A program made the position numbers and the translations under genes. Shown here in pieces: positions 1 through 64,000 of a DNA stretch of 64,000 nucleotides. Numbering within the stretch: the stretch's first letter is position 1; each line of letters begins with the position of its first letter. The DNA lies in IMG/VR virus record IMGVR_UViG_3300032335_000499, one strand, 5' to 3'. Origin of the DNA: a virus. Taxonomy: Duplodnaviria > Heunggongvirae > Uroviricota > Caudoviricetes. The notes under the pieces are model-generated. The model saw only the letters and a list, made by a program, of their open reading frames with translations. It had not been told where the DNA came from and ran no database searches.

Positions 1-407
1 CACCCACTGGCTGGACTAAAGTAACATCTAATGATGATGCTGCATTGAGAGTGGTTTCGGGCGCAGCAGGCAGCGGAGGAACAGTAGGATTTACTACTGC
101 ATTCAGTGCAACATCAGTTTCAGGAACTACAGGAAGTACCTCACTTTCAGAAGCACAACTGCCAATTCACCGACACTTTGTATCTACTAACGTAGTTAAC
201 GGTGGCGCACCTTCTTCGGTTAACTCATTAGTTCGTCAACGAACTACTGCCGGGGATAGCGATTATTACTTAGAGGGTACTTCAGCCGAACCTTCAGTAT
301 TGCGGTCTAGCGCAACGGGTTCAGGAGCAGGACACGATCACACATTTTCTGGTAGCCTTAACTTAGCAGTTAAATATGTAGACGTTATTATAGCGCAGAA
401 AGTTTAA
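1..407 (+). CDS. Tail fibre protein, C-terminal part (5' truncated by window)
   Basis: Frame is open from nt 3 (PTGWTKVTSNDDAALRVVSG). Gly/Ser/Thr-rich, with collar-like LSEAQLPIHRH and GHDHTF HxH motifs. Confidence 0.7.
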   Translation, partial: PTGWTKVTSNDDAALRVVSGAAGSGGTVGFTTAFSATSVSGTTGSTSLSEAQLPIHRHFVSTNVVNGGAPSSVNSLVRQRTTAGDSDYYLEGTSAEPSVLRSSATGSGAGHDHTFSGSLNLAVKYVDVIIAQKV

Positions 408-414
408 GGTTGGT

Positions 415-732
415 ATGAAACTAGAGCCAGGTAAATACTGCCCGCTCATTAAAAAAGATTGCATAGGCTTACAGTGTTCTTGGTTTATGTTAGTTAGGGG
501 TAAGAATCCCCAAACAGGGCAAGATATTGATGAATGGGGGTGTGCTGTGACATGGCTCCCTGTTCTATTAATAGAAAACAGTCAACAGCAGCGCCAAACT
601 GGTGCAGCAGTTGAAAGTTTTAGAAACGAAGTGGTAAAAAGTGCAGAAGACGTAGCTCAGCGTATGTTACAAAGCACTGAACCAAACGTGATACAAATTT
701 TTGGCGGTCAAAGCAACCCGCAGTTGCCTTGA
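415..732 (+). CDS. Cys-rich phage protein of unknown function
   Basis: CPLIKKDCIGLQCSWF...WGCAV, then QTGAAVESFRNE; directly follows the fibre gene. Confidence 0.6.
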   Translation: MKLEPGKYCPLIKKDCIGLQCSWFMLVRGKNPQTGQDIDEWGCAVTWLPVLLIENSQQQRQTGAAVESFRNEVVKSAEDVAQRMLQSTEPNVIQIFGGQSNPQLP

Positions 733-781
733 CGGATAATGGTATTATAATGATAAATAAAATTAACGGAGTGATTTAGAA

Positions 782-2011
782 ATGGCATATACGATTGTAA
801 AAAGTGATGGTAATGTTTTAACTACCATCCCTGATGGTACAATAAACACAACTAGTACCTCGTTAGGTCTACCCGGTCGCAACTATGCAGGATATGGTCA
901 GGCACTTGATACTAACTTTGTCCATCTGACGGAAAATTTTGCGGATAGCACTGTTCCGCCAAATCCTCTTAGAGGTCAGCTTTGGTGTGATACTAGCGGC
1001 GGCACAGTAGTTATGAAAGTTTGCCCAGCAGACGGCACTACTAATGCTCTTGCATGGTTGACTTTAGCTGCCACTAGCTCAGGCAACGCAACTTCATTCG
1101 GCGCACTTACAGTAACCGGAAACATTACAGCTAACAACATTACAGTCACAAACGAAATTTCAGCAAACTTAGGCACTCTAAGCTTTTTAACTGTTTCAGC
1201 TAATGCTAATATTGCAAATGCTAATATTACTTCAGCAACAATAGGAACTACAACAACTACCGCAATTACTACTGGTTCGTCATCGACTGCCGGTACAATG
1301 ACCGGTGTTTGGACTCACACAGGTTCAGGTACTGCTAATAGTATTAACGGAACTTCAATGTGGGTAACTGGTGGTAACTTAGTAATCACTGGTTCAGGAA
1401 ATATTGGTATCAGAACTGATTATTATTACTACGCAAATGGTTCACCAATCTCGTTTGCAGGTACATATAGCAATACTAACGTTGCATCTTATCTAGCAAC
1501 AGCAAATATTCCAATTTTAACCACTACTACTCAGGCTACTACCCTAACAACCGGTGCTTCTGGCACTGCCGGCACTATCACTGGTAACTGGACACTATCC
1601 GCTAGCTCACGCCTCAACGCTACTTACGCTGACCTTGCAGAACGCTTTGCAGCCGATGATGTATATGATGCAGGTACTGTTGTTCAGCTTGGTGGCACAG
1701 ACGAAATCACTGCTGTTCAATATGAACTTTCAGAAGATGTATTTGGTGTTATCTCTGATACTGCTGCATATTTGATGAATGCGGGAGCAGGTAATGATAC
1801 AACTCACCCGCCGGTCGCAGTATCTGGTCGTGTGCAAGTTAAAGTTACCGGAATTGTTAAAAAAGGTGATCGCCTTGTTAGTGCAGGTAACGGCATTGCT
1901 CGTGCTGCTGGAGCCGGCGAAGCAACACATTTCAATGTCATTGGTAGAGCGTTAGAAGACAAAAATGGTGATGGCATAGGCTCTGTGGAAGCCTTCGTAT
2001 CAATTAAATAA
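782..2011 (+). CDS. Virion structural/tail protein with C-terminal intramolecular-chaperone (peptidase G2-like) domain
   Basis: N-terminal GRNYAGYG...ENFA...PLRGQLW motif, Thr/Gly-rich body, C-terminal YADLAERF...GTVVQLGG...GRVQVKVTG. Confidence 0.7.
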   Translation: MAYTIVKSDGNVLTTIPDGTINTTSTSLGLPGRNYAGYGQALDTNFVHLTENFADSTVPPNPLRGQLWCDTSGGTVVMKVCPADGTTNALAWLTLAATSSGNATSFGALTVTGNITANNITVTNEISANLGTLSFLTVSANANIANANITSATIGTTTTTAITTGSSSTAGTMTGVWTHTGSGTANSINGTSMWVTGGNLVITGSGNIGIRTDYYYYANGSPISFAGTYSNTNVASYLATANIPILTTTTQATTLTTGASGTAGTITGNWTLSASSRLNATYADLAERFAADDVYDAGTVVQLGGTDEITAVQYELSEDVFGVISDTAAYLMNAGAGNDTTHPPVAVSGRVQVKVTGIVKKGDRLVSAGNGIARAAGAGEATHFNVIGRALEDKNGDGIGSVEAFVSIK

Positions 2012-2024
2012 TAAGGGAATAACG

Positions 2025-2975
2025 ATGAGTTACGCACAATTTGGTACAGTACAAGCTACTGACTTCAATACACTAGTTGGAGGTAACCCCACTACCACAT
2101 CAGGCACATTGAATGCTGTATGGGCAACAGGTGGCGGCGCATTTGGTTATGGTCAGACTGCATTAGCAAACGTTACTGTTGGTCAATCAGTTGCAGCAAC
2201 CGGACAATGGGCAACGCTAGTTGCTAATACTGCAAGTGCTGCAACTCACCAAGGATCATCAATCACTGCTGTTTCCGCCCCGGTTGCAGGTGGTACTATT
2301 ACATATATTTCAGCTATTCCTACTAACTTAACGACAATCTCTACTAACAAATTGAATGCAGCTACCCAAGGTTCTACAGCTACGAACACTGCAACGTTTG
2401 GTTCAACTTGGTCATCAGCACTAACATTTACTCATACTGCAACGTTTGCTAACGGTGATGCTGCCCGGTACTTCTTTAATTCAGGTGGTCAACTTAAGTT
2501 AACATTTGCTCAACCAACCGGTACGGCAATGGCTAATGCATATAATACATTAGCCGGAGCATGCGGTACGCTAGTAGTATCAGCACCTTCTTCGGGTACA
2601 ATCACTGTTGCCGGCACTTCATATAGTGGCTTCATAAAAATCGGAGGAAGCGGTTCTCCTTCTCCGTACGCTACTAACACTGGTTATTATGCATTAACTA
2701 CATCAAACGCTAACGTGTTCCTACAAACAACCGGTACTCCAGCAGGGTACACGACATCGTTTATTAACGTACTCGTTAAATCAAATGGTACTCAAGGTTC
2801 TAATGGTGATGCCGGCTCAGTAATTACTATCTATTCTGTATGGGATGAAATTCCAAACGGACTTACTGTTACTGCAGGATCTGCTGTCACACTGACCGCT
2901 CAGGCACCCGAATCAACAAACATAGCTAATACTTGGGGCACAATCACCTTAGCCGGTACCGTATCAGGCTCTTAA
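2025..2975 (+). CDS. Virion structural protein (Thr/Gly/Ala-rich)
   Basis: Composition, ARYFFNSGG motif and position among tail genes. Confidence 0.6.
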   Translation: MSYAQFGTVQATDFNTLVGGNPTTTSGTLNAVWATGGGAFGYGQTALANVTVGQSVAATGQWATLVANTASAATHQGSSITAVSAPVAGGTITYISAIPTNLTTISTNKLNAATQGSTATNTATFGSTWSSALTFTHTATFANGDAARYFFNSGGQLKLTFAQPTGTAMANAYNTLAGACGTLVVSAPSSGTITVAGTSYSGFIKIGGSGSPSPYATNTGYYALTTSNANVFLQTTGTPAGYTTSFINVLVKSNGTQGSNGDAGSVITIYSVWDEIPNGLTVTAGSAVTLTAQAPESTNIANTWGTITLAGTVSGS

Positions 2976-3020
2976 TTTTTTATAACCCTATAGTATCCAT
3001 CTAAATACTTCTAGGAGTAC

Positions 3021-3338
3021 ATGATGGATACTAAGACCTTAATTACCGAAGCAAAAGCTCGTTTTGCTCACAACTCAGCAAAAGATTATCTAAAAGAAAA
3101 GTACAACGCTAAACTGTTAGTAGCAGAGCAGGGCGGTCTATGGCGCGCTGATCAAGAAACTATTGCATTTTTAACAGTAATGCCGAACGGCGGGGACGAT
3201 AAACTTATTCTTATGGATACCTTTGATAACCCAGTGTTAGTAGACCGCAGTGAGCTATTAACTAAATTGAAAGATGTTTATAATAGTGTCATGGCGGAAT
3301 GGTACAATGAGTGGAAAGAGCTAGAAAGCAAAAGATGA
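3021..3338 (+). CDS. Hypothetical protein, possible tail-fibre assembly chaperone
   Basis: AGGAG RBS and upstream CTAAATA. GGLWRADQE...DNPVLV weakly resembles fibre chaperones. Confidence 0.4.
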   Translation: MMDTKTLITEAKARFAHNSAKDYLKEKYNAKLLVAEQGGLWRADQETIAFLTVMPNGGDDKLILMDTFDNPVLVDRSELLTKLKDVYNSVMAEWYNEWKELESKR

Positions 3339-4147
3339 CCCGCGGTGTAATAATATTTGCCTTCAATAGTCACAAATATAACTATTATGAAATGGCTAAA
3401 CACGCAGCAAGTCGTGCTAAGCATTTCTTAAATCTACCAGTAACACTTGTGACAGATGAAGACTCCATGCCACCTGGAGAATATGAACACTGGGATAAAG
3501 TAGTAAAGATTAATCCAGACAAGAACAATGTGCGTGACTGGGGTCAATGGATTAATAAAGGCAGATATTTGGCTTATGATTTGAGTCCATATGATGAAAC
3601 TATTCTTATTGACGCTGACTATGTAATCAACTCAGACAAACTATTGAAGACATTTGACATTTACGATGACTTTTGTTGTCATGATAGTGTACGATTTTTT
3701 ATGCGTCAGGGTAATTTTCCCGAGCCACTCAGTCCTAATAGCTATGATGACATTCTGTGGGCAACAGTTATTACTTTTAAGAAAACTGAACGGGCAAAGC
3801 AAATCTTTGAATGTTTGGAAATGATACAGAAGAACTATGAACACTACGAACACATTCATGGGTTCTTGAATGCCGGATTTAGAAATGACTATGCATTGAC
3901 TCTTGCACTAAGAATTGTTAACGGTCATACTGATAACCCTAAAGATTTCATTCCGTGGAATCTAATGCATGTGGGAACAAATACTACAATTTATCCTAAC
4001 AACGAAGGTGAGTTCAATACTGAATACACAATCATGTTTGACAATTGGCAAAAACTCAAAATCAAAAAAGAGTATAATGTTATTAAAGACATGGACTTCC
4101 ATCTGATTAACAAGGATCTTTATGCAAGGATTATTGACAATGGATAA
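3335..4147 (+). CDS. GT-A fold glycosyltransferase-like protein (GT8-like)
   Basis: RGVIIFA start, SPYDETILIDADY with DxD motif, late ND and H motifs. ATG overlaps the upstream stop. Confidence 0.6.
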   Translation: MTRGVIIFAFNSHKYNYYEMAKHAASRAKHFLNLPVTLVTDEDSMPPGEYEHWDKVVKINPDKNNVRDWGQWINKGRYLAYDLSPYDETILIDADYVINSDKLLKTFDIYDDFCCHDSVRFFMRQGNFPEPLSPNSYDDILWATVITFKKTERAKQIFECLEMIQKNYEHYEHIHGFLNAGFRNDYALTLALRIVNGHTDNPKDFIPWNLMHVGTNTTIYPNNEGEFNTEYTIMFDNWQKLKIKKEYNVIKDMDFHLINKDLYARIIDNG

Positions 4148-4898
4148 GGGTTTTGTAATTATGGCGCAGGGTGATGACTATGTTACTTGTGCTAAAGCAT
4201 TAGAGCTTAGTATAAAGCGAACAATGCCAGATGCAAATGTAACTATCATTACTACTGAAATGCTTCCGCACGGGGATCAAGCTCCGGACCTCATTTGGAA
4301 ACTACAGAATGATTGGCAAGTATATGAAGCATCTCCGTATGAATATACTATCAAGCTTGAAGCAGATATGTATCTCCCTCAATCAATTGATTATTACTGG
4401 GATGTGTTGAAGGAACGGGACATAGTAGTGTCTACTAACATTCGTAACTTTAGGCAGGATATTAGTGATGTTCGTTATTATCGCAGATTTATTGATGACA
4501 ACAACCTCCCCGATACATATAACGCCATTACATATTTCAAAAAGAGCGAACTAGCTGAGAAGTTTTTCAATATTGTACGTGATGTATTTGAGAATTGGGA
4601 AGAGTATAAGCGTATCTTAAAGTGTAAAGTTGATGAACTTTGTACAACTGACTGGGCATATGCTATTGCTGCACATATATTAGGTGCCGAGAACACAACT
4701 ATGCCTCAATTTGATTCAATGACAATGGTTCATATGAAACAGTTTATCAATGGTTCTGCTACTGAAAACTGGACTGATTCGTTGATTCATGAACTGTTTC
4801 CCCATACTTTCCGTATCAATACTATCCCACAAGTGTATCCGGTACACTATCATATAAAGAATTTTGCTAACGTAATATTGGAGAAGTTCGGTGAGTGA
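4140..4898 (+). CDS. Glycosyltransferase-like paralogue (GT8-like)
   Basis: KGFVIMA start, SPYEYTIKLEADM; paralogous to the preceding gene. Confidence 0.55.
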   Translation: MDKGFVIMAQGDDYVTCAKALELSIKRTMPDANVTIITTEMLPHGDQAPDLIWKLQNDWQVYEASPYEYTIKLEADMYLPQSIDYYWDVLKERDIVVSTNIRNFRQDISDVRYYRRFIDDNNLPDTYNAITYFKKSELAEKFFNIVRDVFENWEEYKRILKCKVDELCTTDWAYAIAAHILGAENTTMPQFDSMTMVHMKQFINGSATENWTDSLIHELFPHTFRINTIPQVYPVHYHIKNFANVILEKFGE

Positions 4899-5220
4899 TG
4901 AAGAAGAATATGTAATTGTTTGGGAAGCCCCAGAAATTGTTAAGCCGGAGTTTCGCCTTTACTATGATAAGCGTGGAAGCGTATTATTTTATACTTGTGA
5001 GAAGCCGGAAGGCGATTATATTGTAATTGATGCACTGACTTACGCAGAGTCTAGACCTGATATCAAGGTAGTAGACGGAAGAATTGTTAGAGGCGGTGCT
5101 AGTACACTAAGTTCTAGGCTACATAAAAGCACTGAAGGCACTCTATGCGAAGCTGAAGATGTTAGTATTATTACTGAAGCTAGTGGGCAATACTGGAAGT
5201 TGAAAACGGTCAGTTTATAA
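4891..5220 (+). CDS. Hypothetical protein
   Basis: ORF overlapping the upstream gene, GTG start. Confidence 0.55.
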   Translation: MSDEEEYVIVWEAPEIVKPEFRLYYDKRGSVLFYTCEKPEGDYIVIDALTYAESRPDIKVVDGRIVRGGASTLSSRLHKSTEGTLCEAEDVSIITEASGQYWKLKTVSL

Positions 5221-5242
5221 TTTATAGGGGGTAGTTTCTCCC

Positions 5243-5250
5243 TATAAATA
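5243..5250 (+). promoter_or_regulatory. T4-type late promoter TATAAATA
   Basis: Exact motif inside the TTTATAGGG/CCCTATAAA hairpin, with ATG 5 nt downstream. Variants at 752, 3000, 16621, 22711, 27911, 28241, 35148, 40211, 40972, 42697, 43447, 45013 and 47096. Confidence 0.7.
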
Positions 5251-5255
5251 TATGC

Positions 5256-6200
5256 ATGGACGACATTATTGATATTGCAGACTTGGATTGTATCTATCTA
5301 AGCTACGACGAACCTCAAAAAGAGGAATTCTGGTTAAAGATTAAGAACATGGTTCCCTGGGCTGTCAGAGTAGACGGCGTTAAGGGAAGCGATGCTGCAC
5401 ACAAAGCAGCAGGAGAAGCATCTACTACAGAACGCTTCATTCTCATTGACGGCGACAACATGCCCGATGAGAACTTCTTTAATCTACAACTAGACTTTAC
5501 AGACAAAGACCCTAATTACAAATTAGCGCAGTATCGTTGGAAAGCAGTTAATGCTATCAACGGACTACGCTATGGCAACGGAGGAATGTCGTCCTGGACA
5601 AAAACCTACGTTGCCAACATGAAGACCCATGAGACAAGTACCGGAAGCGATGCTACTGCCGTTGATTTCTGCATGGATTCTTCCGATAATCTATACTGGG
5701 CAATGCACGACTGCTACTCTACAACGTATCCTAACTACACTCCCTTCCAGGCGTGGAGAGCAGGATTCCGTGAAGGTGTCAAGATGGTACTTGATCGGGG
5801 TGCAAAGCCCAGTATAGATGACTTTAAAGAACGGGTTGCTTCACGCAATCTAAACAATCTCACTATTTGGCACAACGTCGGCGCTGATGTAGAGAACGGT
5901 CATTGGGCTATATATGGTGCTAGACTTGGCACGTATATGACTATGCTTACTGATTGGAACTATACTGATGTCATGTGGTTTGACAACTTCCCTGTATTGT
6001 GGGAAGAGCATAAAAGCGGAGATCCATTAATGGGATCAGAGATGTTGGGAGATGAATTAGCAGCTAAACTAGGGTTGCCCATGTGTATTCTTAATCCTGA
6101 ACAGTCAAAGTTCTTTAAGCGTCACTATAACGCAGACAAACATAATCAAGGTCCATTAGTTAAAGAGATGGATGTTATTCGTAAGATTGAGGGCTGGTAA
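5256..6200 (+). CDS. GT-A-like glycosyltransferase domain protein
   Basis: YLSYDEP, RVDGVKGSDAAHKAA, FILIDGDN (DxD), QAWRAGFRE. Homologous to the C-terminus of 22725..27062. Confidence 0.55.
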   Translation: MDDIIDIADLDCIYLSYDEPQKEEFWLKIKNMVPWAVRVDGVKGSDAAHKAAGEASTTERFILIDGDNMPDENFFNLQLDFTDKDPNYKLAQYRWKAVNAINGLRYGNGGMSSWTKTYVANMKTHETSTGSDATAVDFCMDSSDNLYWAMHDCYSTTYPNYTPFQAWRAGFREGVKMVLDRGAKPSIDDFKERVASRNLNNLTIWHNVGADVENGHWAIYGARLGTYMTMLTDWNYTDVMWFDNFPVLWEEHKSGDPLMGSEMLGDELAAKLGLPMCILNPEQSKFFKRHYNADKHNQGPLVKEMDVIRKIEGW

Positions 6201-7598
6201 TTGTCAGAATCAGAAACAGATAGAATTAAAAGAATCCGTGACTTCATTGACGTAAACGCTACGCCAACATTTTGTTTGGCTAAATGGCAGCATGTTACAA
6301 TGTATCTACAGACAGGTGAGACGCATAGTTGCTATCACCCAAAGCCTCACAAGATTCCTTTAGCCGAGTTAAAAGATAACCCAAGCGCATTGCATAATAC
6401 AATGCACAAGAAGCTTGAGCGTAAAGAAATGCTTGAGGGTAAGAAGCCCGAAGGTTGTCAGTACTGCTGGAACATTGAAGCAATGGGCCCTGATTACATC
6501 AGTGACAGACATATTCGCAACGCAAGTATTTTTACAAAGGAACGTTATGAACAAGCCGCAAAGGGACCCTGGGACCAAAACATCAACCCAGAGTATTTGG
6601 AAATTAATTTTGGTAACGAGTGTAATTTTAAATGCGGCTATTGCCATCCGAAATATAGTACAAAGTTCTACAAAGAAATAGAACAGTTTGGTCCCGTTGA
6701 AAATGTAAAGAACCATCGCTGCGATGTTGACTGGATGAAGTTATTTCAGCGTGAAGAAGAAAACCCTTACGTTGATGCATTCTGGGAGTGGTGGCCTGAG
6801 CTACGCAAGACACTAAACATCATGCGTGTTACTGGTGGCGAACCTACACTGCATAAGAGTACATGGCAACTGTTAGACAAAATTGATGAAGAGCCTATGC
6901 CTTGGCTTGAGCTTAACATCAACAGCAACCTAGGCACTAAGAATATTCTTATTGATCGCCTTGCGGTTAAGGTTAGAAAACTACAAGACGAGGGCAAGAT
7001 TAGAACATTCAAGCTGTTTACTTCAATGGATACATGGGGCGAACGGGCTGAGTATATCCGTTCGGGTCTTGAATTAGAGCTATGGGAAAAGAACTTCCAC
7101 ACTTACGTAAGTAAATCTAATAGCCCTATCACGTTTATGATTACGTTTAACATCTTCTCAGTAACCACGTTCAAGAGCTTGTTAGAAAAATTTCTAGAGT
7201 GGCGCAGACAATACGGCTGGGACGAAGAACGTAAGCAGCATATCATTCGTTTTGATACGCCATACTTACGTGACCCAATTCAGTATGATATGAATATTCT
7301 TCCTAAAGAAGAATTCATGCCCTATATGCATGATGCATTAAAGTTTATGGAAGACAATCTTGATGACACTCGTGCAGATGCCTTCAGCACAATTGAATAC
7401 GAAAAATTCAAGAGAGTTGTTGACTATATGGCAGAAACAGTGTATAGTGATGAAAAGCTAATTGAAGGTCGTAGAGACTTTTACAACTGGTTCAATGAAC
7501 TAGACGATAGACGAGAGACAGATATGTTATCTGTCTTTCCAGAAATGATGGATTTTTATAGGTTATGTCAAGAAGTGAATTTGGTTAATCCACTATGA
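6201..7598 (+). CDS. Radical SAM protein with N-terminal twitch domain
   Basis: CNFKCGYC, TGGEP, N-terminal FCLAKW...SCYH...CQYC. Confidence 0.9.
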   Translation: MSESETDRIKRIRDFIDVNATPTFCLAKWQHVTMYLQTGETHSCYHPKPHKIPLAELKDNPSALHNTMHKKLERKEMLEGKKPEGCQYCWNIEAMGPDYISDRHIRNASIFTKERYEQAAKGPWDQNINPEYLEINFGNECNFKCGYCHPKYSTKFYKEIEQFGPVENVKNHRCDVDWMKLFQREEENPYVDAFWEWWPELRKTLNIMRVTGGEPTLHKSTWQLLDKIDEEPMPWLELNINSNLGTKNILIDRLAVKVRKLQDEGKIRTFKLFTSMDTWGERAEYIRSGLELELWEKNFHTYVSKSNSPITFMITFNIFSVTTFKSLLEKFLEWRRQYGWDEERKQHIIRFDTPYLRDPIQYDMNILPKEEFMPYMHDALKFMEDNLDDTRADAFSTIEYEKFKRVVDYMAETVYSDEKLIEGRRDFYNWFNELDDRRETDMLSVFPEMMDFYRLCQEVNLVNPL

Positions 7599-8782
7599 AT
7601 AAAGATTTCTTATTGAATGATAGTGAAACATTTTGCATGTTGCCATGGATTCATATGATGATGATTCCAAATGGTAACATGTATCCTTGTTGCGTGTCCC
7701 CAATTCAATTTGAAACAGATGATGTTAATAATTATGGTACTATTAACGATGATTTTGCTGTAACGATTAACAATGAAAAGTTTAAGCAACTTAGACTTAA
7801 TATGCTCAACGAGGTAAAAACACCTACTTGCGAATTATGTTATAGAAACCCAGCTGGATATACGTTACGCGGCGAAATGAACCGAACGTTTGAACATGTA
7901 TTTGATGAAACTGTTCCTTTAACTAAAGAAGACGGTAGCATTGATAACTTCAAAATGCGTTATGTAGATTTCAGATTTAGTAATGTATGTAATTTCAAAT
8001 GCAGAATGTGTGGACCTGCGTATAGTTCATCGTGGCCTGAACTGCACACAAGCGGAAAACCTAGATTAGTTAAACCCGCTGACGATGCAAAGGCGCTCGA
8101 AAAATTGTTAGAGCATATTGACTACATCGAAGATATCTATTTTGCAGGTGGTGAACCACTGATGATGGATGAGCATTACATTGTACTAGAAGAATTGATA
8201 CGTCGAGGAAAGACACATGTTAACTTGCGATATAGTACTAACGCAAGCAAACTAACGCATCGCGGCACCAACGTTATTGATATGTGGAAACAATTTGATT
8301 CAGTACGCATAGCAGCAAGTATAGATCACTACGGAGAACGTGCTGAATACATCAGAACCGGCACTGATTGGGGAACAGTAGAAACTAACTTAAAATTCAT
8401 TCAACAATTACCAAATATATATTTTAGTATTAACAACACCGTTACTGTATATAACTATCTTACCCTTAATAAGTTCTACGAGTATATGATTAATAAGGGA
8501 TTACTGAGTAAGGAAACAATTAACAATCATATTTCTCATCATCTATGCTATGGTCCCCCGCATACTACTCCAATGATATTGCCTAAACATCTTAAGGATA
8601 TTGGTACTATTGCTAATAGTAAGTTGCCAATAGACTTATCAGACCACATTAATATAGTAAACGCAGAAGATATTTGGGAAGCTAATAAAGAAAATTTTCA
8701 GCATACTACTAGGTTGATAGACAACGCACGAGGAGAAAGCTTCGTAAAGATATTCCCAGAATTAGCGGAGATGATGGAATGA
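7595..8782 (+). CDS. Radical SAM protein with N-terminal twitch domain
   Basis: FCMLPW...PCC...CELC; CNFKCRMC; AGGEP. Confidence 0.9.
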   Translation: MNKDFLLNDSETFCMLPWIHMMMIPNGNMYPCCVSPIQFETDDVNNYGTINDDFAVTINNEKFKQLRLNMLNEVKTPTCELCYRNPAGYTLRGEMNRTFEHVFDETVPLTKEDGSIDNFKMRYVDFRFSNVCNFKCRMCGPAYSSSWPELHTSGKPRLVKPADDAKALEKLLEHIDYIEDIYFAGGEPLMMDEHYIVLEELIRRGKTHVNLRYSTNASKLTHRGTNVIDMWKQFDSVRIAASIDHYGERAEYIRTGTDWGTVETNLKFIQQLPNIYFSINNTVTVYNYLTLNKFYEYMINKGLLSKETINNHISHHLCYGPPHTTPMILPKHLKDIGTIANSKLPIDLSDHINIVNAEDIWEANKENFQHTTRLIDNARGESFVKIFPELAEMME

Positions 8783-9975
8783 AAAATAACTTCTGTATTT
8801 TGCCTTGGATACATATGCATATCTGGCCTAATGGGTCAGTATATCCTTGCTGTATGAGCGATACCGATCAAGCATTGGGTAACATCAATGATATGCCTAT
8901 CGATGAGGTAATCAATAGCGAAGAATTCAAAACGCTACGCAAGCAGTTTATGAATGATGAGAAGCCGGACATGTGTACACGATGCTTTGAGCTTGAAGAC
9001 ACTGCTGACACATGGACGCTACGTAAGAGCAGCTTAGAGACATTCAAACACTACCTGCCATTAGCAGAAGATACACAAGAAGACGGGACCATTGACGATT
9101 TCAAAATGCGTTACATGGACATTCGTTTTAGCAATCTATGCAACATGAAGTGCAGAACTTGCGGACCTGAATTAAGCAGCAAGTGGTATGACGATCAGAT
9201 TAAGTTGTTCCCTGGCTATGAGCGTCCTAAGTTCATTGACGTAAACAGTGCTGATGACTTTATGGGCAAACTAAAGCTACATTTAGATACAGTAGAAGAA
9301 GTTTATTTTGCTGGCGGCGAAGTATTAATTACTCCCCAGCATTATGAAGTGTTAGACTATTGGCTTGAGCGCAATCGTGATGACGTAAGACTACGTTACA
9401 CAACGAACTTTAGTAACTTGCGCCACAAGAAACGTTCAATGCTTGAATACTGGAAACTATTTAAAGATGTAAGAGTAGCAGCAAGCCTAGATACATTCGG
9501 TGAACGTGCAGAATATAGTCGTTTTGGCACAAATTGGAACGAGATTGTTGCTAATAGAAAAGAAATGATTGAATCTTGTCCCAATACTTACTTTGAATTA
9601 ACTCCTACTATTAGTATCTTTAGCGTATATAATCTATTTGAGTTTCATAAGACATGGGTAGAAGAAGGCTTATTAGACATTAACCATATTCGCATTAATA
9701 TATTGACACACCCTAGATATTTCTCTATGACTATTCTTCCGAAAGAATTAAAGGATAAAATCGCAGGGATATATAAAGAGTATGTTAAATGGTTGCGAGA
9801 AAATAATGCCTGGCGACATATTATCAAGGACGTTGAAGGGATTGTCGAACACATGTATAGTGCTGACCATTCGAATTTGATTCCAGATTTTATCAAGCAT
9901 GTTGAAGCTATTGACAATGTTCGCAATGAGAAATTTACAGAGATTTACCCGGAGTATAAAGACTTATGGACCTAA
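8779..9975 (+). CDS. Radical SAM protein with N-terminal twitch domain
   Basis: FCILPW...PCC...CTRC; CNMKCRTC; AGGEV. Confidence 0.9.
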   Translation: MKNNFCILPWIHMHIWPNGSVYPCCMSDTDQALGNINDMPIDEVINSEEFKTLRKQFMNDEKPDMCTRCFELEDTADTWTLRKSSLETFKHYLPLAEDTQEDGTIDDFKMRYMDIRFSNLCNMKCRTCGPELSSKWYDDQIKLFPGYERPKFIDVNSADDFMGKLKLHLDTVEEVYFAGGEVLITPQHYEVLDYWLERNRDDVRLRYTTNFSNLRHKKRSMLEYWKLFKDVRVAASLDTFGERAEYSRFGTNWNEIVANRKEMIESCPNTYFELTPTISIFSVYNLFEFHKTWVEEGLLDINHIRINILTHPRYFSMTILPKELKDKIAGIYKEYVKWLRENNAWRHIIKDVEGIVEHMYSADHSNLIPDFIKHVEAIDNVRNEKFTEIYPEYKDLWT

Positions 9976-11342
9976 CCCCAATCTCAGTTCCTGCTGAGCT
10001 TCCAAAGATTTCTAAAGTAGATTGGATGGCAAAGAACATGAACAAGTTCTGTGTCCTGCCCTGGATCAATCTACATACTGCACCTGACGGCAAAGTAAAA
10101 CTATGCTGTAGCATTCAGTACAGTAGCTTTGTTACTAACGCGGTCGATACTCCATTCAACTTTGGATATGATAGCATTGAAAGCATTTGGAACAGTGGCA
10201 ATATGCGCTACACTCGTGAAATGCATAGAGCTAACAAAGCGTTTTCGGCTTGTTACGAATGTTATAACGTAGAAAAGATTTCAGGCCATAGTCCTCGTAT
10301 GGGTCAGAATGAAGAATGGCTCAAGCGCAAAGAAAAGGATGAGTTCACTGCTGAGGTAGTAGATGATATTTCCCGTGAAGATGTTATCGATTTAGATAAT
10401 CTCCCCATCAGTCTTGAGCTACGATTAGGTAATCTGTGTAATCTACAGTGTATCACTTGCTATGGTTTAAGTAGCGCACCCATATATGATGAGAGGGCGA
10501 GACTATTAGAGCAGGGAGCAGTAGATGGTCCGGAGCATAAGTTCTTAAAGACAATGTGGAAGCACGAAAAGGATTTAGTCGATGCTACTGATGTAAAGAA
10601 TTGGTACGAGACTGACATGTTCTATGAGAACTTCCGTAAAGTTGCACCAAAGCTAAAGCGGCTTTATACTACTGGCGGAGAACCTACACTAATTAAAGCC
10701 AATTATAAGATGATGCAGATGTTATTGGATGCAGGCAATACTGACTGTGCTATTGAATTCACTAGCAACATGGTGGCTTGGAACTACGAATTCTACAGTA
10801 GACTAGAAAAGTTTAAGAACGTAGAAATTCAGATGAGTCTTGATGGAGCAGGCGATGTCGGTGCTTATGTTCGATATCCTAGTGATATGAATAGAGTCAA
10901 AGAGAATGTTATGAAGGCTGTGGAAATGGCTTCGTCTAGACCCAATTGGAAAATCAAGTGTTATACAGTGTTGCAAGCGTTGAATTATCGTCACATTGTG
11001 CCGGTTTGGGAAATGCTGAGAGAAGCAGCAGACACACATGCTAAGCACATTGATTGGTGGCCAATCACACTGTACTCTCCTCCCCAGCTTTCCTTAGCTG
11101 CAATTCCAATGGAAGCCAGACTATTATATCTTAAAGAGTTTAAGCTATTAGCAGCAGAATTTAATTCTACAGTAAGTTACTTTAGAATCAGTGAAAATAC
11201 TATGACACCTTGCATTGACTCTATTAAGAACCCAGAATATGATCCTGAGTTGCATGAAAATCTAATACGATACGTTAAGGTATTAGATAAGTCTAGAGAT
11301 ATCAGCGGGATAGAATTATTTAAAACGGAATTAGTAAAATGA
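9966..11342 (+). CDS. Radical SAM protein with N-terminal twitch domain
   Basis: FCVLPW...LCC...CYEC; CNLQCITC; TGGEP. Confidence 0.9.
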   Translation: MDLTPISVPAELPKISKVDWMAKNMNKFCVLPWINLHTAPDGKVKLCCSIQYSSFVTNAVDTPFNFGYDSIESIWNSGNMRYTREMHRANKAFSACYECYNVEKISGHSPRMGQNEEWLKRKEKDEFTAEVVDDISREDVIDLDNLPISLELRLGNLCNLQCITCYGLSSAPIYDERARLLEQGAVDGPEHKFLKTMWKHEKDLVDATDVKNWYETDMFYENFRKVAPKLKRLYTTGGEPTLIKANYKMMQMLLDAGNTDCAIEFTSNMVAWNYEFYSRLEKFKNVEIQMSLDGAGDVGAYVRYPSDMNRVKENVMKAVEMASSRPNWKIKCYTVLQALNYRHIVPVWEMLREAADTHAKHIDWWPITLYSPPQLSLAAIPMEARLLYLKEFKLLAAEFNSTVSYFRISENTMTPCIDSIKNPEYDPELHENLIRYVKVLDKSRDISGIELFKTELVK

Positions 11343-12328
11343 GTGAAGTAGATATTGTACAAGAAGAATTAGTTGCAATTAAGCCGATAGACCAGCCTTA
11401 TGTAAGTATTACGTGGCAAGTAAGTGACTTCTGCAACTATAAATGTTCTTACTGTAACCCTGGCAACTGGGCCGGTAAGAATAAAAGAGACGATGGCTTT
11501 GAAGAAATCATCAGTAACTTAAAGATTGTTATTGACAACTACAAAGCGCGGGGATATAAAGGATTTAAATTCTATTTCAGTGGGGGCGAACCTACAGTAT
11601 GGCCGCATTTAATTCCATTAATTAAATGGTTAAAGACTGAGATTGATGATCCGCACATCGGTATTAATACTAATCTAAGCCGTGCTACTAAATGGTGGGA
11701 AGAACATTATACACTGTTTCACGACATCGTTGCAAGCTTTCACATTGATTTCGCTGACCAAGAACGCTACATGACAAATCTATTATTCCTGCAGGATAAG
11801 GTTAACTATCTATGCTCTCGTATGATGATGCAAGAAGATAGATTCCAAGAAGTAATCGACTACGGCCAAAAGGTCAAAGAAACCTGTAAGAACTACAATG
11901 TAGAGTGGGTGCCGCTGTTTGACGATATTACAGTTAACGCAGGTCCTTGGGAATATGGCGAGAAGTGGATGACTGACTTCTTTGTGAAAAACTCATTCGA
12001 GAGTCAGCAAAGGTTACCTAAGCCTGAAGGCAGTAAGTGGAATACATCTAGTAAAGAAGTCTATATGAGCGGGCGTGAACTATCACTTAACGGTAATAGA
12101 ATCGTAGCAGAAAGACGCAACTTCTTCCGCGGATGGAAGTGCAACGTTGATGAATCATTGTTCATCGATACAATAGGAAACATCACTGCTGCTAGCTGCG
12201 GTCAAGGTCCTAAGATGGGTAACATCTACAGTGAAGTCAATCTAGTATCAGAGCCTATTATCTGCGGAAAGATACAGTGTACATGCGGTACTGATATTCT
12301 TATTACTAAGGAAAAAAATAATGGCTGA
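11339..12328 (+). CDS. Radical SAM protein with C-terminal SPASM/twitch-like Cys cluster
   Basis: CNYKCSYC, SGGEP, C-terminal WKC...ASC...ICGKIQCTC. Confidence 0.9.
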   Translation: MSEVDIVQEELVAIKPIDQPYVSITWQVSDFCNYKCSYCNPGNWAGKNKRDDGFEEIISNLKIVIDNYKARGYKGFKFYFSGGEPTVWPHLIPLIKWLKTEIDDPHIGINTNLSRATKWWEEHYTLFHDIVASFHIDFADQERYMTNLLFLQDKVNYLCSRMMMQEDRFQEVIDYGQKVKETCKNYNVEWVPLFDDITVNAGPWEYGEKWMTDFFVKNSFESQQRLPKPEGSKWNTSSKEVYMSGRELSLNGNRIVAERRNFFRGWKCNVDESLFIDTIGNITAASCGQGPKMGNIYSEVNLVSEPIICGKIQCTCGTDILITKEKNNG

Positions 12329-12656
12329 GCTTGCCCCGACAATATTGCCGCATGGCGAGTTGCACGAGGCGATAACCGCCGCGCTTAAGGAAATCTATGA
12401 TCCGGAAATTCCAGTAAATATATACGACCTAGGTCTGATTTACAATATTGAGATCAATGATAATAACCATGCTGTCATTTCGATGACACTGACTACGCCG
12501 AATTGCCCGGTTGCAGAATCGATGCCCGGCGACGTTGAGCAGCGGGTTAGCATAGTGCCCGGAATCAGCAGCGCCGAAGTGAACTTAGTTTGGGAGCCTG
12601 CATGGGATCCGGACAAGATTACTGATGACGCCAAACTAGAGCTTGGAATGTTATGA
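12321..12656 (+). CDS. sufT: SUF system Fe-S cluster assembly protein (DUF59/MIP18 family)
   Basis: DPEIPVNIYDLGLIY, MTLTTPNCPVAESMP, VWEPAW...AKLELGML. Confidence 0.9.
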   Translation: MAELAPTILPHGELHEAITAALKEIYDPEIPVNIYDLGLIYNIEINDNNHAVISMTLTTPNCPVAESMPGDVEQRVSIVPGISSAEVNLVWEPAWDPDKITDDAKLELGML

Positions 12657-13906
12657 CTAAACCACTCTATTGCGCTCTAGCATTTAACAGTATTAGCTTT
12701 GGCGCACACGGTGGCAGTAGACCTTGTTGTGCGGTCGATACATATTATTGGAGCGAGACTAAGAATAAGTTATCTGAGTATGATAATGAATTGTTGCCGT
12801 GGTTTAATAATAAAGAAATGGTTGATTTACGTCAAGATTTATTAGATGGTAAATGGAATCCTATCTGCAATCTATGTAAGATTCGTGAAGATGCCGGACA
12901 GCCTAGTACTAGAGAAATCTTTAACGAGACACTAAGCCATGTTGAAGAACGCACAGGCAGAGATTGGCACGAGACTACTGCTGAGATTGATGACTTAGAT
13001 AACATCTTTCTATTAGATATCACCGTCGGCAACAAGTGTAACAGCGCCTGTTTAATGTGTAATAGCAGCGCAAGCACATTGTGGCTGAAAGAGCAGACTG
13101 ATCTTAACGGTGGAAAACCGCCGTGGAAGCTAGACCCCATGTGGTTTGCAGATGAGCATGTACCTAATCTAGTAGACAATCTAACTAATCTAACAGACAT
13201 TCAATTTGTCGGCGGCGAACCAACAATTAACGATGACCATGTTGCGTTACTAGAAAGACTTATCGAACAAGATAGAGCTAAGGATATTAGTTTAGGGTAC
13301 GTCACTAACTTAACCAATATTAGTAAAGAGTTAACTGAACTATGGCATCACTTTGGTACAAAGCACATTACTATATCTGTTGATGGCGTAGGCAAAGTAA
13401 ATGAGTATCAGAGATATCCATTTACTTGGCAAAAGGTTGTATCACAGTTAGAGAATATTAAAAATATTACTAACACTGGTACGTTCTTTGTTGGACTTAG
13501 CTTAACTGTAACTAGTATGAACATATTAAAGCTAGATGAAGTTATTGAATGGTGGGAAGACCAAGTACTAAGCAATAGCTCGTTTCAAACATCGCTTCCG
13601 CATATTCAATGTGTAAACAATCCTTATAAGTTTGACCCACTATATATGCCTATGCAGATGAAGCTAGACTGTGAACTCACTATGCAACGCATCGAAGCAC
13701 TATGCGAACGTAGAGGATTAGGCGACAAATATGCACCTGCTATTCATAACATTAGAACTAATATTCTACAGAAGGAAGCCAGCGCAAAAGAAAGAAATCG
13801 TCATTGGGATGCAATGAAAGTATTTGTCAATAGACTTGATGTATATCGCAAGAGAAACATTTTTGATTACTTGCCGTTTATGGAAAAATACTGGGACTTA
13901 AAATGA
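12653..13906 (+). CDS. Radical SAM protein with N-terminal twitch domain
   Basis: YCALAF...PCC...CNLC; CNSACLMC; VGGEP. Confidence 0.9.
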   Translation: MTKPLYCALAFNSISFGAHGGSRPCCAVDTYYWSETKNKLSEYDNELLPWFNNKEMVDLRQDLLDGKWNPICNLCKIREDAGQPSTREIFNETLSHVEERTGRDWHETTAEIDDLDNIFLLDITVGNKCNSACLMCNSSASTLWLKEQTDLNGGKPPWKLDPMWFADEHVPNLVDNLTNLTDIQFVGGEPTINDDHVALLERLIEQDRAKDISLGYVTNLTNISKELTELWHHFGTKHITISVDGVGKVNEYQRYPFTWQKVVSQLENIKNITNTGTFFVGLSLTVTSMNILKLDEVIEWWEDQVLSNSSFQTSLPHIQCVNNPYKFDPLYMPMQMKLDCELTMQRIEALCERRGLGDKYAPAIHNIRTNILQKEASAKERNRHWDAMKVFVNRLDVYRKRNIFDYLPFMEKYWDLK

Positions 13907-14583
13907 AAATAGTTGGATTTGGTGATAGTTTTATTACTCCTAACGACCTACACTATTCCTATACTAACCTAATTGCTGCACATTTTAACACTACATTTGC
14001 ATCATACGCTCTTCAAGGCTCGGGTGCATGGGATGCGTACTTTCAATTAGAAAAGTATTTAAAGGATAATCCAGCTCCAGATGTTGTGTTATTTGCTTGG
14101 TCAGCTTCCGGGAGATTATATCATCCAGATATTAGAAATTTGTGCTACAGTTCTGTAGTAGTAAATTCCGTAGCACCGAAGATGCCTTCCGACAATCCAT
14201 TAATAGAAGCAGCTAAAACATACTATCGATATTTACATGATCCCATTAAAGCAGATATGGAACACCGTTGCTTGTATTACTGGATAGACACTGTATTAGT
14301 TCCAAAGTACCCAAACACTAAATTCATACATATGTGGGGCTTCCCTAATAACGCATGTGATTTCGGCAAGCCTGCTAAGATGGAATATCTACACGAGTTT
14401 ACCACTGCGGTCGAACTTAGACCTGCACTGGTACATCTTAGCTATATAGATGAGTGGCCGGGTGATTTGAGTAAAGAAACTAGGTGCCATCATATGACTC
14501 CTAAGATGCATAGAATTCTTGCTGACACTATCATTGCTGCAATTGAAGACTATAAACCCGGCTTACTAAATATCAAGCTATGA
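13903..14583 (+). CDS. SGNH/GDSL-like hydrolase or acyltransferase
   Basis: GFGDSF block I, GSG block II, C-terminal CHH. Confidence 0.55.
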   Translation: MKIVGFGDSFITPNDLHYSYTNLIAAHFNTTFASYALQGSGAWDAYFQLEKYLKDNPAPDVVLFAWSASGRLYHPDIRNLCYSSVVVNSVAPKMPSDNPLIEAAKTYYRYLHDPIKADMEHRCLYYWIDTVLVPKYPNTKFIHMWGFPNNACDFGKPAKMEYLHEFTTAVELRPALVHLSYIDEWPGDLSKETRCHHMTPKMHRILADTIIAAIEDYKPGLLNIKL

Positions 14584-15797
14584 CAATTTTAAATAAAGAT
14601 GCACTATACTACTTAGGAACACCTTGGAATGGCGAACCATTCAAAGAGATTCGTAATGACGAATTCATGTGGCAATCGTATGAAGACAGTGAAGATTTAT
14701 TTTATTGCTTTGGGTTTGGTAATTCCGATGCCTTCTCTATATTTCCGCTAGATACACTATTAACAACAGAACAAATTAATCAGATTAGAACAGGAGAGGC
14801 GTCACTAGCTATATCTAATAGTCACGAGGCGTTTCATTATATTGTTCCTATACTCTATCAAACTCTAGCTATCCAATATGATATCCCACCCGAACATATC
14901 ATATTGATATCTGAATCTGCTGATATCGCTTCACATATTACGATAGTTAGCAGTGAGCTTAACATGAGTGCGTTTAGATCACGCTGGGTACGTAGATTTG
15001 AGTATGATATTAAGATTAATCGATTGATTATGGGTTTTGATGGTCCTCCCTACGTTAACGGGGAACCCGGCATTAAGCTGCCAGAAACAATTACGCTAGA
15101 GAGTAAGCACTATGACAAGAAGTTTTTGTGCTTTAATCGCAGATGGCGCGGCAATCGCACAGTACTTGTATCGTTGTTACACGCATTAGATTTATTAAAA
15201 CATGGCCATGTTAGTTTGGGTAAGTCAGGTGACGATAGAGATTGGCTTTCCGCATCTAGTCGTGGAAAATACTTTATGGACAATAATCCAAAAGCAATAT
15301 CATTACTAGATAGCGTACAAGAAGAACTGGTTACTTCTTTCCCTGATTTATATCTAGATAGTGAAGATTTACTCACTAATAAAGCAGTACTAGATGCATC
15401 CACTAATTACCTATACAACGAGACTTACTTTAGTGTAGTAACAGAAACACTCTTTTTCAGAAAAGAAAGACCGGATGATTATGGAAGATTTCTAAGCGAA
15501 AAGACATTCAAGCCCGTAGCAATGAAGCATCCTTTTATTATAGTATCTACTCCTAACTTCTTAGAGAAGTTCAAAGAGATTGGTTACAAGTCATTTAGTC
15601 CTTGGATTAATGAAGACTATGATAAAGAAGACGATGACGCCACAAGAATGATGATGATTGTGCGAGAGATTGGGAGATTAGTCAACCTATCTGCTGAGGA
15701 ACTTGAAGAATTCTTAGTAGCAATGCGTGACATTTGTGAGCATAACTATCAGTTACTCACGAATAAGCAGCTACATGAATTTTATATGGACCTTTAA
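14580..15797 (+). CDS. Putative GT-B glycosyltransferase (GT10-like C-terminal motif)
   Basis: KFLCFNRR, YFSVVTET, FLSEKTFKP..MKHPFI, GYKSF...EDYD. Confidence 0.5.
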   Translation: MTILNKDALYYLGTPWNGEPFKEIRNDEFMWQSYEDSEDLFYCFGFGNSDAFSIFPLDTLLTTEQINQIRTGEASLAISNSHEAFHYIVPILYQTLAIQYDIPPEHIILISESADIASHITIVSSELNMSAFRSRWVRRFEYDIKINRLIMGFDGPPYVNGEPGIKLPETITLESKHYDKKFLCFNRRWRGNRTVLVSLLHALDLLKHGHVSLGKSGDDRDWLSASSRGKYFMDNNPKAISLLDSVQEELVTSFPDLYLDSEDLLTNKAVLDASTNYLYNETYFSVVTETLFFRKERPDDYGRFLSEKTFKPVAMKHPFIIVSTPNFLEKFKEIGYKSFSPWINEDYDKEDDDATRMMMIVREIGRLVNLSAEELEEFLVAMRDICEHNYQLLTNKQLHEFYMDL

Positions 15798-15799
15798 AC

Positions 15800-16597
15800 A
15801 TGATTGAAAATATTGACCTATCAAAATACAAGAGATTATTTACTATTGGCTGTAGCTTTACTGAGTATATATACCCTACGTGGGCAAACATATTGAGTAA
15901 GTCAATGCCCGATGCAGAATTTTATAACTTAGGATTGTCCGGCGCAAGCAACCCCTTCATTGCTAACCGGCTAGTAGAAGCTAATCTTAAGTTTAAGTTA
16001 TGTGAGACAGATTTAGTAATCATCATGTGGACAACTACGTGCAGAGAAACACATTATGTGCGAGGAAGATGGTTCACTCCCGGCAACATCTTCAATCAGG
16101 ATATATATGGTAAAGATTTTGTTGATAAGTTTGCTGATCCTGACGGCTATCTAATTCGTGACTTAGCTACAATTGAAATAACCACATCATACGCTAACAA
16201 TCTATCGTGCGATTATATAGGGTTATTGTCTACACCCATGGCCTTTAAGGATCCAACCAATGGGATACCCTCATATGATTTAGCTAACGAGATTCTTGAC
16301 ACACACAAAGACTTGCTATCAACATTCCCTAAGTCAATGTTTGAGCTTGAAATGAATAATCACTGGGACACAAGCTGCTCATATCGTAGTGATACGTTTT
16401 CGGGAGTACGTGCCGATTATCATCCGACCCCAACAAGATATTGTAATTATTTAATTAAGTTAGGTCTTCCTATTACACAAGACGCTATTGACTATGCAGA
16501 AGAATGCTCTCAGTTACTAGCTACACTTACCCATCGTAGTGAATTTGCTACTTTGTTCCCACAATGTCATAATTATAAAGCTCCGGGTGTTTGGTAA
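15800..16597 (+). CDS. SGNH-like hydrolase or acyltransferase
   Basis: IGCSFT, NLGLSGASN, DYHP (DxH) motif. Confidence 0.55.
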   Translation: MIENIDLSKYKRLFTIGCSFTEYIYPTWANILSKSMPDAEFYNLGLSGASNPFIANRLVEANLKFKLCETDLVIIMWTTTCRETHYVRGRWFTPGNIFNQDIYGKDFVDKFADPDGYLIRDLATIEITTSYANNLSCDYIGLLSTPMAFKDPTNGIPSYDLANEILDTHKDLLSTFPKSMFELEMNNHWDTSCSYRSDTFSGVRADYHPTPTRYCNYLIKLGLPITQDAIDYAEECSQLLATLTHRSEFATLFPQCHNYKAPGVW

Positions 16598-16633
16598 AAA
16601 TAACCGCGCATATCTAAACAATTAAATATTGTT

Positions 16634-17821
16634 ATGACAAAAGTAGCGATGATCGGTGTCGGCAAGTTAGGACAAGACTGTGCCGAAGTAATGGCAGAGC
16701 AGTATGATGTTGTAGGGTATGACGTAGAACCTCGTAACCCAGCATTTCCTATGATGCCATCAGTACAGGAAGCAGTAACGGATAGAGATATTATCTTTAT
16801 TGCTGCTCCCACTCCGCATGACCCAATGTATGGCGGTGAAACACCTACTAGTCATCTACCTAATAAAGACTTTGACTATACAATTGTTATGGATATCCTA
16901 ACTGAAGTTAACAAGTACGTAAATCAAAATCAATTAGTAGTATTAATCAGTACAGTACTTCCTGGCACGGTGCGCAGTCAATTGCGCCCATGCATTACTA
17001 ATGCACGATTCATTTATAATCCGTATCTTATTGCAATGGGCACAACTAAGCATGACATGGTCAATCCAGAAATGCTTATTATAGGAACCGAAGATGGTTC
17101 AACTACCGGCGATGCAAAAGAATTAATTGACTTCTATGCTCCATTAATGAACAATTCCCCGCGGGTTGAATTGGGTACATGGGACGAAGCAGAAGCTATT
17201 AAGATTTTCTACAATACGTTTATCTCTACTAAAGTTGCAATCGTTAACATGATTCAGGATGTTGCTGAAAAGAACGGCAACATGAATGTTGATGTAGTTA
17301 CTAATGCATTAGCTAACAGCACATATCGTATTACTGGTCCTGCATATATGACTGCGGGTATGGGTGACGGCGGCGCTTGTCATCCTCGTGATAACATTGC
17401 ATTACGTTATATGGCAGAAGAACTAGACCTAGGATATGATTTGTTTGATGCTATCATGAGAGCAAGAGAAGTTCAAGCAGAGAACATGGCTAAGACATTA
17501 CTTAAGTATGGCAAGAACGTAACCATTATTGGCAAGGCATATAAGCCCGGCGTACATTATACAAATGGTAGCTCAAGCATGTTAGTGGGTCACTATGTTG
17601 AACAATATGGTGGCGTTGTTAACTACTATGATGAACACACTGGTGATACTGATCTTGAAGAAGGCTGGACAGAAGTATATCTGATTGGCTATTGGGATAA
17701 GTATGTTGAGAACTTAACATTCAGTGCTGAGAACATTGCAACTTTTATTGATCCATGGCGCAAGCTATCAACAGACAAAGTATCGGGACATGTAATTCAT
17801 TATGGAAACACTCGTGGATAA
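16634..17821 (+). CDS. UDP-glucose/GDP-mannose dehydrogenase family protein
   Basis: GVGKLG Rossmann motif, ISTVLPGT, YNP, AEAIKIFYN, GDGGACHPRD (catalytic Cys), GKAYKP. Confidence 0.9.
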   Translation: MTKVAMIGVGKLGQDCAEVMAEQYDVVGYDVEPRNPAFPMMPSVQEAVTDRDIIFIAAPTPHDPMYGGETPTSHLPNKDFDYTIVMDILTEVNKYVNQNQLVVLISTVLPGTVRSQLRPCITNARFIYNPYLIAMGTTKHDMVNPEMLIIGTEDGSTTGDAKELIDFYAPLMNNSPRVELGTWDEAEAIKIFYNTFISTKVAIVNMIQDVAEKNGNMNVDVVTNALANSTYRITGPAYMTAGMGDGGACHPRDNIALRYMAEELDLGYDLFDAIMRAREVQAENMAKTLLKYGKNVTIIGKAYKPGVHYTNGSSSMLVGHYVEQYGGVVNYYDEHTGDTDLEEGWTEVYLIGYWDKYVENLTFSAENIATFIDPWRKLSTDKVSGHVIHYGNTRG

Positions 17822-18938
17822 TATACCATATCATATTGCTAGATTGTGGCCTGAGTTAGTAGAAAACTCTGACTTAGTTCATATAATTTACTGTGGGAGA
17901 AATATTCCTAATAGGGGATTTTTAGCTATTAATAATGCTACTATTGCAAATGAAATTAATCAAGTATTGAATCAAGGCAAAACTATAATAGTGTTTGACA
18001 ATGTACGTGAAACCTTAGCTGAGGCAGAGATTGTAAAGGTGCATGAAATCATATCATTATCTGATATTAGTAATGATAATGTTTATTATCTAACATCAAG
18101 TAATGATGGTATAGTACACTATGAAATGCTATGTGATAAAAATAACTGGCAACCAGTAAAGTTGGTGATCCTACCAACGTTTGAATATTTGGCAGTAGAT
18201 TTATCTAGGGTTAATCACGCTGACCGTGAATATATTATTGAAAATAAATCTAAGAAATTTCTGTGCTTGAATAGACGCCCGCACCTACATCGTGTATCAT
18301 TGTTGGGTATGCTTTCACACAAAGACCTAATCAGTGAAGCACATTATTCATACTATGATGATTCTTTTTGCAAGAGTCTTTTAGCAGATACTTTGATTAA
18401 TGAAAAGTTCACCAGTGAATCTGCAAGTTGCATATTTGAGGGTATAGAAAAAATCGATGCATCTTTGCCCTTGCGTCTTACCCTAGACCAAGAAGCAAAC
18501 AACCCAGACGGCGTTACTAACGTTGATGAATATTTGTTTAGCGAAACATATTTTAGTCTCATCACTGAAACTTTCTTTTTCTCAGGCTCATATTCGAACG
18601 AACTCAACACCGTGTTCATGTCAGAAAAAACGTTTAACGCAATACTAATGAAACATCCTTTTATTATATTAGGAACTCCGCATTCATTAGACCACTTAAG
18701 ACATTTGGGGTATAGAACATTTTCCCCATACATAAATGAAGACTATGATCTTCCCGATAGTGACGAAAATAGAATGCTAAAAATTGTCACTGAGGTTGAA
18801 CGTTTATGCAATATGTCTGACATTGAATGGCTAGACTGGCAGCAGAATGTAAAAGAAATTGTTGACCACAATTATAATATTTTAGTAGAGCGAAGTTATG
18901 GCCCTATTAACAACGTACAACTAGGAAACACTAAATGA
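17802..18938 (+). CDS. Putative glycosyltransferase (GT10-like), paralogue of 14580..15797
   Basis: KFLCLNRR, FSLITET, MSEKTF...MKHPFI, GYRTF...EDYD. Confidence 0.5.
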   Translation: METLVDNIPYHIARLWPELVENSDLVHIIYCGRNIPNRGFLAINNATIANEINQVLNQGKTIIVFDNVRETLAEAEIVKVHEIISLSDISNDNVYYLTSSNDGIVHYEMLCDKNNWQPVKLVILPTFEYLAVDLSRVNHADREYIIENKSKKFLCLNRRPHLHRVSLLGMLSHKDLISEAHYSYYDDSFCKSLLADTLINEKFTSESASCIFEGIEKIDASLPLRLTLDQEANNPDGVTNVDEYLFSETYFSLITETFFFSGSYSNELNTVFMSEKTFNAILMKHPFIILGTPHSLDHLRHLGYRTFSPYINEDYDLPDSDENRMLKIVTEVERLCNMSDIEWLDWQQNVKEIVDHNYNILVERSYGPINNVQLGNTK

Positions 18939-21022
18939 GCGAACTTAATATATACGCAAAGCCAGCAGAAACAAGACCAATGGAGCCGGATGCCGATACA
19001 AAGCATCTTGCAATGCTTCAGGCTATTGCACCTTATGTTAAAAACAAAGTACAGAAAGGTGTCACTGAAGTAGAGATTGTTCCCTCTACTACTAAAAATA
19101 CTAAGTTACTATTGTTATTGTTACCAGAATGGGCAACAATGTTTCCTCCCTTTAACATGGCAAGACTATCTGCCGTAGCAAAAGGCGCAGGCTATGAAAG
19201 TAAATGCATTGACTTAAACGTTAAAGCTTTCAATTATATGAAAGAAAATAAGAACTGCGGATTAGATTATAGTCCATGGGACGGTGCTCGTGAATGGAAA
19301 TGGACAGGTCACAACTATTACGAAGACTTGCACGAAAGACTAGAGCCTCTTTTCACTTCATACATTGAACAGATTGTAGAATATGCTCCGGACGTAATTG
19401 GCTTTACAACTTATTACTGTAACTATGAGCCTACTAGCTGGATGGCAGGTGAACTTAAGAAAGTATTACCTAACTCAGTATTTGTATTAGGCGGCAGTGA
19501 TGCTCACAAAGAACTAAGAGACATTAATCCAGCGTTTGACTATATTGTTCGAGGAGAAGGTGAAGGCATCATTCTTAACATTCTAGATAATGTAGAGAAG
19601 GGTATTCGATTTGATGAAATGCAAATTCTGCAACAGCCTGAGGGCGAAAGACTTAATTTAAGCGGCTTCCCAACTCCAGATTATTCACACTTTGACTTCA
19701 ATGACTATCAGATTCCGAACGGCGTCAACAGTGAACTTAGTCGCGGCTGCGTTGCTAAGTGTACGTTCTGTGAAGAAACACACTTTTGGAAGTATCGTCA
19801 ACGCCAAGCACTTGACATTCTAACTGAGTTACGCTATCTGTATTACGAGAAGGGTACTGATGTTGTATGGTTTATTGACAGTCTTGTTAATGGTAATCTC
19901 AGTGAGTTGATGGGCTTCTGTAAGGGAGTTATCGCCGCCGGCATGAAGATTCACTGGACAGGGTATTGTCGCTGTGATGGTCGTATGGACTTAGAGTATT
20001 ATCAAATGCTAGCCGATAGTGGTTGTGCAATGCTTAACTACGGTATTGAATCGGGTAGTCAAAAAGTGCTTGATGACATGGATAAGAAGGTTACTGTTGC
20101 TGAGATGGAACAGAACTTTAGAGATGGTGCAGCAACTGGAGTAGGAGCCTTCACTAACTGGATTGTTGGCTTCCCGACTGAACAATATCAAGACTTTGCT
20201 GACACATTAACATTCTTGTGGCGCAATAGAAACATGAACATTATTAATATTAGTCCGGGCTTCGGCTTCGGCCTAGGAATGAATACTGTTGCTGGGCAAA
20301 ACCCTGCACGATTTAACATATTAGATCACAAGTATCTAGATGGTGTCATCACTAAGGACTTTAGATTAAGTAAGTTCCATATTCTAAATCGTATGAAAAG
20401 TTTCTTTATATTCGTGCAGAATTTAATTACTGATAATCCGATTACTATTCCTCAGCGCCCTAACATTCCAATGTTTCACTATAAGTTACACTTATTAGAT
20501 CCTAGTATTCAAAAAGAAATTGAATATGAGCAGTTTGATTATGACATCATTAAGCCAAACATCAGCCCGTTTGCTGATAGTCTAGTAAATGAGATGTTTG
20601 TACTGTTCAGAATGATATGGCGTACTCGTGGCGGATTCCATATGACTGTTAAGTATGATGAAGAACTTGACATGATGGAGTTCGGCGGTCGTAACGCAGG
20701 ACCCTATTGGGCAACACATAAGTTTAATATTGACCATGATGGTAATTGGACATACGATGCTACGTTTAAGTTCGTACAGCCACCCGCTATTGTCGATCCA
20801 GGTGACCCCATGCTTCCTCGCAGTCCGTTCTTTGCTCAAGACTATTCGAGAGAGAAAGTAAACGCTGCTAAGAGAGCTAGAAAGTTAGCTAAGCCAGAAG
20901 AATGGGGAGACGAAGGTAGAGATCATGAACAGTTTATGGCACTGCTAGCAGAAGAAAGAGTATTAAACGAAACTGTTGACTTCACATTTGATTATGAGTG
21001 GTCCGGTTCAGGGAAGTGGTAA
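18935..21022 (+). CDS. Cobalamin-binding (class B) radical SAM enzyme
   Basis: B12-binding N-domain (PDVIGFT, VLGG, RGEGE), SRGCVAKCTFC, GIESGSQKVLDDM, IVGFPTE. Confidence 0.85.
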   Translation: MSELNIYAKPAETRPMEPDADTKHLAMLQAIAPYVKNKVQKGVTEVEIVPSTTKNTKLLLLLLPEWATMFPPFNMARLSAVAKGAGYESKCIDLNVKAFNYMKENKNCGLDYSPWDGAREWKWTGHNYYEDLHERLEPLFTSYIEQIVEYAPDVIGFTTYYCNYEPTSWMAGELKKVLPNSVFVLGGSDAHKELRDINPAFDYIVRGEGEGIILNILDNVEKGIRFDEMQILQQPEGERLNLSGFPTPDYSHFDFNDYQIPNGVNSELSRGCVAKCTFCEETHFWKYRQRQALDILTELRYLYYEKGTDVVWFIDSLVNGNLSELMGFCKGVIAAGMKIHWTGYCRCDGRMDLEYYQMLADSGCAMLNYGIESGSQKVLDDMDKKVTVAEMEQNFRDGAATGVGAFTNWIVGFPTEQYQDFADTLTFLWRNRNMNIINISPGFGFGLGMNTVAGQNPARFNILDHKYLDGVITKDFRLSKFHILNRMKSFFIFVQNLITDNPITIPQRPNIPMFHYKLHLLDPSIQKEIEYEQFDYDIIKPNISPFADSLVNEMFVLFRMIWRTRGGFHMTVKYDEELDMMEFGGRNAGPYWATHKFNIDHDGNWTYDATFKFVQPPAIVDPGDPMLPRSPFFAQDYSREKVNAAKRARKLAKPEEWGDEGRDHEQFMALLAEERVLNETVDFTFDYEWSGSGKW

Positions 21023-21115
21023 TTATGGGGCACCGTATACTGTTGACAGTATCGGAGTTGATCCTAGGTATTCGTTGCAGATAACCGGCATACTGACACC
21101 ATAAAGAGAGAAACG

Positions 21116-21220
21116 ATGTTTAAATTTGTTAAGAATCTATATAATAAAGTAAAGAGAGAAATTCAGTATCGTAAGCGTATCAAGGAACTACGCAAAAGAG
21201 ATCCGTTTATCTATAAGTGA
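21116..21220 (+). CDS. Small basic protein (34 aa)
   Basis: MFKFVKNLYNKVKREIQYRKRIKELRKRDPFIYK; purine-rich RBS; abuts the next gene. Below the ORF-track cutoff. Confidence 0.55.
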   Translation: MFKFVKNLYNKVKREIQYRKRIKELRKRDPFIYK

Positions 21221-21221
21221 T

Positions 21222-22715
21222 ATGAACTACGTAGGAATCAGTTGCGGCTTTCATGACGCTGCTTTAAGTGTCATTAGTGATGGTGGCAATATACTTTTTG
21301 CTGGGCACAGTGAGCGTTACAGTATGAAGAAGCATGACAGTGAACTATGTTTGGGTATAGTGGATGACGCTAGAGATCATATCAATGATGACTTTGAGGT
21401 TCATTATTATGAGCGTCCATATGTCAAGGCTGTTAGACAGTTCTTCGCAGGACAAGAGCTTGGTCCGTTCAATGTCAATAAGATTATCGGCAATCAGAAC
21501 CTACGTATGTTAGAGAGTATGAAGAATATTCGGCAGGGTAAAGTAAAGACTCATAATCACCACTTGTGTCACGTAGCAGCAGGATTCCAAACGAGTCCAT
21601 ATGAGGATGCCACAGTAGTTGTTATTGATGCTATCGGTGAGTTAGATACAATTAGTATATGGGATGCAAAATATGATAAAACGGGTAAGGCAACGTATAA
21701 GAAGATTTGGGGACGTAAGTATCCTGACTCGATTGGTCTTTTTTATTCTGCGATGACAGCAAGGGTAGGTCTGCGCCCACTAGATGAAGAATATATTCTA
21801 ATGGGTATGGCTGCATACGGTGAACCTCTATACAATGCAGATATGAAAAAATTGTTTAGTAACTTTGGCAGTATTGTGTTAAAGGATAACTTACATATCG
21901 GGGTTGACGCAGATTTTCTCAGAGAAGCAGATAAAATGGACATTGCAGCATCCGCGCAAGCTGTGGTTGAACAGTTAATTGAAACTGTAATCAAAAAGGC
22001 TAAGAAGTTAGGCAAGAGCGACAATCTCGTATATGGGGGCGGCGTCGCCCTCAACTGTCTTGCTAACAGATTGATTGGTAAGTACTATGAGAACATTTGG
22101 ATCATGCCTAATCCAGGTGATGCGGGCAATAGCTTAGGCGCAGCAGCGTTAGGCTATGGTAAGAAGGTCAACTGGACTGATGCATTTTTGGGCTATGATA
22201 TCAAGGGCAAGTATCCGGTTGACAACATACTAAAAGAGTTGTATACTAATAAGATGGTAGGTGTCGCTAGTGGCAAGGCAGAGTTTGGCCCTCGTGCATT
22301 AGGTAACCGAAGCCTACTAGCAGACCCTCGAGGGCCTGAGATTAAGGATATAGTAAATGACATTAAACGAAGACAGCAATTCAGACCATTTGCGCCTGTT
22401 ATTTTGGAGGAGCTGGTTACTGATTATTTTGACATGCCTAGCGGCTGGAGTGACAGTAGGTATATGCAAGTCATCGCTACTTGTAGGCATCCTGACTTAT
22501 TTCCTGCTATCGTTCACGCTGACGGGACTTCTCGTGTACAAACTGTGCCGAATGATGGATCAGGAATCAGAAAGCTCTTAGAAGCTTGGTATAAAGAAAC
22601 AGGCTGTCCAATGCTACTGAATACATCGTTAAATATTCGTGGTGAACCAATGGTTAATAGTCGCAGTGATGCCGACAGATTTGAAAAACTCTACGGAGTA
22701 AAAGTCTGCTCATAA
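21222..22715 (+). CDS. Carbamoyltransferase (NodU/CmcH family)
   Basis: GFHDAA, ERYS..KH, HHLCH, DAIGE, GGVALNC, PGDAG, EFGPRALGNRS, RPFAP, NTSLN. Confidence 0.95.
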   Translation: MNYVGISCGFHDAALSVISDGGNILFAGHSERYSMKKHDSELCLGIVDDARDHINDDFEVHYYERPYVKAVRQFFAGQELGPFNVNKIIGNQNLRMLESMKNIRQGKVKTHNHHLCHVAAGFQTSPYEDATVVVIDAIGELDTISIWDAKYDKTGKATYKKIWGRKYPDSIGLFYSAMTARVGLRPLDEEYILMGMAAYGEPLYNADMKKLFSNFGSIVLKDNLHIGVDADFLREADKMDIAASAQAVVEQLIETVIKKAKKLGKSDNLVYGGGVALNCLANRLIGKYYENIWIMPNPGDAGNSLGAAALGYGKKVNWTDAFLGYDIKGKYPVDNILKELYTNKMVGVASGKAEFGPRALGNRSLLADPRGPEIKDIVNDIKRRQQFRPFAPVILEELVTDYFDMPSGWSDSRYMQVIATCRHPDLFPAIVHADGTSRVQTVPNDGSGIRKLLEAWYKETGCPMLLNTSLNIRGEPMVNSRSDADRFEKLYGVKVCS

Positions 22716-22724
22716 GTAGATAGT

Positions 22725-25700
22725 ATGTTGAGAGACGTTTTTTATTACGGCGATAAGCCTAATGTTCACCCTAGAGAACAGTTCGCAGAGAATCTAGCTG
22801 ATGCTAGATTCAAATCCACTACGCATGACTTTTGGATTATCAATGAGTTCTGTGATTACCAAAACTTTGATTGGGACTTTGACTTTGAGTTACTGCCCGA
22901 CGAAGATGTTTGGGCAGAAGATCACAACAACGTGTGGCCTAGCCAACATCAGAAAGACTCTGGTACATGGTTGTGTCCAAAAGAATATAGTGACATTATT
23001 ATCTATCGCGGAGACGTAGATCCTGTCAAGAGAAAGAACGAACGAACATCAAATTGGATTCTGCTAGATAATATAGATGATTCTAAGTTTGACTTTAGTT
23101 GGCATCCCGATCCCACTGCGCCTGCTTACATATACAAGTGGGGATGCAAGTTCTTTCCCGCAGAGTTAAAGCACGTACTAGAATATCACGTAGAAGGTGC
23201 TACAACCGAAAAGTATATGAATGTCATTGCAGAATTGCTACCTAATAGTGACTGCTGGACCGAACATGACTTGATTAACAAAACAAAGTTCGATATGTCA
23301 TGGCGTCCAAACCCAATGGATCCTCCCTTCATCTATGTTTGGGGTAACAAATGGGTAGACGGAAAACTAAAACCTACTCTAACGTATCATGCTCCGAATG
23401 CAGTAGACACAAAGTACATGCCGGAACATGTTCCTGTTCTTCCTGAATGGGACAAGTGGGTAGAAATACAAGCAGTAGACAAAAATAAGTTTGATTTCAC
23501 TTGGCGCCCTGACCCAAGAGAACCTTCATACATTTACACCTGGGGTAATAAGCACATTGCAGCACAAGATCGCCCAACCCTAGAATATCACTGCGATGAT
23601 GCAACTGATAGAAAGTATATGGATGAACAAGTTCCCGTTCTCCCTGAATGGGACCGCTGGAAGATAGTGCAAAAGATAGACATGAATAGCGTTGATTTCA
23701 CTTGGCGCCCTGATCCTAAAGAACCTCCTTTCACTTACGTATTCGGTAATGAGTTATACGATGCTGTAAAGATGCCTACAATTATCTACAACATGCCCGA
23801 CGGTCCGGAAGTAAAGTATATGGGCAATCTTAAAGCTAAGTTAGCTCCCAACGTTGAAAAGTTCCGAGTGCTGATTCCGATTGACAATGACAGCTTTGAT
23901 TTTGCATGGCTTCCAGATCCAGACGAACCTCCTTACATTTATACATGGGGAAATCAGTGGAATAGTGCTGAGATAGAACCCACTGTTGAATTTCATGTGG
24001 AAGGCGCTACGCAACGCAAGTTTATGGATGCTAGAGCAACAGTGCTTCCTGACATGAGCCGCTGGTTAGAGATTCAAGAAGTAGATAAGAGTAAGTTTGA
24101 TTTCAGTTGGAGACCTGATCCCACTTCGCCTCCTTACATTTATACATGGGGTAACAAATGGATTGATGCAGAATTGCGCCCCACGCTTGAGTATCATTGC
24201 GAAGGTGCAGTTGAACCTAAGTACATGAGTAATGATGTTCCTGTGACGCCGGAGTCAGATAGATGGAAAATCTTACAAAAGATTTTACCTGACAGCTTTG
24301 ACTTCACCTGGCGTCCTGACCCAAGAGAGCCACCTTATACCTATGTGTTCGGTAATGAATTGTATGATGCAATCAAGATGCCGACTATCATGTATAATAT
24401 GCCCGACGGTCCGGAAACAAAATACGTACATGATATCACTGCAAAATTAGCAGGGAATAGAAGTCTATACGAGCATTTAGAAGACGCTGAGTTAGAAGAT
24501 TATTCTTGGGTTCCGGATCCAGATAGCCCGCCCTACATATATGCATGGGGAAATCAGTGGAATAAGCCAGAAGATAAGATATCTATTCAAATCTCCGTGC
24601 CAGGTGCTACTGAATACAAATACATGGAACAACGAGCAATCCGTAAACCTAATAGAACTAATTGGGAAATACCGGATAGCCTATCTGCATTTGACTTTAG
24701 TTGGGAACCTAACCCAAATGATCCTCCCTATATCTATGAATTTGCGACAGTATGGAATAATAGAGGCGGCCCTCGCTACGTAGTACCTGGCGCTACTGAA
24801 TACAAGTATGTCGAAGATATCAAAGCTGTTTTAAAACCTGATAGAACTAACTGGGAAATTCAAGAAGGCGTCGATACCTCCGGCTTCGATTTCTCGTGGG
24901 TCCCACATCCGGACGCACCTGCATACGTCTATCAGTTTGGTACTAAAACTGACAACGACGATGGTCCTAGATACGTTACTCCAAACAATAGCGGCGAAGT
25001 TGTGTATTTGGAAAGAATAGAGTCAACTGTCATCGTAGTTGGTCAGTACCCTATCGAAACTACACTAGATGATCTAGTAGCACAACATCCTAATGAAATC
25101 TTTTGGGCTACGAGAAAGAACATTGACTACTCTAGCTTTGATTTTGACTGGCGACCAGGCATAGTTGAAGTAGCATGGGAACTAGATTATGTTCATGTAT
25201 TCGGTTCACCTGATTCAGAGCTAACACAAACATATTTTATCAGTGCCAAACACTATGCAGAAGGTAATACTAGTCTTAAGTTCGTAGAAGAATTGAAGCT
25301 AGATGAAAGTACTCTTTCTAAAATCTTTGCTAAACCCGACATGTTCTTTGTAGATAGAAGTAATCCAGAATCAGCAGCAAGATTTGAAGCACTAAGGGCA
25401 AAATTTGGCACGAGAATTCAAAAGACTCGCTATCTCAACTCATGGGTAGATACTATTAGTCGTTGTAATAATCGTGCAACTACTGAATTGCTTTGGGTGT
25501 TCAACAGTGAGCTAGACTATACCGACTTCAACTTTGATTATTATCCTAACCCTTGGCAGATGAAGATGGTGCATGTATTCGGAACTCAGTGGTCACATTG
25601 GGGTACTACATTTATGGTCAATCGTGAGACCTTTAAAGAAGATACAAAATATATCAAGGTCATCGAACACCTATCAAATCTTAACTTTGTGAAGAATATT

Positions 25701-27062
25701 AAAGCTAACGCAACTCAGTGTATTCATGATATTATAGTTATTGACCATGGCAATACAGAATTACCATCCGTGCTAAAAACTGTTAATAGCAAAGCATGTG
25801 GAAGAAACGTAACAACTATCTCATATAACACCAGTTACTTTGGTACTCTCAAAGAAATCTTAAAGAGGCAACAAGAGAAGAAAGAACATTATATTTGGAT
25901 TTGCTCTAGTGTTTGTGACTATAGCGACTTTGATTTCTCGTATATATGTGACCCATACGCTAAGGACCAGCTGCATGTCTTCCCCAGCGGTATACAGAAG
26001 TTTGGAGATACATTCTTTGTTGATGTTAATTTGGCACGTGAGTTAATTGATGAAATGGAAAAACTAGAAGACTTCCGTAAAGTTAACTTTAACCCCACTA
26101 TTAAAGCAAAGAGACTTCCAGAACCGGTAATAGTAACAACTGCTGATACACACGTTGCATCAATTAAAAATGTCACAGGGTTCCCGTACGCCACTATAAT
26201 CACCGAGGATAATGTAGACATTGAGGATACAGTTATTGAACCGATGAATTTATGGTTTCCAGAGTCAAAGAACATATTGATTACTAGCACCGGCGGAACT
26301 AGAATTGTTGTTCCGATAGAAGCTAAAGATTATGTTACGAGTGAACTGTACGAATACCCATATATCAAGCGTATGCCTAAGCTAGTGAAATCAAATCCGC
26401 TAGACATTGTATTCTTGAGCAACGGGGAAACCGGAGCAGAAGAAAACTATGAACATCTATTGAAAGTTACTGCAAACTTATCCAATAGGGTAGTGAGAGT
26501 AGACGGAGTAAATGGTAGAGTAGCAGCGTATCATGCAGCAGCAGAAGCAAGCAACACGCCATGGTTCTTTACTGTCTTTGCGAAACTAGAAGTCAGTCCT
26601 AAGTTTGATTGGAATTGGCAACCGGACAGAATGCAGATACCTAAGCATTATATCTTTCACGCAAAGAATCCTGTTAATGGTTTAATCTATGGGCACCAAG
26701 CTATGATTGCTTATAATAAGAAGTTGACATTAGGTAACGAGGGTAAGGGACTAGACTTTACGTTAGACAATCATCACGAAGTAGTGCCATTGATCTCCGG
26801 CACGGCACGTTATAACACTGATAGTTTCTCAGCATGGCGTACTGCTTTCAGAGAAGCAATTAAGTTAAAGATGGGTAACGATGATGATTCCCGTGAACGC
26901 CTTGAAGCATGGCTTACCAAAGGCGAGGGTGAGTTCGCAGAATATAGTATCAAGGGCGCTCAAGACGCTATGACCTATTATGATGAGGTCAACGGGGATT
27001 TTGACAAACTAAAACTAAGCTATGAGTGGATTTGGCTCAAAGAAAAATTTGATCAAATTTAA
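22725..27062 (+). CDS. 1445-aa protein with ten tandem repeats and C-terminal GT-A-like domain
   Basis: FDFxWxPDPxxPPYIYxWGN repeats. The C-terminus (DIVFLSNGE, RVDGVNG, AWRTAFRE) resembles 5256..6200. Confidence 0.8.
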   Translation: MLRDVFYYGDKPNVHPREQFAENLADARFKSTTHDFWIINEFCDYQNFDWDFDFELLPDEDVWAEDHNNVWPSQHQKDSGTWLCPKEYSDIIIYRGDVDPVKRKNERTSNWILLDNIDDSKFDFSWHPDPTAPAYIYKWGCKFFPAELKHVLEYHVEGATTEKYMNVIAELLPNSDCWTEHDLINKTKFDMSWRPNPMDPPFIYVWGNKWVDGKLKPTLTYHAPNAVDTKYMPEHVPVLPEWDKWVEIQAVDKNKFDFTWRPDPREPSYIYTWGNKHIAAQDRPTLEYHCDDATDRKYMDEQVPVLPEWDRWKIVQKIDMNSVDFTWRPDPKEPPFTYVFGNELYDAVKMPTIIYNMPDGPEVKYMGNLKAKLAPNVEKFRVLIPIDNDSFDFAWLPDPDEPPYIYTWGNQWNSAEIEPTVEFHVEGATQRKFMDARATVLPDMSRWLEIQEVDKSKFDFSWRPDPTSPPYIYTWGNKWIDAELRPTLEYHCEGAVEPKYMSNDVPVTPESDRWKILQKILPDSFDFTWRPDPREPPYTYVFGNELYDAIKMPTIMYNMPDGPETKYVHDITAKLAGNRSLYEHLEDAELEDYSWVPDPDSPPYIYAWGNQWNKPEDKISIQISVPGATEYKYMEQRAIRKPNRTNWEIPDSLSAFDFSWEPNPNDPPYIYEFATVWNNRGGPRYVVPGATEYKYVEDIKAVLKPDRTNWEIQEGVDTSGFDFSWVPHPDAPAYVYQFGTKTDNDDGPRYVTPNNSGEVVYLERIESTVIVVGQYPIETTLDDLVAQHPNEIFWATRKNIDYSSFDFDWRPGIVEVAWELDYVHVFGSPDSELTQTYFISAKHYAEGNTSLKFVEELKLDESTLSKIFAKPDMFFVDRSNPESAARFEALRAKFGTRIQKTRYLNSWVDTISRCNNRATTELLWVFNSELDYTDFNFDYYPNPWQMKMVHVFGTQWSHWGTTFMVNRETFKEDTKYIKVIEHLSNLNFVKNIKANATQCIHDIIVIDHGNTELPSVLKTVNSKACGRNVTTISYNTSYFGTLKEILKRQQEKKEHYIWICSSVCDYSDFDFSYICDPYAKDQLHVFPSGIQKFGDTFFVDVNLARELIDEMEKLEDFRKVNFNPTIKAKRLPEPVIVTTADTHVASIKNVTGFPYATIITEDNVDIEDTVIEPMNLWFPESKNILITSTGGTRIVVPIEAKDYVTSELYEYPYIKRMPKLVKSNPLDIVFLSNGETGAEENYEHLLKVTANLSNRVVRVDGVNGRVAAYHAAAEASNTPWFFTVFAKLEVSPKFDWNWQPDRMQIPKHYIFHAKNPVNGLIYGHQAMIAYNKKLTLGNEGKGLDFTLDNHHEVVPLISGTARYNTDSFSAWRTAFREAIKLKMGNDDDSRERLEAWLTKGEGEFAEYSIKGAQDAMTYYDEVNGDFDKLKLSYEWIWLKEKFDQI
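23055..25013 (+). repeat. Ten ~63-68 aa tandem protein repeats
   Basis: Consensus W..I..D...FDFSWRPDP..PPYIY.WGN.W......PT.EY...GA...KYM; repeats 3-4-5 resemble 6-7-8. Confidence 0.85.
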
Positions 27063-27070
27063 AATAGTGC

Positions 27071-27099
27071 TTGACATTACCAAAAAAGATAAGTATAAT
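27071..27099 (+). promoter_or_regulatory. Sigma70 early promoter
   Basis: TTGACA-17 nt-TATAAT, exact consensus. Confidence 0.85.
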
Positions 27100-27109
27100 A
27101 GAGGATACT

Positions 27110-27229
27110 ATGAAAGAACTTATTAACACCCAAACAGCCGCAGTTGTTATGCTAGCTCCGGCTCTAGCGTATGTTACATATAAGCTAGCACTTGAAATTT
27201 GGTGTATTGCTTATGGTTTAATTTACTAA
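27110..27229 (+). CDS. Small hydrophobic protein (39 aa)
   Basis: GAGGA RBS downstream of the promoter; hydrophobic sequence. Confidence 0.5.
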   Translation: MKELINTQTAAVVMLAPALAYVTYKLALEIWCIAYGLIY

Positions 27230-27247
27230 CAGCCAAAGGAGGCTACT

Positions 27248-27610
27248 ATGAAGAAGATTGTTTCACTTATTACACTTGCTGCAATGCTTGCAGTTTCTAC
27301 TCCAGCTGTTGCTAACGGACGACACAATGATAATCGTTGGGGCGTAGACAGCAATCGTAATAGCCCTTATCACGGCAGACATAACCGAAACAACAACCGA
27401 ATCAACACCGGAGAAGCAGTTGCTATCGGCATCGGTGCCTTGATTTTGGGCGCTGCTATTGCAAATAATAATCGCAATCGTCAGGTTGTCGAGCGATACG
27501 AGTATCCGCAGCAGCGTCGCCAGCCGCAACAAGTGTGTCAGGATGTTATCAGATACGACACATATACCGGCGAACCTTACATAGCTGGCCGTAACTGCTG
27601 GTATCAATAA
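27248..27610 (+). CDS. Secreted/envelope protein with signal peptide and Gly-zipper-like segment
   Basis: MKKIVSLITLAAMLAVSTPAVA signal, GEAVAIGIGALILGAAIA, AGGAGG RBS. Confidence 0.65.
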   Translation: MKKIVSLITLAAMLAVSTPAVANGRHNDNRWGVDSNRNSPYHGRHNRNNNRINTGEAVAIGIGALILGAAIANNNRNRQVVERYEYPQQRRQPQQVCQDVIRYDTYTGEPYIAGRNCWYQ

Positions 27611-27750
27611 TGAAGCGTCCCGCTAAACATGAAATTGGAAGACTTGATCGCTGGATAAAGTATTTTCATGGTTCTGTTCTTACCCAAGAGCAGATTAAAG
27701 AACGAGCAAATCAATTGACTCGTGCAGGAAAAGACCCAGGTACAGTATAA
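27610..27750 (+). CDS. Small hypothetical protein (46 aa)
   Basis: TAATG stop/start coupling with the upstream gene; fills the gap. Confidence 0.45.
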   Translation: MKRPAKHEIGRLDRWIKYFHGSVLTQEQIKERANQLTRAGKDPGTV

Positions 27751-27751
27751 T

Positions 27752-27904
27752 ATGGTGGTTTGTAGTTGCCGAGATATTAGAGACTCGCAGTACAACAATA
27801 AGGAAGAACTTATTGCTCGGCTGCTACAAGACGATTATTGTTGTGGTACATGCATCGAAGATTTATCACCTTGTACAAAAAAATGTCTTGACAACGTAGA
27901 CTAA
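27752..27904 (+). CDS. Bfd-like [2Fe-2S] ferredoxin
   Basis: MVVCSC...CCGTC matches the CxC...CxxC spacing of bacterioferritin-associated ferredoxin. Confidence 0.6.
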   Translation: MVVCSCRDIRDSQYNNKEELIARLLQDDYCCGTCIEDLSPCTKKCLDNVD

Positions 27905-27918
27905 ACCGTATATAAATA
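27888..27918 (+). promoter_or_regulatory. Overlapping sigma70 and late-type promoter for the tmRNA
   Basis: TTGACA (27888)-17 nt-TATAAA, which also reads TATAAATA (27911-27918). Confidence 0.65.
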
Positions 27919-27923
27919 GATTA

Positions 27924-28225
27924 TCAGTTGATGACAATCAACAGTAAAGGCGGAAAGACCGGGGTTCGACTCCCCGCACCTCCACCATAGATACATTTGC
28001 CCTGAGTGGCTCGGATATTGCTATAGCAACCGAATAACTGAAAAGTGTATCTATGATGGGGGTGACCTGGATATCGATTTTCGTATAATAGGGCGGTTCG
28101 AGACTGATTGACTGGCAAAGTGCCGCAAAACGTAAATGCAAACGATAACAATGCATATGAAGGTCTTGCGCTAGCCGCATGATTTTTCGGGGTATGGGCA
28201 CCGCCTAGCAACAGAAAGGGCCCAC
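27924..28225 (+). ncRNA. ssrA: Circularly permuted (two-piece) tmRNA
   Basis: T-arm CGGGG-TTCGACT-CCCCG then CACCTCC-A-CCA (ends 27987), a hairpin intervening segment, then GGGGGTG (28058) giving an acceptor stem with G3:U70. Tag ORF 28138-28182 reads ANDNNAYEGLALAA*. Outer ends approximate. Confidence 0.92.
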
Positions 28226-28240
28226 TCTACTCTCACACTG

Positions 28241-28248
28241 TATAAATA
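28241..28248 (+). promoter_or_regulatory. T4-type late promoter TATAAATA
   Basis: Exact motif 4 nt upstream of the polyprotein ATG. Confidence 0.7.
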
Positions 28249-28252
28249 CAAC

Positions 28253-31180
28253 ATGGACATTAATGAACTCGAATCATTTAACATGGCAGATGCGGTAGCG
28301 TTTCACGAGGAACTGAACCCAAAACTTTGGGAAAACGAAAAGCTTGACCCAGAAGTCCGTGATCAATTACTATTGATTGCAGAAGACTTTGTAGAATATT
28401 TGGGTATTAGCAATCTTAAAGTTAGAGACGTTACTCTTAGCGGAAGTAATGCTGCCTATTCATACACTCCTCATAGTGATTTAGACTTACACGTACTAGT
28501 AGACTTTAACGAACTACCAAACAACGAAGTCTACCAAGAACTATTCACTGCTAAGAAAACACTATATAATGATGCCCACGACATTACAGTTCGTGAAGTT
28601 CCGGTAGAATTATATGTACAAGATACTAACAACCCAGTGCAATCATTAGGCGAATACAGTATTGTTCACGATAAGTGGATTCGTATTCCTAAAAAGCGTA
28701 GAGCAAACTTTGATCAAACTGCTACTAAGCTAAAATATGAGAAACTAGGCGAACTTATTGAGTTAGCACTAAAGACTAAAGATCCTAAAAGAGTTAATGA
28801 TACTATTGCTTTAGTCAAGCGTTATCGCAAATCTGGCTTAGACAAAGCCGGCGAGTTCGGTCCCGAAAATCTAGCGTATAAGGCAGTTAGAAAGCAGGGT
28901 TTAGTGCAAGCCCTACACGACCTTAAAGTACAATTGCATACTGAAAAGTTAAGCATTGAAGAATCGGACGATAAGCAAGCAGCAGTGCTTAAGATTCAGA
29001 AACATTTGAATAAGAAGTATGGCGCTAACCTTGACCTTGATGGTAAGTTAGGTCCGTTGACGCTCAAATCAATCAACAAGTTTATGCCTAAAGCAAAGAC
29101 TGGATTAGCTGATGAGCCTAACAAGACAACAGCCGTGCAAGGTAAGAAGCTTAAAGAAGCACCAAGAACATTTCAGCCTCAGACAACTCCGATTCAAGAG
29201 TTGATTTCTGATTATAATTATTTCACATCCTTTGGTACTGTTCACTTAGAAAAGCAGGGCAAGACTCCAGAAGCACAAAAAGAACTATTAGCATTGGTTC
29301 AGCGATTACAAAAAGATGCTAAAGTTTTTGGTTCTGTTGTGCGTGATAAGAAAAAGATGGAAGCAAATCGTGACACCATATTGACTCACATCTATCAGAT
29401 GATGACCTATGCTATTCCTATCTTGAAGAAGAATCTTCCTGCTGATGACTGGGAGGCAAAGCGTAGTCAGATTAACTCGGTACTCACATCATACAATAAT
29501 GTTAGACAGATTAACGAAGCCTCAGATTACAATCAACATGAAAATGAAATAGAAGGTTTCGTACAGTCATTGAATCCCGACGATGTTGGTGTAGAACAGA
29601 TTGGTCCGTATCACGTTCATTTTGAAGGGTTTACGGACGAGTGCCAGCAAGACGCAGAAAGACGCTGCAATCTACCATCAGATAGTCCGCAACACTTAGC
29701 AAACTATGATGATGTTTATAAAGAAGTCATACGAGACTTTGTTAGGCGTGAAGGTGGCAAGAAGCCGCTAAAAGTTGGCTTTGCTGGATATCAAGATTAC
29801 CCTGTTGTATATGCGGTGTTCGACAATCCTGAACCATATAAGAATCCAGATGCTTGGAATCCAAAAATAGACGAAGAACAAGAGCGCCACCCGTATCCAT
29901 ACGGGTATTGGATAGATATAACCGGTGAGGTCGTTCCCGTAGAAACTTATAATGGACATGGAACGGTAGGCAGAGCCATAATGCAAAAGCACGACCGAAG
30001 AACCAAAAAAGGCACAATCGGTGACTCACTAAATCTATTCTATTCTGGTGCTATTAGGGTAGTAACATATAATTATCCTGATATGGAAGTTGAAGTATGC
30101 GAGCCTAACATTAAAGCTGCAAGAAGCCTAACTAGATTATTAAGAGATATTCAACCAAATACAGTGTATTATGAAAACAATTGTAAGATGGGTGTTGATC
30201 CGCAAAGCGGATCCTGGCAAGAAGCATCTAGATGGCTTATGCAACAAGCTGTAGAACCTGACTATTATGGTAAGATAGCGCAGGATAAGTACGGTACAAA
30301 AAATGAATTGGTTAAAGAAGCATCAGGATATATTCCATCAGCAAAAGAGAAGAACGATCCTCGATTCAAAACTGCCCTCACAGTAGATGTAAAGCCAGAC
30401 GCAATCAAGAAGAACGCTAAGGCATTTGGCTTCAAGACTTCTAGAGCAGGTATTCCTCCCCAAGCCAGAGCAGACGGAAAGATTGCAGAAGACCTAATGC
30501 GAGAGTTTAAAACTTTCTTGGGTGAGCAGCAGGAAGAAATGTTTCCGGGCTATGATGAACAGCACAGAGAAAAGCGTTTAGGCAATTGGTTAGCTAAGTC
30601 TTGGGGTGTCCAGAACGGCAAGCCACAGACATTCTATCACGCTACTACCAAAGACTTTGACACATTCAATACTAGTGGAACAGGTTTCGCTAGTGCGCTA
30701 GGTATGGCATATGAAGTAGAGCGTCACGGTTCCTTCTTCGCAGTGGACCCAAAGTTTGCTGAAGGCTTCATTGAAGATCCAAACACAGGCAGAGTCAAAG
30801 AAGGAGGCAGAATTCTTCCGGTACACCTATCGATCCAATCACCGATTGATTTGCGTGACGATGCACTATCAAGAATGCTGAGTGATGAGGAAACTGTAGA
30901 CGAATTCAAAGCTAACGGCATTGACCTCCGCTCAATCTACAATCACTTTTATGAACTTGAACGTTGGGAACTGTTTGACGGTCCCGAAGGTGCAGAGTTT
31001 ATTGATAACCTACAGAAGCTGGGCTTTGATGGGGCAATCATCAACGAAGCAATACCTAACAATAGTAACGCTAAGTCCGGTCAAGTCTGGGTCGCATTCA
31101 GTCCTAATCAAGTAAAGTCAGTTTACAATCGCGGATCATTTTCCCCTGACGATGCTAGGCTAACCAAAGAAAGCGGTTGA
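28253..31180 (+). CDS. Multidomain polyprotein: nucleotidyltransferase + PG-binding + ADP-ribosyltransferase-like (ART-PolyVal-type) domains
   Basis: SGSN...SDLDLHV (Pol-beta NTase motif); VLKIQKHL...LDLDGKLGPLT (PG-binding); FYHAT...GSFF...GFDG...VAFSPNQVKS (ART-like). Confidence 0.7.
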   Translation: MDINELESFNMADAVAFHEELNPKLWENEKLDPEVRDQLLLIAEDFVEYLGISNLKVRDVTLSGSNAAYSYTPHSDLDLHVLVDFNELPNNEVYQELFTAKKTLYNDAHDITVREVPVELYVQDTNNPVQSLGEYSIVHDKWIRIPKKRRANFDQTATKLKYEKLGELIELALKTKDPKRVNDTIALVKRYRKSGLDKAGEFGPENLAYKAVRKQGLVQALHDLKVQLHTEKLSIEESDDKQAAVLKIQKHLNKKYGANLDLDGKLGPLTLKSINKFMPKAKTGLADEPNKTTAVQGKKLKEAPRTFQPQTTPIQELISDYNYFTSFGTVHLEKQGKTPEAQKELLALVQRLQKDAKVFGSVVRDKKKMEANRDTILTHIYQMMTYAIPILKKNLPADDWEAKRSQINSVLTSYNNVRQINEASDYNQHENEIEGFVQSLNPDDVGVEQIGPYHVHFEGFTDECQQDAERRCNLPSDSPQHLANYDDVYKEVIRDFVRREGGKKPLKVGFAGYQDYPVVYAVFDNPEPYKNPDAWNPKIDEEQERHPYPYGYWIDITGEVVPVETYNGHGTVGRAIMQKHDRRTKKGTIGDSLNLFYSGAIRVVTYNYPDMEVEVCEPNIKAARSLTRLLRDIQPNTVYYENNCKMGVDPQSGSWQEASRWLMQQAVEPDYYGKIAQDKYGTKNELVKEASGYIPSAKEKNDPRFKTALTVDVKPDAIKKNAKAFGFKTSRAGIPPQARADGKIAEDLMREFKTFLGEQQEEMFPGYDEQHREKRLGNWLAKSWGVQNGKPQTFYHATTKDFDTFNTSGTGFASALGMAYEVERHGSFFAVDPKFAEGFIEDPNTGRVKEGGRILPVHLSIQSPIDLRDDALSRMLSDEETVDEFKANGIDLRSIYNHFYELERWELFDGPEGAEFIDNLQKLGFDGAIINEAIPNNSNAKSGQVWVAFSPNQVKSVYNRGSFSPDDARLTKESG

Positions 31181-31205
31181 CTTATGCCCAAAACTAATGT
31201 AGTGT
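31177..31205 (+). promoter_or_regulatory. Sigma70-like promoter
   Basis: TTGACT-17-TAGTGT, with ATG 6 nt downstream. Confidence 0.5.
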
Positions 31206-31211
31206 AAGAAT

Positions 31212-31472
31212 ATGAGCAAGACATTTAACACTGCATTAGAAGCTAGGGATATCATCATAGACCTGCGCATACAGTTGAATAGACTGCCATACAATCCTGA
31301 CCTCAGGAAACTCTGCAACAACATCGGCGAAATGAATTCTACCCTTAGCCGACTCGAAGTTGAAGCACGCCAAACTCGCAAGACCCACAAAGTTGACGCA
31401 CATAAGGAAGATATGATTAAGGCTATCAAGCACCTTGAGCATCTTATCCTTATGGCAAAACTGATGGCATAA
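31212..31472 (+). CDS. Hypothetical helical protein
   Basis: ORF follows the promoter. Confidence 0.55.
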   Translation: MSKTFNTALEARDIIIDLRIQLNRLPYNPDLRKLCNNIGEMNSTLSRLEVEARQTRKTHKVDAHKEDMIKAIKHLEHLILMAKLMA

Positions 31473-31500
31473 AAAAATATCCACTAAGGCGAAAAAGTGG

Positions 31501-31529
31501 TTGACAATACCCTCATAATATCGTATAAC
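31501..31529 (+). promoter_or_regulatory. Sigma70 early promoter
   Basis: TTGACA-17-TATAAC. Confidence 0.75.
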
Positions 31530-31589
31530 AAGATATAGAGAGCAAGAAAGCAAACACTCTCTACGTTGTTTAATTTAGGAGCTAAAATT

Positions 31590-32690
31590 ATGTCTCAGAT
31601 TTCAGATAATCTCACTATCACTTCAATTCAAGCCCGCAAGGCGATGCTTACTGCATTTAAGGTAAAGCGTCCTGTCTTTCTTTGGGGCCCTCCCGGCATC
31701 GGTAAGTCCGAATGCGTTCAAGATATCACTGACGAACTCGGTGGTTACATGGTCGATTTGCGTATGGCGCAGATGGAACCAACTGACATTCGCGGTATCC
31801 CTTACTTCAATAAGGAAATCGGTAAGATGGATTGGGCCGAGCCTGTCGATCTTCCTAGCGAAGAACTCGCTGCACAGTACCCGATTGTTGTTCTCTTCCT
31901 TGACGAAATGAACTCCGCTCCCCCTGCTGTTCAGGCTGCTGGTTATCAGCTTATTCTGAACCGTCGTGTTGGTAAGTACAAGTTGCCTGATAACGTTGTT
32001 ATCGTTGCTGCTGGTAACCGCGATAGCGACAAGGGTGTTACGTATCGTATGCCGATGCCGCTTGCTAACCGTTTCGTTCACATTGAAATGCGTCCTGACT
32101 TCAACTCTTGGCAGATTTGGGCTGTTAACAAGGGCATTCACAAGGATGTTGTTGGTTATCTCTCGTTCGCTAAGCAGGACATCTACGACTTTGATGCTAA
32201 GTCTTCGAGCCGCGCATTCGCTACTCCGCGTTCGTGGACGTTCGTGAGCGACTTGCTTACTGATGAAGATAATGTTGATAACGATACATTGTTCAATCTT
32301 GTTGCAGGTGCAGTCGGTGACGGTCTTGCTACGAAGTTCATGGCACACCGTAAGGTTGCTGGTAAGATGCCGAATCCTGCTGACATTCTTGAAGGCAAGG
32401 TCAAGGAGCTTAACGTCAAGGAAATCTCTGCGATGTACTCGCTGACGATTTCTATGTGCTATGAGTTGAAGGACGCTATCGACAACAAGCGTGTTGATAA
32501 CAAGAAGTTCCACGAAATGGCTGGCAACTTCTTTGAATACATGATGAAGAACTTCGAAACGGAGTTGGTTGTCATGGGCGCTAAGATTGCTCTCAAGACT
32601 TACAAGCTTCCAATTGAGCCTTCGCAGCTTAACAACTTCGATGAATTCTACAAGAAGTACGGCAAGTACATTGTAGACGCTGGCAACTAA
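31590..32690 (+). CDS. MoxR-like AAA+ ATPase
   Basis: GPPGIGKS Walker A, LFLDE Walker B, AAGN, LANRF, TPRSW. AGGAG RBS precedes ATG 31590. Confidence 0.85.
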   Translation: MSQISDNLTITSIQARKAMLTAFKVKRPVFLWGPPGIGKSECVQDITDELGGYMVDLRMAQMEPTDIRGIPYFNKEIGKMDWAEPVDLPSEELAAQYPIVVLFLDEMNSAPPAVQAAGYQLILNRRVGKYKLPDNVVIVAAGNRDSDKGVTYRMPMPLANRFVHIEMRPDFNSWQIWAVNKGIHKDVVGYLSFAKQDIYDFDAKSSSRAFATPRSWTFVSDLLTDEDNVDNDTLFNLVAGAVGDGLATKFMAHRKVAGKMPNPADILEGKVKELNVKEISAMYSLTISMCYELKDAIDNKRVDNKKFHEMAGNFFEYMMKNFETELVVMGAKIALKTYKLPIEPSQLNNFDEFYKKYGKYIVDAGN

Positions 32691-32702
32691 GTCAGCAGCT
32701 CC

Positions 32703-32740
32703 TGGGGGAAGGTTAGAGACAGCCTTCCCCCACCCTCTTT
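32703..32740 (+). terminator. Probable intrinsic terminator
   Basis: TGGGGGAAGGT/GCCTTCCCCCA stem followed by a pyrimidine tract. Confidence 0.6.
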
Positions 32741-32764
32741 ATGTCTCATTCAAAGGATCCTTTT

Positions 32765-33049
32765 ATGGCTAAGCCAATATTTAAATACACCACCGAGCAA
32801 CAGCATCTTCGTAATTGCCAACAGCGGATCAACGGATTGACCGTCAGTGTTAATATGGGCAAACCGTATCAAACAGAACTTAATCGCATGATTGCTGCTC
32901 GTGCAGACATTATAACACGAATTCCCGAAGCTGAACTTGCTGCAATGCAGGCTCACGAAAATCGTGTATTGACTGTTGCAGAAAAGGCAGCAGAAGCTAA
33001 GGCACTAGTCGAAGCAATGTCTGCAAATCGTGAAAAATCTTCAATTTAG
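32765..33049 (+). CDS. Hypothetical protein
   Basis: AAAGGA RBS; helical ORF between the ATPase and vWA genes. Confidence 0.55.
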   Translation: MAKPIFKYTTEQQHLRNCQQRINGLTVSVNMGKPYQTELNRMIAARADIITRIPEAELAAMQAHENRVLTVAEKAAEAKALVEAMSANREKSSI

Positions 33050-33051
33050 GC

Positions 33052-33080
33052 TTGACATTGGTTCCCTTTTGCGTTATAGT
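33052..33080 (+). promoter_or_regulatory. Sigma70 early promoter
   Basis: TTGACA-17-TATAGT. Confidence 0.75.
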
Positions 33081-33108
33081 GAAGATATAATCAATCGAAG
33101 GAGTTTTT

Positions 33109-34407
33109 ATGACAGGTATCACAACTGCTGACAAGCGCAAGTCTAAGCGTTCACGCAGCAAAAAGTTTGAAAATCTTGTTGGTCCTACTGACCCGCGTGT
33201 TGACCATGATGCTCGTGAGCGATTGATTACTGCCCGCATCGGTCTATTGCTTAAGCATGCCTTCTTCGGTAACCTCGCTACTCGTCTCCAACTTATCAAT
33301 GCTGATGATTGGTTGACTACTGCTGCTACTGACGGTCTTAAGCTGTATTACAACAGTCGTTTTATCATGATGCTCAAGCCGAAGGAAGTTGAATTCCTCG
33401 TTGCTCATGAAGTTATGCACGTTGTTTACGATCACATTGGTCGTCGTATTGACCGTGACCCCGAAATCTGGAACATCGCTAACGATTACACTGTAAACGC
33501 TGATCTTAAGAAGCACAAGGTCGGTGAGTTCATCACGACGGTTCCTTGCTTATACGAAAAGAAGTACGAGAACTGGACTTCGGAAGATATCTATGATGAT
33601 TTGATGAAGAATGTTCAGTATATCGATATTGATGACCTTCTTGACCAAATGCTTGATGACCATCTTGATGGTGAAGGTGACGATAGCGAAGACGGTGACG
33701 GCAACGAAGACCGCAAGGGTAAGGGTCGTCCTAAGATGTCCGAAGCCGAGCGTGAAGCTATGCGTCAGGAAGTCAAGCAGGCTATTCTGAATGCTGCACA
33801 ACAGGCAGAAGCAGGTTCAATGCCCGCAGGGGTTGAACGTCTTATCAAGCAGATGACTGACCCTGTCATGCCCTGGCGTGAACTTATCCAGACTAATCTG
33901 ACCTCTGCTATCAAGTCTGATTACACTTGGATGCGTCCTTCTCGTCGCTCGTGGCACATGGATGCTATCATGCCCGGTATGAACCCCGGTGAAGAAATCG
34001 ATGTTGATATCTATATCGACATGTCAGGTTCTATCAGCAACAAGCAGGGTATGCAGTTCCTTAGCGAAGTCGCTGGCATGATGGATGCGTTTGATGGTTA
34101 CAATCTCCGTGTGACTTGCTTTGATACCAAATGCTACAACACTCAGGAATTCTCTAACGAGAACATGGAGCGTATTGAAGAATACGAATTGCACGGAGGT
34201 GGTGGTACCGACTTCGATTGCATCTTTGATGACCTCAAAGAAGCTGGTCGTGTGCCCAATCGCTTGATTGTCTTCACTGACGGTTATCCGTTTGGTAGCT
34301 GGGGTGACGCTGATTACTGTGATACGACTTGGGTTATTCACGGTGACCCGAACCCCAATCCCCCGTTCGGTGTATATGCGATTTACGATGACCATCGTAA
34401 AAAGTGA
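33109..34407 (+). CDS. Metallopeptidase + vWA domain protein (DUF2201-like)
   Basis: TAATDG, AHEVMH (HExxH), WNIANDY, DMSGS MIDAS, GGGGTDF, FTDG. Confidence 0.85.
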   Translation: MTGITTADKRKSKRSRSKKFENLVGPTDPRVDHDARERLITARIGLLLKHAFFGNLATRLQLINADDWLTTAATDGLKLYYNSRFIMMLKPKEVEFLVAHEVMHVVYDHIGRRIDRDPEIWNIANDYTVNADLKKHKVGEFITTVPCLYEKKYENWTSEDIYDDLMKNVQYIDIDDLLDQMLDDHLDGEGDDSEDGDGNEDRKGKGRPKMSEAEREAMRQEVKQAILNAAQQAEAGSMPAGVERLIKQMTDPVMPWRELIQTNLTSAIKSDYTWMRPSRRSWHMDAIMPGMNPGEEIDVDIYIDMSGSISNKQGMQFLSEVAGMMDAFDGYNLRVTCFDTKCYNTQEFSNENMERIEEYELHGGGGTDFDCIFDDLKEAGRVPNRLIVFTDGYPFGSWGDADYCDTTWVIHGDPNPNPPFGVYAIYDDHRKK

Positions 34408-34669
34408 TCTAGAACCCGTTTCGGAGACTCGTTACATATATGAGTCTCCAAACGGGGGAAAGACCGTTTACGCTAGAGAAATTGGTTCAGATAAGAGAGT
34501 TATCGTGAAACAGGATCCTTCCATTATTGAACGTCAACAGACAGCTATGAGGTCCAATCGGCTACTGACTATACTAAAGAAGTCACAAACCGATACTACG
34601 CTCAAGGATGCTCTAGAGGCGCTTGAAGCACTATATATCATTAAGTACGGCGATGCTAAAGACAATTGA
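34388..34669 (+). CDS. Hypothetical phage protein
   Basis: YIYESPNGGKTVYARE motif; start chosen near the upstream stop. Confidence 0.55.
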   Translation: MTIVKSDLEPVSETRYIYESPNGGKTVYAREIGSDKRVIVKQDPSIIERQQTAMRSNRLLTILKKSQTDTTLKDALEALEALYIIKYGDAKDN

Positions 34670-34892
34670 AGATATCAACCTACATACTTGGTTCATGAAC
34701 CGAGAATTAGACTTTGCCCCTAGTCATTTTGTGGGTTCTAACACACCTATAACTGATGAATCTAAGATTTGGATTCAAGAGAAGTTGTCCGGTCGATATG
34801 CTATGGCTTCTATAGAAAATTCTTTTCTAGAGTACGCTCCCTCATTTGAAGACCCTAAGGAAGCATTGTTCTACGAACTTACTTGGGGATGA
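34653..34892 (+). CDS. Small F-x-L-x-W family protein
   Basis: Ends FEDPKEALFYELTWG. Confidence 0.6.
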   Translation: MLKTIEDINLHTWFMNRELDFAPSHFVGSNTPITDESKIWIQEKLSGRYAMASIENSFLEYAPSFEDPKEALFYELTWG

Positions 34893-35125
34893 AACCCATA
34901 CGTATCAGTTCTGGTACGGGAAAGACCCCACAGGAAGTGTTGAAATGGCTTGACGCCAATATTGGTAAATCCAATTACAGAAACACTACTGATATTGTAG
35001 GCACAGAGTATATTGGGCAAGGCTGGTCTGCTCATTGGAATCATTACGGACATTATGGTTGGTTCCTAGATGTAAAATTCAATGACCCAAAACATGCCGC
35101 ATTCTTCACTCTACGCTGGAAATAA
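34889..35125 (+). CDS. Small F-x-L-x-W family protein
   Basis: VLKWLDANIG...FNDPKHAAFFTLRWK. Confidence 0.6.
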   Translation: MKPIRISSGTGKTPQEVLKWLDANIGKSNYRNTTDIVGTEYIGQGWSAHWNHYGHYGWFLDVKFNDPKHAAFFTLRWK

Positions 35126-35184
35126 AATATTCTATAGCTATTTTCCAATTAAATACTTGTGCTAAATCACAAGGAGAAAAGCAA

Positions 35185-35901
35185 ATGGCTTTTACAAGAC
35201 ACGTTGGAAAACATGGAGACCGCAAAGTTGCAGTCGTATTCCGTGAAGTTCCAGGCGAACCGCACATGGCATTGGTCGTGTACACAGAAATTTTAAACCG
35301 AACTATCCATGATCCACTGGTTCAGTGCATTGAAAGTGATATCGGACAGAATAGCGAAGACCTCGCTCTTGCACTTAACCGCTCATATACCACTGATGGT
35401 CAAATAATTCTTCAAAAACTTCACGCTGAAGGCATGTTGAAGAAGGTTCAGACCGAATTGATTGTTATGACACCTCAGCCTAATACAAGAATCAAGTTGA
35501 ATGAACTTAACAAGATTCTTGATCAAATGAAGATGGGTGAAGATGCAGTTAAGAAGTTAGCTGAAATGGACAACCAATTGGGTATGCAGGATCCAATGGC
35601 AGTCGCAAGACGTATGCGCGGCGACAAGGATGCATTTACCCCTGAAACTATTCCGGGAAATAAACAGGCACCGACTGGTATCGATGCATCTGGTGATTTG
35701 TTAGGTGACACTACCCTTGCTAATAATCTTCGTCAACAGGCTTTAAGAATGGCAGCAGAAGCTAAAGGTCTGCTAGCGGAGTCAGAAAGAATGTTGAGTC
35801 AAGCAGATACATTAGCACCTAGTGCAGCAGCTACCACCGCAGTCGGAGTTCCATCTAAGAAGACAAGAGGGCGTCCTAAGAAAACTGTATCAGTTGCTTA
35901 A
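35185..35901 (+). CDS. Hypothetical protein with C-terminal AT-hook-like motif
   Basis: AAGGAG RBS, upstream ATTAAATA, KKTRGRPKK near the C-terminus. Confidence 0.6.
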   Translation: MAFTRHVGKHGDRKVAVVFREVPGEPHMALVVYTEILNRTIHDPLVQCIESDIGQNSEDLALALNRSYTTDGQIILQKLHAEGMLKKVQTELIVMTPQPNTRIKLNELNKILDQMKMGEDAVKKLAEMDNQLGMQDPMAVARRMRGDKDAFTPETIPGNKQAPTGIDASGDLLGDTTLANNLRQQALRMAAEAKGLLAESERMLSQADTLAPSAAATTAVGVPSKKTRGRPKKTVSVA

Positions 35902-35920
35902 ATTTAGTAAGGATTAATGA

Positions 35921-36217
35921 ATGTCACCCGAGTTTATCCAGAAGTGGGAAAACTTATTACAGGATGTTGACAAGCAAAAAGTACCAATTGAATTTATCAA
36001 AAAGATAATTCTTAGGCTTCAAGGTAAAAGACAACGTACTATTAATATTGAAAAATTGTTAGATCAGGGACTAGATCCGGATCATGTTGAAGATATTATT
36101 AGTAGAAAGATTATTGACCTTGATGACGAAGTTATCGGAATTGAATTTTTACTTAATGTTCAAAGCATTGCAGATGTAGTGCAACCAGAAACAGACAAAT
36201 TACTGAATGGACTATGA
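35921..36217 (+). CDS. Hypothetical protein
   Basis: ORF with RBS, coupled to DHFR. Confidence 0.55.
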   Translation: MSPEFIQKWENLLQDVDKQKVPIEFIKKIILRLQGKRQRTINIEKLLDQGLDPDHVEDIISRKIIDLDDEVIGIEFLLNVQSIADVVQPETDKLLNGL

Positions 36218-36675
36218 AATTAATATTAGCATGTGACCCTAACGGGGGAATAGGCTATCAAAACAAGTTGCCCTGGACTAACGTCCGGGGCGATTTGCCA
36301 AGATTTAAACGCTTAACTGACGGGCAAAACGTCATTATGGGACGCAACACTTGGGATAGCTTACCAAAAAAACCACTTCCTGGCCGACTCAACTTTGTCG
36401 TATCTTCTAGTGAACTAGAAGCGGAACATCACAATGTAATTAGAGTGCCGGACATGGAATTCAATCAGCCCGATGATGTAGAATTTTGGATAATAGGTGG
36501 AGCCAGACTAGTTGAAACTTCTTGGAAAAACATAAACGAAATTCATTTAACCAAAGTATATGACCATTACGCTTGCGATACCTTCATAGATTTGCTATAC
36601 ATAGAACATAACTATGTAAGGACCTACAGCGAAATGTTTCCTGACCATACATATGAGATTTGGAAGAAAAAATGA
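36214..36675 (+). CDS. folA: Dihydrofolate reductase
   Basis: IGYQNKLPW, DLPRFK, IMGRNTWDSL, PLPGRLN, IIGG, CDTF. Confidence 0.95.
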   Translation: MKLILACDPNGGIGYQNKLPWTNVRGDLPRFKRLTDGQNVIMGRNTWDSLPKKPLPGRLNFVVSSSELEAEHHNVIRVPDMEFNQPDDVEFWIIGGARLVETSWKNINEIHLTKVYDHYACDTFIDLLYIEHNYVRTYSEMFPDHTYEIWKKK

Positions 36676-37502
36676 GGCAATATCACGATTTACTAGAAGA
36701 CATACTAAATAATGGTGAAATCAAAGATGACCGAACAGGCGTCGGCACTATCAGCGTCTTCGGTCGGCAATTACGATTTGACTTGACAGTAGGTTTTCCT
36801 GCTGTAACAACTAAGAAGTTAGCATGGAAATCAGTAGTTAGTGAACTACTGTGGTTTATAGAAGGGAGCGGAGATGAGAGAAGACTTGCAGAAATTTTAT
36901 ACGGATCCAGAGATCCTGAACGTAGTACGATATGGACAGGAAACGCTCAAGCAGCTTATTGGACGCCAAAAGCGAGATATGACGGGGATTTGGGACGAGT
37001 ATACGGTGTACAGTGGAGAGACTGGCGAGGAGTTGACCAACTCTCAAATCTAATTGAGGGCATCAAGAATGACCCTAACGGTCGTAGACATATCATCACT
37101 GCATGGAATGTAGATGAACTAGATAAGATGGCGTTGCCTCCCTGCCACGTTCTCGCACAGTTTTATGTTAGTAACGGTAAACTAAGCTGCCATATGTATC
37201 AGCGTAGCGTTGACGTATTCCTTGGCTTACCCTTCAACATCGCCAGCTATGCATTGCTTACTCATATGATTGCGCAGGTATGTGACCTAAAAGTAGGCGA
37301 ACTTATCATTTCTACTGGTGACACTCATATCTACAGTAACCATATTGAACAAGTTAAAGAGCAGCTTTCACGAGAAGAATACCCATTACCTCTCCTTTTT
37401 CTTGATCCTAAGATAAAAAACATTGACAAATTCATAATGGATGATATACTGTTATTTGACTATCAGAGTCATGGAACTATTAAGGCTGATATGGCAGTAT
37501 GA
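36672..37502 (+). CDS. thyA: Thymidylate synthase (dUMP-specific)
   Basis: DDRTGVGT, ELLWF, MALPPCH, YQRSVDVFLGLPFNIASY with the Asn specificity residue. Confidence 0.97.
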   Translation: MRQYHDLLEDILNNGEIKDDRTGVGTISVFGRQLRFDLTVGFPAVTTKKLAWKSVVSELLWFIEGSGDERRLAEILYGSRDPERSTIWTGNAQAAYWTPKARYDGDLGRVYGVQWRDWRGVDQLSNLIEGIKNDPNGRRHIITAWNVDELDKMALPPCHVLAQFYVSNGKLSCHMYQRSVDVFLGLPFNIASYALLTHMIAQVCDLKVGELIISTGDTHIYSNHIEQVKEQLSREEYPLPLLFLDPKIKNIDKFIMDDILLFDYQSHGTIKADMAV

Positions 37503-37738
37503 AAACAATTGTTGCTCATCGCTTCACCGTCGGAGACGTTGAAGACCCTGATATCTATGCTGCCGAACCTCTTTGGGAATGGCAGAATAGTGAAGCAGGT
37601 AAGTGGGCAATGGAAAATTGTACTGAAACTCCTAGTTGGCATCGTGATATAGATGCAGCTAGATTTGGCTATAGTTACCAAATAAGAATTACCTTAACCC
37701 CTAAGCAACTCGTATATTGGAAATTGAAGTATGACTAG
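37499..37738 (+). CDS. Small F-x-L-x-W family protein (divergent)
   Basis: GKWAMENC...LVYWKLKYD. Confidence 0.55.
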   Translation: MKTIVAHRFTVGDVEDPDIYAAEPLWEWQNSEAGKWAMENCTETPSWHRDIDAARFGYSYQIRITLTPKQLVYWKLKYD

Positions 37739-38018
37739 AGAAGAAATTATCAACAGCATGTGCTTGACCTTTCGTCACGATTACGGACTTGTAATCAGTG
37801 AAGACGATAGAATGTACACGCTTAACTCGGGTATGACAGAACTAGAACGACAGGGGTTATTCAACACTATGTCACAAGTTTTTGACCATCACTTTGCTAC
37901 TTCATTAGAAGAATATCGCAAGGTCAACGAAGGTGAATTCATTACTATTCCAAAGAGTGCTGAACATGCAAAAGCTATGATGGGCGTTGCACAATGGTAC
38001 CTAGATAACCAAGGATGA
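37731..38018 (+). CDS. Hypothetical protein
   Basis: Coupled ORF (SMCLTFRHDYGL). Confidence 0.55.
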   Translation: MTREEIINSMCLTFRHDYGLVISEDDRMYTLNSGMTELERQGLFNTMSQVFDHHFATSLEEYRKVNEGEFITIPKSAEHAKAMMGVAQWYLDNQG

Positions 38019-38980
38019 GAATGCTAGTAACAGGTGGCCTAGGCTTTATTGGTCACAATGTGGTTTCTAAGTTAGAAGACTTAGGTCATGATGTTCTAAT
38101 CATTGACAACATGACTGATTACGGTATCATTCCAAAAAATGAAATGGATTACCTACTAGACGAAAGAATCAAGAAGATTCGGTCGGTGTGTACTCCGCTA
38201 CCCATTGAAAACAAGGATGCCATAGACAACATTTTTAAAAGCTTTAAGCCAAACGTTGTCATTCATTTAGCAAGTTTTCCCCGTCAGAAAGTAGTGAACA
38301 GCAATCCGTCATTTGGCGCCCGAGTAATGATTGAGGGCCTGTTGAATCTTTGCGAAGCTTCAAAACGCAACAACGTTGAGAAGTTTGTGTATGTGAGTAG
38401 TAGCATGGTCTATGGTGACTTTGCTGATGATGTAACAGAGGATGCTGAGTGTAAGCCTCAAGGTATGTACGGTATTATGAAACTAGCCGGTGAATGGCTA
38501 GTGAAAGATTATCATGACAGAGGGGCATTTGATTATACTGTCATACGTCCTAGTGCGGTGTACGGGCCTTGTGATGTAGAAGACCGTGTGGTGTCAAAGT
38601 TTCTTTTGGCAGCGTTACGTGACGAAACTATCATGGTAAATGGTTCGGAAGAAACGTTAGACTTTTCGTATGTTGACGATGTGGCTGATGGCATTGTAGC
38701 AGCTACGTTGTCGCACAATACAGCCAACAAGTGCTATAACGTCACGAGAGGAGCTTCTAGGACACTATTAGAAGCAGCAGAGCTAGCAGTTAAAATTGCA
38801 GGCAAGGGTACAATTGAAGTTAGGGACAGGGATTCGTCCTTTCCCAGCAGGGGAGCATTGAATATTGATGCTGCTAGACAAGACTTTGATTTTGACCCTA
38901 AGGTTGATATAGAAGAAGGATTTCAAAGATACTATGAGTATCTTTGTAGTTCCCCATTTTGGAAGGATAAAATTAAATGA
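38015..38980 (+). CDS. NAD-dependent NDP-sugar epimerase/dehydratase
   Basis: TGGLGFIG, HLAS, SSSMVYG, YGIMK (YxxxK), DFSYVDD. Confidence 0.92.
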   Translation: MRMLVTGGLGFIGHNVVSKLEDLGHDVLIIDNMTDYGIIPKNEMDYLLDERIKKIRSVCTPLPIENKDAIDNIFKSFKPNVVIHLASFPRQKVVNSNPSFGARVMIEGLLNLCEASKRNNVEKFVYVSSSMVYGDFADDVTEDAECKPQGMYGIMKLAGEWLVKDYHDRGAFDYTVIRPSAVYGPCDVEDRVVSKFLLAALRDETIMVNGSEETLDFSYVDDVADGIVAATLSHNTANKCYNVTRGASRTLLEAAELAVKIAGKGTIEVRDRDSSFPSRGALNIDAARQDFDFDPKVDIEEGFQRYYEYLCSSPFWKDKIK

Positions 38981-39189
38981 GCGATTTAGAAACTGCCTTA
39001 AAAACGCATGATTGGACTTTGGCTGGATATAAATCCAGAGTTAATGTAGACAAGTTGATGAAAGAAAATCCTGAACAATCATCGGCGCTATGGGAACAAT
39101 ATTGTCCGTGGTCTGATACTAACGGCGGATTACTTGAATGGTGGGCAAAAAATGATAATTCCGCATTTCGGCCTAGCAAGACAGTATAA
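38977..39189 (+). CDS. Hypothetical protein
   Basis: Coupled ORF between the two sugar genes. Confidence 0.45.
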   Translation: MSDLETALKTHDWTLAGYKSRVNVDKLMKENPEQSSALWEQYCPWSDTNGGLLEWWAKNDNSAFRPSKTV

Positions 39190-40219
39190 TAACCTTCAAG
39201 ATGAGTTGCTAGACGCAACCCATGATGCCTTAAAGGAAGGGGTGCTGATTAATGGCCCCTACACTGCCGCATTAGAATCATGGCTATGTAATTACACAGG
39301 CTGTAAGTTTGCTACAGTCACTCACAGTGGAACTCATGCACTAGAATTTATCGCAGGCTATCATTACGATTTGTCATTTTTAGCAGGGGAAGAAGAACCG
39401 CCGCGCATTCGCATTCCAAACTTAACTTTTCCCGCCACGTTGAATGCGTTTGTCAGTACAGGATGGGACGTTGAACTAGTTGACACGGACAATAACGGAT
39501 TGTTTAAGTTTGATGATGACTATGAAGATGGTTTTAACAGTTACACCTGCTTTGTAGGATTGTATGGTGCTAGCCCAAATCGTAGCTTCTATTCTAATAC
39601 AATCGTAGACGGTGCGCAGCACTGGTTAGCAGTAAACCAACATCAAGTCGGTGATGCTATGGCTATCAGTTTTGATCCTACTAAGAACTTACCGAGTAGC
39701 GGCAATGGCGGCGCAATAGTAACAAATGATCAATCACTGTATGATTGGGTAAATGTCATGAAGAACAATGGCAAGTTTGAACATTACTATCCCGGCACTA
39801 ACAGTAAGATGAGTGAATTAGAATGCGCCCATTTGTTGGTTAGGTCCAAATATATTGATAGATGGCAAAATCGCAGAGAAAAAATACGAAATTACTACTT
39901 GGATAGATTTGAGGATTTGCCTTTTAGATGTCTCAGTGAACCTTTTGATAAACATGCCGATCAAAAGTTTGTTATCTACACCCAAACTCGAAATGAGCTA
40001 CATGAGTATTTACACGGTAACAAAATTGAATCTAGGATTCATTATCCTCAGGCATTAAGTGAGTTACCTATTGCCAAAGATATTATCAAAAAGCCAGACA
40101 TGATAAGCACCAGCATAGCATTGTCTCGCGGGGTGTTGAGTCTTCCTATCTATCCCGAACTTTCGGATAGTGAAGTAGAGGCGGTTGCAGACACGGTTTG
40201 TAAGTTTTTTGATAAATAA
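39152..40219 (+). CDS. DegT/DnrJ/EryC1/StrS PLP-dependent sugar aminotransferase
   Basis: HSGTHAL, TFPAT, DGAQH, SFDPTKNL (PLP Lys), GNGG, NSKM, LSLPIYP. Confidence 0.92.
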   Translation: MIIPHFGLARQYNNLQDELLDATHDALKEGVLINGPYTAALESWLCNYTGCKFATVTHSGTHALEFIAGYHYDLSFLAGEEEPPRIRIPNLTFPATLNAFVSTGWDVELVDTDNNGLFKFDDDYEDGFNSYTCFVGLYGASPNRSFYSNTIVDGAQHWLAVNQHQVGDAMAISFDPTKNLPSSGNGGAIVTNDQSLYDWVNVMKNNGKFEHYYPGTNSKMSELECAHLLVRSKYIDRWQNRREKIRNYYLDRFEDLPFRCLSEPFDKHADQKFVIYTQTRNELHEYLHGNKIESRIHYPQALSELPIAKDIIKKPDMISTSIALSRGVLSLPIYPELSDSEVEAVADTVCKFFDK

Positions 40220-40225
40220 TACGTT

Positions 40226-40687
40226 ATGAACATTTACTGGATACTCACCCTTCTCCCCGTATGGATCATTCACTCAGTATTAGGACTGGGTGTACTAGGT
40301 CTATTGATTGCATTCTTTGTGCAACGCATTCCATTCGTCAAAACATATGGATATATGATTAAGATTGTGTCTTCAATCTTGTTAGTGTTGGGCCTATTCT
40401 TGCAAGGTGCATTAGCGTATAAAGAAAGCACTGCACTCGCAGTAGCAGAGCTTGAAGCTAAGTTAGCTAAAGCGGAAGCAAAATCACAGAAAACCAATGT
40501 AGAAATTGTTGAGAAGATCGTCACTGATACACAAGTCATTCGCACCAAAGGCAAGACTATTACTGAATATGTTGACCGCGAAGTTATCAAGTACGAAACC
40601 AAATGTCCACTTCCTACTGAGGTAATCCGCGCACACAATGCTGCTGCTACGATGGATCCTAGTAAGCTTGAAGGAGACAAGAAGTGA
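40226..40687 (+). CDS. Putative inner-membrane spanin (Rz-like)
   Basis: N-terminal TM helices, coiled coil, Cys near the C-terminus; overlaps a lipoprotein gene. Confidence 0.6.
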   Translation: MNIYWILTLLPVWIIHSVLGLGVLGLLIAFFVQRIPFVKTYGYMIKIVSSILLVLGLFLQGALAYKESTALAVAELEAKLAKAEAKSQKTNVEIVEKIVTDTQVIRTKGKTITEYVDREVIKYETKCPLPTEVIRAHNAAATMDPSKLEGDKK

Positions 40688-40956
40688 AGAAATTAATGCT
40701 TCTCCCGCTTGTTCTACTATCAGGTTGCAGTATTACCGCAGTTCCAGTAACACCTAATTTTCCAGAGGCTCCGGCAACATTACAAGAAAAATGTGCTGAT
40801 TTAAAAGAAGTTGCTGAAGGTGCTTCACTCACAGAATTCACTAAAATAGTAGTAGAAAACTATATTCTATATCACGAATGCAAAGTCAAAGTTGAAGGCT
40901 GGAACGAGTGGTATACTAAGCAAAAAGCTATTTTTGAAGAAGCTACCAAAAAGTAA
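40684..40956 (+). CDS. Putative outer-membrane spanin lipoprotein (Rz1-like)
   Basis: Lipobox LLSGC, Pro-rich mature N-terminus. Confidence 0.65.
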   Translation: MKKLMLLPLVLLSGCSITAVPVTPNFPEAPATLQEKCADLKEVAEGASLTEFTKIVVENYILYHECKVKVEGWNEWYTKQKAIFEEATKK

Positions 40957-41002
40957 TCTTGAGTCTAGTATGATAAATACTAGATAACAACGGAAGATTA
41001 CT

Positions 41003-41542
41003 ATGTCCACCCAAGAAATTATTAATATTGGTACACTACCTAACGATGGTGAAGGTGATCCGCTAAGAGTAGCGTTTGGTAAGATCAATAATAACTTCGC
41101 TAACCTGTTCCCTACTGCAATCAACACTAGCAGCTCCTATTCAGTTGGAGACGCTCCTGGACAATTGATATTTGAAACTGATGCTAACACATTTACCCTA
41201 GGCCAATTTTATGTATATGCGGCTGACCCTACTGGTAATAATAGCCAAAGTATGCAATTAAACGCACAAATTAATCAAGATTTAGATGATGCAAAGTTTA
41301 GTGCTGTAGGTACCTCAGTATTCGGAAATGCATTAACTAGCTATAGTATGCAGGTAGTGGGAGGTAATGTACAATTACTTGCAGACCCAATTCAAGATAC
41401 GACTATCTTTCACTTCATAGGTTCTCAGATTATTTGGACAGGTGCTAATGTTGCCGGCTTACTGCTGGGAATAGATGGTTATGTAGATTCAGTAATTTCT
41501 ACTGAAAATGCCTTGAATGTTGAAACTGAACAGTCATTCTAA
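41003..41542 (+). CDS. Baseplate gp9/gp10-like structural protein
   Basis: INIGTLPNDGEGDPLRVAFGKINNNF is the T4 gp9/gp10-type N-terminal motif. Confidence 0.7.
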   Translation: MSTQEIINIGTLPNDGEGDPLRVAFGKINNNFANLFPTAINTSSSYSVGDAPGQLIFETDANTFTLGQFYVYAADPTGNNSQSMQLNAQINQDLDDAKFSAVGTSVFGNALTSYSMQVVGGNVQLLADPIQDTTIFHFIGSQIIWTGANVAGLLLGIDGYVDSVISTENALNVETEQSF

Positions 41543-41937
41543 TGAGAGCATATGAGTTCATAACAGAATCGGTTACTGATGGGTTAAGTGTTGCATCCTA
41601 CGCACTACCGAATACCTATGTCATTCCTGAATTGAAAAATAATGACTTCTATGAATTGTATAGATTCGGCGTAGCAATTGCAGATGTCCGTGGAACAAGC
41701 GGCCCCGATGACGGTGTTCAAAATGAGTTCAAACACGATTTTAAAGCGGAAACTGCATGGGGTGAGAATCAGGTAGTATCTTCTGAATTTGATGCTGACA
41801 TTGGACAACTCATTGACCAGGCATTAGCAAAAGTAGGCAAGCGTGGCAAAAAATCAGTAAGTACGCCAGGTAGCGATGAGATACCAAATACTGGTACGCA
41901 GTCTACTCTTAAGCCTTTTAAAGGGTATAAACGATGA
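41542..41937 (+). CDS. Putative internal head protein, paralogue 1
   Basis: Starts MRAYEFITE, ends LKPFKGYKR. Confidence 0.55.
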   Translation: MRAYEFITESVTDGLSVASYALPNTYVIPELKNNDFYELYRFGVAIADVRGTSGPDDGVQNEFKHDFKAETAWGENQVVSSEFDADIGQLIDQALAKVGKRGKKSVSTPGSDEIPNTGTQSTLKPFKGYKR

Positions 41938-42302
41938 GAGCGCATGAGTTTATTACCGAAGGTAATAAGGGAAAAGTATCTGACCGCCAACAGCAATCCA
42001 CTGTTGGGTTAAATATTTTTGCAACAACTCAATACGATAGAACATATGACTTGAATAGAGTTATGATGGCAGTCGCCTCAACTGACGGTGTAACTGTCCC
42101 TGATTTAAATAGGGAAAGCTGGGTAGGTAAGAACAACACCGCTCACCCTTATACTCAAGTAGAGCAAGATATGTTAAAAATAGCATATAAAGCAGCAGGA
42201 ATCCCCTTTCAAGATTTGAACAAAGGTGATTTGGATAGTGAAGAATTAGATTCTACTCAAGACCAAAGCCCCATCAAGCCCTTTAAAGGATATAAGAAGT
42301 GA
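41934..42302 (+). CDS. Putative internal head protein, paralogue 2
   Basis: Starts MRAHEFITE, ends IKPFKGYKK. Confidence 0.55.
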   Translation: MRAHEFITEGNKGKVSDRQQQSTVGLNIFATTQYDRTYDLNRVMMAVASTDGVTVPDLNRESWVGKNNTAHPYTQVEQDMLKIAYKAAGIPFQDLNKGDLDSEELDSTQDQSPIKPFKGYKK

Positions 42303-42679
42303 GAGCGCACGAGTTCATCAATGAAGGTAAGAAGGGTTCCGTGCCTAAAAGACATGATGCTTCTCAACCTGGCGCCTATAAATTCAGAGATAATGGTACA
42401 GACAGAACCTATCATCTAAATCAAATCATGAAAGCAGTAGCTATGGCCGATGGAACATCTACTAAAGCATTGAAGATGGATGATGAAAGTTTTGCTGGCA
42501 AAAACAACCTAGCTTATCCATACACTGATGTAGAACATACTATGATGCAGCAGGCATTCAACACTGTATCTCCTACGCAAGCTAAAGAGATGATTAAGGG
42601 TAGAGATAGTAGCGAACTTGATATCGTTAACAAAACTAGTCCTGTTGCTTCTAGACCAAAAGATCACAGAAAAAAATAA
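42299..42679 (+). CDS. Putative internal head protein, paralogue 3
   Basis: Starts MRAHEFINE; shares DRTY..N..M.AVA..DG and ESF.GKNN motifs with paralogue 2. Confidence 0.55.
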   Translation: MRAHEFINEGKKGSVPKRHDASQPGAYKFRDNGTDRTYHLNQIMKAVAMADGTSTKALKMDDESFAGKNNLAYPYTDVEHTMMQQAFNTVSPTQAKEMIKGRDSSELDIVNKTSPVASRPKDHRKK

Positions 42680-42709
42680 TTACTAGCTAGCTACTGCATA
42701 AGTAATTTC

Positions 42710-43414
42710 ATGCAAAACTTAATCGACATCAACCAAACCCTAGACCTTATCAAGCTCAAGTTTTATAACGAATGGCTTTACACCGCTCATATCTATGATG
42801 AAGGCGACAGCCAGTTCCATAGACAACTTACTAAGCAGGTAGTAGAAACTTACATTGACCCACTCAATTTGCCTAAGGATGCGCACATTCTTGACTTAGG
42901 AAGTGGTCCTGGCTACTTTCTTGACGAAATGAAAGAGCGGGAGTACACTAATGTAACCGGAGTAACACTAAGCCCCGGAGATGTTGCTATCTGTGAAGCC
43001 AAAGGCCATACTATTAAAAAGTATGACTTGTCATTCTTGCCACAAAAGGATGGCTACTATGATGAATCAGTTGACTTTATCTTCTTGCGTCACGCACTAG
43101 AGCATAGTCCTTATCCTATCTTCTCGTTGATGGAATATAATCGTGTTCTCAAGCAGGGTTCAAAGATTTATATTGAAGTTCCTGCTCCTGACGGTGATAG
43201 AAAGCATGAATATAATCTGAATCACTATAGTATTTTTGGGTCAAATCAATTGGCTGCATTACTACAGCGTACCGGATTTGACATTGATAGCTTCAATAAT
43301 CTTGAGTTTGAATTAAATATTGCAGATCCCGAAGATCCCGAAAAGAAGCAAACAGCTAAAGAAAAATACTTTTGCATCGTTGCTACTAAAGCAAGACCAC
43401 TAGATATCAAGTAA
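42710..43414 (+). CDS. Class I SAM-dependent methyltransferase
   Basis: ILDLGSGPG, DFIFLRHALEH, RVLKQG...IEVP. Confidence 0.85.
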   Translation: MQNLIDINQTLDLIKLKFYNEWLYTAHIYDEGDSQFHRQLTKQVVETYIDPLNLPKDAHILDLGSGPGYFLDEMKEREYTNVTGVTLSPGDVAICEAKGHTIKKYDLSFLPQKDGYYDESVDFIFLRHALEHSPYPIFSLMEYNRVLKQGSKIYIEVPAPDGDRKHEYNLNHYSIFGSNQLAALLQRTGFDIDSFNNLEFELNIADPEDPEKKQTAKEKYFCIVATKARPLDIK

Positions 43415-43419
43415 AAAAC

Positions 43420-43447
43420 ACTCCCACTGCTTAGTGGGAGTATTTTT
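43420..43447 (+). terminator. Intrinsic terminator overlapping the late promoter
   Basis: ACTCCCACT-GCTT-AGTGGGAGT then ATTTTT running into TATAAATA. Confidence 0.7.
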
Positions 43448-43454
43448 ATAAATA
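43447..43454 (+). promoter_or_regulatory. T4-type late promoter TATAAATA
   Basis: Exact motif 5 nt upstream of the terminase ATG. Confidence 0.75.
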
Positions 43455-43459
43455 TTACT

Positions 43460-45007
43460 ATGGCAAATACACCCACTCTTATTAAGGATCCGTACAAGAA
43501 AACTGTCTTCAAGAACCAACAGGAACTTGATGACTTTATGAAATGCTGTGATCCAGATACAGGTTATCTATACTTCATGGATAACTTCTTCATAATTCAA
43601 CATCCTACCAAAGGCAGTATGAATTATCACCCTTGGGAGTTCCAAGAACGATTAATTGACACATACCATCGCTATCGTTTCTCTATCTCATTGATGCCTA
43701 GACAGAGTGGTAAGTCAACATCAGCAGCAGGTTATCTGCTTTGGTACGCTATGTTCGTACCCGACTCTACTATTCTTATTGCAGCACACAAGTACACCGG
43801 TGCACAAGAAATTATGCAGCGTATACGATATGCGTATGAAAATTGTCCAGATCATATAAAAGCAGGCGTTACTACCTATAACAAGGGTTCGCTTGACTTT
43901 GAGAACGGATCACGCATCGTGTCTGCTACTACGACTGAAAACACAGGTCGTGGTATGTCTATTACATTACTATATCTTGACGAATTTGCTTTCGTCCGTC
44001 CTTCAATCGCACAAGAGTTTTGGACTTCTATCACTCCTACTCTATCAACTGGTGGTAAAGCAATCATTACTTCAACCCCAAACAGTGACGAAGACCAGTT
44101 TGCTCTTATTTGGAAGGGTGCAAACAAAACAGAAGACGAATTCGGTAATACTACTGAGTTAGGTGTTAACGGCTTTAGAGCATTTAGAGCATACTGGACA
44201 GAACAGCCCGGTCGTGACCAAAAATGGGCTGATGAAATGAAAGCTCAACTCGGTGATGATCGCTTCAATCGTGAAATCGGTTGCGAATTTATCATTGCAG
44301 ACGAAACACTAATCAATCCAAACACATTACTCATGCTTGAGGGAATTGAACCTAATAATAGAATGGGACAAGTACGCTGGTATAAACTACCTGAGAAAGG
44401 TAGACTGTATGTAGTAGCTCTTGATCCAAGTCTTGGTACAGGCGGTGACCCTGCTGCTATTCAAATCTTTGAAGCAAGTACTACTACTCAGATTGGCGAG
44501 TGGAAACACAACAAGACTGATATTCCTAGTCAAATTAAACTACTTGCTGAAATTTGTAAGTATATCTCGGAAAAAACTAACGAACCAAACAATATCTATT
44601 ATAGTATTGAAAACAACGGCATTGGTCAGGCTGCTATCGTATCACTAAACGAATACGGGGAATCAAATATACCGGGTGTCTTTATTAGTGAGTCAGGCAA
44701 AGGCAAACGCGGATTCACTACTACTAATAAGCCTAAGCTTGCTGCTTGCGCCAAGTTCAAAACACTGTTAGAATCAAAGAAGATGACTATTCATAGCCGC
44801 TCTCTTATTAGTGAGTTGAAAGCGTTTGTTGCGTCTGGAGGAAGCTATGCAGCTAAGATAGGAGACACTGATGACTTAGTAATGTCATCCCTATTAGCAG
44901 TTAGAATGATGACACAGTTAGCAGACTATCACGGTGACCTAGAAAGTCAAATGCGTGACCACGATGAGATTATTATGCCTCTGCCATTCTTTGCCGTCTT
45001 AGGCTAA
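43460..45007 (+). CDS. Terminase large subunit (T4 gp17-like)
   Basis: PRQSGKST Walker A, LYLDEFAF Walker B, ITSTPN, nuclease DPSLG..D and DDLVMS. Confidence 0.95.
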   Translation: MANTPTLIKDPYKKTVFKNQQELDDFMKCCDPDTGYLYFMDNFFIIQHPTKGSMNYHPWEFQERLIDTYHRYRFSISLMPRQSGKSTSAAGYLLWYAMFVPDSTILIAAHKYTGAQEIMQRIRYAYENCPDHIKAGVTTYNKGSLDFENGSRIVSATTTENTGRGMSITLLYLDEFAFVRPSIAQEFWTSITPTLSTGGKAIITSTPNSDEDQFALIWKGANKTEDEFGNTTELGVNGFRAFRAYWTEQPGRDQKWADEMKAQLGDDRFNREIGCEFIIADETLINPNTLLMLEGIEPNNRMGQVRWYKLPEKGRLYVVALDPSLGTGGDPAAIQIFEASTTTQIGEWKHNKTDIPSQIKLLAEICKYISEKTNEPNNIYYSIENNGIGQAAIVSLNEYGESNIPGVFISESGKGKRGFTTTNKPKLAACAKFKTLLESKKMTIHSRSLISELKAFVASGGSYAAKIGDTDDLVMSSLLAVRMMTQLADYHGDLESQMRDHDEIIMPLPFFAVLG

Positions 45008-45025
45008 TTTGGCATAAATATACAT

Positions 45026-47041
45026 ATGGCAATCGGAAATGAAACATTTAACCACGAACTTTATAGTCTTCTCAAAGTAAGAGGCTATCAACCATCGCCT
45101 TTGAATTCTCAAAATCAACGAGTTAAAGCTTCGCAGGAAGCAGACGTAATTGAGTTTGACTTTATCAAAGATGGGGAAAATTACGGAAAAGTTTGGGTAA
45201 GCATTGATGATGCAAGCAATGTTTGTATCTATTTCGATGATGAGCAGGCTGAAAGTCCTAGTAATGCTACTCCGGGAACTGATTATGATGATACTTGGAC
45301 AGGATTACTAAAGCATATAAAGCAGTGGGCACAGCGTAGACAGCTAAGCTTTGAACTAGCAAACAAAGATAGATTAGGCGATGACATGCGCCAAAGGGAT
45401 TATTATAAGATGAAAGAAAAATTAGGCGAGGGCTATCACCCAATGGGTAAGAAAGCATCATATAACGATGCAGTTCCTAATGTAAAAATTATCCTTCAAC
45501 ACAATCGAGGTCTTGAAGAAGGCGAGCAACGCTATCGTAATGTTGCTAAGATTTTCTTAGAAAACCAAGATGGTGAACGGTTCCTAGCTCCTACTACTCG
45601 TCCAGGCATTGCTCGTGTATATGCTCGTCATATTGCTGAGGGCGGCGTACCCAATGATGAGCGTTGGAACCATATTAAATCTATTTGCGAAGAATATAAT
45701 CAGATGGCTGGATTTGTCCGTGCCACTCGTAATAAAGAATTCAACGAGTCCGCACTATCCCTAGTGCAAGAAGGTGCCAATCACTACGGTAACCTTAGAG
45801 AAACACTGAGTAAACTTGCTGGTCATCGTGGATATCACGCTTACTTTGAATCATATACCCCTGCTCTTATGGAAGATGAAGACGATACTAGTATCAACGA
45901 ACTATTTGTCCAAGAGACAATGGATCCTAGAATTGAATCGGTGATGCCAATTCTATCTAGATTGCATAAGAAGGTGTCTGAGACCGCTGTTCCAGAAGTA
46001 GACTCGTTAGCAGAATGGGCAGATAGTGTCATTAATGAAAAATTAGACATGGATGACAAGAAGCCAGCTAAGAAGCAAGAGAAAGATGCCGATTCTAAAC
46101 CAAAATTTGCCGGATCTGGTCCAGGACCCTTAGATAGAATTAAAGTTGATGCCGAAAAAAAGAGAACTGGTAAATTAGCTAAGTTTTTCGGTGTTCAAGA
46201 AGGGGATGTTATCCCGTTCAAGAAAAAGAAGCATGACGATGACGATGATAGCTGGATCCCATCAATTGAAGACTTTGAGCAGGAAGAAGCAATCCGCAAT
46301 CGCAATCGTGAGTATCAAAAACGCAAACGCACCCCTGCAAACGATGTAAATGAAATGGATAAGAGCCCAGAAGCTAACCCATATAGTGGTCAGGGGCATC
46401 GCAAGGGCGATGACCATGCAGGAAAGCCACAGCACACTGCTAAAATCATGGCTGCTAAAGATGCAGTTAAGATGGCTAGAAAGACTCTTGACAAAGCATT
46501 CAAGGGCGATGTTGAAGAAAACTTCATCGGCATGGCACCTCAAGCAGTAGCAGAAAAAGAAATGGATTCTACTACAAAGAGTTTGGCAGTTCCTGCTGAT
46601 GAAATGTTAGATGAAGCTCCCGGAGCAGAAACATTATCACATAATCAATCTACTGAAAAGTCAAATCTAAAAGCATTTGATCTTGAAGAAGTTGATATGG
46701 GTCAAGCAGACCGCACACTACGTCATACCCCACGAGGTGATGACAATGGTAAGATGAGCCACATCACATCATTAAGCAAAGCCGCGAAGAAAATGGGACA
46801 TGATAGTTACGCAGATGTCCCTGATAATGCAGTTGAAAAATTAAAAACACTTGCTAAGAAAATCAGAGGCGGCGAGGATGTATCAGAAGACCTAGACGCA
46901 AACCAAAAGCGTGTAGGACAGCTTGGACCCACTGAAAAAGTAAAGAACAACAACATTGGCAAGCTAGTCGGTGCTAACGAATCAACAGAGATTGATCCGG
47001 AACTAGCTCGTATCATCGAAATGGCACGTTTCAAACGATAA
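45026..47041 (+). CDS. Late protein, probable head core/internal protein
   Basis: CATAAATA upstream; charged, modular C-terminal half punctuated by (I/L/V)xE motifs. Confidence 0.45.
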   Translation: MAIGNETFNHELYSLLKVRGYQPSPLNSQNQRVKASQEADVIEFDFIKDGENYGKVWVSIDDASNVCIYFDDEQAESPSNATPGTDYDDTWTGLLKHIKQWAQRRQLSFELANKDRLGDDMRQRDYYKMKEKLGEGYHPMGKKASYNDAVPNVKIILQHNRGLEEGEQRYRNVAKIFLENQDGERFLAPTTRPGIARVYARHIAEGGVPNDERWNHIKSICEEYNQMAGFVRATRNKEFNESALSLVQEGANHYGNLRETLSKLAGHRGYHAYFESYTPALMEDEDDTSINELFVQETMDPRIESVMPILSRLHKKVSETAVPEVDSLAEWADSVINEKLDMDDKKPAKKQEKDADSKPKFAGSGPGPLDRIKVDAEKKRTGKLAKFFGVQEGDVIPFKKKKHDDDDDSWIPSIEDFEQEEAIRNRNREYQKRKRTPANDVNEMDKSPEANPYSGQGHRKGDDHAGKPQHTAKIMAAKDAVKMARKTLDKAFKGDVEENFIGMAPQAVAEKEMDSTTKSLAVPADEMLDEAPGAETLSHNQSTEKSNLKAFDLEEVDMGQADRTLRHTPRGDDNGKMSHITSLSKAAKKMGHDSYADVPDNAVEKLKTLAKKIRGGEDVSEDLDANQKRVGQLGPTEKVKNNNIGKLVGANESTEIDPELARIIEMARFKR

Positions 47042-47048
47042 TTAGATT

Positions 47049-47089
47049 TTGGGTGCATAACGTAATATAATAATATATTATGCACCCAA
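47049..47089. repeat. 12-bp inverted repeat (hairpin or terminator)
   Basis: TTGGGTGCATAA ... TTATGCACCCAA. Confidence 0.75.
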
Positions 47090-47208
47090 TTAACTTGTAA
47101 ATACACTGCACATGAGTTATAACATAACTTGTGTGTAGTTGTCTCCGACAACTAAACATAAAAACACATTTAGGCTCAACATAGGCACATTTAAAAGGAG
47201 AAAACAAA

Positions 47209-48216
47209 ATGGCAAGTCTAGCAGAAATCCGGGCTCGTTTGGCAGCCCAAGAAAACCGTGGTCAGAACAAGTCTTCTGGCACACAATCTGATAACGCAAT
47301 CTATCCTCATTGGAATATGGAAGAAGGTGCTACTGCAACTATTCGCTTCCTTCCCGATGGCAACCCTAACAATGAATGGGGCTTTTGGGTAGAACGTCAA
47401 ATCATCAAGCTCCCCTTCAATGGCGTTAAGGGTGACCCCAACGTTAAGCAAGTAACTGTTCAAGTTCCTTGCGTAGAAATGTATGGTGAAAACTGCCCAG
47501 TTCTCGCAGAAGTTCGTCCTTGGTACAAGGATGACACTCTTAAGGAACTCGCTAACAAGTATTGGAAGAAGCGTTCGTATCTCTTCCAGGGCTTTGTTCG
47601 TACTAATCCGATTGGCAATGATACGTCGCCAGCTAATCCGATTCGACGTTTTATTATCTCTCCACAAATCTTTACTATCATTAAAGCATCCTTGATGGAT
47701 CCTGAGATTGAAGAATTGCCAACTGACTATCAGCGTGGTCTTGACTTCACTGTTAAGAAGACTACTAAGGGTGGTTATGCTGACTATTCTACTTCTAATT
47801 GGGCACGTAAGGAAAGTTCACTTACCGAAGCTGAACAGGCTGCTATCGAAGCACATGGCTTGTTCAATCTTGCTGACTTCTTGCCAAAGAAGCCAAGCGA
47901 GTCAGAGCTTCGTGTCATTAAGGAAATGTTCGAAGCATCGGTTGATGGTCGTCCTTATGACGCTGATAAGTGGGGCGCATACTATCGTCCATATGGTGTT
48001 GATGCACCTGCTGGTAATTCAAACACCGCAACTACCGAATCGGTTCCGCCGAAAGTAGTTGATTATCAGCCATCGCATGGTGGACATGCTCAGGTACCGT
48101 CAGATGACACTCCTCCGTTCGAAGTTGACGAACCAATCAAGGTTCCAGAACAGTCTACTTCAAGTGACAAGGCACAGGACATTCTTGCAATGATCCGCGC
48201 TCGTCAAACCAAGTAA
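47209..48216 (+). CDS. Single-stranded DNA-binding protein (gp32-like)
   Basis: ATIRFLPD, VPC..MYGENCPV, YWKKRSY, GGYADYSTS, acidic tail; precedes UvsX. Confidence 0.85.
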   Translation: MASLAEIRARLAAQENRGQNKSSGTQSDNAIYPHWNMEEGATATIRFLPDGNPNNEWGFWVERQIIKLPFNGVKGDPNVKQVTVQVPCVEMYGENCPVLAEVRPWYKDDTLKELANKYWKKRSYLFQGFVRTNPIGNDTSPANPIRRFIISPQIFTIIKASLMDPEIEELPTDYQRGLDFTVKKTTKGGYADYSTSNWARKESSLTEAEQAAIEAHGLFNLADFLPKKPSESELRVIKEMFEASVDGRPYDADKWGAYYRPYGVDAPAGNSNTATTESVPPKVVDYQPSHGGHAQVPSDDTPPFEVDEPIKVPEQSTSSDKAQDILAMIRARQTK

Positions 48217-48221
48217 CTTGG

Positions 48222-48250
48222 ATTGGGGGAGGGAAACCTCCCCCAATTAC
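48222..48250 (+). terminator. Stem-loop terminator after the SSB gene
   Basis: ATTGGGGGAGG-GAAA-CCTCCCCCAAT. Confidence 0.7.
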
Positions 48251-48265
48251 TTATGGAGAACCCCA

Positions 48266-48496
48266 ATGACTACACCAGAAGACAGGTACAGGGCTCTTAA
48301 GCAAAGTAGAAAGTTGCTGGAAGAGTTATGCGATCCAGGTAAAACCCCTCGTGTTCCAAGTATTGTTCGTGACCGCGCAAGATCAATTTTGCGTCACTAT
48401 CCTAGTGACTACAACTTAGACCAACTTGCAGAAAATAGTCCCGAACTACTTGAAAAAAATTCGCAACATGATAAGTTATTAAAAATTATTAGATAA
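48266..48496 (+). CDS. BPSL0761-like small protein
   Basis: MTTPEDRYRA...TPRVPSIVRDRARSILRHYP; GGAG RBS. Confidence 0.55.
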   Translation: MTTPEDRYRALKQSRKLLEELCDPGKTPRVPSIVRDRARSILRHYPSDYNLDQLAENSPELLEKNSQHDKLLKIIR

Positions 48497-48506
48497 GGAG
48501 GCTATT

Positions 48507-49574
48507 TTGGCAAAACCGTTTGACATTTCGAAGTTTCGAAAAGATATTACTAAGGCTATCGATGGTCTTAGCATTGGCTTTAATGATCCGACAGATTGGA
48601 TCAGTACAGGCAATTATGCGCTCAATTACCGCATTAGTGGTGATTTTAATAAAGGTATTCCTCTCGGCAAGGTTACAGTCTTCGCCGGCGAGTCAGGTGC
48701 AGGTAAATCCTACATCTGTTCAGGCAATATTGTAAGACATGCCCAAGAACAGGGTATCTTCGTTGTGCTAATCGACAGCGAAAACGCACTTGACGAGGCA
48801 TGGCTTCATGCTCTCGGTGTTGATACTAGCGATGAGAAGCTACTTAAATTGAATATGGCAATGATTGATGACGTTGCTAAAACTATCAGTGAATTCATGA
48901 AGGGCTATAAAGCCATGAATGAAGAAGACAAGCCTAAAGTTCTGTTCGTCATTGACTCGCTAGGCATGTTGCTCACTCCAACTGATGTTAATCAGTTCGA
49001 AGCAGGTGATATGAAGGGTGACATGGGTCGTAAGCCTAAAGCACTGACTTCACTTGTTCGTAACTGCGTTAACATGTTTGGTTCAAACAACGTAGGTCTT
49101 GTAGCAACTAATCATACATATGCGTCACAGGATATGTTTGACCCCGATGATAAGATTTCAGGTGGTCAAGGCTTCATCTATGCATCATCGATTGTTGTTG
49201 CAATGAAGAAGCTTAAGCTCAAGGAAGACGAAGACGGCAACAAGGTGAGTCAGGTTAATGGTATTCGTGCTGCTTGTAAGGTAATGAAAACTCGTTACGC
49301 AAAGCCGTTTGAATCTGTTCAAGTCAAGATTCCTTACACAACGGGCATGAGTCCTTACTCAGGTCTTACTGATATGTGTGAAGCATTGAAGATGCTCAAC
49401 AAGGAAGGTAACTCACTCGTATATTCTAAGCTTGACGGAACTATCATTAAGAAGTTCCGTAAGGGTTGGGAAGCAAATGACGATGGTTGTCTTGACGCTA
49501 TCATGTCTGAATTTGAAGCTAAGACTTCAAACAAGAATGCCGCTCTAATCGAAGAAGAGGAAGTTGCAGAATGA
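48507..49574 (+). CDS. uvsX: RecA/UvsX recombinase
   Basis: AGESGAGKS, DSENALD, VIDSLG, SGG.GFIYASS, KTRY; TTG start with GGAGG. Confidence 0.92.
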   Translation: MAKPFDISKFRKDITKAIDGLSIGFNDPTDWISTGNYALNYRISGDFNKGIPLGKVTVFAGESGAGKSYICSGNIVRHAQEQGIFVVLIDSENALDEAWLHALGVDTSDEKLLKLNMAMIDDVAKTISEFMKGYKAMNEEDKPKVLFVIDSLGMLLTPTDVNQFEAGDMKGDMGRKPKALTSLVRNCVNMFGSNNVGLVATNHTYASQDMFDPDDKISGGQGFIYASSIVVAMKKLKLKEDEDGNKVSQVNGIRAACKVMKTRYAKPFESVQVKIPYTTGMSPYSGLTDMCEALKMLNKEGNSLVYSKLDGTIIKKFRKGWEANDDGCLDAIMSEFEAKTSNKNAALIEEEEVAE

Positions 49575-49852
49575 GCTTATCTCTTATCAATGAAGTTTGG
49601 AAGCTATTGAAGCCGAGCATCGAAGCAGGTGATACTGACGGTGCTGCTGAAACTCTAGTCAACTATCTCGTTGAGGAAGAGGTTGCTTCTGCACATGAAA
49701 TTAAGGCAGCGTTCCGCGGCGATAAAGATATCAAGGACGCTCTGGATTTTTACTTAGAAACTCCAGAAGACGGTCATTACCACGAATCAGATGATGATGA
49801 CTTCTTTGACGATATTGACGTAGACGATTTTTACGACGAAGACGAATACTAA
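49571..49852 (+). CDS. Acidic hypothetical protein
   Basis: Asp/Glu-rich tail; lies between uvsX and uvsY. Confidence 0.55.
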   Translation: MSLSLINEVWKLLKPSIEAGDTDGAAETLVNYLVEEEVASAHEIKAAFRGDKDIKDALDFYLETPEDGHYHESDDDDFFDDIDVDDFYDEDEY

Positions 49853-50310
49853 TGACTTGGTACAGCAAGGTAACATCTGACTTAAGCTATTTGCCGGACT
49901 TCATTACTCACTATGAAGGTGAATTGATTTCGGCAAAGAGCGATGTTAAGGTGCAAGGAAATGTTGAAAAGAACATTTCCTCACTACCTGGCGTAACTGA
50001 ATACCGCTTCAATCAACTTCAAGAGGTTGAAGCGGTATTACGGTACCTAGAAATTCAACTGCGTAAGATTCGTAGAAAGCATTTTCAAAAGTATCTTGAA
50101 AAGTATAATCGTAACTTATCTAGCCGTGATGCTGAAAAGTATGTTGATGGTGAGGATGAAGTTATCGATTATGAAGTATTAATTAACGAAGTAGCCTTGC
50201 TTCGTAACAAGTGGACAGGTATTATTAAGGCACTAGAGTCAAAGAACTTTATGCTTGGGCATGTAGTTCGTCTAAGAACCGCTGGTATGGAAGATATCTC
50301 AATTGGGTAA
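49852..50310 (+). CDS. uvsY: Recombination mediator UvsY-like
   Basis: Helical, DAEKYVDGE, RNKW.GIIKALESK..., in gene context with uvsX. Confidence 0.7.
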   Translation: MTWYSKVTSDLSYLPDFITHYEGELISAKSDVKVQGNVEKNISSLPGVTEYRFNQLQEVEAVLRYLEIQLRKIRRKHFQKYLEKYNRNLSSRDAEKYVDGEDEVIDYEVLINEVALLRNKWTGIIKALESKNFMLGHVVRLRTAGMEDISIG

Positions 50311-50353
50311 CTACATACTTGATTTTTAACCTATAACATAGTAGATATAGAAT

Positions 50354-51103
50354 ATGACACACGCACTTGCAACATTAGCTTCGGTCTTTGATACTGCTAT
50401 CACATGGCCCATAGCATCAAAACAAACCGAAGTAAACGAAGTAACCGAAGTACCTACAATTGAAGACCCGTTGGTTTTGAGTTGTACTTTGTTTCGCTTT
50501 GCTAATCCTAATAGTGAAGACTACAGTCCTACTATACGATTTTTAAATCTTATGAAAGATCAAAGTCAAATTCTAGAAAAAACAACCGATGTTGACCGTA
50601 AGTTGGCTGATGATATCCGTAGGCATTACCGAGGCAAGTTTGTTTTTCTTAGATTGCGCGGTGAACAGCCCACAAAGTTTAGGCAAGATTTAGAAAAGTT
50701 TGTTGCAGTTGATTGGGATCCTTCTTTTACTATCACAGAAAAGACTGTAGGTCTGATTTGTAAACTTCCCTTCTTCTATGAGCATGATATGGGACTAATC
50801 AATGATGTATTTGGTTCCGAAACACATAACATTAAAAAGCATGTATCTAGTAATGACCCTGTTACACTAACGTTTATCAAGGTATTGGACGAGAACCAAA
50901 AAGGAAAAACTTCTTTCAGTTATTGGTTCAAGGACTCACACGATAACCGATTTAGCATTCCAGTAGAAAAAAATAATTCACTTATTCCCACCTGGGAAGA
51001 GTTTATTAAGAAGCCGGTAACACTCTCAGGACACTATACTAGTCGCTCGTATGATAGCCTAGAATTTTATAAAGTGGCCAGAGGATGGAAGATTATCGGT
51101 TGA
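50354..51103 (+). CDS. Hypothetical protein
   Basis: 249-aa ORF. Confidence 0.55.
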   Translation: MTHALATLASVFDTAITWPIASKQTEVNEVTEVPTIEDPLVLSCTLFRFANPNSEDYSPTIRFLNLMKDQSQILEKTTDVDRKLADDIRRHYRGKFVFLRLRGEQPTKFRQDLEKFVAVDWDPSFTITEKTVGLICKLPFFYEHDMGLINDVFGSETHNIKKHVSSNDPVTLTFIKVLDENQKGKTSFSYWFKDSHDNRFSIPVEKNNSLIPTWEEFIKKPVTLSGHYTSRSYDSLEFYKVARGWKIIG

Positions 51104-51128
51104 CAATCATATAAAAGGATGTTATAAC
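51100..51128 (+). promoter_or_regulatory. Sigma70 promoter
   Basis: TTGACA-17-TATAAC. Confidence 0.6.
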
Positions 51129-51129
51129 T

Positions 51130-51309
51130 ATGAATGATGAAAAGTTGAAAAATCATATTGAACAGCTTAAGCGTAAGCACTACAATATCCAATTAGAAAT
51201 TAATCAGCTTATTCATACACATGGACCAGAAGACGAAATCAATCGTCTTAAGAAAGAAAAGTTAAGGATTAAAGATGAACTCAAAAATTGTGAACACAAA
51301 CTATCTTGA
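51130..51309 (+). CDS. YdcH/DUF465-like small protein (59 aa)
   Basis: LKRKH...LEI...INRLKKEKLRIKDEL; below the ORF-track cutoff. Confidence 0.6.
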   Translation: MNDEKLKNHIEQLKRKHYNIQLEINQLIHTHGPEDEINRLKKEKLRIKDELKNCEHKLS

Positions 51310-51553
51310 TACCATCCGTGAAGTAGCTGACAAGCATTATCTTAATGCTTGTAAGTTGGTTGGTACTGCTGCTACTATTGTAGGCGCACTTGCTACTGCT
51401 GGCGGGTTTGACCCGGTCAACATTATCGCATTTAACGTTGGTGCTGTATTCTGGCTTCTTGCTAGCATTCGCATGAAGGATGCTACTCTAATGTCTGTTA
51501 ACGCAGGTCTCCTTGGCATTTACGCACTCGGTGCGATTGTTAGGTTTATTTAA
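51275..51553 (+). CDS. Small membrane protein
   Basis: Three hydrophobic segments. Confidence 0.55.
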   Translation: MNSKIVNTNYLDTIREVADKHYLNACKLVGTAATIVGALATAGGFDPVNIIAFNVGAVFWLLASIRMKDATLMSVNAGLLGIYALGAIVRFI

Positions 51554-51555
51554 TT

Positions 51556-51756
51556 ATGAAAGAAATTATCGTAAACACCCTCAAGGCTAGCTTTGAAGCA
51601 AGCATTCAAAAGCATAAGTTGAACATTGACATTATGCTCAACAAGCCAATGGCTATTCATGAACACACTGATTTCATGGGCGCAGTCGAACTTGAACTTG
51701 CACAGATTGCCGAGTATGAAGATAAGCTAGAAGCACTTACGAAATATTTTTCGTAA
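51556..51756 (+). CDS. Hypothetical helical protein
   Basis: IHEHTDF...AEYEDKLEAL. Confidence 0.55.
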   Translation: MKEIIVNTLKASFEASIQKHKLNIDIMLNKPMAIHEHTDFMGAVELELAQIAEYEDKLEALTKYFS

Positions 51757-51771
51757 AAGGCATCTTTTTGG

Positions 51772-51800
51772 TTGACATTACCCTCCCGATTTGATATAAC
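51772..51800 (+). promoter_or_regulatory. Sigma70 early promoter
   Basis: TTGACA-17-TATAAC. Confidence 0.75.
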
Positions 51801-51836
51801 AGTAATTGTTGAAACGCTGTTGAAAGGCTTTTGAGT

Positions 51837-52838
51837 ATGACTACTGTTCTTGTCAAGTCGGGTGAGTATCGTAATCTCCCAGTTATCAATACCCAGTTCA
51901 CTCTCGTTGAGGGTATCAAGCACGGCGCAAAGGGCGCATATATCACTGTGAAGAATGAGGGTCAGTTTCCCCATCAGATTGATAAGGTTAAGGTCCGCAT
52001 TGAAGGTCCTGACTGCATCGAAATGGATGGTGTTGCTCCTTCTGCAACGGTTGCAGAAACAGACCAGGATGCAATGGATCGCATTGCTACTCGCTTTGAA
52101 ATCCTCGATGAAATGTCTGCTGCTTGTATCAAGGGCGACATTCGTGCGATGATCGTTTCGGGTCCTCCGGGCGTAGGTAAGTCGTTCGGTGTTGAGCAGC
52201 AGCTTGACAAGTCCTCATTGTTTGACAAGCTTTCTAACAAGCGTCAAAAGTATGAAGTTGTTAAGGGTGCAATGACTGCACTCGGTCTGTATGCCCAGCT
52301 GTATCGTTACAGCGAAAAGGGTAACATCCTCGTGTTTGATGACTGCGATAGCGTGTTCGGTGACGAACTCTCGCTGAACATTCTCAAGGCTGCTCTTGAT
52401 AGCGGTAAGCGTCGGCGCATTTGTTGGAACTCGGACTCACGCCTTCTGCGTGACGAAGGTATCCCTAACTCGTTCGACTTCAAGGGTGGTGCAATCTTCA
52501 TCACGAACCTCAAGTTCGAAAACGTCAAGTCTAAGAAGCTGCAAGATCACCTTGAGGCTCTGGAATCACGTTGTCACTTCATCGATTTGACCATCGATAC
52601 CGAGCGTGATAAGATGCTTCGTATTCGTCAAGTCAACCGTGATGCTGACGGTGGTCTGTTCAAGGACTACAACTTTCAGAACAATGAAGGTGCAGCAGTT
52701 CTCGACTTCATGCAAGAAAATCAGAAGCGTTTGCGTGAACTGTCAATCCGTACCGCACTCAAGATTGCTGACTTGGTTAAGATTTCCCCGAACAAGTGGC
52801 AGGCACTTGCTATCAGCACTGTGATGAAGCGGGGATAA
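51837..52838 (+). CDS. AAA+ ATPase of unknown function
   Basis: GPPGVGKS, LVFDDCD, FITN, ALESR. Confidence 0.8.
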   Translation: MTTVLVKSGEYRNLPVINTQFTLVEGIKHGAKGAYITVKNEGQFPHQIDKVKVRIEGPDCIEMDGVAPSATVAETDQDAMDRIATRFEILDEMSAACIKGDIRAMIVSGPPGVGKSFGVEQQLDKSSLFDKLSNKRQKYEVVKGAMTALGLYAQLYRYSEKGNILVFDDCDSVFGDELSLNILKAALDSGKRRRICWNSDSRLLRDEGIPNSFDFKGGAIFITNLKFENVKSKKLQDHLEALESRCHFIDLTIDTERDKMLRIRQVNRDADGGLFKDYNFQNNEGAAVLDFMQENQKRLRELSIRTALKIADLVKISPNKWQALAISTVMKRG

Positions 52839-52969
52839 TGAAGCTAACTCGCATCCCGCTAGATACTAACAACCGCATGCTTCGCATTGGATTTGGGAAG
52901 CATGACGGTCGTTGGTTCGCTAGAATTGATGTATGGTTTTTTGGAATAAGGGTAACTCGTAATGCGTAA
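52838..52969 (+). CDS. Small hypothetical protein (43 aa)
   Basis: TAATG coupling; MKLTRIPL...IDVWFFGIRV. Confidence 0.45.
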   Translation: MKLTRIPLDTNNRMLRIGFGKHDGRWFARIDVWFFGIRVTRNA

Positions 52970-53180
52970 TTTTTGGAATAAGGTTTGGATTGGTTTTCGG
53001 AGCGAGTTTACAGAAAAACAGAATATTCGGAACCTAATTGAGTTTATTATCACTATTGTACTGTTTACGGTGATTAACTCAATCGTGTTCGATGGTAAGG
53101 ATAGTAGCTATACTACTATGCTTGCAGGCTGCGCTCTATATCTTGCAATCAGCACTCGCCGCCGACTTGATAACAAATAA
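52962..53180 (+). CDS. Small membrane protein
   Basis: Two hydrophobic helices. Confidence 0.5.
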   Translation: MRNFWNKVWIGFRSEFTEKQNIRNLIEFIITIVLFTVINSIVFDGKDSSYTTMLAGCALYLAISTRRRLDNK

Positions 53181-53205
53181 TAATAAATGCCTTTCAACAA
53201 ACTTT

Positions 53206-53230
53206 CGGGGACTTCGGTCCCCGTTTTTAT
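53206..53230 (+). terminator. Intrinsic terminator
   Basis: CGGGGAC-TTCG-GTCCCCG-TTTTT. Confidence 0.85.
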
Positions 53231-53264
53231 TGCTTTTAGTCACAAACTATGTTAGAATGAGATT

Positions 53265-54272
53265 ATGAAAAACAAAGAACAACTGTTGTATTTCTTCTTG
53301 CAAGTAGGCAAGGTCAGCTTGAGTCAGTATGACTACAAGTTCATGGCTAATCTACAGACAATGATCCAGCGTGATTCACGGGTCACTACTGGTCAGGCTA
53401 CGCTGTTCGATAACTTAATCAGTAAGTACAAGAAGCAACTCTCTAAGTTAGGGTTGGATAAGGCTGAACTGAAAGCATTAGACTGGAACTCTACACTCGT
53501 AGAAAGCACCACTGAATATACTGGTGCTTCTGTTGTTCTCTTGAACGATGAATTGACTTTTCGTGTACCATTCAACAAGACGTTCATTTCTAAGTTTAGA
53601 GAAGTGAAAGACAATGCATTTGTTTGGGACAAAGAACGTAAGGTATATAGGACTACGTTTTCTACTAACGCACTCAAGATTACAACCCAAGTGTTACATA
53701 AGTTCTTCCCGTCAGTTAGGTACTGTGATGAACTATCAGCTATCTTGAACTCTTTGGCTGAGTTGGAAGCTGGCACTACTGTTTGGAACCCAACACTGTG
53801 TCAGGTTAATGGTCAGTTGATGGTTGCTGCATGTAATTCAAGAATCGGTGAACTCATTGAGGGAATGGAGCTTTCGTTAGACGCTACGGTTTTGTTCAAG
53901 CTTAGTCAAATGGGAATCGACATTGATCCAGCTATCATTTCTGATTATCCTAAGCTACAATTTGCTGCTAATAATGTGTATGAAGCAGAGATTGTTGACG
54001 TAGAAAATGTCATCGGATGGATGAAAAATATCGGTTGCGAAAATGTTGTGATTGGACGAGGATTAAGAACCGCATTAAATCAAGAGCAGTTAGCTAAGAC
54101 GATTGAAAAGTATGGAATGAAGCCACTAGGCCCATTGTCATATGGAAAATTACCCGATGGAGTTTCTATGATGTTGCAACATACAAGTAGTGTAAATAAT
54201 CGCAACCCATTTATGGGCACCGTAAGCAAAACTGTCGTGCTTAAAGATTCACGACCAATCGAGGTACAATGA
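53265..54272 (+). CDS. Hypothetical protein upstream of the helicase
   Basis: 335-aa ORF with TTGCTT-17-TAGAAT upstream. Confidence 0.55.
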   Translation: MKNKEQLLYFFLQVGKVSLSQYDYKFMANLQTMIQRDSRVTTGQATLFDNLISKYKKQLSKLGLDKAELKALDWNSTLVESTTEYTGASVVLLNDELTFRVPFNKTFISKFREVKDNAFVWDKERKVYRTTFSTNALKITTQVLHKFFPSVRYCDELSAILNSLAELEAGTTVWNPTLCQVNGQLMVAACNSRIGELIEGMELSLDATVLFKLSQMGIDIDPAIISDYPKLQFAANNVYEAEIVDVENVIGWMKNIGCENVVIGRGLRTALNQEQLAKTIEKYGMKPLGPLSYGKLPDGVSMMLQHTSSVNNRNPFMGTVSKTVVLKDSRPIEVQ

Positions 54273-55726
54273 ACGAAGTAAAGATCATAATCAAAGACGA
54301 AGTTAATGTAAAAATCGAGGGTCTTGAAGTAGGCGACCGTCGAGCATTGATGAAGATGTTTGAGTTTGAAAAGCCAGGGGCTAGATATCTCCCGGCTGTT
54401 CGTCTTGGACGATGGAACGGAAAGATCAGCTATTTCAGTTTGGGTGGCAGTTCGTATGTCAATCTACTTGAGCAGATCATCACATATCTGTATGATAAAG
54501 GATATGACATTGAACTTGTAGATTTGCGGCAATCACATGATGAACTTAAGTTCGACCGCATTAAAGAAGATAGCTTTTCAGAAACAGTGTGGCCAAAAGG
54601 TCATGAACGTGAAGGTCAACCTATCGTACTACGTGACTATCAGGTTGAGATTGTTAACAACTTCTTAGAGAATCCTCAATGCTTACAGGAAGTTGCAACA
54701 GGCGCTGGTAAGACGCTGATGACTGCTGCTCTATCTAAGTCCGTAGAGCACCTAGGACGCTCCCTAGTGATTGTCCCCAACAAGAGTCTTGTTACGCAAA
54801 CAGAAGCAGATTACATCAATTTAGGATTGGATGTCGGTGTCTACTTCGGTGACCGTAAAGACTATGGCAAGACTCATACTATCTGCACATGGCAAAGCTT
54901 GAACAATCTGTTTAAGAACACAGCCAACGCAGGAGAAGAAACACTTGACGAATTTTTCTTTGAAGATATTGCTTGTGTTATTGTTGACGAAGTTCACATG
55001 GCTAAGGCTGATGTACTCAAGACGATGCTTACAGGAGTGTTCAGCAACATTCCTATTCGCTGGGGACTGACAGGAACCATTCCTAAAGACAAGATGGATC
55101 AAGTATCATTGCTTGTATCACTTGGTCCCGTTATCGGTAAGCTATCAGCAAAAGAGTTACAGGACAAGGGTGTACTCGCACAATGTCATGTTAACATTGT
55201 TCAGCTTAAGGATAAGGTCGAGTTCACTAATTACCAGTCAGAATTGAAACATCTGCTAGAAGATTCAAATCGCCTTGATACGATTGCTGCACTTATCGAA
55301 AAGGTGAATCTGACTGGAAACACTCTCGTACTCGTTGACCGAGTGAACGCAGGAAAAGAAATCGTAAGCAGATTAGGTTCCAATGCAGTGTTCGTCAATG
55401 GCGGCACTGGTCTAACAGAAAGAAAGGCAGAATATGATGAGGTTGCCACAAGCGACGATAAAATTATTGTCGCAACGTACGGCGTTGCGGCTGTCGGTAT
55501 TAATATTCCTCGGATCTTTAATTTGGTTCTTATCGAGCCTGGTAAGTCGTTTGTACGAGTTATTCAGTCGATAGGCAGAGGTATTCGTAAAGCAGAAGAC
55601 AAGGACCATGTTCAAATTTGGGACGTTACAAGTTCTTGTAAGTTCGCAAAAAGACACTTGACACAACGCAAGCAGTTTTACAAAGAAGCCAACTATCCTT
55701 TCAGTATAGAGAAATTGGATTATTAA
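54269..55726 (+). CDS. uvsW: Superfamily 2 DNA helicase (UvsW-like)
   Basis: LRDYQ, ATGAGKT, DEVH, GLTGT, QSIGRGIR. Confidence 0.88.
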   Translation: MNEVKIIIKDEVNVKIEGLEVGDRRALMKMFEFEKPGARYLPAVRLGRWNGKISYFSLGGSSYVNLLEQIITYLYDKGYDIELVDLRQSHDELKFDRIKEDSFSETVWPKGHEREGQPIVLRDYQVEIVNNFLENPQCLQEVATGAGKTLMTAALSKSVEHLGRSLVIVPNKSLVTQTEADYINLGLDVGVYFGDRKDYGKTHTICTWQSLNNLFKNTANAGEETLDEFFFEDIACVIVDEVHMAKADVLKTMLTGVFSNIPIRWGLTGTIPKDKMDQVSLLVSLGPVIGKLSAKELQDKGVLAQCHVNIVQLKDKVEFTNYQSELKHLLEDSNRLDTIAALIEKVNLTGNTLVLVDRVNAGKEIVSRLGSNAVFVNGGTGLTERKAEYDEVATSDDKIIVATYGVAAVGINIPRIFNLVLIEPGKSFVRVIQSIGRGIRKAEDKDHVQIWDVTSSCKFAKRHLTQRKQFYKEANYPFSIEKLDY

Positions 55727-55730
55727 TAGC

Positions 55731-55759
55731 TTGACATATACAGTAAAGGTTGATAGAAT
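55731..55759 (+). promoter_or_regulatory. Sigma70 promoter
   Basis: TTGACA-17-TAGAAT, with ATG 6 nt downstream. Confidence 0.7.
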
Positions 55760-55765
55760 AACATT

Positions 55766-56266
55766 ATGAGAATACTTACTTTAGAAAACGAAAGTTACAA
55801 TCTGGAAACACTTCCAGAGGAAATCGATGATTTGCTGTTTGCAATTCTAGATAATTCTACCCCAGCAAATGTTGATTATCACTTCATTCCGTTGATTTTC
55901 TTAGAATCATTCAACAGTCCTGCACTAGTGATTAAGGTTGCTGATAAGGTTATTAAGATGCCAATCGATTGGCAGATATTGATTGGAGAGCAAGAACATG
56001 GTGACTTAGAAACTTTACCGCTATCTAGTCTCAACGATAGAGGATTCAACGCTTTTCAGTTTAATCCGCGGACTTCATTCTCCCCCTCATTTCTTCCTAT
56101 TGAAATCTTAGATATCTACCCTGATGTTACTTGGTATGCACCTAGACTCAGAAATGGTCAGTTTTTGTGTGTACCGATTGACGAAGGGGAGCAACCGCGT
56201 TGTATCTATTTTGTCAAGGAGATTAGTAGGAACTGCGAAGTAGTAGATTATAGTCAAGTATTTTAA
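55766..56266 (+). CDS. Hypothetical beta-rich protein
   Basis: 166-aa ORF with its own promoter. Confidence 0.55.
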   Translation: MRILTLENESYNLETLPEEIDDLLFAILDNSTPANVDYHFIPLIFLESFNSPALVIKVADKVIKMPIDWQILIGEQEHGDLETLPLSSLNDRGFNAFQFNPRTSFSPSFLPIEILDIYPDVTWYAPRLRNGQFLCVPIDEGEQPRCIYFVKEISRNCEVVDYSQVF

Positions 56267-56268
56267 CA

Positions 56269-56433
56269 ATGAACAAATTAATTGCATTTTTAGTAGTAGT
56301 GTTAGCATGGCTTGTTATGCCCATCGTCATAGTAGGACTCACTATCGGTCTTATACTTAGTATTTTTTGGGCAGGGAGTCATGTACTCTATGCTTATATT
56401 CTTAGCGAACTCAACCAAAGGAAGAAATCATGA
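56269..56433 (+). CDS. Small membrane protein (54 aa)
   Basis: Long hydrophobic stretch; ATGA overlap with the next ORF. Confidence 0.45.
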   Translation: MNKLIAFLVVVLAWLVMPIVIVGLTIGLILSIFWAGSHVLYAYILSELNQRKKS

Positions 56434-56555
56434 TTACTGAAACAATTATTAAGACTTTTCAAAAGAAGCATAAGCAGTCAGACGTTATGGGTGTAATTCG
56501 CACTCTCTATCCAAACGTTGAAATTTCTATTTTAAAGAAGAAAGGTAACAAGTAA
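56430..56555 (+). CDS. Small hypothetical protein (41 aa)
   Basis: Coupled at both ends (ATGA, TAATG). Confidence 0.45.
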   Translation: MITETIIKTFQKKHKQSDVMGVIRTLYPNVEISILKKKGNK

Positions 56556-57154
56556 TGAAATATAAGATTGAAATCGGTGGACGCGGCGGCGAAGTTGTTA
56601 TCGGCTCCGTCAAGCGTGAATTCTATGACATTGTTGAAGAACATGAAATTGATTTTGAGGACTATGCTTGGAATGATGATTTCTTTGAGGAAAACGATGT
56701 AGAAATTGACGAAGATATCCGTCCGTTTCATCCCGGCGAATGGCACGAATGCGATGACCTTGCACATCACACTGGCCCTTCACTAGAAGATTGTTATATT
56801 ACTGTAATGGATGAAAACGATACAGTCATCTATGATGCACTAACTGCTGATGCTTTCTTTGATATGGGTGCAGACACAGAACAGACCGAAGAGATTTTCC
56901 CTCAAGAAACTCTTGAAGACGGTGACGTTTACTTCCTTGGACAAAGCATTGAGAAAGGTCACTTCCTCTCGTTTGAATGTGAAGATGAAGCTTTTGACCC
57001 TAAGAAACTTGTAATTACTACAGGTGATTATGACGGCTGGGAACTTGTTACTGGCTTAACCTACAACGGAGAATCACTTGATGATTTGGGTGACAGTTCA
57101 ACTGACGGTAAAGGTTCGGACTTTCAGCTTATCCTAGTAGAGAAAGATTATTAA
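56555..57154 (+). CDS. Highly acidic hypothetical protein
   Basis: Asp/Glu-rich, 199 aa. Confidence 0.6.
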   Translation: MKYKIEIGGRGGEVVIGSVKREFYDIVEEHEIDFEDYAWNDDFFEENDVEIDEDIRPFHPGEWHECDDLAHHTGPSLEDCYITVMDENDTVIYDALTADAFFDMGADTEQTEEIFPQETLEDGDVYFLGQSIEKGHFLSFECEDEAFDPKKLVITTGDYDGWELVTGLTYNGESLDDLGDSSTDGKGSDFQLILVEKDY

Positions 57155-57573
57155 TGTCCTCAGGGCAAACATTGGGTCAAGCAAAATACAATAGAACGAT
57201 TGCTGGCATTCCTCCTAGTGCTGGTGTGTTTAGACTTGATACTGCTAGGACACGCAAGGTAAGAAAAGAGAAGGAAAAGAAGATGGGTTGGTTAAAACGT
57301 AAGTTTGCACAATGGTGCCGCGAAGCATGGGAAAATACTCGCCATGAGGATAAAACATATGCAGTAGTAGACTCTGTTCAATCTCGGAGCATTGATGCAA
57401 ACAAGTGCATTCGCTTCACTCTCTATCCGGCATCAGGCGGGTACGTTATTGAACACTACAAAAATGAACGTATGCGAGAAAGTGATGGGCCGACATTGAC
57501 TATTGTTAACAACGGTGACAGTATTGGTCAAGCGATTGAACACGTTATTGCAATTGAGTCGTTGAAGGCATAA
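57154..57573 (+). CDS. Hypothetical protein
   Basis: Coupled ORF. Confidence 0.55.
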   Translation: MSSGQTLGQAKYNRTIAGIPPSAGVFRLDTARTRKVRKEKEKKMGWLKRKFAQWCREAWENTRHEDKTYAVVDSVQSRSIDANKCIRFTLYPASGGYVIEHYKNERMRESDGPTLTIVNNGDSIGQAIEHVIAIESLKA

Positions 57574-58160
57574 TGGCTAAAGAGAAACTATCAGCAGACG
57601 AAAAGTTTGAGAAGGTTGAGTTTGACCTTTTCGATGCAATCGCGGCTATTGACCGCAAAGACTATTCGTATTATGATAGGTTGACTCCTGAACAGCAAAA
57701 GAAGTTTGTGCCATTCATGATGATACATTGGATTAGTGCAGTTAAAGGTAGTAAGGATATTCAATCTTATTATCTGCAAAGCACTGAATATCATGCTAAC
57801 AAGTATATGTTCAACGAGAATGTACAGAAGCATCCTAAGCTACAATGGTTGATGTTGTGTGCTGCAAGCCCGGGTATTGGCAAACAGTTTCATCAATGGA
57901 TTCCGCATATCCGTGACCGTGTTAGTAAGTTGAAAGAGGCTCCTAAGACCAAGGAGATTAAAGACTACTTTAAAAAGGTATATCCTAAATCAAGTGACAG
58001 TGACTTAAACATCATATCCGAAGTTTTTGTTGACAATCACAAGAAAAAGATGTATATTGCTAATAGATTCCCCGAATTAAAATTTGATGAGATTGAGTTA
58101 TTAAGTGAGCTTGTTACAGATAAAGAAATCGAAGAATACGAAAGAAAGCTCGGTAACTAA
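57573..58160 (+). CDS. Possible clamp-loader small subunit (gp62-like)
   Basis: FVPFMM..WIS...KHPKLQW...HQWI loosely resembles gp62; replication context. Confidence 0.4.
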   Translation: MAKEKLSADEKFEKVEFDLFDAIAAIDRKDYSYYDRLTPEQQKKFVPFMMIHWISAVKGSKDIQSYYLQSTEYHANKYMFNENVQKHPKLQWLMLCAASPGIGKQFHQWIPHIRDRVSKLKEAPKTKEIKDYFKKVYPKSSDSDLNIISEVFVDNHKKKMYIANRFPELKFDEIELLSELVTDKEIEEYERKLGN

Positions 58161-58836
58161 AACCGAGTTTTCTTGTGAGTTTTGCAAGCGGAGTTTCCAA
58201 CGAGAGACTACGATGATGAAACACCTTTGTGAAAACAAGCGCAGATGGCAAGACAAAGACCAGCCAGGTAATCGTATTGGATTTCAAGCTTGGGTAGAAT
58301 TCTACAAAAAGAATACTGCATCTAAAAAACCTAGAACATATGTAGACTTCACGAAAAGTGCATACTACATTGCCTTTGTCAAGTTCGGTCACTATTGCGT
58401 TGATATCAAGTGTATCAATGTAGTTAGGTATGCTGACTGGCTGTTGAAGAATCAGATAAAGATTGATAGTTGGTGCAGCGATACTAACTATACTAAATTT
58501 CTTATTGAGTACTTAAAGACAGAAGACCCGCTGGATGCTATCGCTCGTAGTATCGAAGCTACGATGACTATCTCTAAGGATTCAGGTATCGAAACCAAAG
58601 ATTGTCTACGATATGCTAATAAAAACAAATTAGCGTATGCTGTAACTACTGGCAAGATTAGTCCATGGATGCTTTATCAGAGCGAGAGCGGTGTCAAGTT
58701 TCTAGAAGAACTTGATGAAAGCCAGCAAAAGATGATTATCGACTACATCAATCCAGAACAATGGGCTATCAAGTTTAGACGTAACAACGAAATGGTGACA
58801 CAGGTCAAGGAACTGTTGAATGCCGCAGGCTATTGA
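58105..58836 (+). CDS. Zn-finger-containing hypothetical protein
   Basis: CEFC...HLC near the N-terminus; start uncertain. Confidence 0.55.
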   Translation: MSLLQIKKSKNTKESSVTKTEFSCEFCKRSFQRETTMMKHLCENKRRWQDKDQPGNRIGFQAWVEFYKKNTASKKPRTYVDFTKSAYYIAFVKFGHYCVDIKCINVVRYADWLLKNQIKIDSWCSDTNYTKFLIEYLKTEDPLDAIARSIEATMTISKDSGIETKDCLRYANKNKLAYAVTTGKISPWMLYQSESGVKFLEELDESQQKMIIDYINPEQWAIKFRRNNEMVTQVKELLNAAGY

Positions 58837-59071
58837 TACTTACAAAGTAGTTCGTCGCGGTCAGAAATACTGCGTGAGAGTTCGTGGGGTACTTAACACT
58901 ACTGATTCATTTAACTGGTGTAAAGAACGTAACATGAGTTACTATATCAAACGGCGGTTTAATGTAGGATATACTTGGGATAGCGAAGGACTCTATAGAA
59001 GCCGCTGGGACTATGACTTTATTTTTGATGAGAAGAAAGAAGCACTGACTTTTATCCTAGGGTATCTATGA
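58820..59071 (+). CDS. Small F-x-L-x-W family protein
   Basis: FNWCKE...FDEKKEALTFILGYL. Confidence 0.55.
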   Translation: MPQAIDTYKVVRRGQKYCVRVRGVLNTTDSFNWCKERNMSYYIKRRFNVGYTWDSEGLYRSRWDYDFIFDEKKEALTFILGYL

Positions 59072-59286
59072 ACAAGTTTTTTCACATGGATGCTAAACTA
59101 TTTGATACATGGACTGATCAACTGATTGATAAGTCCTACGATTACCGGCAGATTGGTATTTCAAATGAACACTGTAATCAGATATCCGAACCGGAATACG
59201 GTCTACGATTGGTTAACTGGCCCGATAAAGCATTTGAAGTTGTAGATGAACATAAGTACACTGTCTTCCTACTGAGATACCGATGA
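59068..59286 (+). CDS. Small F-x-L-x-W family protein
   Basis: Ends VVDEHKYTVFLLRYR. Confidence 0.55.
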   Translation: MNKFFHMDAKLFDTWTDQLIDKSYDYRQIGISNEHCNQISEPEYGLRLVNWPDKAFEVVDEHKYTVFLLRYR

Positions 59287-59474
59287 GATTTAGTGTCTCT
59301 CCGCAGCATATGAAGCCATTCGTCATTGTTGTTGACTATAAGTTTTATGTTGAAAATGAGCAAGAGATTAAAGAATGGGCCAATCAGTGTACTCCGGGAT
59401 GGGCACTGACTGGCATGGTATTAGAGTTTAAGAACGAACAAGATAGGCTAGCATTTTTACTACGGTGGAATTGA
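59283..59474 (+). CDS. Small F-x-L-x-W family protein
   Basis: IKEWANQ...FKNEQDRLAFLLRWN. Confidence 0.6.
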   Translation: MRFSVSPQHMKPFVIVVDYKFYVENEQEIKEWANQCTPGWALTGMVLEFKNEQDRLAFLLRWN

Positions 59475-59677
59475 TGTATACTCTGTGCATAAACGACAAG
59501 AAAAACCAGACTCAAGATTGGTGGTTTAACTTTTTGTTTAGCCTCAATGACATTGATGTGAAAACAGGATTAAAAAAGTGGGGAGGGAGAGTTGAGTATG
59601 ATAGAAGCGGATACAGCGATACTCTTATATTTGACAGAGAAGAAGATTTAGCATGGTTTCTATTAAAATGGACATGA
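59474..59677 (+). CDS. Small F-x-L-x-W family protein
   Basis: Ends FDREEDLAWFLLKWT. Confidence 0.6.
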   Translation: MYTLCINDKKNQTQDWWFNFLFSLNDIDVKTGLKKWGGRVEYDRSGYSDTLIFDREEDLAWFLLKWT

Positions 59678-59692
59678 TTAAGGAACGCTATA

Positions 59693-60334
59693 ATGAATAT
59701 ATGTGATATTGCATTGGTTATAAAAAACCATCTAAATGATGATGAATGCCAGCAACTAATAACAGAATACGAACGTAAAAAATTTACTGCTAGGCAAGAA
59801 CAGTCGCTTCATGCGTATGAGGAAAACACTAAGGTAAGTACCTTTAAAAGGATAACTATAAAAGAGACTAGTCAACATTATGATTTGATAAAAAACAAGA
59901 CAGAAAATGCATTGAAACTTTGGCTAGACTACTTGCAGAGTAAAAATATGTTTAGTGTTGCTTTGCTGCGTAATAATTTGCAATATACGACTCATGATTT
60001 CAGAATATTAAAATATGATGTTGGTAACTTTATACATCCGCACACAGATTGGGATCACTTCACCCATGCTAGTGTTTCATTAAATCTAAACGATGAATAC
60101 ACTGGTGGTGACTTTGTTTTTATGAATGGGGAACGTATAATATCTCTAGAAAAGGGAGACGCATTAGTATTTCCAGCTAACTTTTATTGGGTTCACGAAA
60201 CGAAACCTATTCTAACCGGCACCAGATACACTGTAAATTCATTTATATCAACCGTTCATTCATCCTCACAAAAAAAATTATTTGGAGAAATACACGAAGC
60301 CCAACAAGAGCATGAGAGAATATTTAAACTGTAG
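59693..60334 (+). CDS. 2OG-Fe(II) oxygenase (prolyl-hydroxylase-like)
   Basis: LKY..G..IHPHTD, LNDEYTGGDF, FP...HET.PI..GTRY. Confidence 0.85.
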   Translation: MNICDIALVIKNHLNDDECQQLITEYERKKFTARQEQSLHAYEENTKVSTFKRITIKETSQHYDLIKNKTENALKLWLDYLQSKNMFSVALLRNNLQYTTHDFRILKYDVGNFIHPHTDWDHFTHASVSLNLNDEYTGGDFVFMNGERIISLEKGDALVFPANFYWVHETKPILTGTRYTVNSFISTVHSSSQKKLFGEIHEAQQEHERIFKL

Positions 60335-60359
60335 GGCATGATGTGCAGGAACATGAAAA

Positions 60360-60779
60360 ATGGACATGATTAAACAACTCAAAGAACGCTGGAAGGGCTA
60401 CAAAGAGAAACGCTTCCTAAAAAACTATGGGTGTAAGACTTGGCGCGAGTATGAACGCAAATATGATCCTGATGTTGGGTTTAGAGCAAGATGGGCCCAT
60501 ACCTATTATCATGGCTATCCTCATATACTTCCGATGGATCCTCAGAAATTCAGTGACTGGGCGCTCGGCGGCACAATATTTCAACTAGTTGACAAAATGA
60601 CGGAATGGTGTGAACAGAATTGTCAAGGTAAGTGGCGTAACGATTGGCATCGCGGCTTTTGGGATGCTCACGGAAATTACGAGGTCTACGAAATCAATGG
60701 TATAAGCGGTGGTGACACTATGTTTTTTGCATTCAAAGAAGAATCAGATTATGTTTGGTTTATGCTCACCTGGCAATGA
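60360..60779 (+). CDS. F-x-L-x-W family protein (extended)
   Basis: MTEWCEQNCQGKW...FKEESDYVWFMLTWQ. Confidence 0.6.
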   Translation: MDMIKQLKERWKGYKEKRFLKNYGCKTWREYERKYDPDVGFRARWAHTYYHGYPHILPMDPQKFSDWALGGTIFQLVDKMTEWCEQNCQGKWRNDWHRGFWDAHGNYEVYEINGISGGDTMFFAFKEESDYVWFMLTWQ

Positions 60780-61015
60780 ATTACTACGATGAAAAGAATG
60801 GATGGGAACACACTAAGCCAGGTTGGTACGAAGTAGTGATTCCGGTGTATCAAATTCAAGAGGCACAGCATAAACACACTGAAATGTTAACCTGGATATA
60901 CGATAACATAGGGAAATGTGAACATCATTGTAGATGGCAGTTCGATTTAGGTAGCTTAAAATTTAAGTTTAGATATGAGAGAGATTATGTATGGTTCAAA
61001 CTAACATGGGGTTAA
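60776..61015 (+). CDS. Small F-x-L-x-W family protein
   Basis: MLTWIYDNIG...FRYERDYVWFKLTWG. Confidence 0.6.
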   Translation: MNYYDEKNGWEHTKPGWYEVVIPVYQIQEAQHKHTEMLTWIYDNIGKCEHHCRWQFDLGSLKFKFRYERDYVWFKLTWG

Positions 61016-61272
61016 GACCCGCAGCAGAAGAAATTATTGATGTAGTCCCGCAGACTCAGAAGATCAAGAAGAAGATTGCAGTGGATGGAGTCTGGGAAGA
61101 TAGAACTTTCATTCGCATCCCTATCGGTTCTGAACGTATGGGTCCAAGTGAATTAGAAGTTTGGTGTCGCAAAAGATTAGGTGGTCCCAAATATTTAAGT
61201 GAGTGGTTCAAGGTATCGGGATATATAGTGCTTGACGAAAAAACATACATGTTTTGGAAGTTATGTGAATGA
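61006..61272 (+). CDS. Small F-x-L-x-W family protein (divergent)
   Basis: LEVWCRKRLG...DEKTYMFWKL. Confidence 0.55.
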   Translation: MGLRPAAEEIIDVVPQTQKIKKKIAVDGVWEDRTFIRIPIGSERMGPSELEVWCRKRLGGPKYLSEWFKVSGYIVLDEKTYMFWKLCE

Positions 61273-61619
61273 ATACTGAGGGATTAGAACTTAAGTTTAC
61301 TAAGCTAGATGGTAGGCATCGTGGGCACAATGAGTTTACTCATTATGTTAGTGTATTAGAAAAACCCACTAGCAAGTATTACCAACCAATTAAATATTCT
61401 GTTGCGGGGTTTTTTGCATTAAGATCACTGTGTTCAGAAACATGGGGACTTTCATGTGAACGAGAACTATATCTACAGTTAAAACCTAAAGTCGCTAATA
61501 GTGTGTCAGATGTGCCTCTCAATAATCATTGGGTATGGCATACCGATCTAAATAACAATCAGTATAGAATATATCTAAAAAGTGATGAAGAAAGAGCTTG
61601 GTTGTTATTAAAATGGTAA
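61269..61619 (+). CDS. F-x-L-x-W family protein
   Basis: Ends IYLKSDEERAWLLLKW. Confidence 0.55.
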   Translation: MNTEGLELKFTKLDGRHRGHNEFTHYVSVLEKPTSKYYQPIKYSVAGFFALRSLCSETWGLSCERELYLQLKPKVANSVSDVPLNNHWVWHTDLNNNQYRIYLKSDEERAWLLLKW

Positions 61620-62305
61620 ATGAATTAACTGATGGCGAAGGTTATCTATTCTTTGAGAATATTATTCCTATAGACTTGATTGACACGTTCAATGATAAAT
61701 TAGATACCCTATATCCCGTCAGAGCAGTTAGTACTGATAGACAATATGCAGAACGAGATAAGATAAAAGAGCTACCGAATATAAACGTTTGGTGGAGTCA
61801 AATGGTTATGGATTGGCCAGAGGTACAAGCTATTAACGAAATTCTTATCTCCAAAATTAAGCTAGAACTTGCTGATGCTGTGTTCTATGCTAGTGATGTT
61901 GTAACTATCAACGGTGACAGTAAATGGATAAATCCACATGTTGATACTCCTCATAGATTTAAACAATGGAATGAAGATGAAAGGTTATTAGGAGTACAGT
62001 GTATCGTTGCCTTACAAGACACTACTCCTGAGCAAGGTTCAACTGGATTTGTTCCTAGAAGTCACATACAAGACTGGGATATTGATATGTGCTACAGTGG
62101 TGCATATAACAAATATTTCTACAGTTTGTCCGAGCAGAGGCACATGATTAAGGGTAGCGTATTGATGTATAACGCTAGGCTACTGCATTCTAGTATGCCA
62201 AATTATTTACCCGAACCACGACCTGCGCTCTTGCTTAATTACCTAAACGGTGCTATAGTAGAAGATGTAAAGAAGATAGACAATATTTGGAGTTCTAATG
62301 GCTAA
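61613..62305 (+). CDS. Phytanoyl-CoA dioxygenase (PhyH)-family Fe/2OG enzyme
   Basis: PHVD, ALQDTTPEQGST.FVPRSH, GSVLMY...LHSS.PN...R. Confidence 0.85.
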   Translation: MVNELTDGEGYLFFENIIPIDLIDTFNDKLDTLYPVRAVSTDRQYAERDKIKELPNINVWWSQMVMDWPEVQAINEILISKIKLELADAVFYASDVVTINGDSKWINPHVDTPHRFKQWNEDERLLGVQCIVALQDTTPEQGSTGFVPRSHIQDWDIDMCYSGAYNKYFYSLSEQRHMIKGSVLMYNARLLHSSMPNYLPEPRPALLLNYLNGAIVEDVKKIDNIWSSNG

Positions 62306-62852
62306 TCATATTATGATCGATATGGAAACACTCAGTACCGACGTTTCCACAGTAATACTTACAATTGGTGCTGTGCGTTTTGACCCAAGGGGTGTCGGCG
62401 TAATGGAGAAGCTTGAGCTTCGCCCAACTATGGATGAGCAAACTGAGGTATTTAATCGCACTATCAGTGACGATACCCTTCGTTGGTGGGGAGAGCAAAG
62501 TCCCGAAGCAATTGAAGAAGCTATGGGCGACCGTGACCGCATTTCTTATAAGGAATGTATGGAAAAGCTTTATCAGTTCTGCTGGAATCGTGCTGACAAA
62601 GTTTGGTCTAACGGTTCTGGCTTTGATATCGTGATTGCAGAAAGCGCATTCCGTGATCTTGGCATGAAGTATCCATGGCAGTTTTGGAATGTGCGTGATT
62701 GTCGGACTATCTATGACCTTGCAGGCGTGTCGCTGAAAGACGGCGGACATGTCACAACTCACAAAGCAGTAGAAGATGCAGAGCGTCAGGCTATCATTGT
62801 GCAGAAAGCTTATCAGAAGCTTATTCAAGCGGGCATGACTCACATTCGATGA
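62298..62852 (+). CDS. DEDDh 3'-5' exonuclease
   Basis: MIDMETL, WSNG..FD, RDCRT, HKAVEDA. Confidence 0.85.
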   Translation: MANHIMIDMETLSTDVSTVILTIGAVRFDPRGVGVMEKLELRPTMDEQTEVFNRTISDDTLRWWGEQSPEAIEEAMGDRDRISYKECMEKLYQFCWNRADKVWSNGSGFDIVIAESAFRDLGMKYPWQFWNVRDCRTIYDLAGVSLKDGGHVTTHKAVEDAERQAIIVQKAYQKLIQAGMTHIR

Positions 62853-63415
62853 GAATTGACTCCGACATTGACATTGATTTGGGTGACCGCGAAAAACTAC
62901 TAGCGGTCATCAAGCATATTCCTGCGTCAATGCGCAATGTTGATCCTGTGCGGAAACATCCTACGGGAGTCTATATTACTGAAATTCCATATGATCCGGT
63001 ACATGATATGGCTGCATTGCATTATGTGGATGCAGAAAAAAGAGGATACTTTAAGCTCGATTTGCTTAACGTACATGTTTACAATCAAGTACAGAGTGAG
63101 GAACATCTTATTGAATTGATGAACGAGCCTGATTGGACTGTACTGAAAGAACGGGCTACGGTAGAAAAATTGATTCACTTGGGCAATTCTTATGATCTTA
63201 TTCAGAGAATGCCTGAACCCATTGATAGTATTCCTAGACTAGCGATGTTTCTTGCTGCAATCCGCCCTGCAAAGAGACATCTTATCGGTAAAACTTGGAA
63301 AGATGTAAACGAAACTGTTTGGGATAAAGATAATACTGGATACAGTTTTAAACGTAGTCACGCAGTTGCATACGCTCAACTAGTGGTAGTGCATATGAAT
63401 TTACTGAAAGAATAA
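62849..63415 (+). CDS. Miniature DNA polymerase III alpha (DnaE)-like protein
   Basis: DIDID, KHPTGVY, GYFKLDLL, AAIRP and GYSFKRSHAVAYA in 188 aa. Confidence 0.75.
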   Translation: MRIDSDIDIDLGDREKLLAVIKHIPASMRNVDPVRKHPTGVYITEIPYDPVHDMAALHYVDAEKRGYFKLDLLNVHVYNQVQSEEHLIELMNEPDWTVLKERATVEKLIHLGNSYDLIQRMPEPIDSIPRLAMFLAAIRPAKRHLIGKTWKDVNETVWDKDNTGYSFKRSHAVAYAQLVVVHMNLLKE

Positions 63416-63416
63416 T

Positions 63417-64000
63417 ATGAGTAATGAACCAGTCATTGTTGATAATTTTTTACATATAATCAATCAAAGAAAAATAGTTAATCTTTTTGAATCTTCAGAA
63501 ATTCATTGGACTTTAGCCATGTTTCCTAGTTATGGAAATAGATTGGCTCATCTTGCTTTTGATAAATCAGACAATCAAGTATGGGAAGATAGTCCAACTT
63601 TACGGCATCTCTTGTATATAAAAGATAAAGAAACCGCTATTTCAGAACAAGAAAAATATGTAATAAATTTATTTCAGCAGGGAATAGAAAAACAAATAAA
63701 TTCTAAAATAGAAATTATTAGATGTATGGCTATTGCGGTTATCCCCAATCCTAATTTTACTGCGCAATGCATGATGCCACATACAGATTGGATTATTCCA
63801 CATGAAACTTGTATCTACTACTTAAATTCCACTGACGGAGATACGGTGTTGTTTGACCAAACATATGATGCTTCGTTATCTGAAAATGATAACGATAATA
63901 AGAAGAAAAAAGTGCTTACTAAAATTAGTCCAGCACAAGGAAAAGCAGTTTTGTTTGATGGGCTACAATATCATGCTTCAAATCCTAGTAAAACTGATTT
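63417..64000 (+). CDS. 2OG-Fe(II) oxygenase-like protein (3' truncated by window)
   Basis: MPHTD, IYYLNSTDGDTVLF, P.QGKAVLFDG..YHAS; open to the window end. Confidence 0.7.
   Translation, partial: MSNEPVIVDNFLHIINQRKIVNLFESSEIHWTLAMFPSYGNRLAHLAFDKSDNQVWEDSPTLRHLLYIKDKETAISEQEKYVINLFQQGIEKQINSKIEIIRCMAIAVIPNPNFTAQCMMPHTDWIIPHETCIYYLNSTDGDTVLFDQTYDASLSENDNDNKKKKVLTKISPAQGKAVLFDGLQYHASNPSKTD

Follow-up and report, generated by a model that had tools for sequence, protein, structure and literature searches.

The window analysed here, a 64,000-nucleotide stretch of DNA from an uncultured jumbo T4-like phage (IMG/VR record IMGVR_UViG_3300032335_000499), contains a gene island whose intergenic distances lie between -28 and +93 nt, neighbouring plus-strand open reading frames mostly overlapping by 4-10 nt (Table 1). 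The near-gapless run described in the original prediction is confirmed as real, as are the Ser/Thr-rich fibre-like genes directly upstream of it: F1 (24% S+T; found in 79/80 related loci), whose N-terminus matches the phrog_14394 virion structural protein and which contains a Peptidase_G2 intramolecular-chaperone domain (E 2.5e-5), and F2 (29% S+T; 80/80 loci), whose orthologues have a median S+T fraction of 0.29 vs. 0.12 in background ORFs. Ser/Thr richness is common in fibre proteins that carry no glycan. Four late-type promoter motifs had been proposed, of which the one at 5243 is the only exact T4-type box, those at 3000 and 16621 fit the phage's own NNTAAATA box, and the one at 22711 (CATAAGTA) is weak and unconvincing as a late promoter. 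The NNTAAATA boxes in the island have -13 spacing, as upstream of the terminase gene (43447), which is preceded by a late box of the same type at 13 nt; late timing of the island may be read from these motifs. No intergenic sigma-70 promoter was found in the island before the one at its right boundary.

Table 1. Features of the island and its flanks, by position in the window
Feature	Position	Strand	Remarks
F1, fibre-like structural protein	782..2011	+	invariant left flank; phrog_14394, Peptidase_G2
F2, Ser/Thr/Gly/Ala-rich fibre-like protein	2025..2975	+	candidate glycan acceptor
Late-type box variant TCTAAATA	3000..3007	+	21 nt upstream of ATG at 3021
Gene island	3021-27062	+	co-directional run, mostly overlapping genes
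s1, conserved 105-aa protein	3021..3338	+	no family match
G8a, GT8/Nucleotid_trans-like GT-A candidate	3335..4147	+	likely start, ATG at 3335
G8b, paralogue of G8a	4122..4898	+	phrog_1903
s2, small conserved protein	4891..5220	+	in 71/80 loci
Exact T4-type late box TATAAATA	5243..5250	+	13 nt upstream of ATG (5256)
GA, GT-A glycosyltransferase	5256..6200	+	DGD motif, helical C-terminal domain; predicted (AF2) fold
R1, N-terminal-twitch radical SAM	6201..7598	+	most conserved copy; NF033640 318 bits
R2, N-twitch radical SAM	7595..8782	+	NF033640 342 bits
R3, N-twitch radical SAM	8779..9975	+	NF033640 394 bits; 39% identical to R2
R4, N-twitch radical SAM	9966..11342	+	NF033640 254 bits
R5x, radical SAM	11339..12328	+	no N-terminal twitch; Radical_SAM E 6e-10
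SufT/DUF59 Fe-S assembly protein	12321..12656	+	PF01883 E 1.5e-20; TIGR02945 148 bits, above cut-off
R6, N-twitch radical SAM	12653..13906	+	NF033640 277 bits
SG1, SGNH-like candidate	13903..14583	+	conserved GDS block + His
GB1, GT-B glycosyltransferase	14580..15797	+	predicted (AF2) fold
SG2, second SGNH-like candidate	15800..16597	+	GCSF near N-terminus, DYHPTP near C-terminus; sequence reading alone
Late-type box variant ATTAAATA	16621..16628	+	13 nt upstream of ATG
NDP-sugar dehydrogenase	16634..17821	+	PF00984 E 7e-18, PF03721 E 2.5e-15
GB2, paralogue of GB1	17802..18938	+	29% identity over 371 residues
Class B (B12-binding) radical SAM	18935..21022	+	PF02310 33.2 bits, PF04055 52.8 bits
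Remnant of deleted cupin-like gene	21033..21101	+	74% identical to final 23 codons of the cupin-like gene of relative G001
34-aa basic peptide	21116..21220	+	C-terminal DPFIYK; coupled to carbamoyltransferase, 1-nt gap
NodU/CmcH-type carbamoyltransferase	21222..22715	+	PF16861 E 9e-48, PF02543 E 4e-33
Giant protein	22725..27062	+	ten ~67-aa FDFxWxPDPxxPPYIY repeats, degenerate modules, DxD-less GT-A-like C-terminus
Perfect sigma-70 consensus promoter	27071..27099	+	right boundary; 12/12 matches

Three GT-A-like and two GT10-like transferases had been predicted, and the evidence for them is uneven. GA is confirmed by its modelled fold (pLDDT 92.7) as a GT-A enzyme with a DxD motif: residues 4-161 match GT-A enzymes (VIA Z 9.4-7.5), D65 and D67 are nearly invariant, homologues amount to 1150 representatives, and the best Foldseek match is the PBCV-1 capsid transferase A64R (2p6w; E 6.5e-5), albeit a weak one (TM 0.28-0.39). 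The GT8-like call for G8a and G8b, each found in 80/80 related loci, draws on softer evidence, namely language-model neighbours and motifs only; the nearest named ESM Atlas clusters of G8a are PF03407/PF01501 (score 0.96; the Atlas record begins at residue 9), its Pfam and PDB sequence searches gave no match, and G8b is 22% identical to it. GB1, likewise, is confirmed by its modelled fold (pLDDT 93.4; E307-K308 invariant), with its paralogue GB2, as a GT-B enzyme; its Foldseek/VIA matches are GT-B enzymes headed by the H. pylori alpha1,3-FucT (2nzw; Z 10.3), but "GT10" is a fold-level tie without a Pfam match, as T4 BGT (Z 10.0) and AGT (Z 9.6), PimB', and chlorovirus and phage transferases score equally well.

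Similarly, of the six twitch/SPASM radical SAM enzymes originally counted, five (R1-R4 and R6) score 254-394 bits against the NCBIfam model NF033640 (N_Twi_rSAM; cut-off 170 bits) and combine CxxxCxxC with a four-Cys auxiliary-cluster domain at the N-terminal side (in R2, SPASM at residues 14-82, then Radical_SAM at 128-286), whereas the sixth, R5x, is a radical SAM protein (CNYKCSYC, i.e., CxxxCxxC, at residue 32; five Cys in the final 65 residues) lacking the N-terminal twitch. N_Twi_rSAM is a named family on whose function no paper was found in the literature; it differs here in forming five tandem paralogues in a virus. R1 is found in 72/80 related loci, and both R2 and SufT are missing in the close relatives L006/L007. 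With respect to sugar-acting radical SAMs (BtrN, NeoN, AprD4, BlsE, and class B GenK), likeness is seen in the alignments of the N-terminal twitch to that of BtrN (residues 183-259, E 9e-8) and of the core to BlsE (E 9e-6); in BtrN-type enzymes, however, the twitch is C-terminal and overall identity is low.

The remaining assignments largely held. HMM searches recovered B12-binding and Radical_SAM domains in the class B enzyme (partial matches to ApyD/PhpK/BchE-type models are all under cut-off), Carbam_trans_N and Carbam_trans_C in the carbamoyltransferase, the SufT family, and UDPG_MGDP_dh N-terminal and central domains in the NDP-sugar dehydrogenase (154 bits against TIGR03026, under the cut-off of 189.8). 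The two SGNH-like proteins keep their motifs, which are the sole basis for the call: SG1 has invariant G7-D8-S9 and H197 (35 homologues), no Pfam match, and a weak GDSL match in the PDB (E 0.49), and SG2 has no Pfam or other family match. In relatives, SG1 is 63-72% identical and its adjoining genes 85-98%. The 34-aa peptide, which has no Pfam match, is 100% identical in relative G001. The giant repeat protein is present as described (1445 aa; repeat cores at residues 122-721, period 65-68 residues); in hhalign its C-terminus matches the GT-A family (99.5%, E 3e-23). The length of its homologues varies from 841 to 3070 aa and the number of their repeat cores from 2 to 32; cultured phages gave no match. 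Hydrophobic segments are absent from all island proteins (max KD19 1.4), so a flippase, an initiating transferase, and an exporter are not encoded in the island.

Comparison across related viral contigs shows constant ends around an exchangeable middle. The head (fibre-like F1 and F2, the small s1, GT8-like G8a and G8b, the GT-A gene, and R1) keeps the order F1-F2-s1-G8a-G8b-(s2)-GA in 80/80 contigs at 59-87% identity, s1 being present in every one. The fast-changing middle comprises further N-twitch radical SAMs (0-7 radical SAM copies), GT-B, SGNH-like, NDP-sugar dehydrogenase, and B12-radical SAM genes, whereas the tail (34-aa peptide, carbamoyltransferase, giant protein) is conserved, the gene immediately before the giant gene being the carbamoyltransferase in 55 of the 63 loci where that gene was labelled; where both are present, GA start and giant-gene start are 12.8-29.5 kb apart. 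Relatives of ~90% identity carry an extra NDP-sugar epimerase/dehydratase (PF01370, E 5e-44) within this middle part of the operon and DegT aminotransferase fragments inserted at the same positions. The head recurs even in the distant Ralstonia phage RsoM2USA, where ORF348-355 encode fibre-like (ORF355, a weak match to F2), small (ORF354, homologous to s1), two GT8-like (ORF353, 30% identical to G8a; ORF352, 34% to G8b), GT-A, and R1 (ORF349, 35%) proteins at 25-44% identity, but with one radical SAM only, no variable middle, and every gene annotated hypothetical; its published proteomics covers ten major bands only (PMC8504454).

In bacteria, the N_Twi family occurs in polysaccharide-type loci. 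Among 74 bacterial loci, the genes are arrayed (at least two copies in 39) beside GT4-like (13), epimerase (10), carbamoyltransferase (8), and NDP-sugar dehydrogenase (6) genes, full-length Wzt-like O-antigen ABC ATPases (7), and TagH-like ATPases (2); the five genomes checked have no Wzx flippase closer than 10 kb to the radical SAM. These Wzm-Wzt/TagGH loci resemble the island in gene content and in having conserved flanks around a variable centre, and differ from it in that the island has no transporter, membrane protein, or initiating transferase.

A sugar substrate for the island enzymes is thus well supported, since the bacterial radical SAMs keep this polysaccharide-type company, relatives carry epimerase/dehydratase and DegT inserts, fusions of the GA family with GT-B domains recur (N-terminal in relatives of 730-810 aa), and the N-terminal twitch aligns to that of BtrN. 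The gene inventory and the proposal of a pathway building a heavily tailored glycan are likewise supported, two of the transferase calls being borne out by fold, although the original interpretation as a whole is only partly supported. From the gene families, folds, synteny, and bacterial context, all observed directly, we infer each chemical step, the step order, and the acceptor. The explanation we prefer, to which we give about an even chance, is a cytoplasmic phage pathway that would turn nucleotide sugars into a glycan and then edit it, with the adjoining fibre-like proteins as the likeliest acceptor and a product that would coat the virion. The three head transferases would build the core of the glycan on an acceptor synthesised inside the infected cell; each radical SAM would take H from one particular sugar position, which would then be oxidised, epimerised, deoxygenated, or altered by C-C/C-methyl chemistry, as in BtrN, NeoN, AprD4, BlsE, and GenK; SufT may assist the loading of the numerous Fe-S clusters; and O-carbamoylation would be the last step.

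As to whether the target is the virion fibre, the host envelope, or DNA, we infer the virion from the fibre-gene adjacency (80/80 contigs and RsoM2USA), the late-type boxes, the absence of an intergenic sigma-70 promoter before 27071, and the lack of membrane proteins and an exporter in the island. Fibre adjacency could nevertheless mean no more than that this part of the late region tolerates insertions, and the preferred explanation is weakened by Vibrio phages KVP40 and K566, in which an N_Twi radical SAM is located away from structural genes, by the nearness of the radical SAM core to a peptide-modifying enzyme, and by the tie of GB1 with T4 DNA glucosyltransferases. We know of no report of a glycan on the virions of these phages. 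Operons for virion glycosylation in mycobacteriophages (Freeman et al. 2023, Cell Host Microbe; cited in PMC12801897) and PBCV-1 capsid glycosylation share virus-encoded glycosyltransferases beside structural genes with the island but are not known to include the radical SAM, B12-radical SAM, and carbamoyltransferase found in it; a virion glycan is demonstrated there and only predicted here.

Alternatively, the island might remodel the host envelope: a host undecaprenyl-linked O-antigen or capsule precursor would be edited in the cytoplasm and exported by a host ABC exporter as a late surface change, for example to block adsorption of progeny or rival phages. In the ABC-transporter-type pathway, the entire chain is made and capped in the cytoplasm, accessible to soluble Fe-S enzymes, which suits both the island enzymes and the setting of their bacterial relatives (Wzt-like ATPases with multi-TM partners). 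We nonetheless judge this unlikely, given that the island lacks a membrane protein, an initiating transferase, and an exporter, has late-type boxes, and is fixed beside fibre-like genes in 80/80 contigs, and that a 24-kb investment just ahead of lysis is hard to justify.

Hypermodification of phage DNA, in which the transferases and radical SAMs would put a tailored sugar on the bases and so evade restriction, gains from the near-equal scores (Z within 1 of the top match) of GB1 against the T4 beta- and alpha-glucosyltransferases and is compatible with late expression, mom of phage Mu being a late gene. It is improbable all the same: hydroxymethylase, kinase, DpdA, and TET/JBP families were not found in the window, ordinary metagenomes yield abundant assemblies of the lineage, and the cluster is linked to fibre genes with no tie to nucleotide-metabolism genes. 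ThyA, moreover, is canonical (ALPPCH and LPFNIAS motifs) and is paired with an adjoining DHFR gene. The earlier argument that its Asn precludes an hmC precursor stands insofar as the residue excludes hmC synthesis by that enzyme, but the Asn alone would still permit hmU, and a stronger case for normal dTMP synthesis comes from the DHFR gene.

No more probable is radical peptide or protein modification, whereby the twitch enzymes would act as RiPP maturases do and cross-link or edit a protein (perhaps the fibres, or the giant protein at its Trp/Tyr/Pro-rich repeats) while the sugar enzymes served a separate function. Among solved structures, the radical SAM core is matched best by the RiPP cyclopropylglycine synthase 8VPO (E 8e-14), many sub-threshold NCBIfam matches are peptide maturases, and the giant protein family offers 2-32 near-identical aromatic motifs; yet the island radical SAMs have a twitch domain at the N-terminus and no RRE-type leader-binding domain, relative L037 has the giant protein and one radical SAM alone, the giant repeat core also belongs to a GT-A-like domain fold, and the bacterial contexts are polysaccharide-like. 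Lastly, it is highly improbable that infected cells make a diffusible small molecule of the aminoglycoside or nucleoside kind, for although the enzyme set resembles such antibiotic pathways (in its BtrN/NeoN-like twitch radical SAMs, GenK-like B12-radical SAM, TobZ-like carbamoyltransferase, NDP-sugar dehydrogenase, and glycosyltransferases, and in the DegT of relatives), cyclitol/nucleoside scaffold genes are absent from the island, the families identified in the window include no cyclitol synthase, exporter, or resistance gene, and the invariant fibre-like linkage and giant repeat protein would be left without explanation.

No description of the function of such a cluster was found in the literature. 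New here are the invariant head, hypervariable middle, and conserved tail in related contigs, a surface-antigen-like architecture, and the bacterial polysaccharide-type context of the radical SAMs.

The phage behind the window is a jumbo T4-like myophage, and the gene island in the window is well supported as a nucleotide-sugar-fed pathway for the assembly and tailoring of a glycan. The large terminase of this phage shares ~50% identity with its counterparts in Sinorhizobium phage Phosso, Pseudomonas phage PA5oct, and Agrobacterium phage Atu_ph07; by megablast, the island has no nucleotide similarity among cultured phages, and the closest record found is a 40-kb IMG/VR fragment that is ~90% identical. 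The almost gapless gene run of the original prediction was borne out, in that all genes at 3021-27062 lie on the + strand with gaps of -28 to +93 nt and overlaps of 4-10 nt between most neighbours, and most of the predicted inventory was recovered with Pfam and NCBIfam models.

Features of the window and their assignments
Feature	Coordinates	Assignment
F1	782-2011	Fibre-like
F2	2025-2975	Fibre-like
s1	3021-3338	
G8a	3335-4147	GT8-like candidate
G8b	4122-4898	GT8-like candidate
s2	4891-5220	
GA	5256-6200	GT-A glycosyltransferase
R1	6201-7598	N-twitch radical SAM
R2	7595-8782	N-twitch radical SAM
R3	8779-9975	N-twitch radical SAM
R4	9966-11342	N-twitch radical SAM
R5x	11339-12328	Sixth radical SAM
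SufT	12321-12656	SufT (Pfam/NCBIfam)
R6	12653-13906	N-twitch radical SAM
SG1	13903-14583	SGNH-like candidate
GB1	14580-15797	GT-B fold (model)
SG2	15800-16597	SGNH-like candidate
Dehydrogenase	16634-17821	NDP-sugar dehydrogenase (Pfam)
GB2	17802-18938	Paralogue of GB1
B12 enzyme	18935-21022	Class B radical SAM
Cupin-like remnant	21033-21101	23 codons
Small peptide	21116-21220	34 aa
Carbamoyltransferase	21222-22715	NodU/CmcH type
Giant protein	22725-27062	Repeat protein
Promoter	27071-27099	Sigma-70 consensus
Sugar cassette	38015-40219	Upstream of terminase; epimerase/dehydratase and DegT aminotransferase
Methyltransferase	42710-43414	Class I
Large terminase	43460-45007	
Dioxygenases	59693-60334; 61598-62305	Fe(II)/2OG type (2OG-FeII_Oxy_3, PhyH)

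Among the glycosyltransferases, GA was correctly called GT-A, as judged by fold and DxD motif. Its AlphaFold model, built from 52 diverse homologues (pLDDT 92.7), has a GT-A fold at residues 4-161 with VIA Z scores of 9.4-7.5 against many GT-A enzymes, Foldseek ranks the PBCV-1 capsid glycosyltransferase first (2p6w, E 6.5e-5), and the DGD motif is near-invariant (D65/D67 conserved at >=90%). Relatives of GA match Pfam GT2 only below threshold, a profile search of the PDB returned nothing usable, and homologues of 730-810 aa bear an N-terminally fused GT-B domain. The model of GB1 (pLDDT 93.4) has a GT-B fold, and GB2 is 29% identical to it; for the prediction that both are GT10-like, no match to a GT10 family model emerged. 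The top VIA match of GB1, an H. pylori alpha1,3-fucosyltransferase (2nzw, Z 10.3), lies within one Z of ~20 other GT-B enzymes, including chlorovirus and phage glycosyltransferases, PimB', and the T4 DNA glucosyltransferases. Neither protein matches a Pfam glycosyltransferase family at E up to 10, and searches of PDB sequences with GB1 gave no match with a 46-sequence profile and only chance ferritin matches (E 0.3) with the single sequence. An invariant E307-K308 pair in GB1 may be the counterpart of E249/K250 of the fucosyltransferase; on the modelled fold, "GT10-like" is a reasonable lead rather than a family assignment. For G8a and G8b, neither Pfam nor the PDB gave a match (nor did a single-sequence PDB search with G8a); the nearest named ESM-Atlas clusters to this candidate GT8 pair carry Nucleotid_trans or GT8 at a language-model score of 0.96, with 158-169 features shared with these PF01501/PF03407-type neighbours.

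Five of the radical SAM enzymes are full-length members of N_Twi_rSAM (NF033640), membership being defined by a full-length HMM score above the curated cut-off of 170 bits (R1, 318; R2, 342; R3, 394; R4, 254; R6, 277). R5x, at 37.6 bits, was rejected as a member; this sixth radical SAM has a C-terminus of the conventional Cys-rich kind. In an alignment of nine N-twitch proteins, C6, C24, C66, and C69 are invariant together with the CxxxCxxC cysteines C121/C125/C128, placing the auxiliary cluster N-terminal to that motif; similarly, Pfam SPASM matches three of the five island members ahead of the Radical_SAM domain. The class B enzyme combines an N-terminal B12-binding domain (PF02310, residues 143-213, 33.2 bits against a cut-off of 32.1) with a radical SAM domain at residues 267-428 (PF04055, 52.8 bits).

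Two SGNH-like proteins had been predicted, and SGNH-like motifs were found, but no significant database match accompanies them: across 35 homologues of SG1 the GDS block (G7-D8-S9) and H197 never vary, Pfam gives no match, and the PDB profile match to a GDSL protein is insignificant (E 0.49); SG2, which also lacks a Pfam match, is a candidate by motif. All island proteins without a family assignment gave only noise against Pfam at E up to 10. The carbamoyltransferase contains both Carbam_trans_N (115.9 bits) and Carbam_trans_C (162.4 bits); it is a family member only, NodU orthology having been ruled out at 125.6 bits against an equivalog cut-off of 1000. The giant protein consists of ten ~67-aa repeats with the core FDFxWxPDPxxPPYIY, followed by a C-terminal domain homologous to the GT-A family (hhalign 99.5%) in which the DxD has been lost. 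A DPxxPP(Y/F)IY string occurs in every repeat of the giant protein, and the 34-aa peptide, which has no Pfam match, terminates in DPFIYK; what the two have in common might be a docking motif for the carbamoyltransferase. Outside the island, the cassette upstream of the terminase encodes an NDP-sugar epimerase/dehydratase (PF01370, E 2e-44) and a DegT aminotransferase (E 1e-47), and, with the class I methyltransferase, could by its gene content feed an amino-deoxy sugar to the island.

Independent support for N_Twi_rSAM acting on sugars or glycans is provided by its bacterial neighbours. Scanning 185,579 species genomes for the pattern of a five-sequence radical SAM alignment yielded 79 loci. 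Five of these (L095, L097, L099, L100, and L107, from Haliscomenobacter, Rickettsiales, Verrucomicrobia, and Betaproteobacteria MAGs) contain the full F1-F2-s1-G8a-G8b-GA order of the phage and were thus excluded as phage contigs mis-binned into bacterial genomes. Of the 74 remaining loci, 39 hold at least two copies of N_Twi_rSAM within 20 kb. Neighbour families, obtained by de novo clustering and PDB look-ups of representatives, include PhyH-like dioxygenases (15 loci, up to nine copies per locus), GT4-like transferases (13), NDP-sugar epimerases (10), carbamoyltransferases (8), NDP-sugar dehydrogenases (6), and Wzt-like O-antigen ABC ATPases of ~400 aa that are 35-40% identical over their full length (7, plus 2 TagH-like); the 17-member cluster first labelled "Wzt-like" also held 8 generic ABC proteins, which were discarded. 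Several chromosomal loci, among them a 4.3-Mb Crocinitomicaceae chromosome and a Henriciella contig, share the order dehydrogenase, epimerase, GT4-like genes, N-twitch radical SAM, multi-TM protein, dioxygenase array, and Wzt. Five bacterial genomes were checked for a Wzx flippase (PF01943), and none was found in their radical SAM loci, which fits an ABC-transporter-type pathway wherein both synthesis and capping of the entire chain take place in the cytoplasm. In a recurring type of bacterial locus (L105, L158, L160, L115, and L136), up to nine tandem PhyH-like paralogues and one to three N-twitch radical SAMs accompany a Wzt-like ATPase, GT4-like genes, an epimerase, and a dehydrogenase; from its genes, this locus type would seem to encode an unstudied pathway for a heavily oxidised glycopolymer. 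The PhyH-like dioxygenase of the window is weakly related (E 1e-5) to the bacterial arrays.

Among viral relatives, the island has fixed ends and a fluid centre. A search with the GT-A alignment gave 587 confirmed matches, and 80 IMG/VR loci (59-87% identity) were fetched and their ORFs labelled by HMMs and phmmer built from island proteins. The head order F1-F2-s1-G8a-G8b-(s2)-GA is kept in all 80 and R1 in 72; downstream, N-twitch copies range from none to seven or more per contig, GT-B genes are interleaved in varying order, and some contigs insert >8 kb of genes unrelated to the island. Even ~90%-identical relatives differ: R2 and SufT are missing in two, and all three examined carry an extra NDP-sugar epimerase/dehydratase as well as, past the B12 enzyme, DegT fragments plus unknown genes, with a cupin-like gene seen in one (G001). 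The 23-codon remnant of such a gene in the window indicates that its lineage lost that cassette. Among these relatives (L008 2385-3428 and 8641-10198; L007 14693-17023), the DegT fragments are split into two ORFs, and L007 has a 776-aa ORF with dehydrogenase domains in its N-terminal half and no detected domain in the rest. The tail was defined from a second 80-locus set, retrieved by means of the giant protein: in 55 of 63 cases the gene immediately upstream of the giant one encodes the carbamoyltransferase, and giant homologues span 841-3070 aa with 2-32 repeat cores. Where both anchors are present, GA and the giant gene are 12.8-29.5 kb apart (17.5 kb in the window). The island evolves like a surface-antigen locus, and its genes are very widespread in environmental viromes (for one head gene, >8000 close homologues and 1150 representatives at 50% clustering are known).

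Late expression is plausible from the promoter-like boxes. Of four late-type motifs originally proposed, that at 5243 is an exact TATAAATA with an ATG 13 nt downstream, those at 3000 and 16621 fit the looser NNTAAATA, and that at 22711 is unconvincing, having a core mismatch. The looser box stands 21 nt ahead of 3021 and at -13 before 16634, 28253, the terminase gene (43460), and 45026. Sigma-70-like matches within the island are no commoner than in shuffled sequence; a perfect 12/12 TTGACA-17-TATAAT consensus directly past the last island gene marks a switch to a host-sigma-70-type transcription unit.

As to the original reading of a virion glycan, gene families, folds, and bacterial loci uphold the sugar pathway; the acceptor is argued from context, from which we infer a virion protein. 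This acceptor is favoured by the invariant linkage to two fibre-like genes, the late-type boxes, the lack of any membrane protein in the island, and the antigen-locus-like variability. F1 has an intramolecular-chaperone domain, and F2 orthologues have a median Ser+Thr content of 29% against a background of 12%. In Vibrio phage KVP40 (L009 133498-137161), the N-twitch radical SAM, which neighbours a QueC-like PP-loop protein and another radical SAM, lies far from structural genes and near nadV, so N_Twi_rSAM is not always fibre-linked. Remodelling of the host envelope through the host's own exporter is possible and draws on the bacterial contexts; nevertheless, ABC-transporter-dependent polysaccharide loci encode a Wzm/Wzt exporter and a membrane initiating transferase, whereas Wzt-like genes occurred only in the bacterial loci and no 19-mer in the island's proteins exceeds 1.4 in hydrophobicity. 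The radical SAMs may perhaps modify peptide instead, the aromatic repeats of the giant protein being a candidate target, and the homology evidence on their substrate is mixed: for the core, the nearest match is a RiPP cyclopropylglycine synthase (8VPO, E 8e-14), and the twitch domain aligns with that of BtrN (E 9e-8). DNA modification, to which the tie of GB1 with T4 BGT/AGT would point, is disfavoured by a ThyA that, as predicted, is canonical and paired with DHFR, and by the finding of no base-activating enzyme in the window. Returning to the virion glycan, a tentative and rather speculative picture is that a widespread lineage of giant freshwater and marine phages decorates its own fibres, with the radical SAM battery editing the fibre-bound glycan after assembly. 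The locus would then be a viral "O-antigen locus" whose ends are fixed and whose centre swaps cassettes, in which the conserved carbamoyltransferase and the 2-32-repeat protein might serve as a capping and length-setting pair.

To our knowledge, few systems of virus-encoded particle glycosylation exist, none with radical chemistry. No functional study of these clusters or of N_Twi_rSAM was found in the literature; in one marine T4-like genome, 12 radical SAM genes and paaD were counted only (Nishimura et al., 2017; PMC5332604). New here are the fold checks for the window, the head/variable-middle/tail architecture with its counts, the repeat-number variation of the giant protein, and the bacterial polysaccharide-locus context of N_Twi_rSAM. 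By tblastn against cultured phages, the giant protein's repeat region has zero matches, and GA and G8b match Ralstonia phage RsoM2USA alone, the only cultured phage with these genes, whose minimal core adjoins its sheath and tube genes; the question is therefore testable. If true, the fibre-glycan reading would give the first function for the N_Twi_rSAM family, a large enzyme family of no known reaction, and the first radical-SAM-tailored viral glycan. Identification of the product would assign N_Twi_rSAM chemistry in phages and bacterial polysaccharide loci alike, and would show whether phage fibres bear variable glycans with effects on host recognition or on defence evasion.
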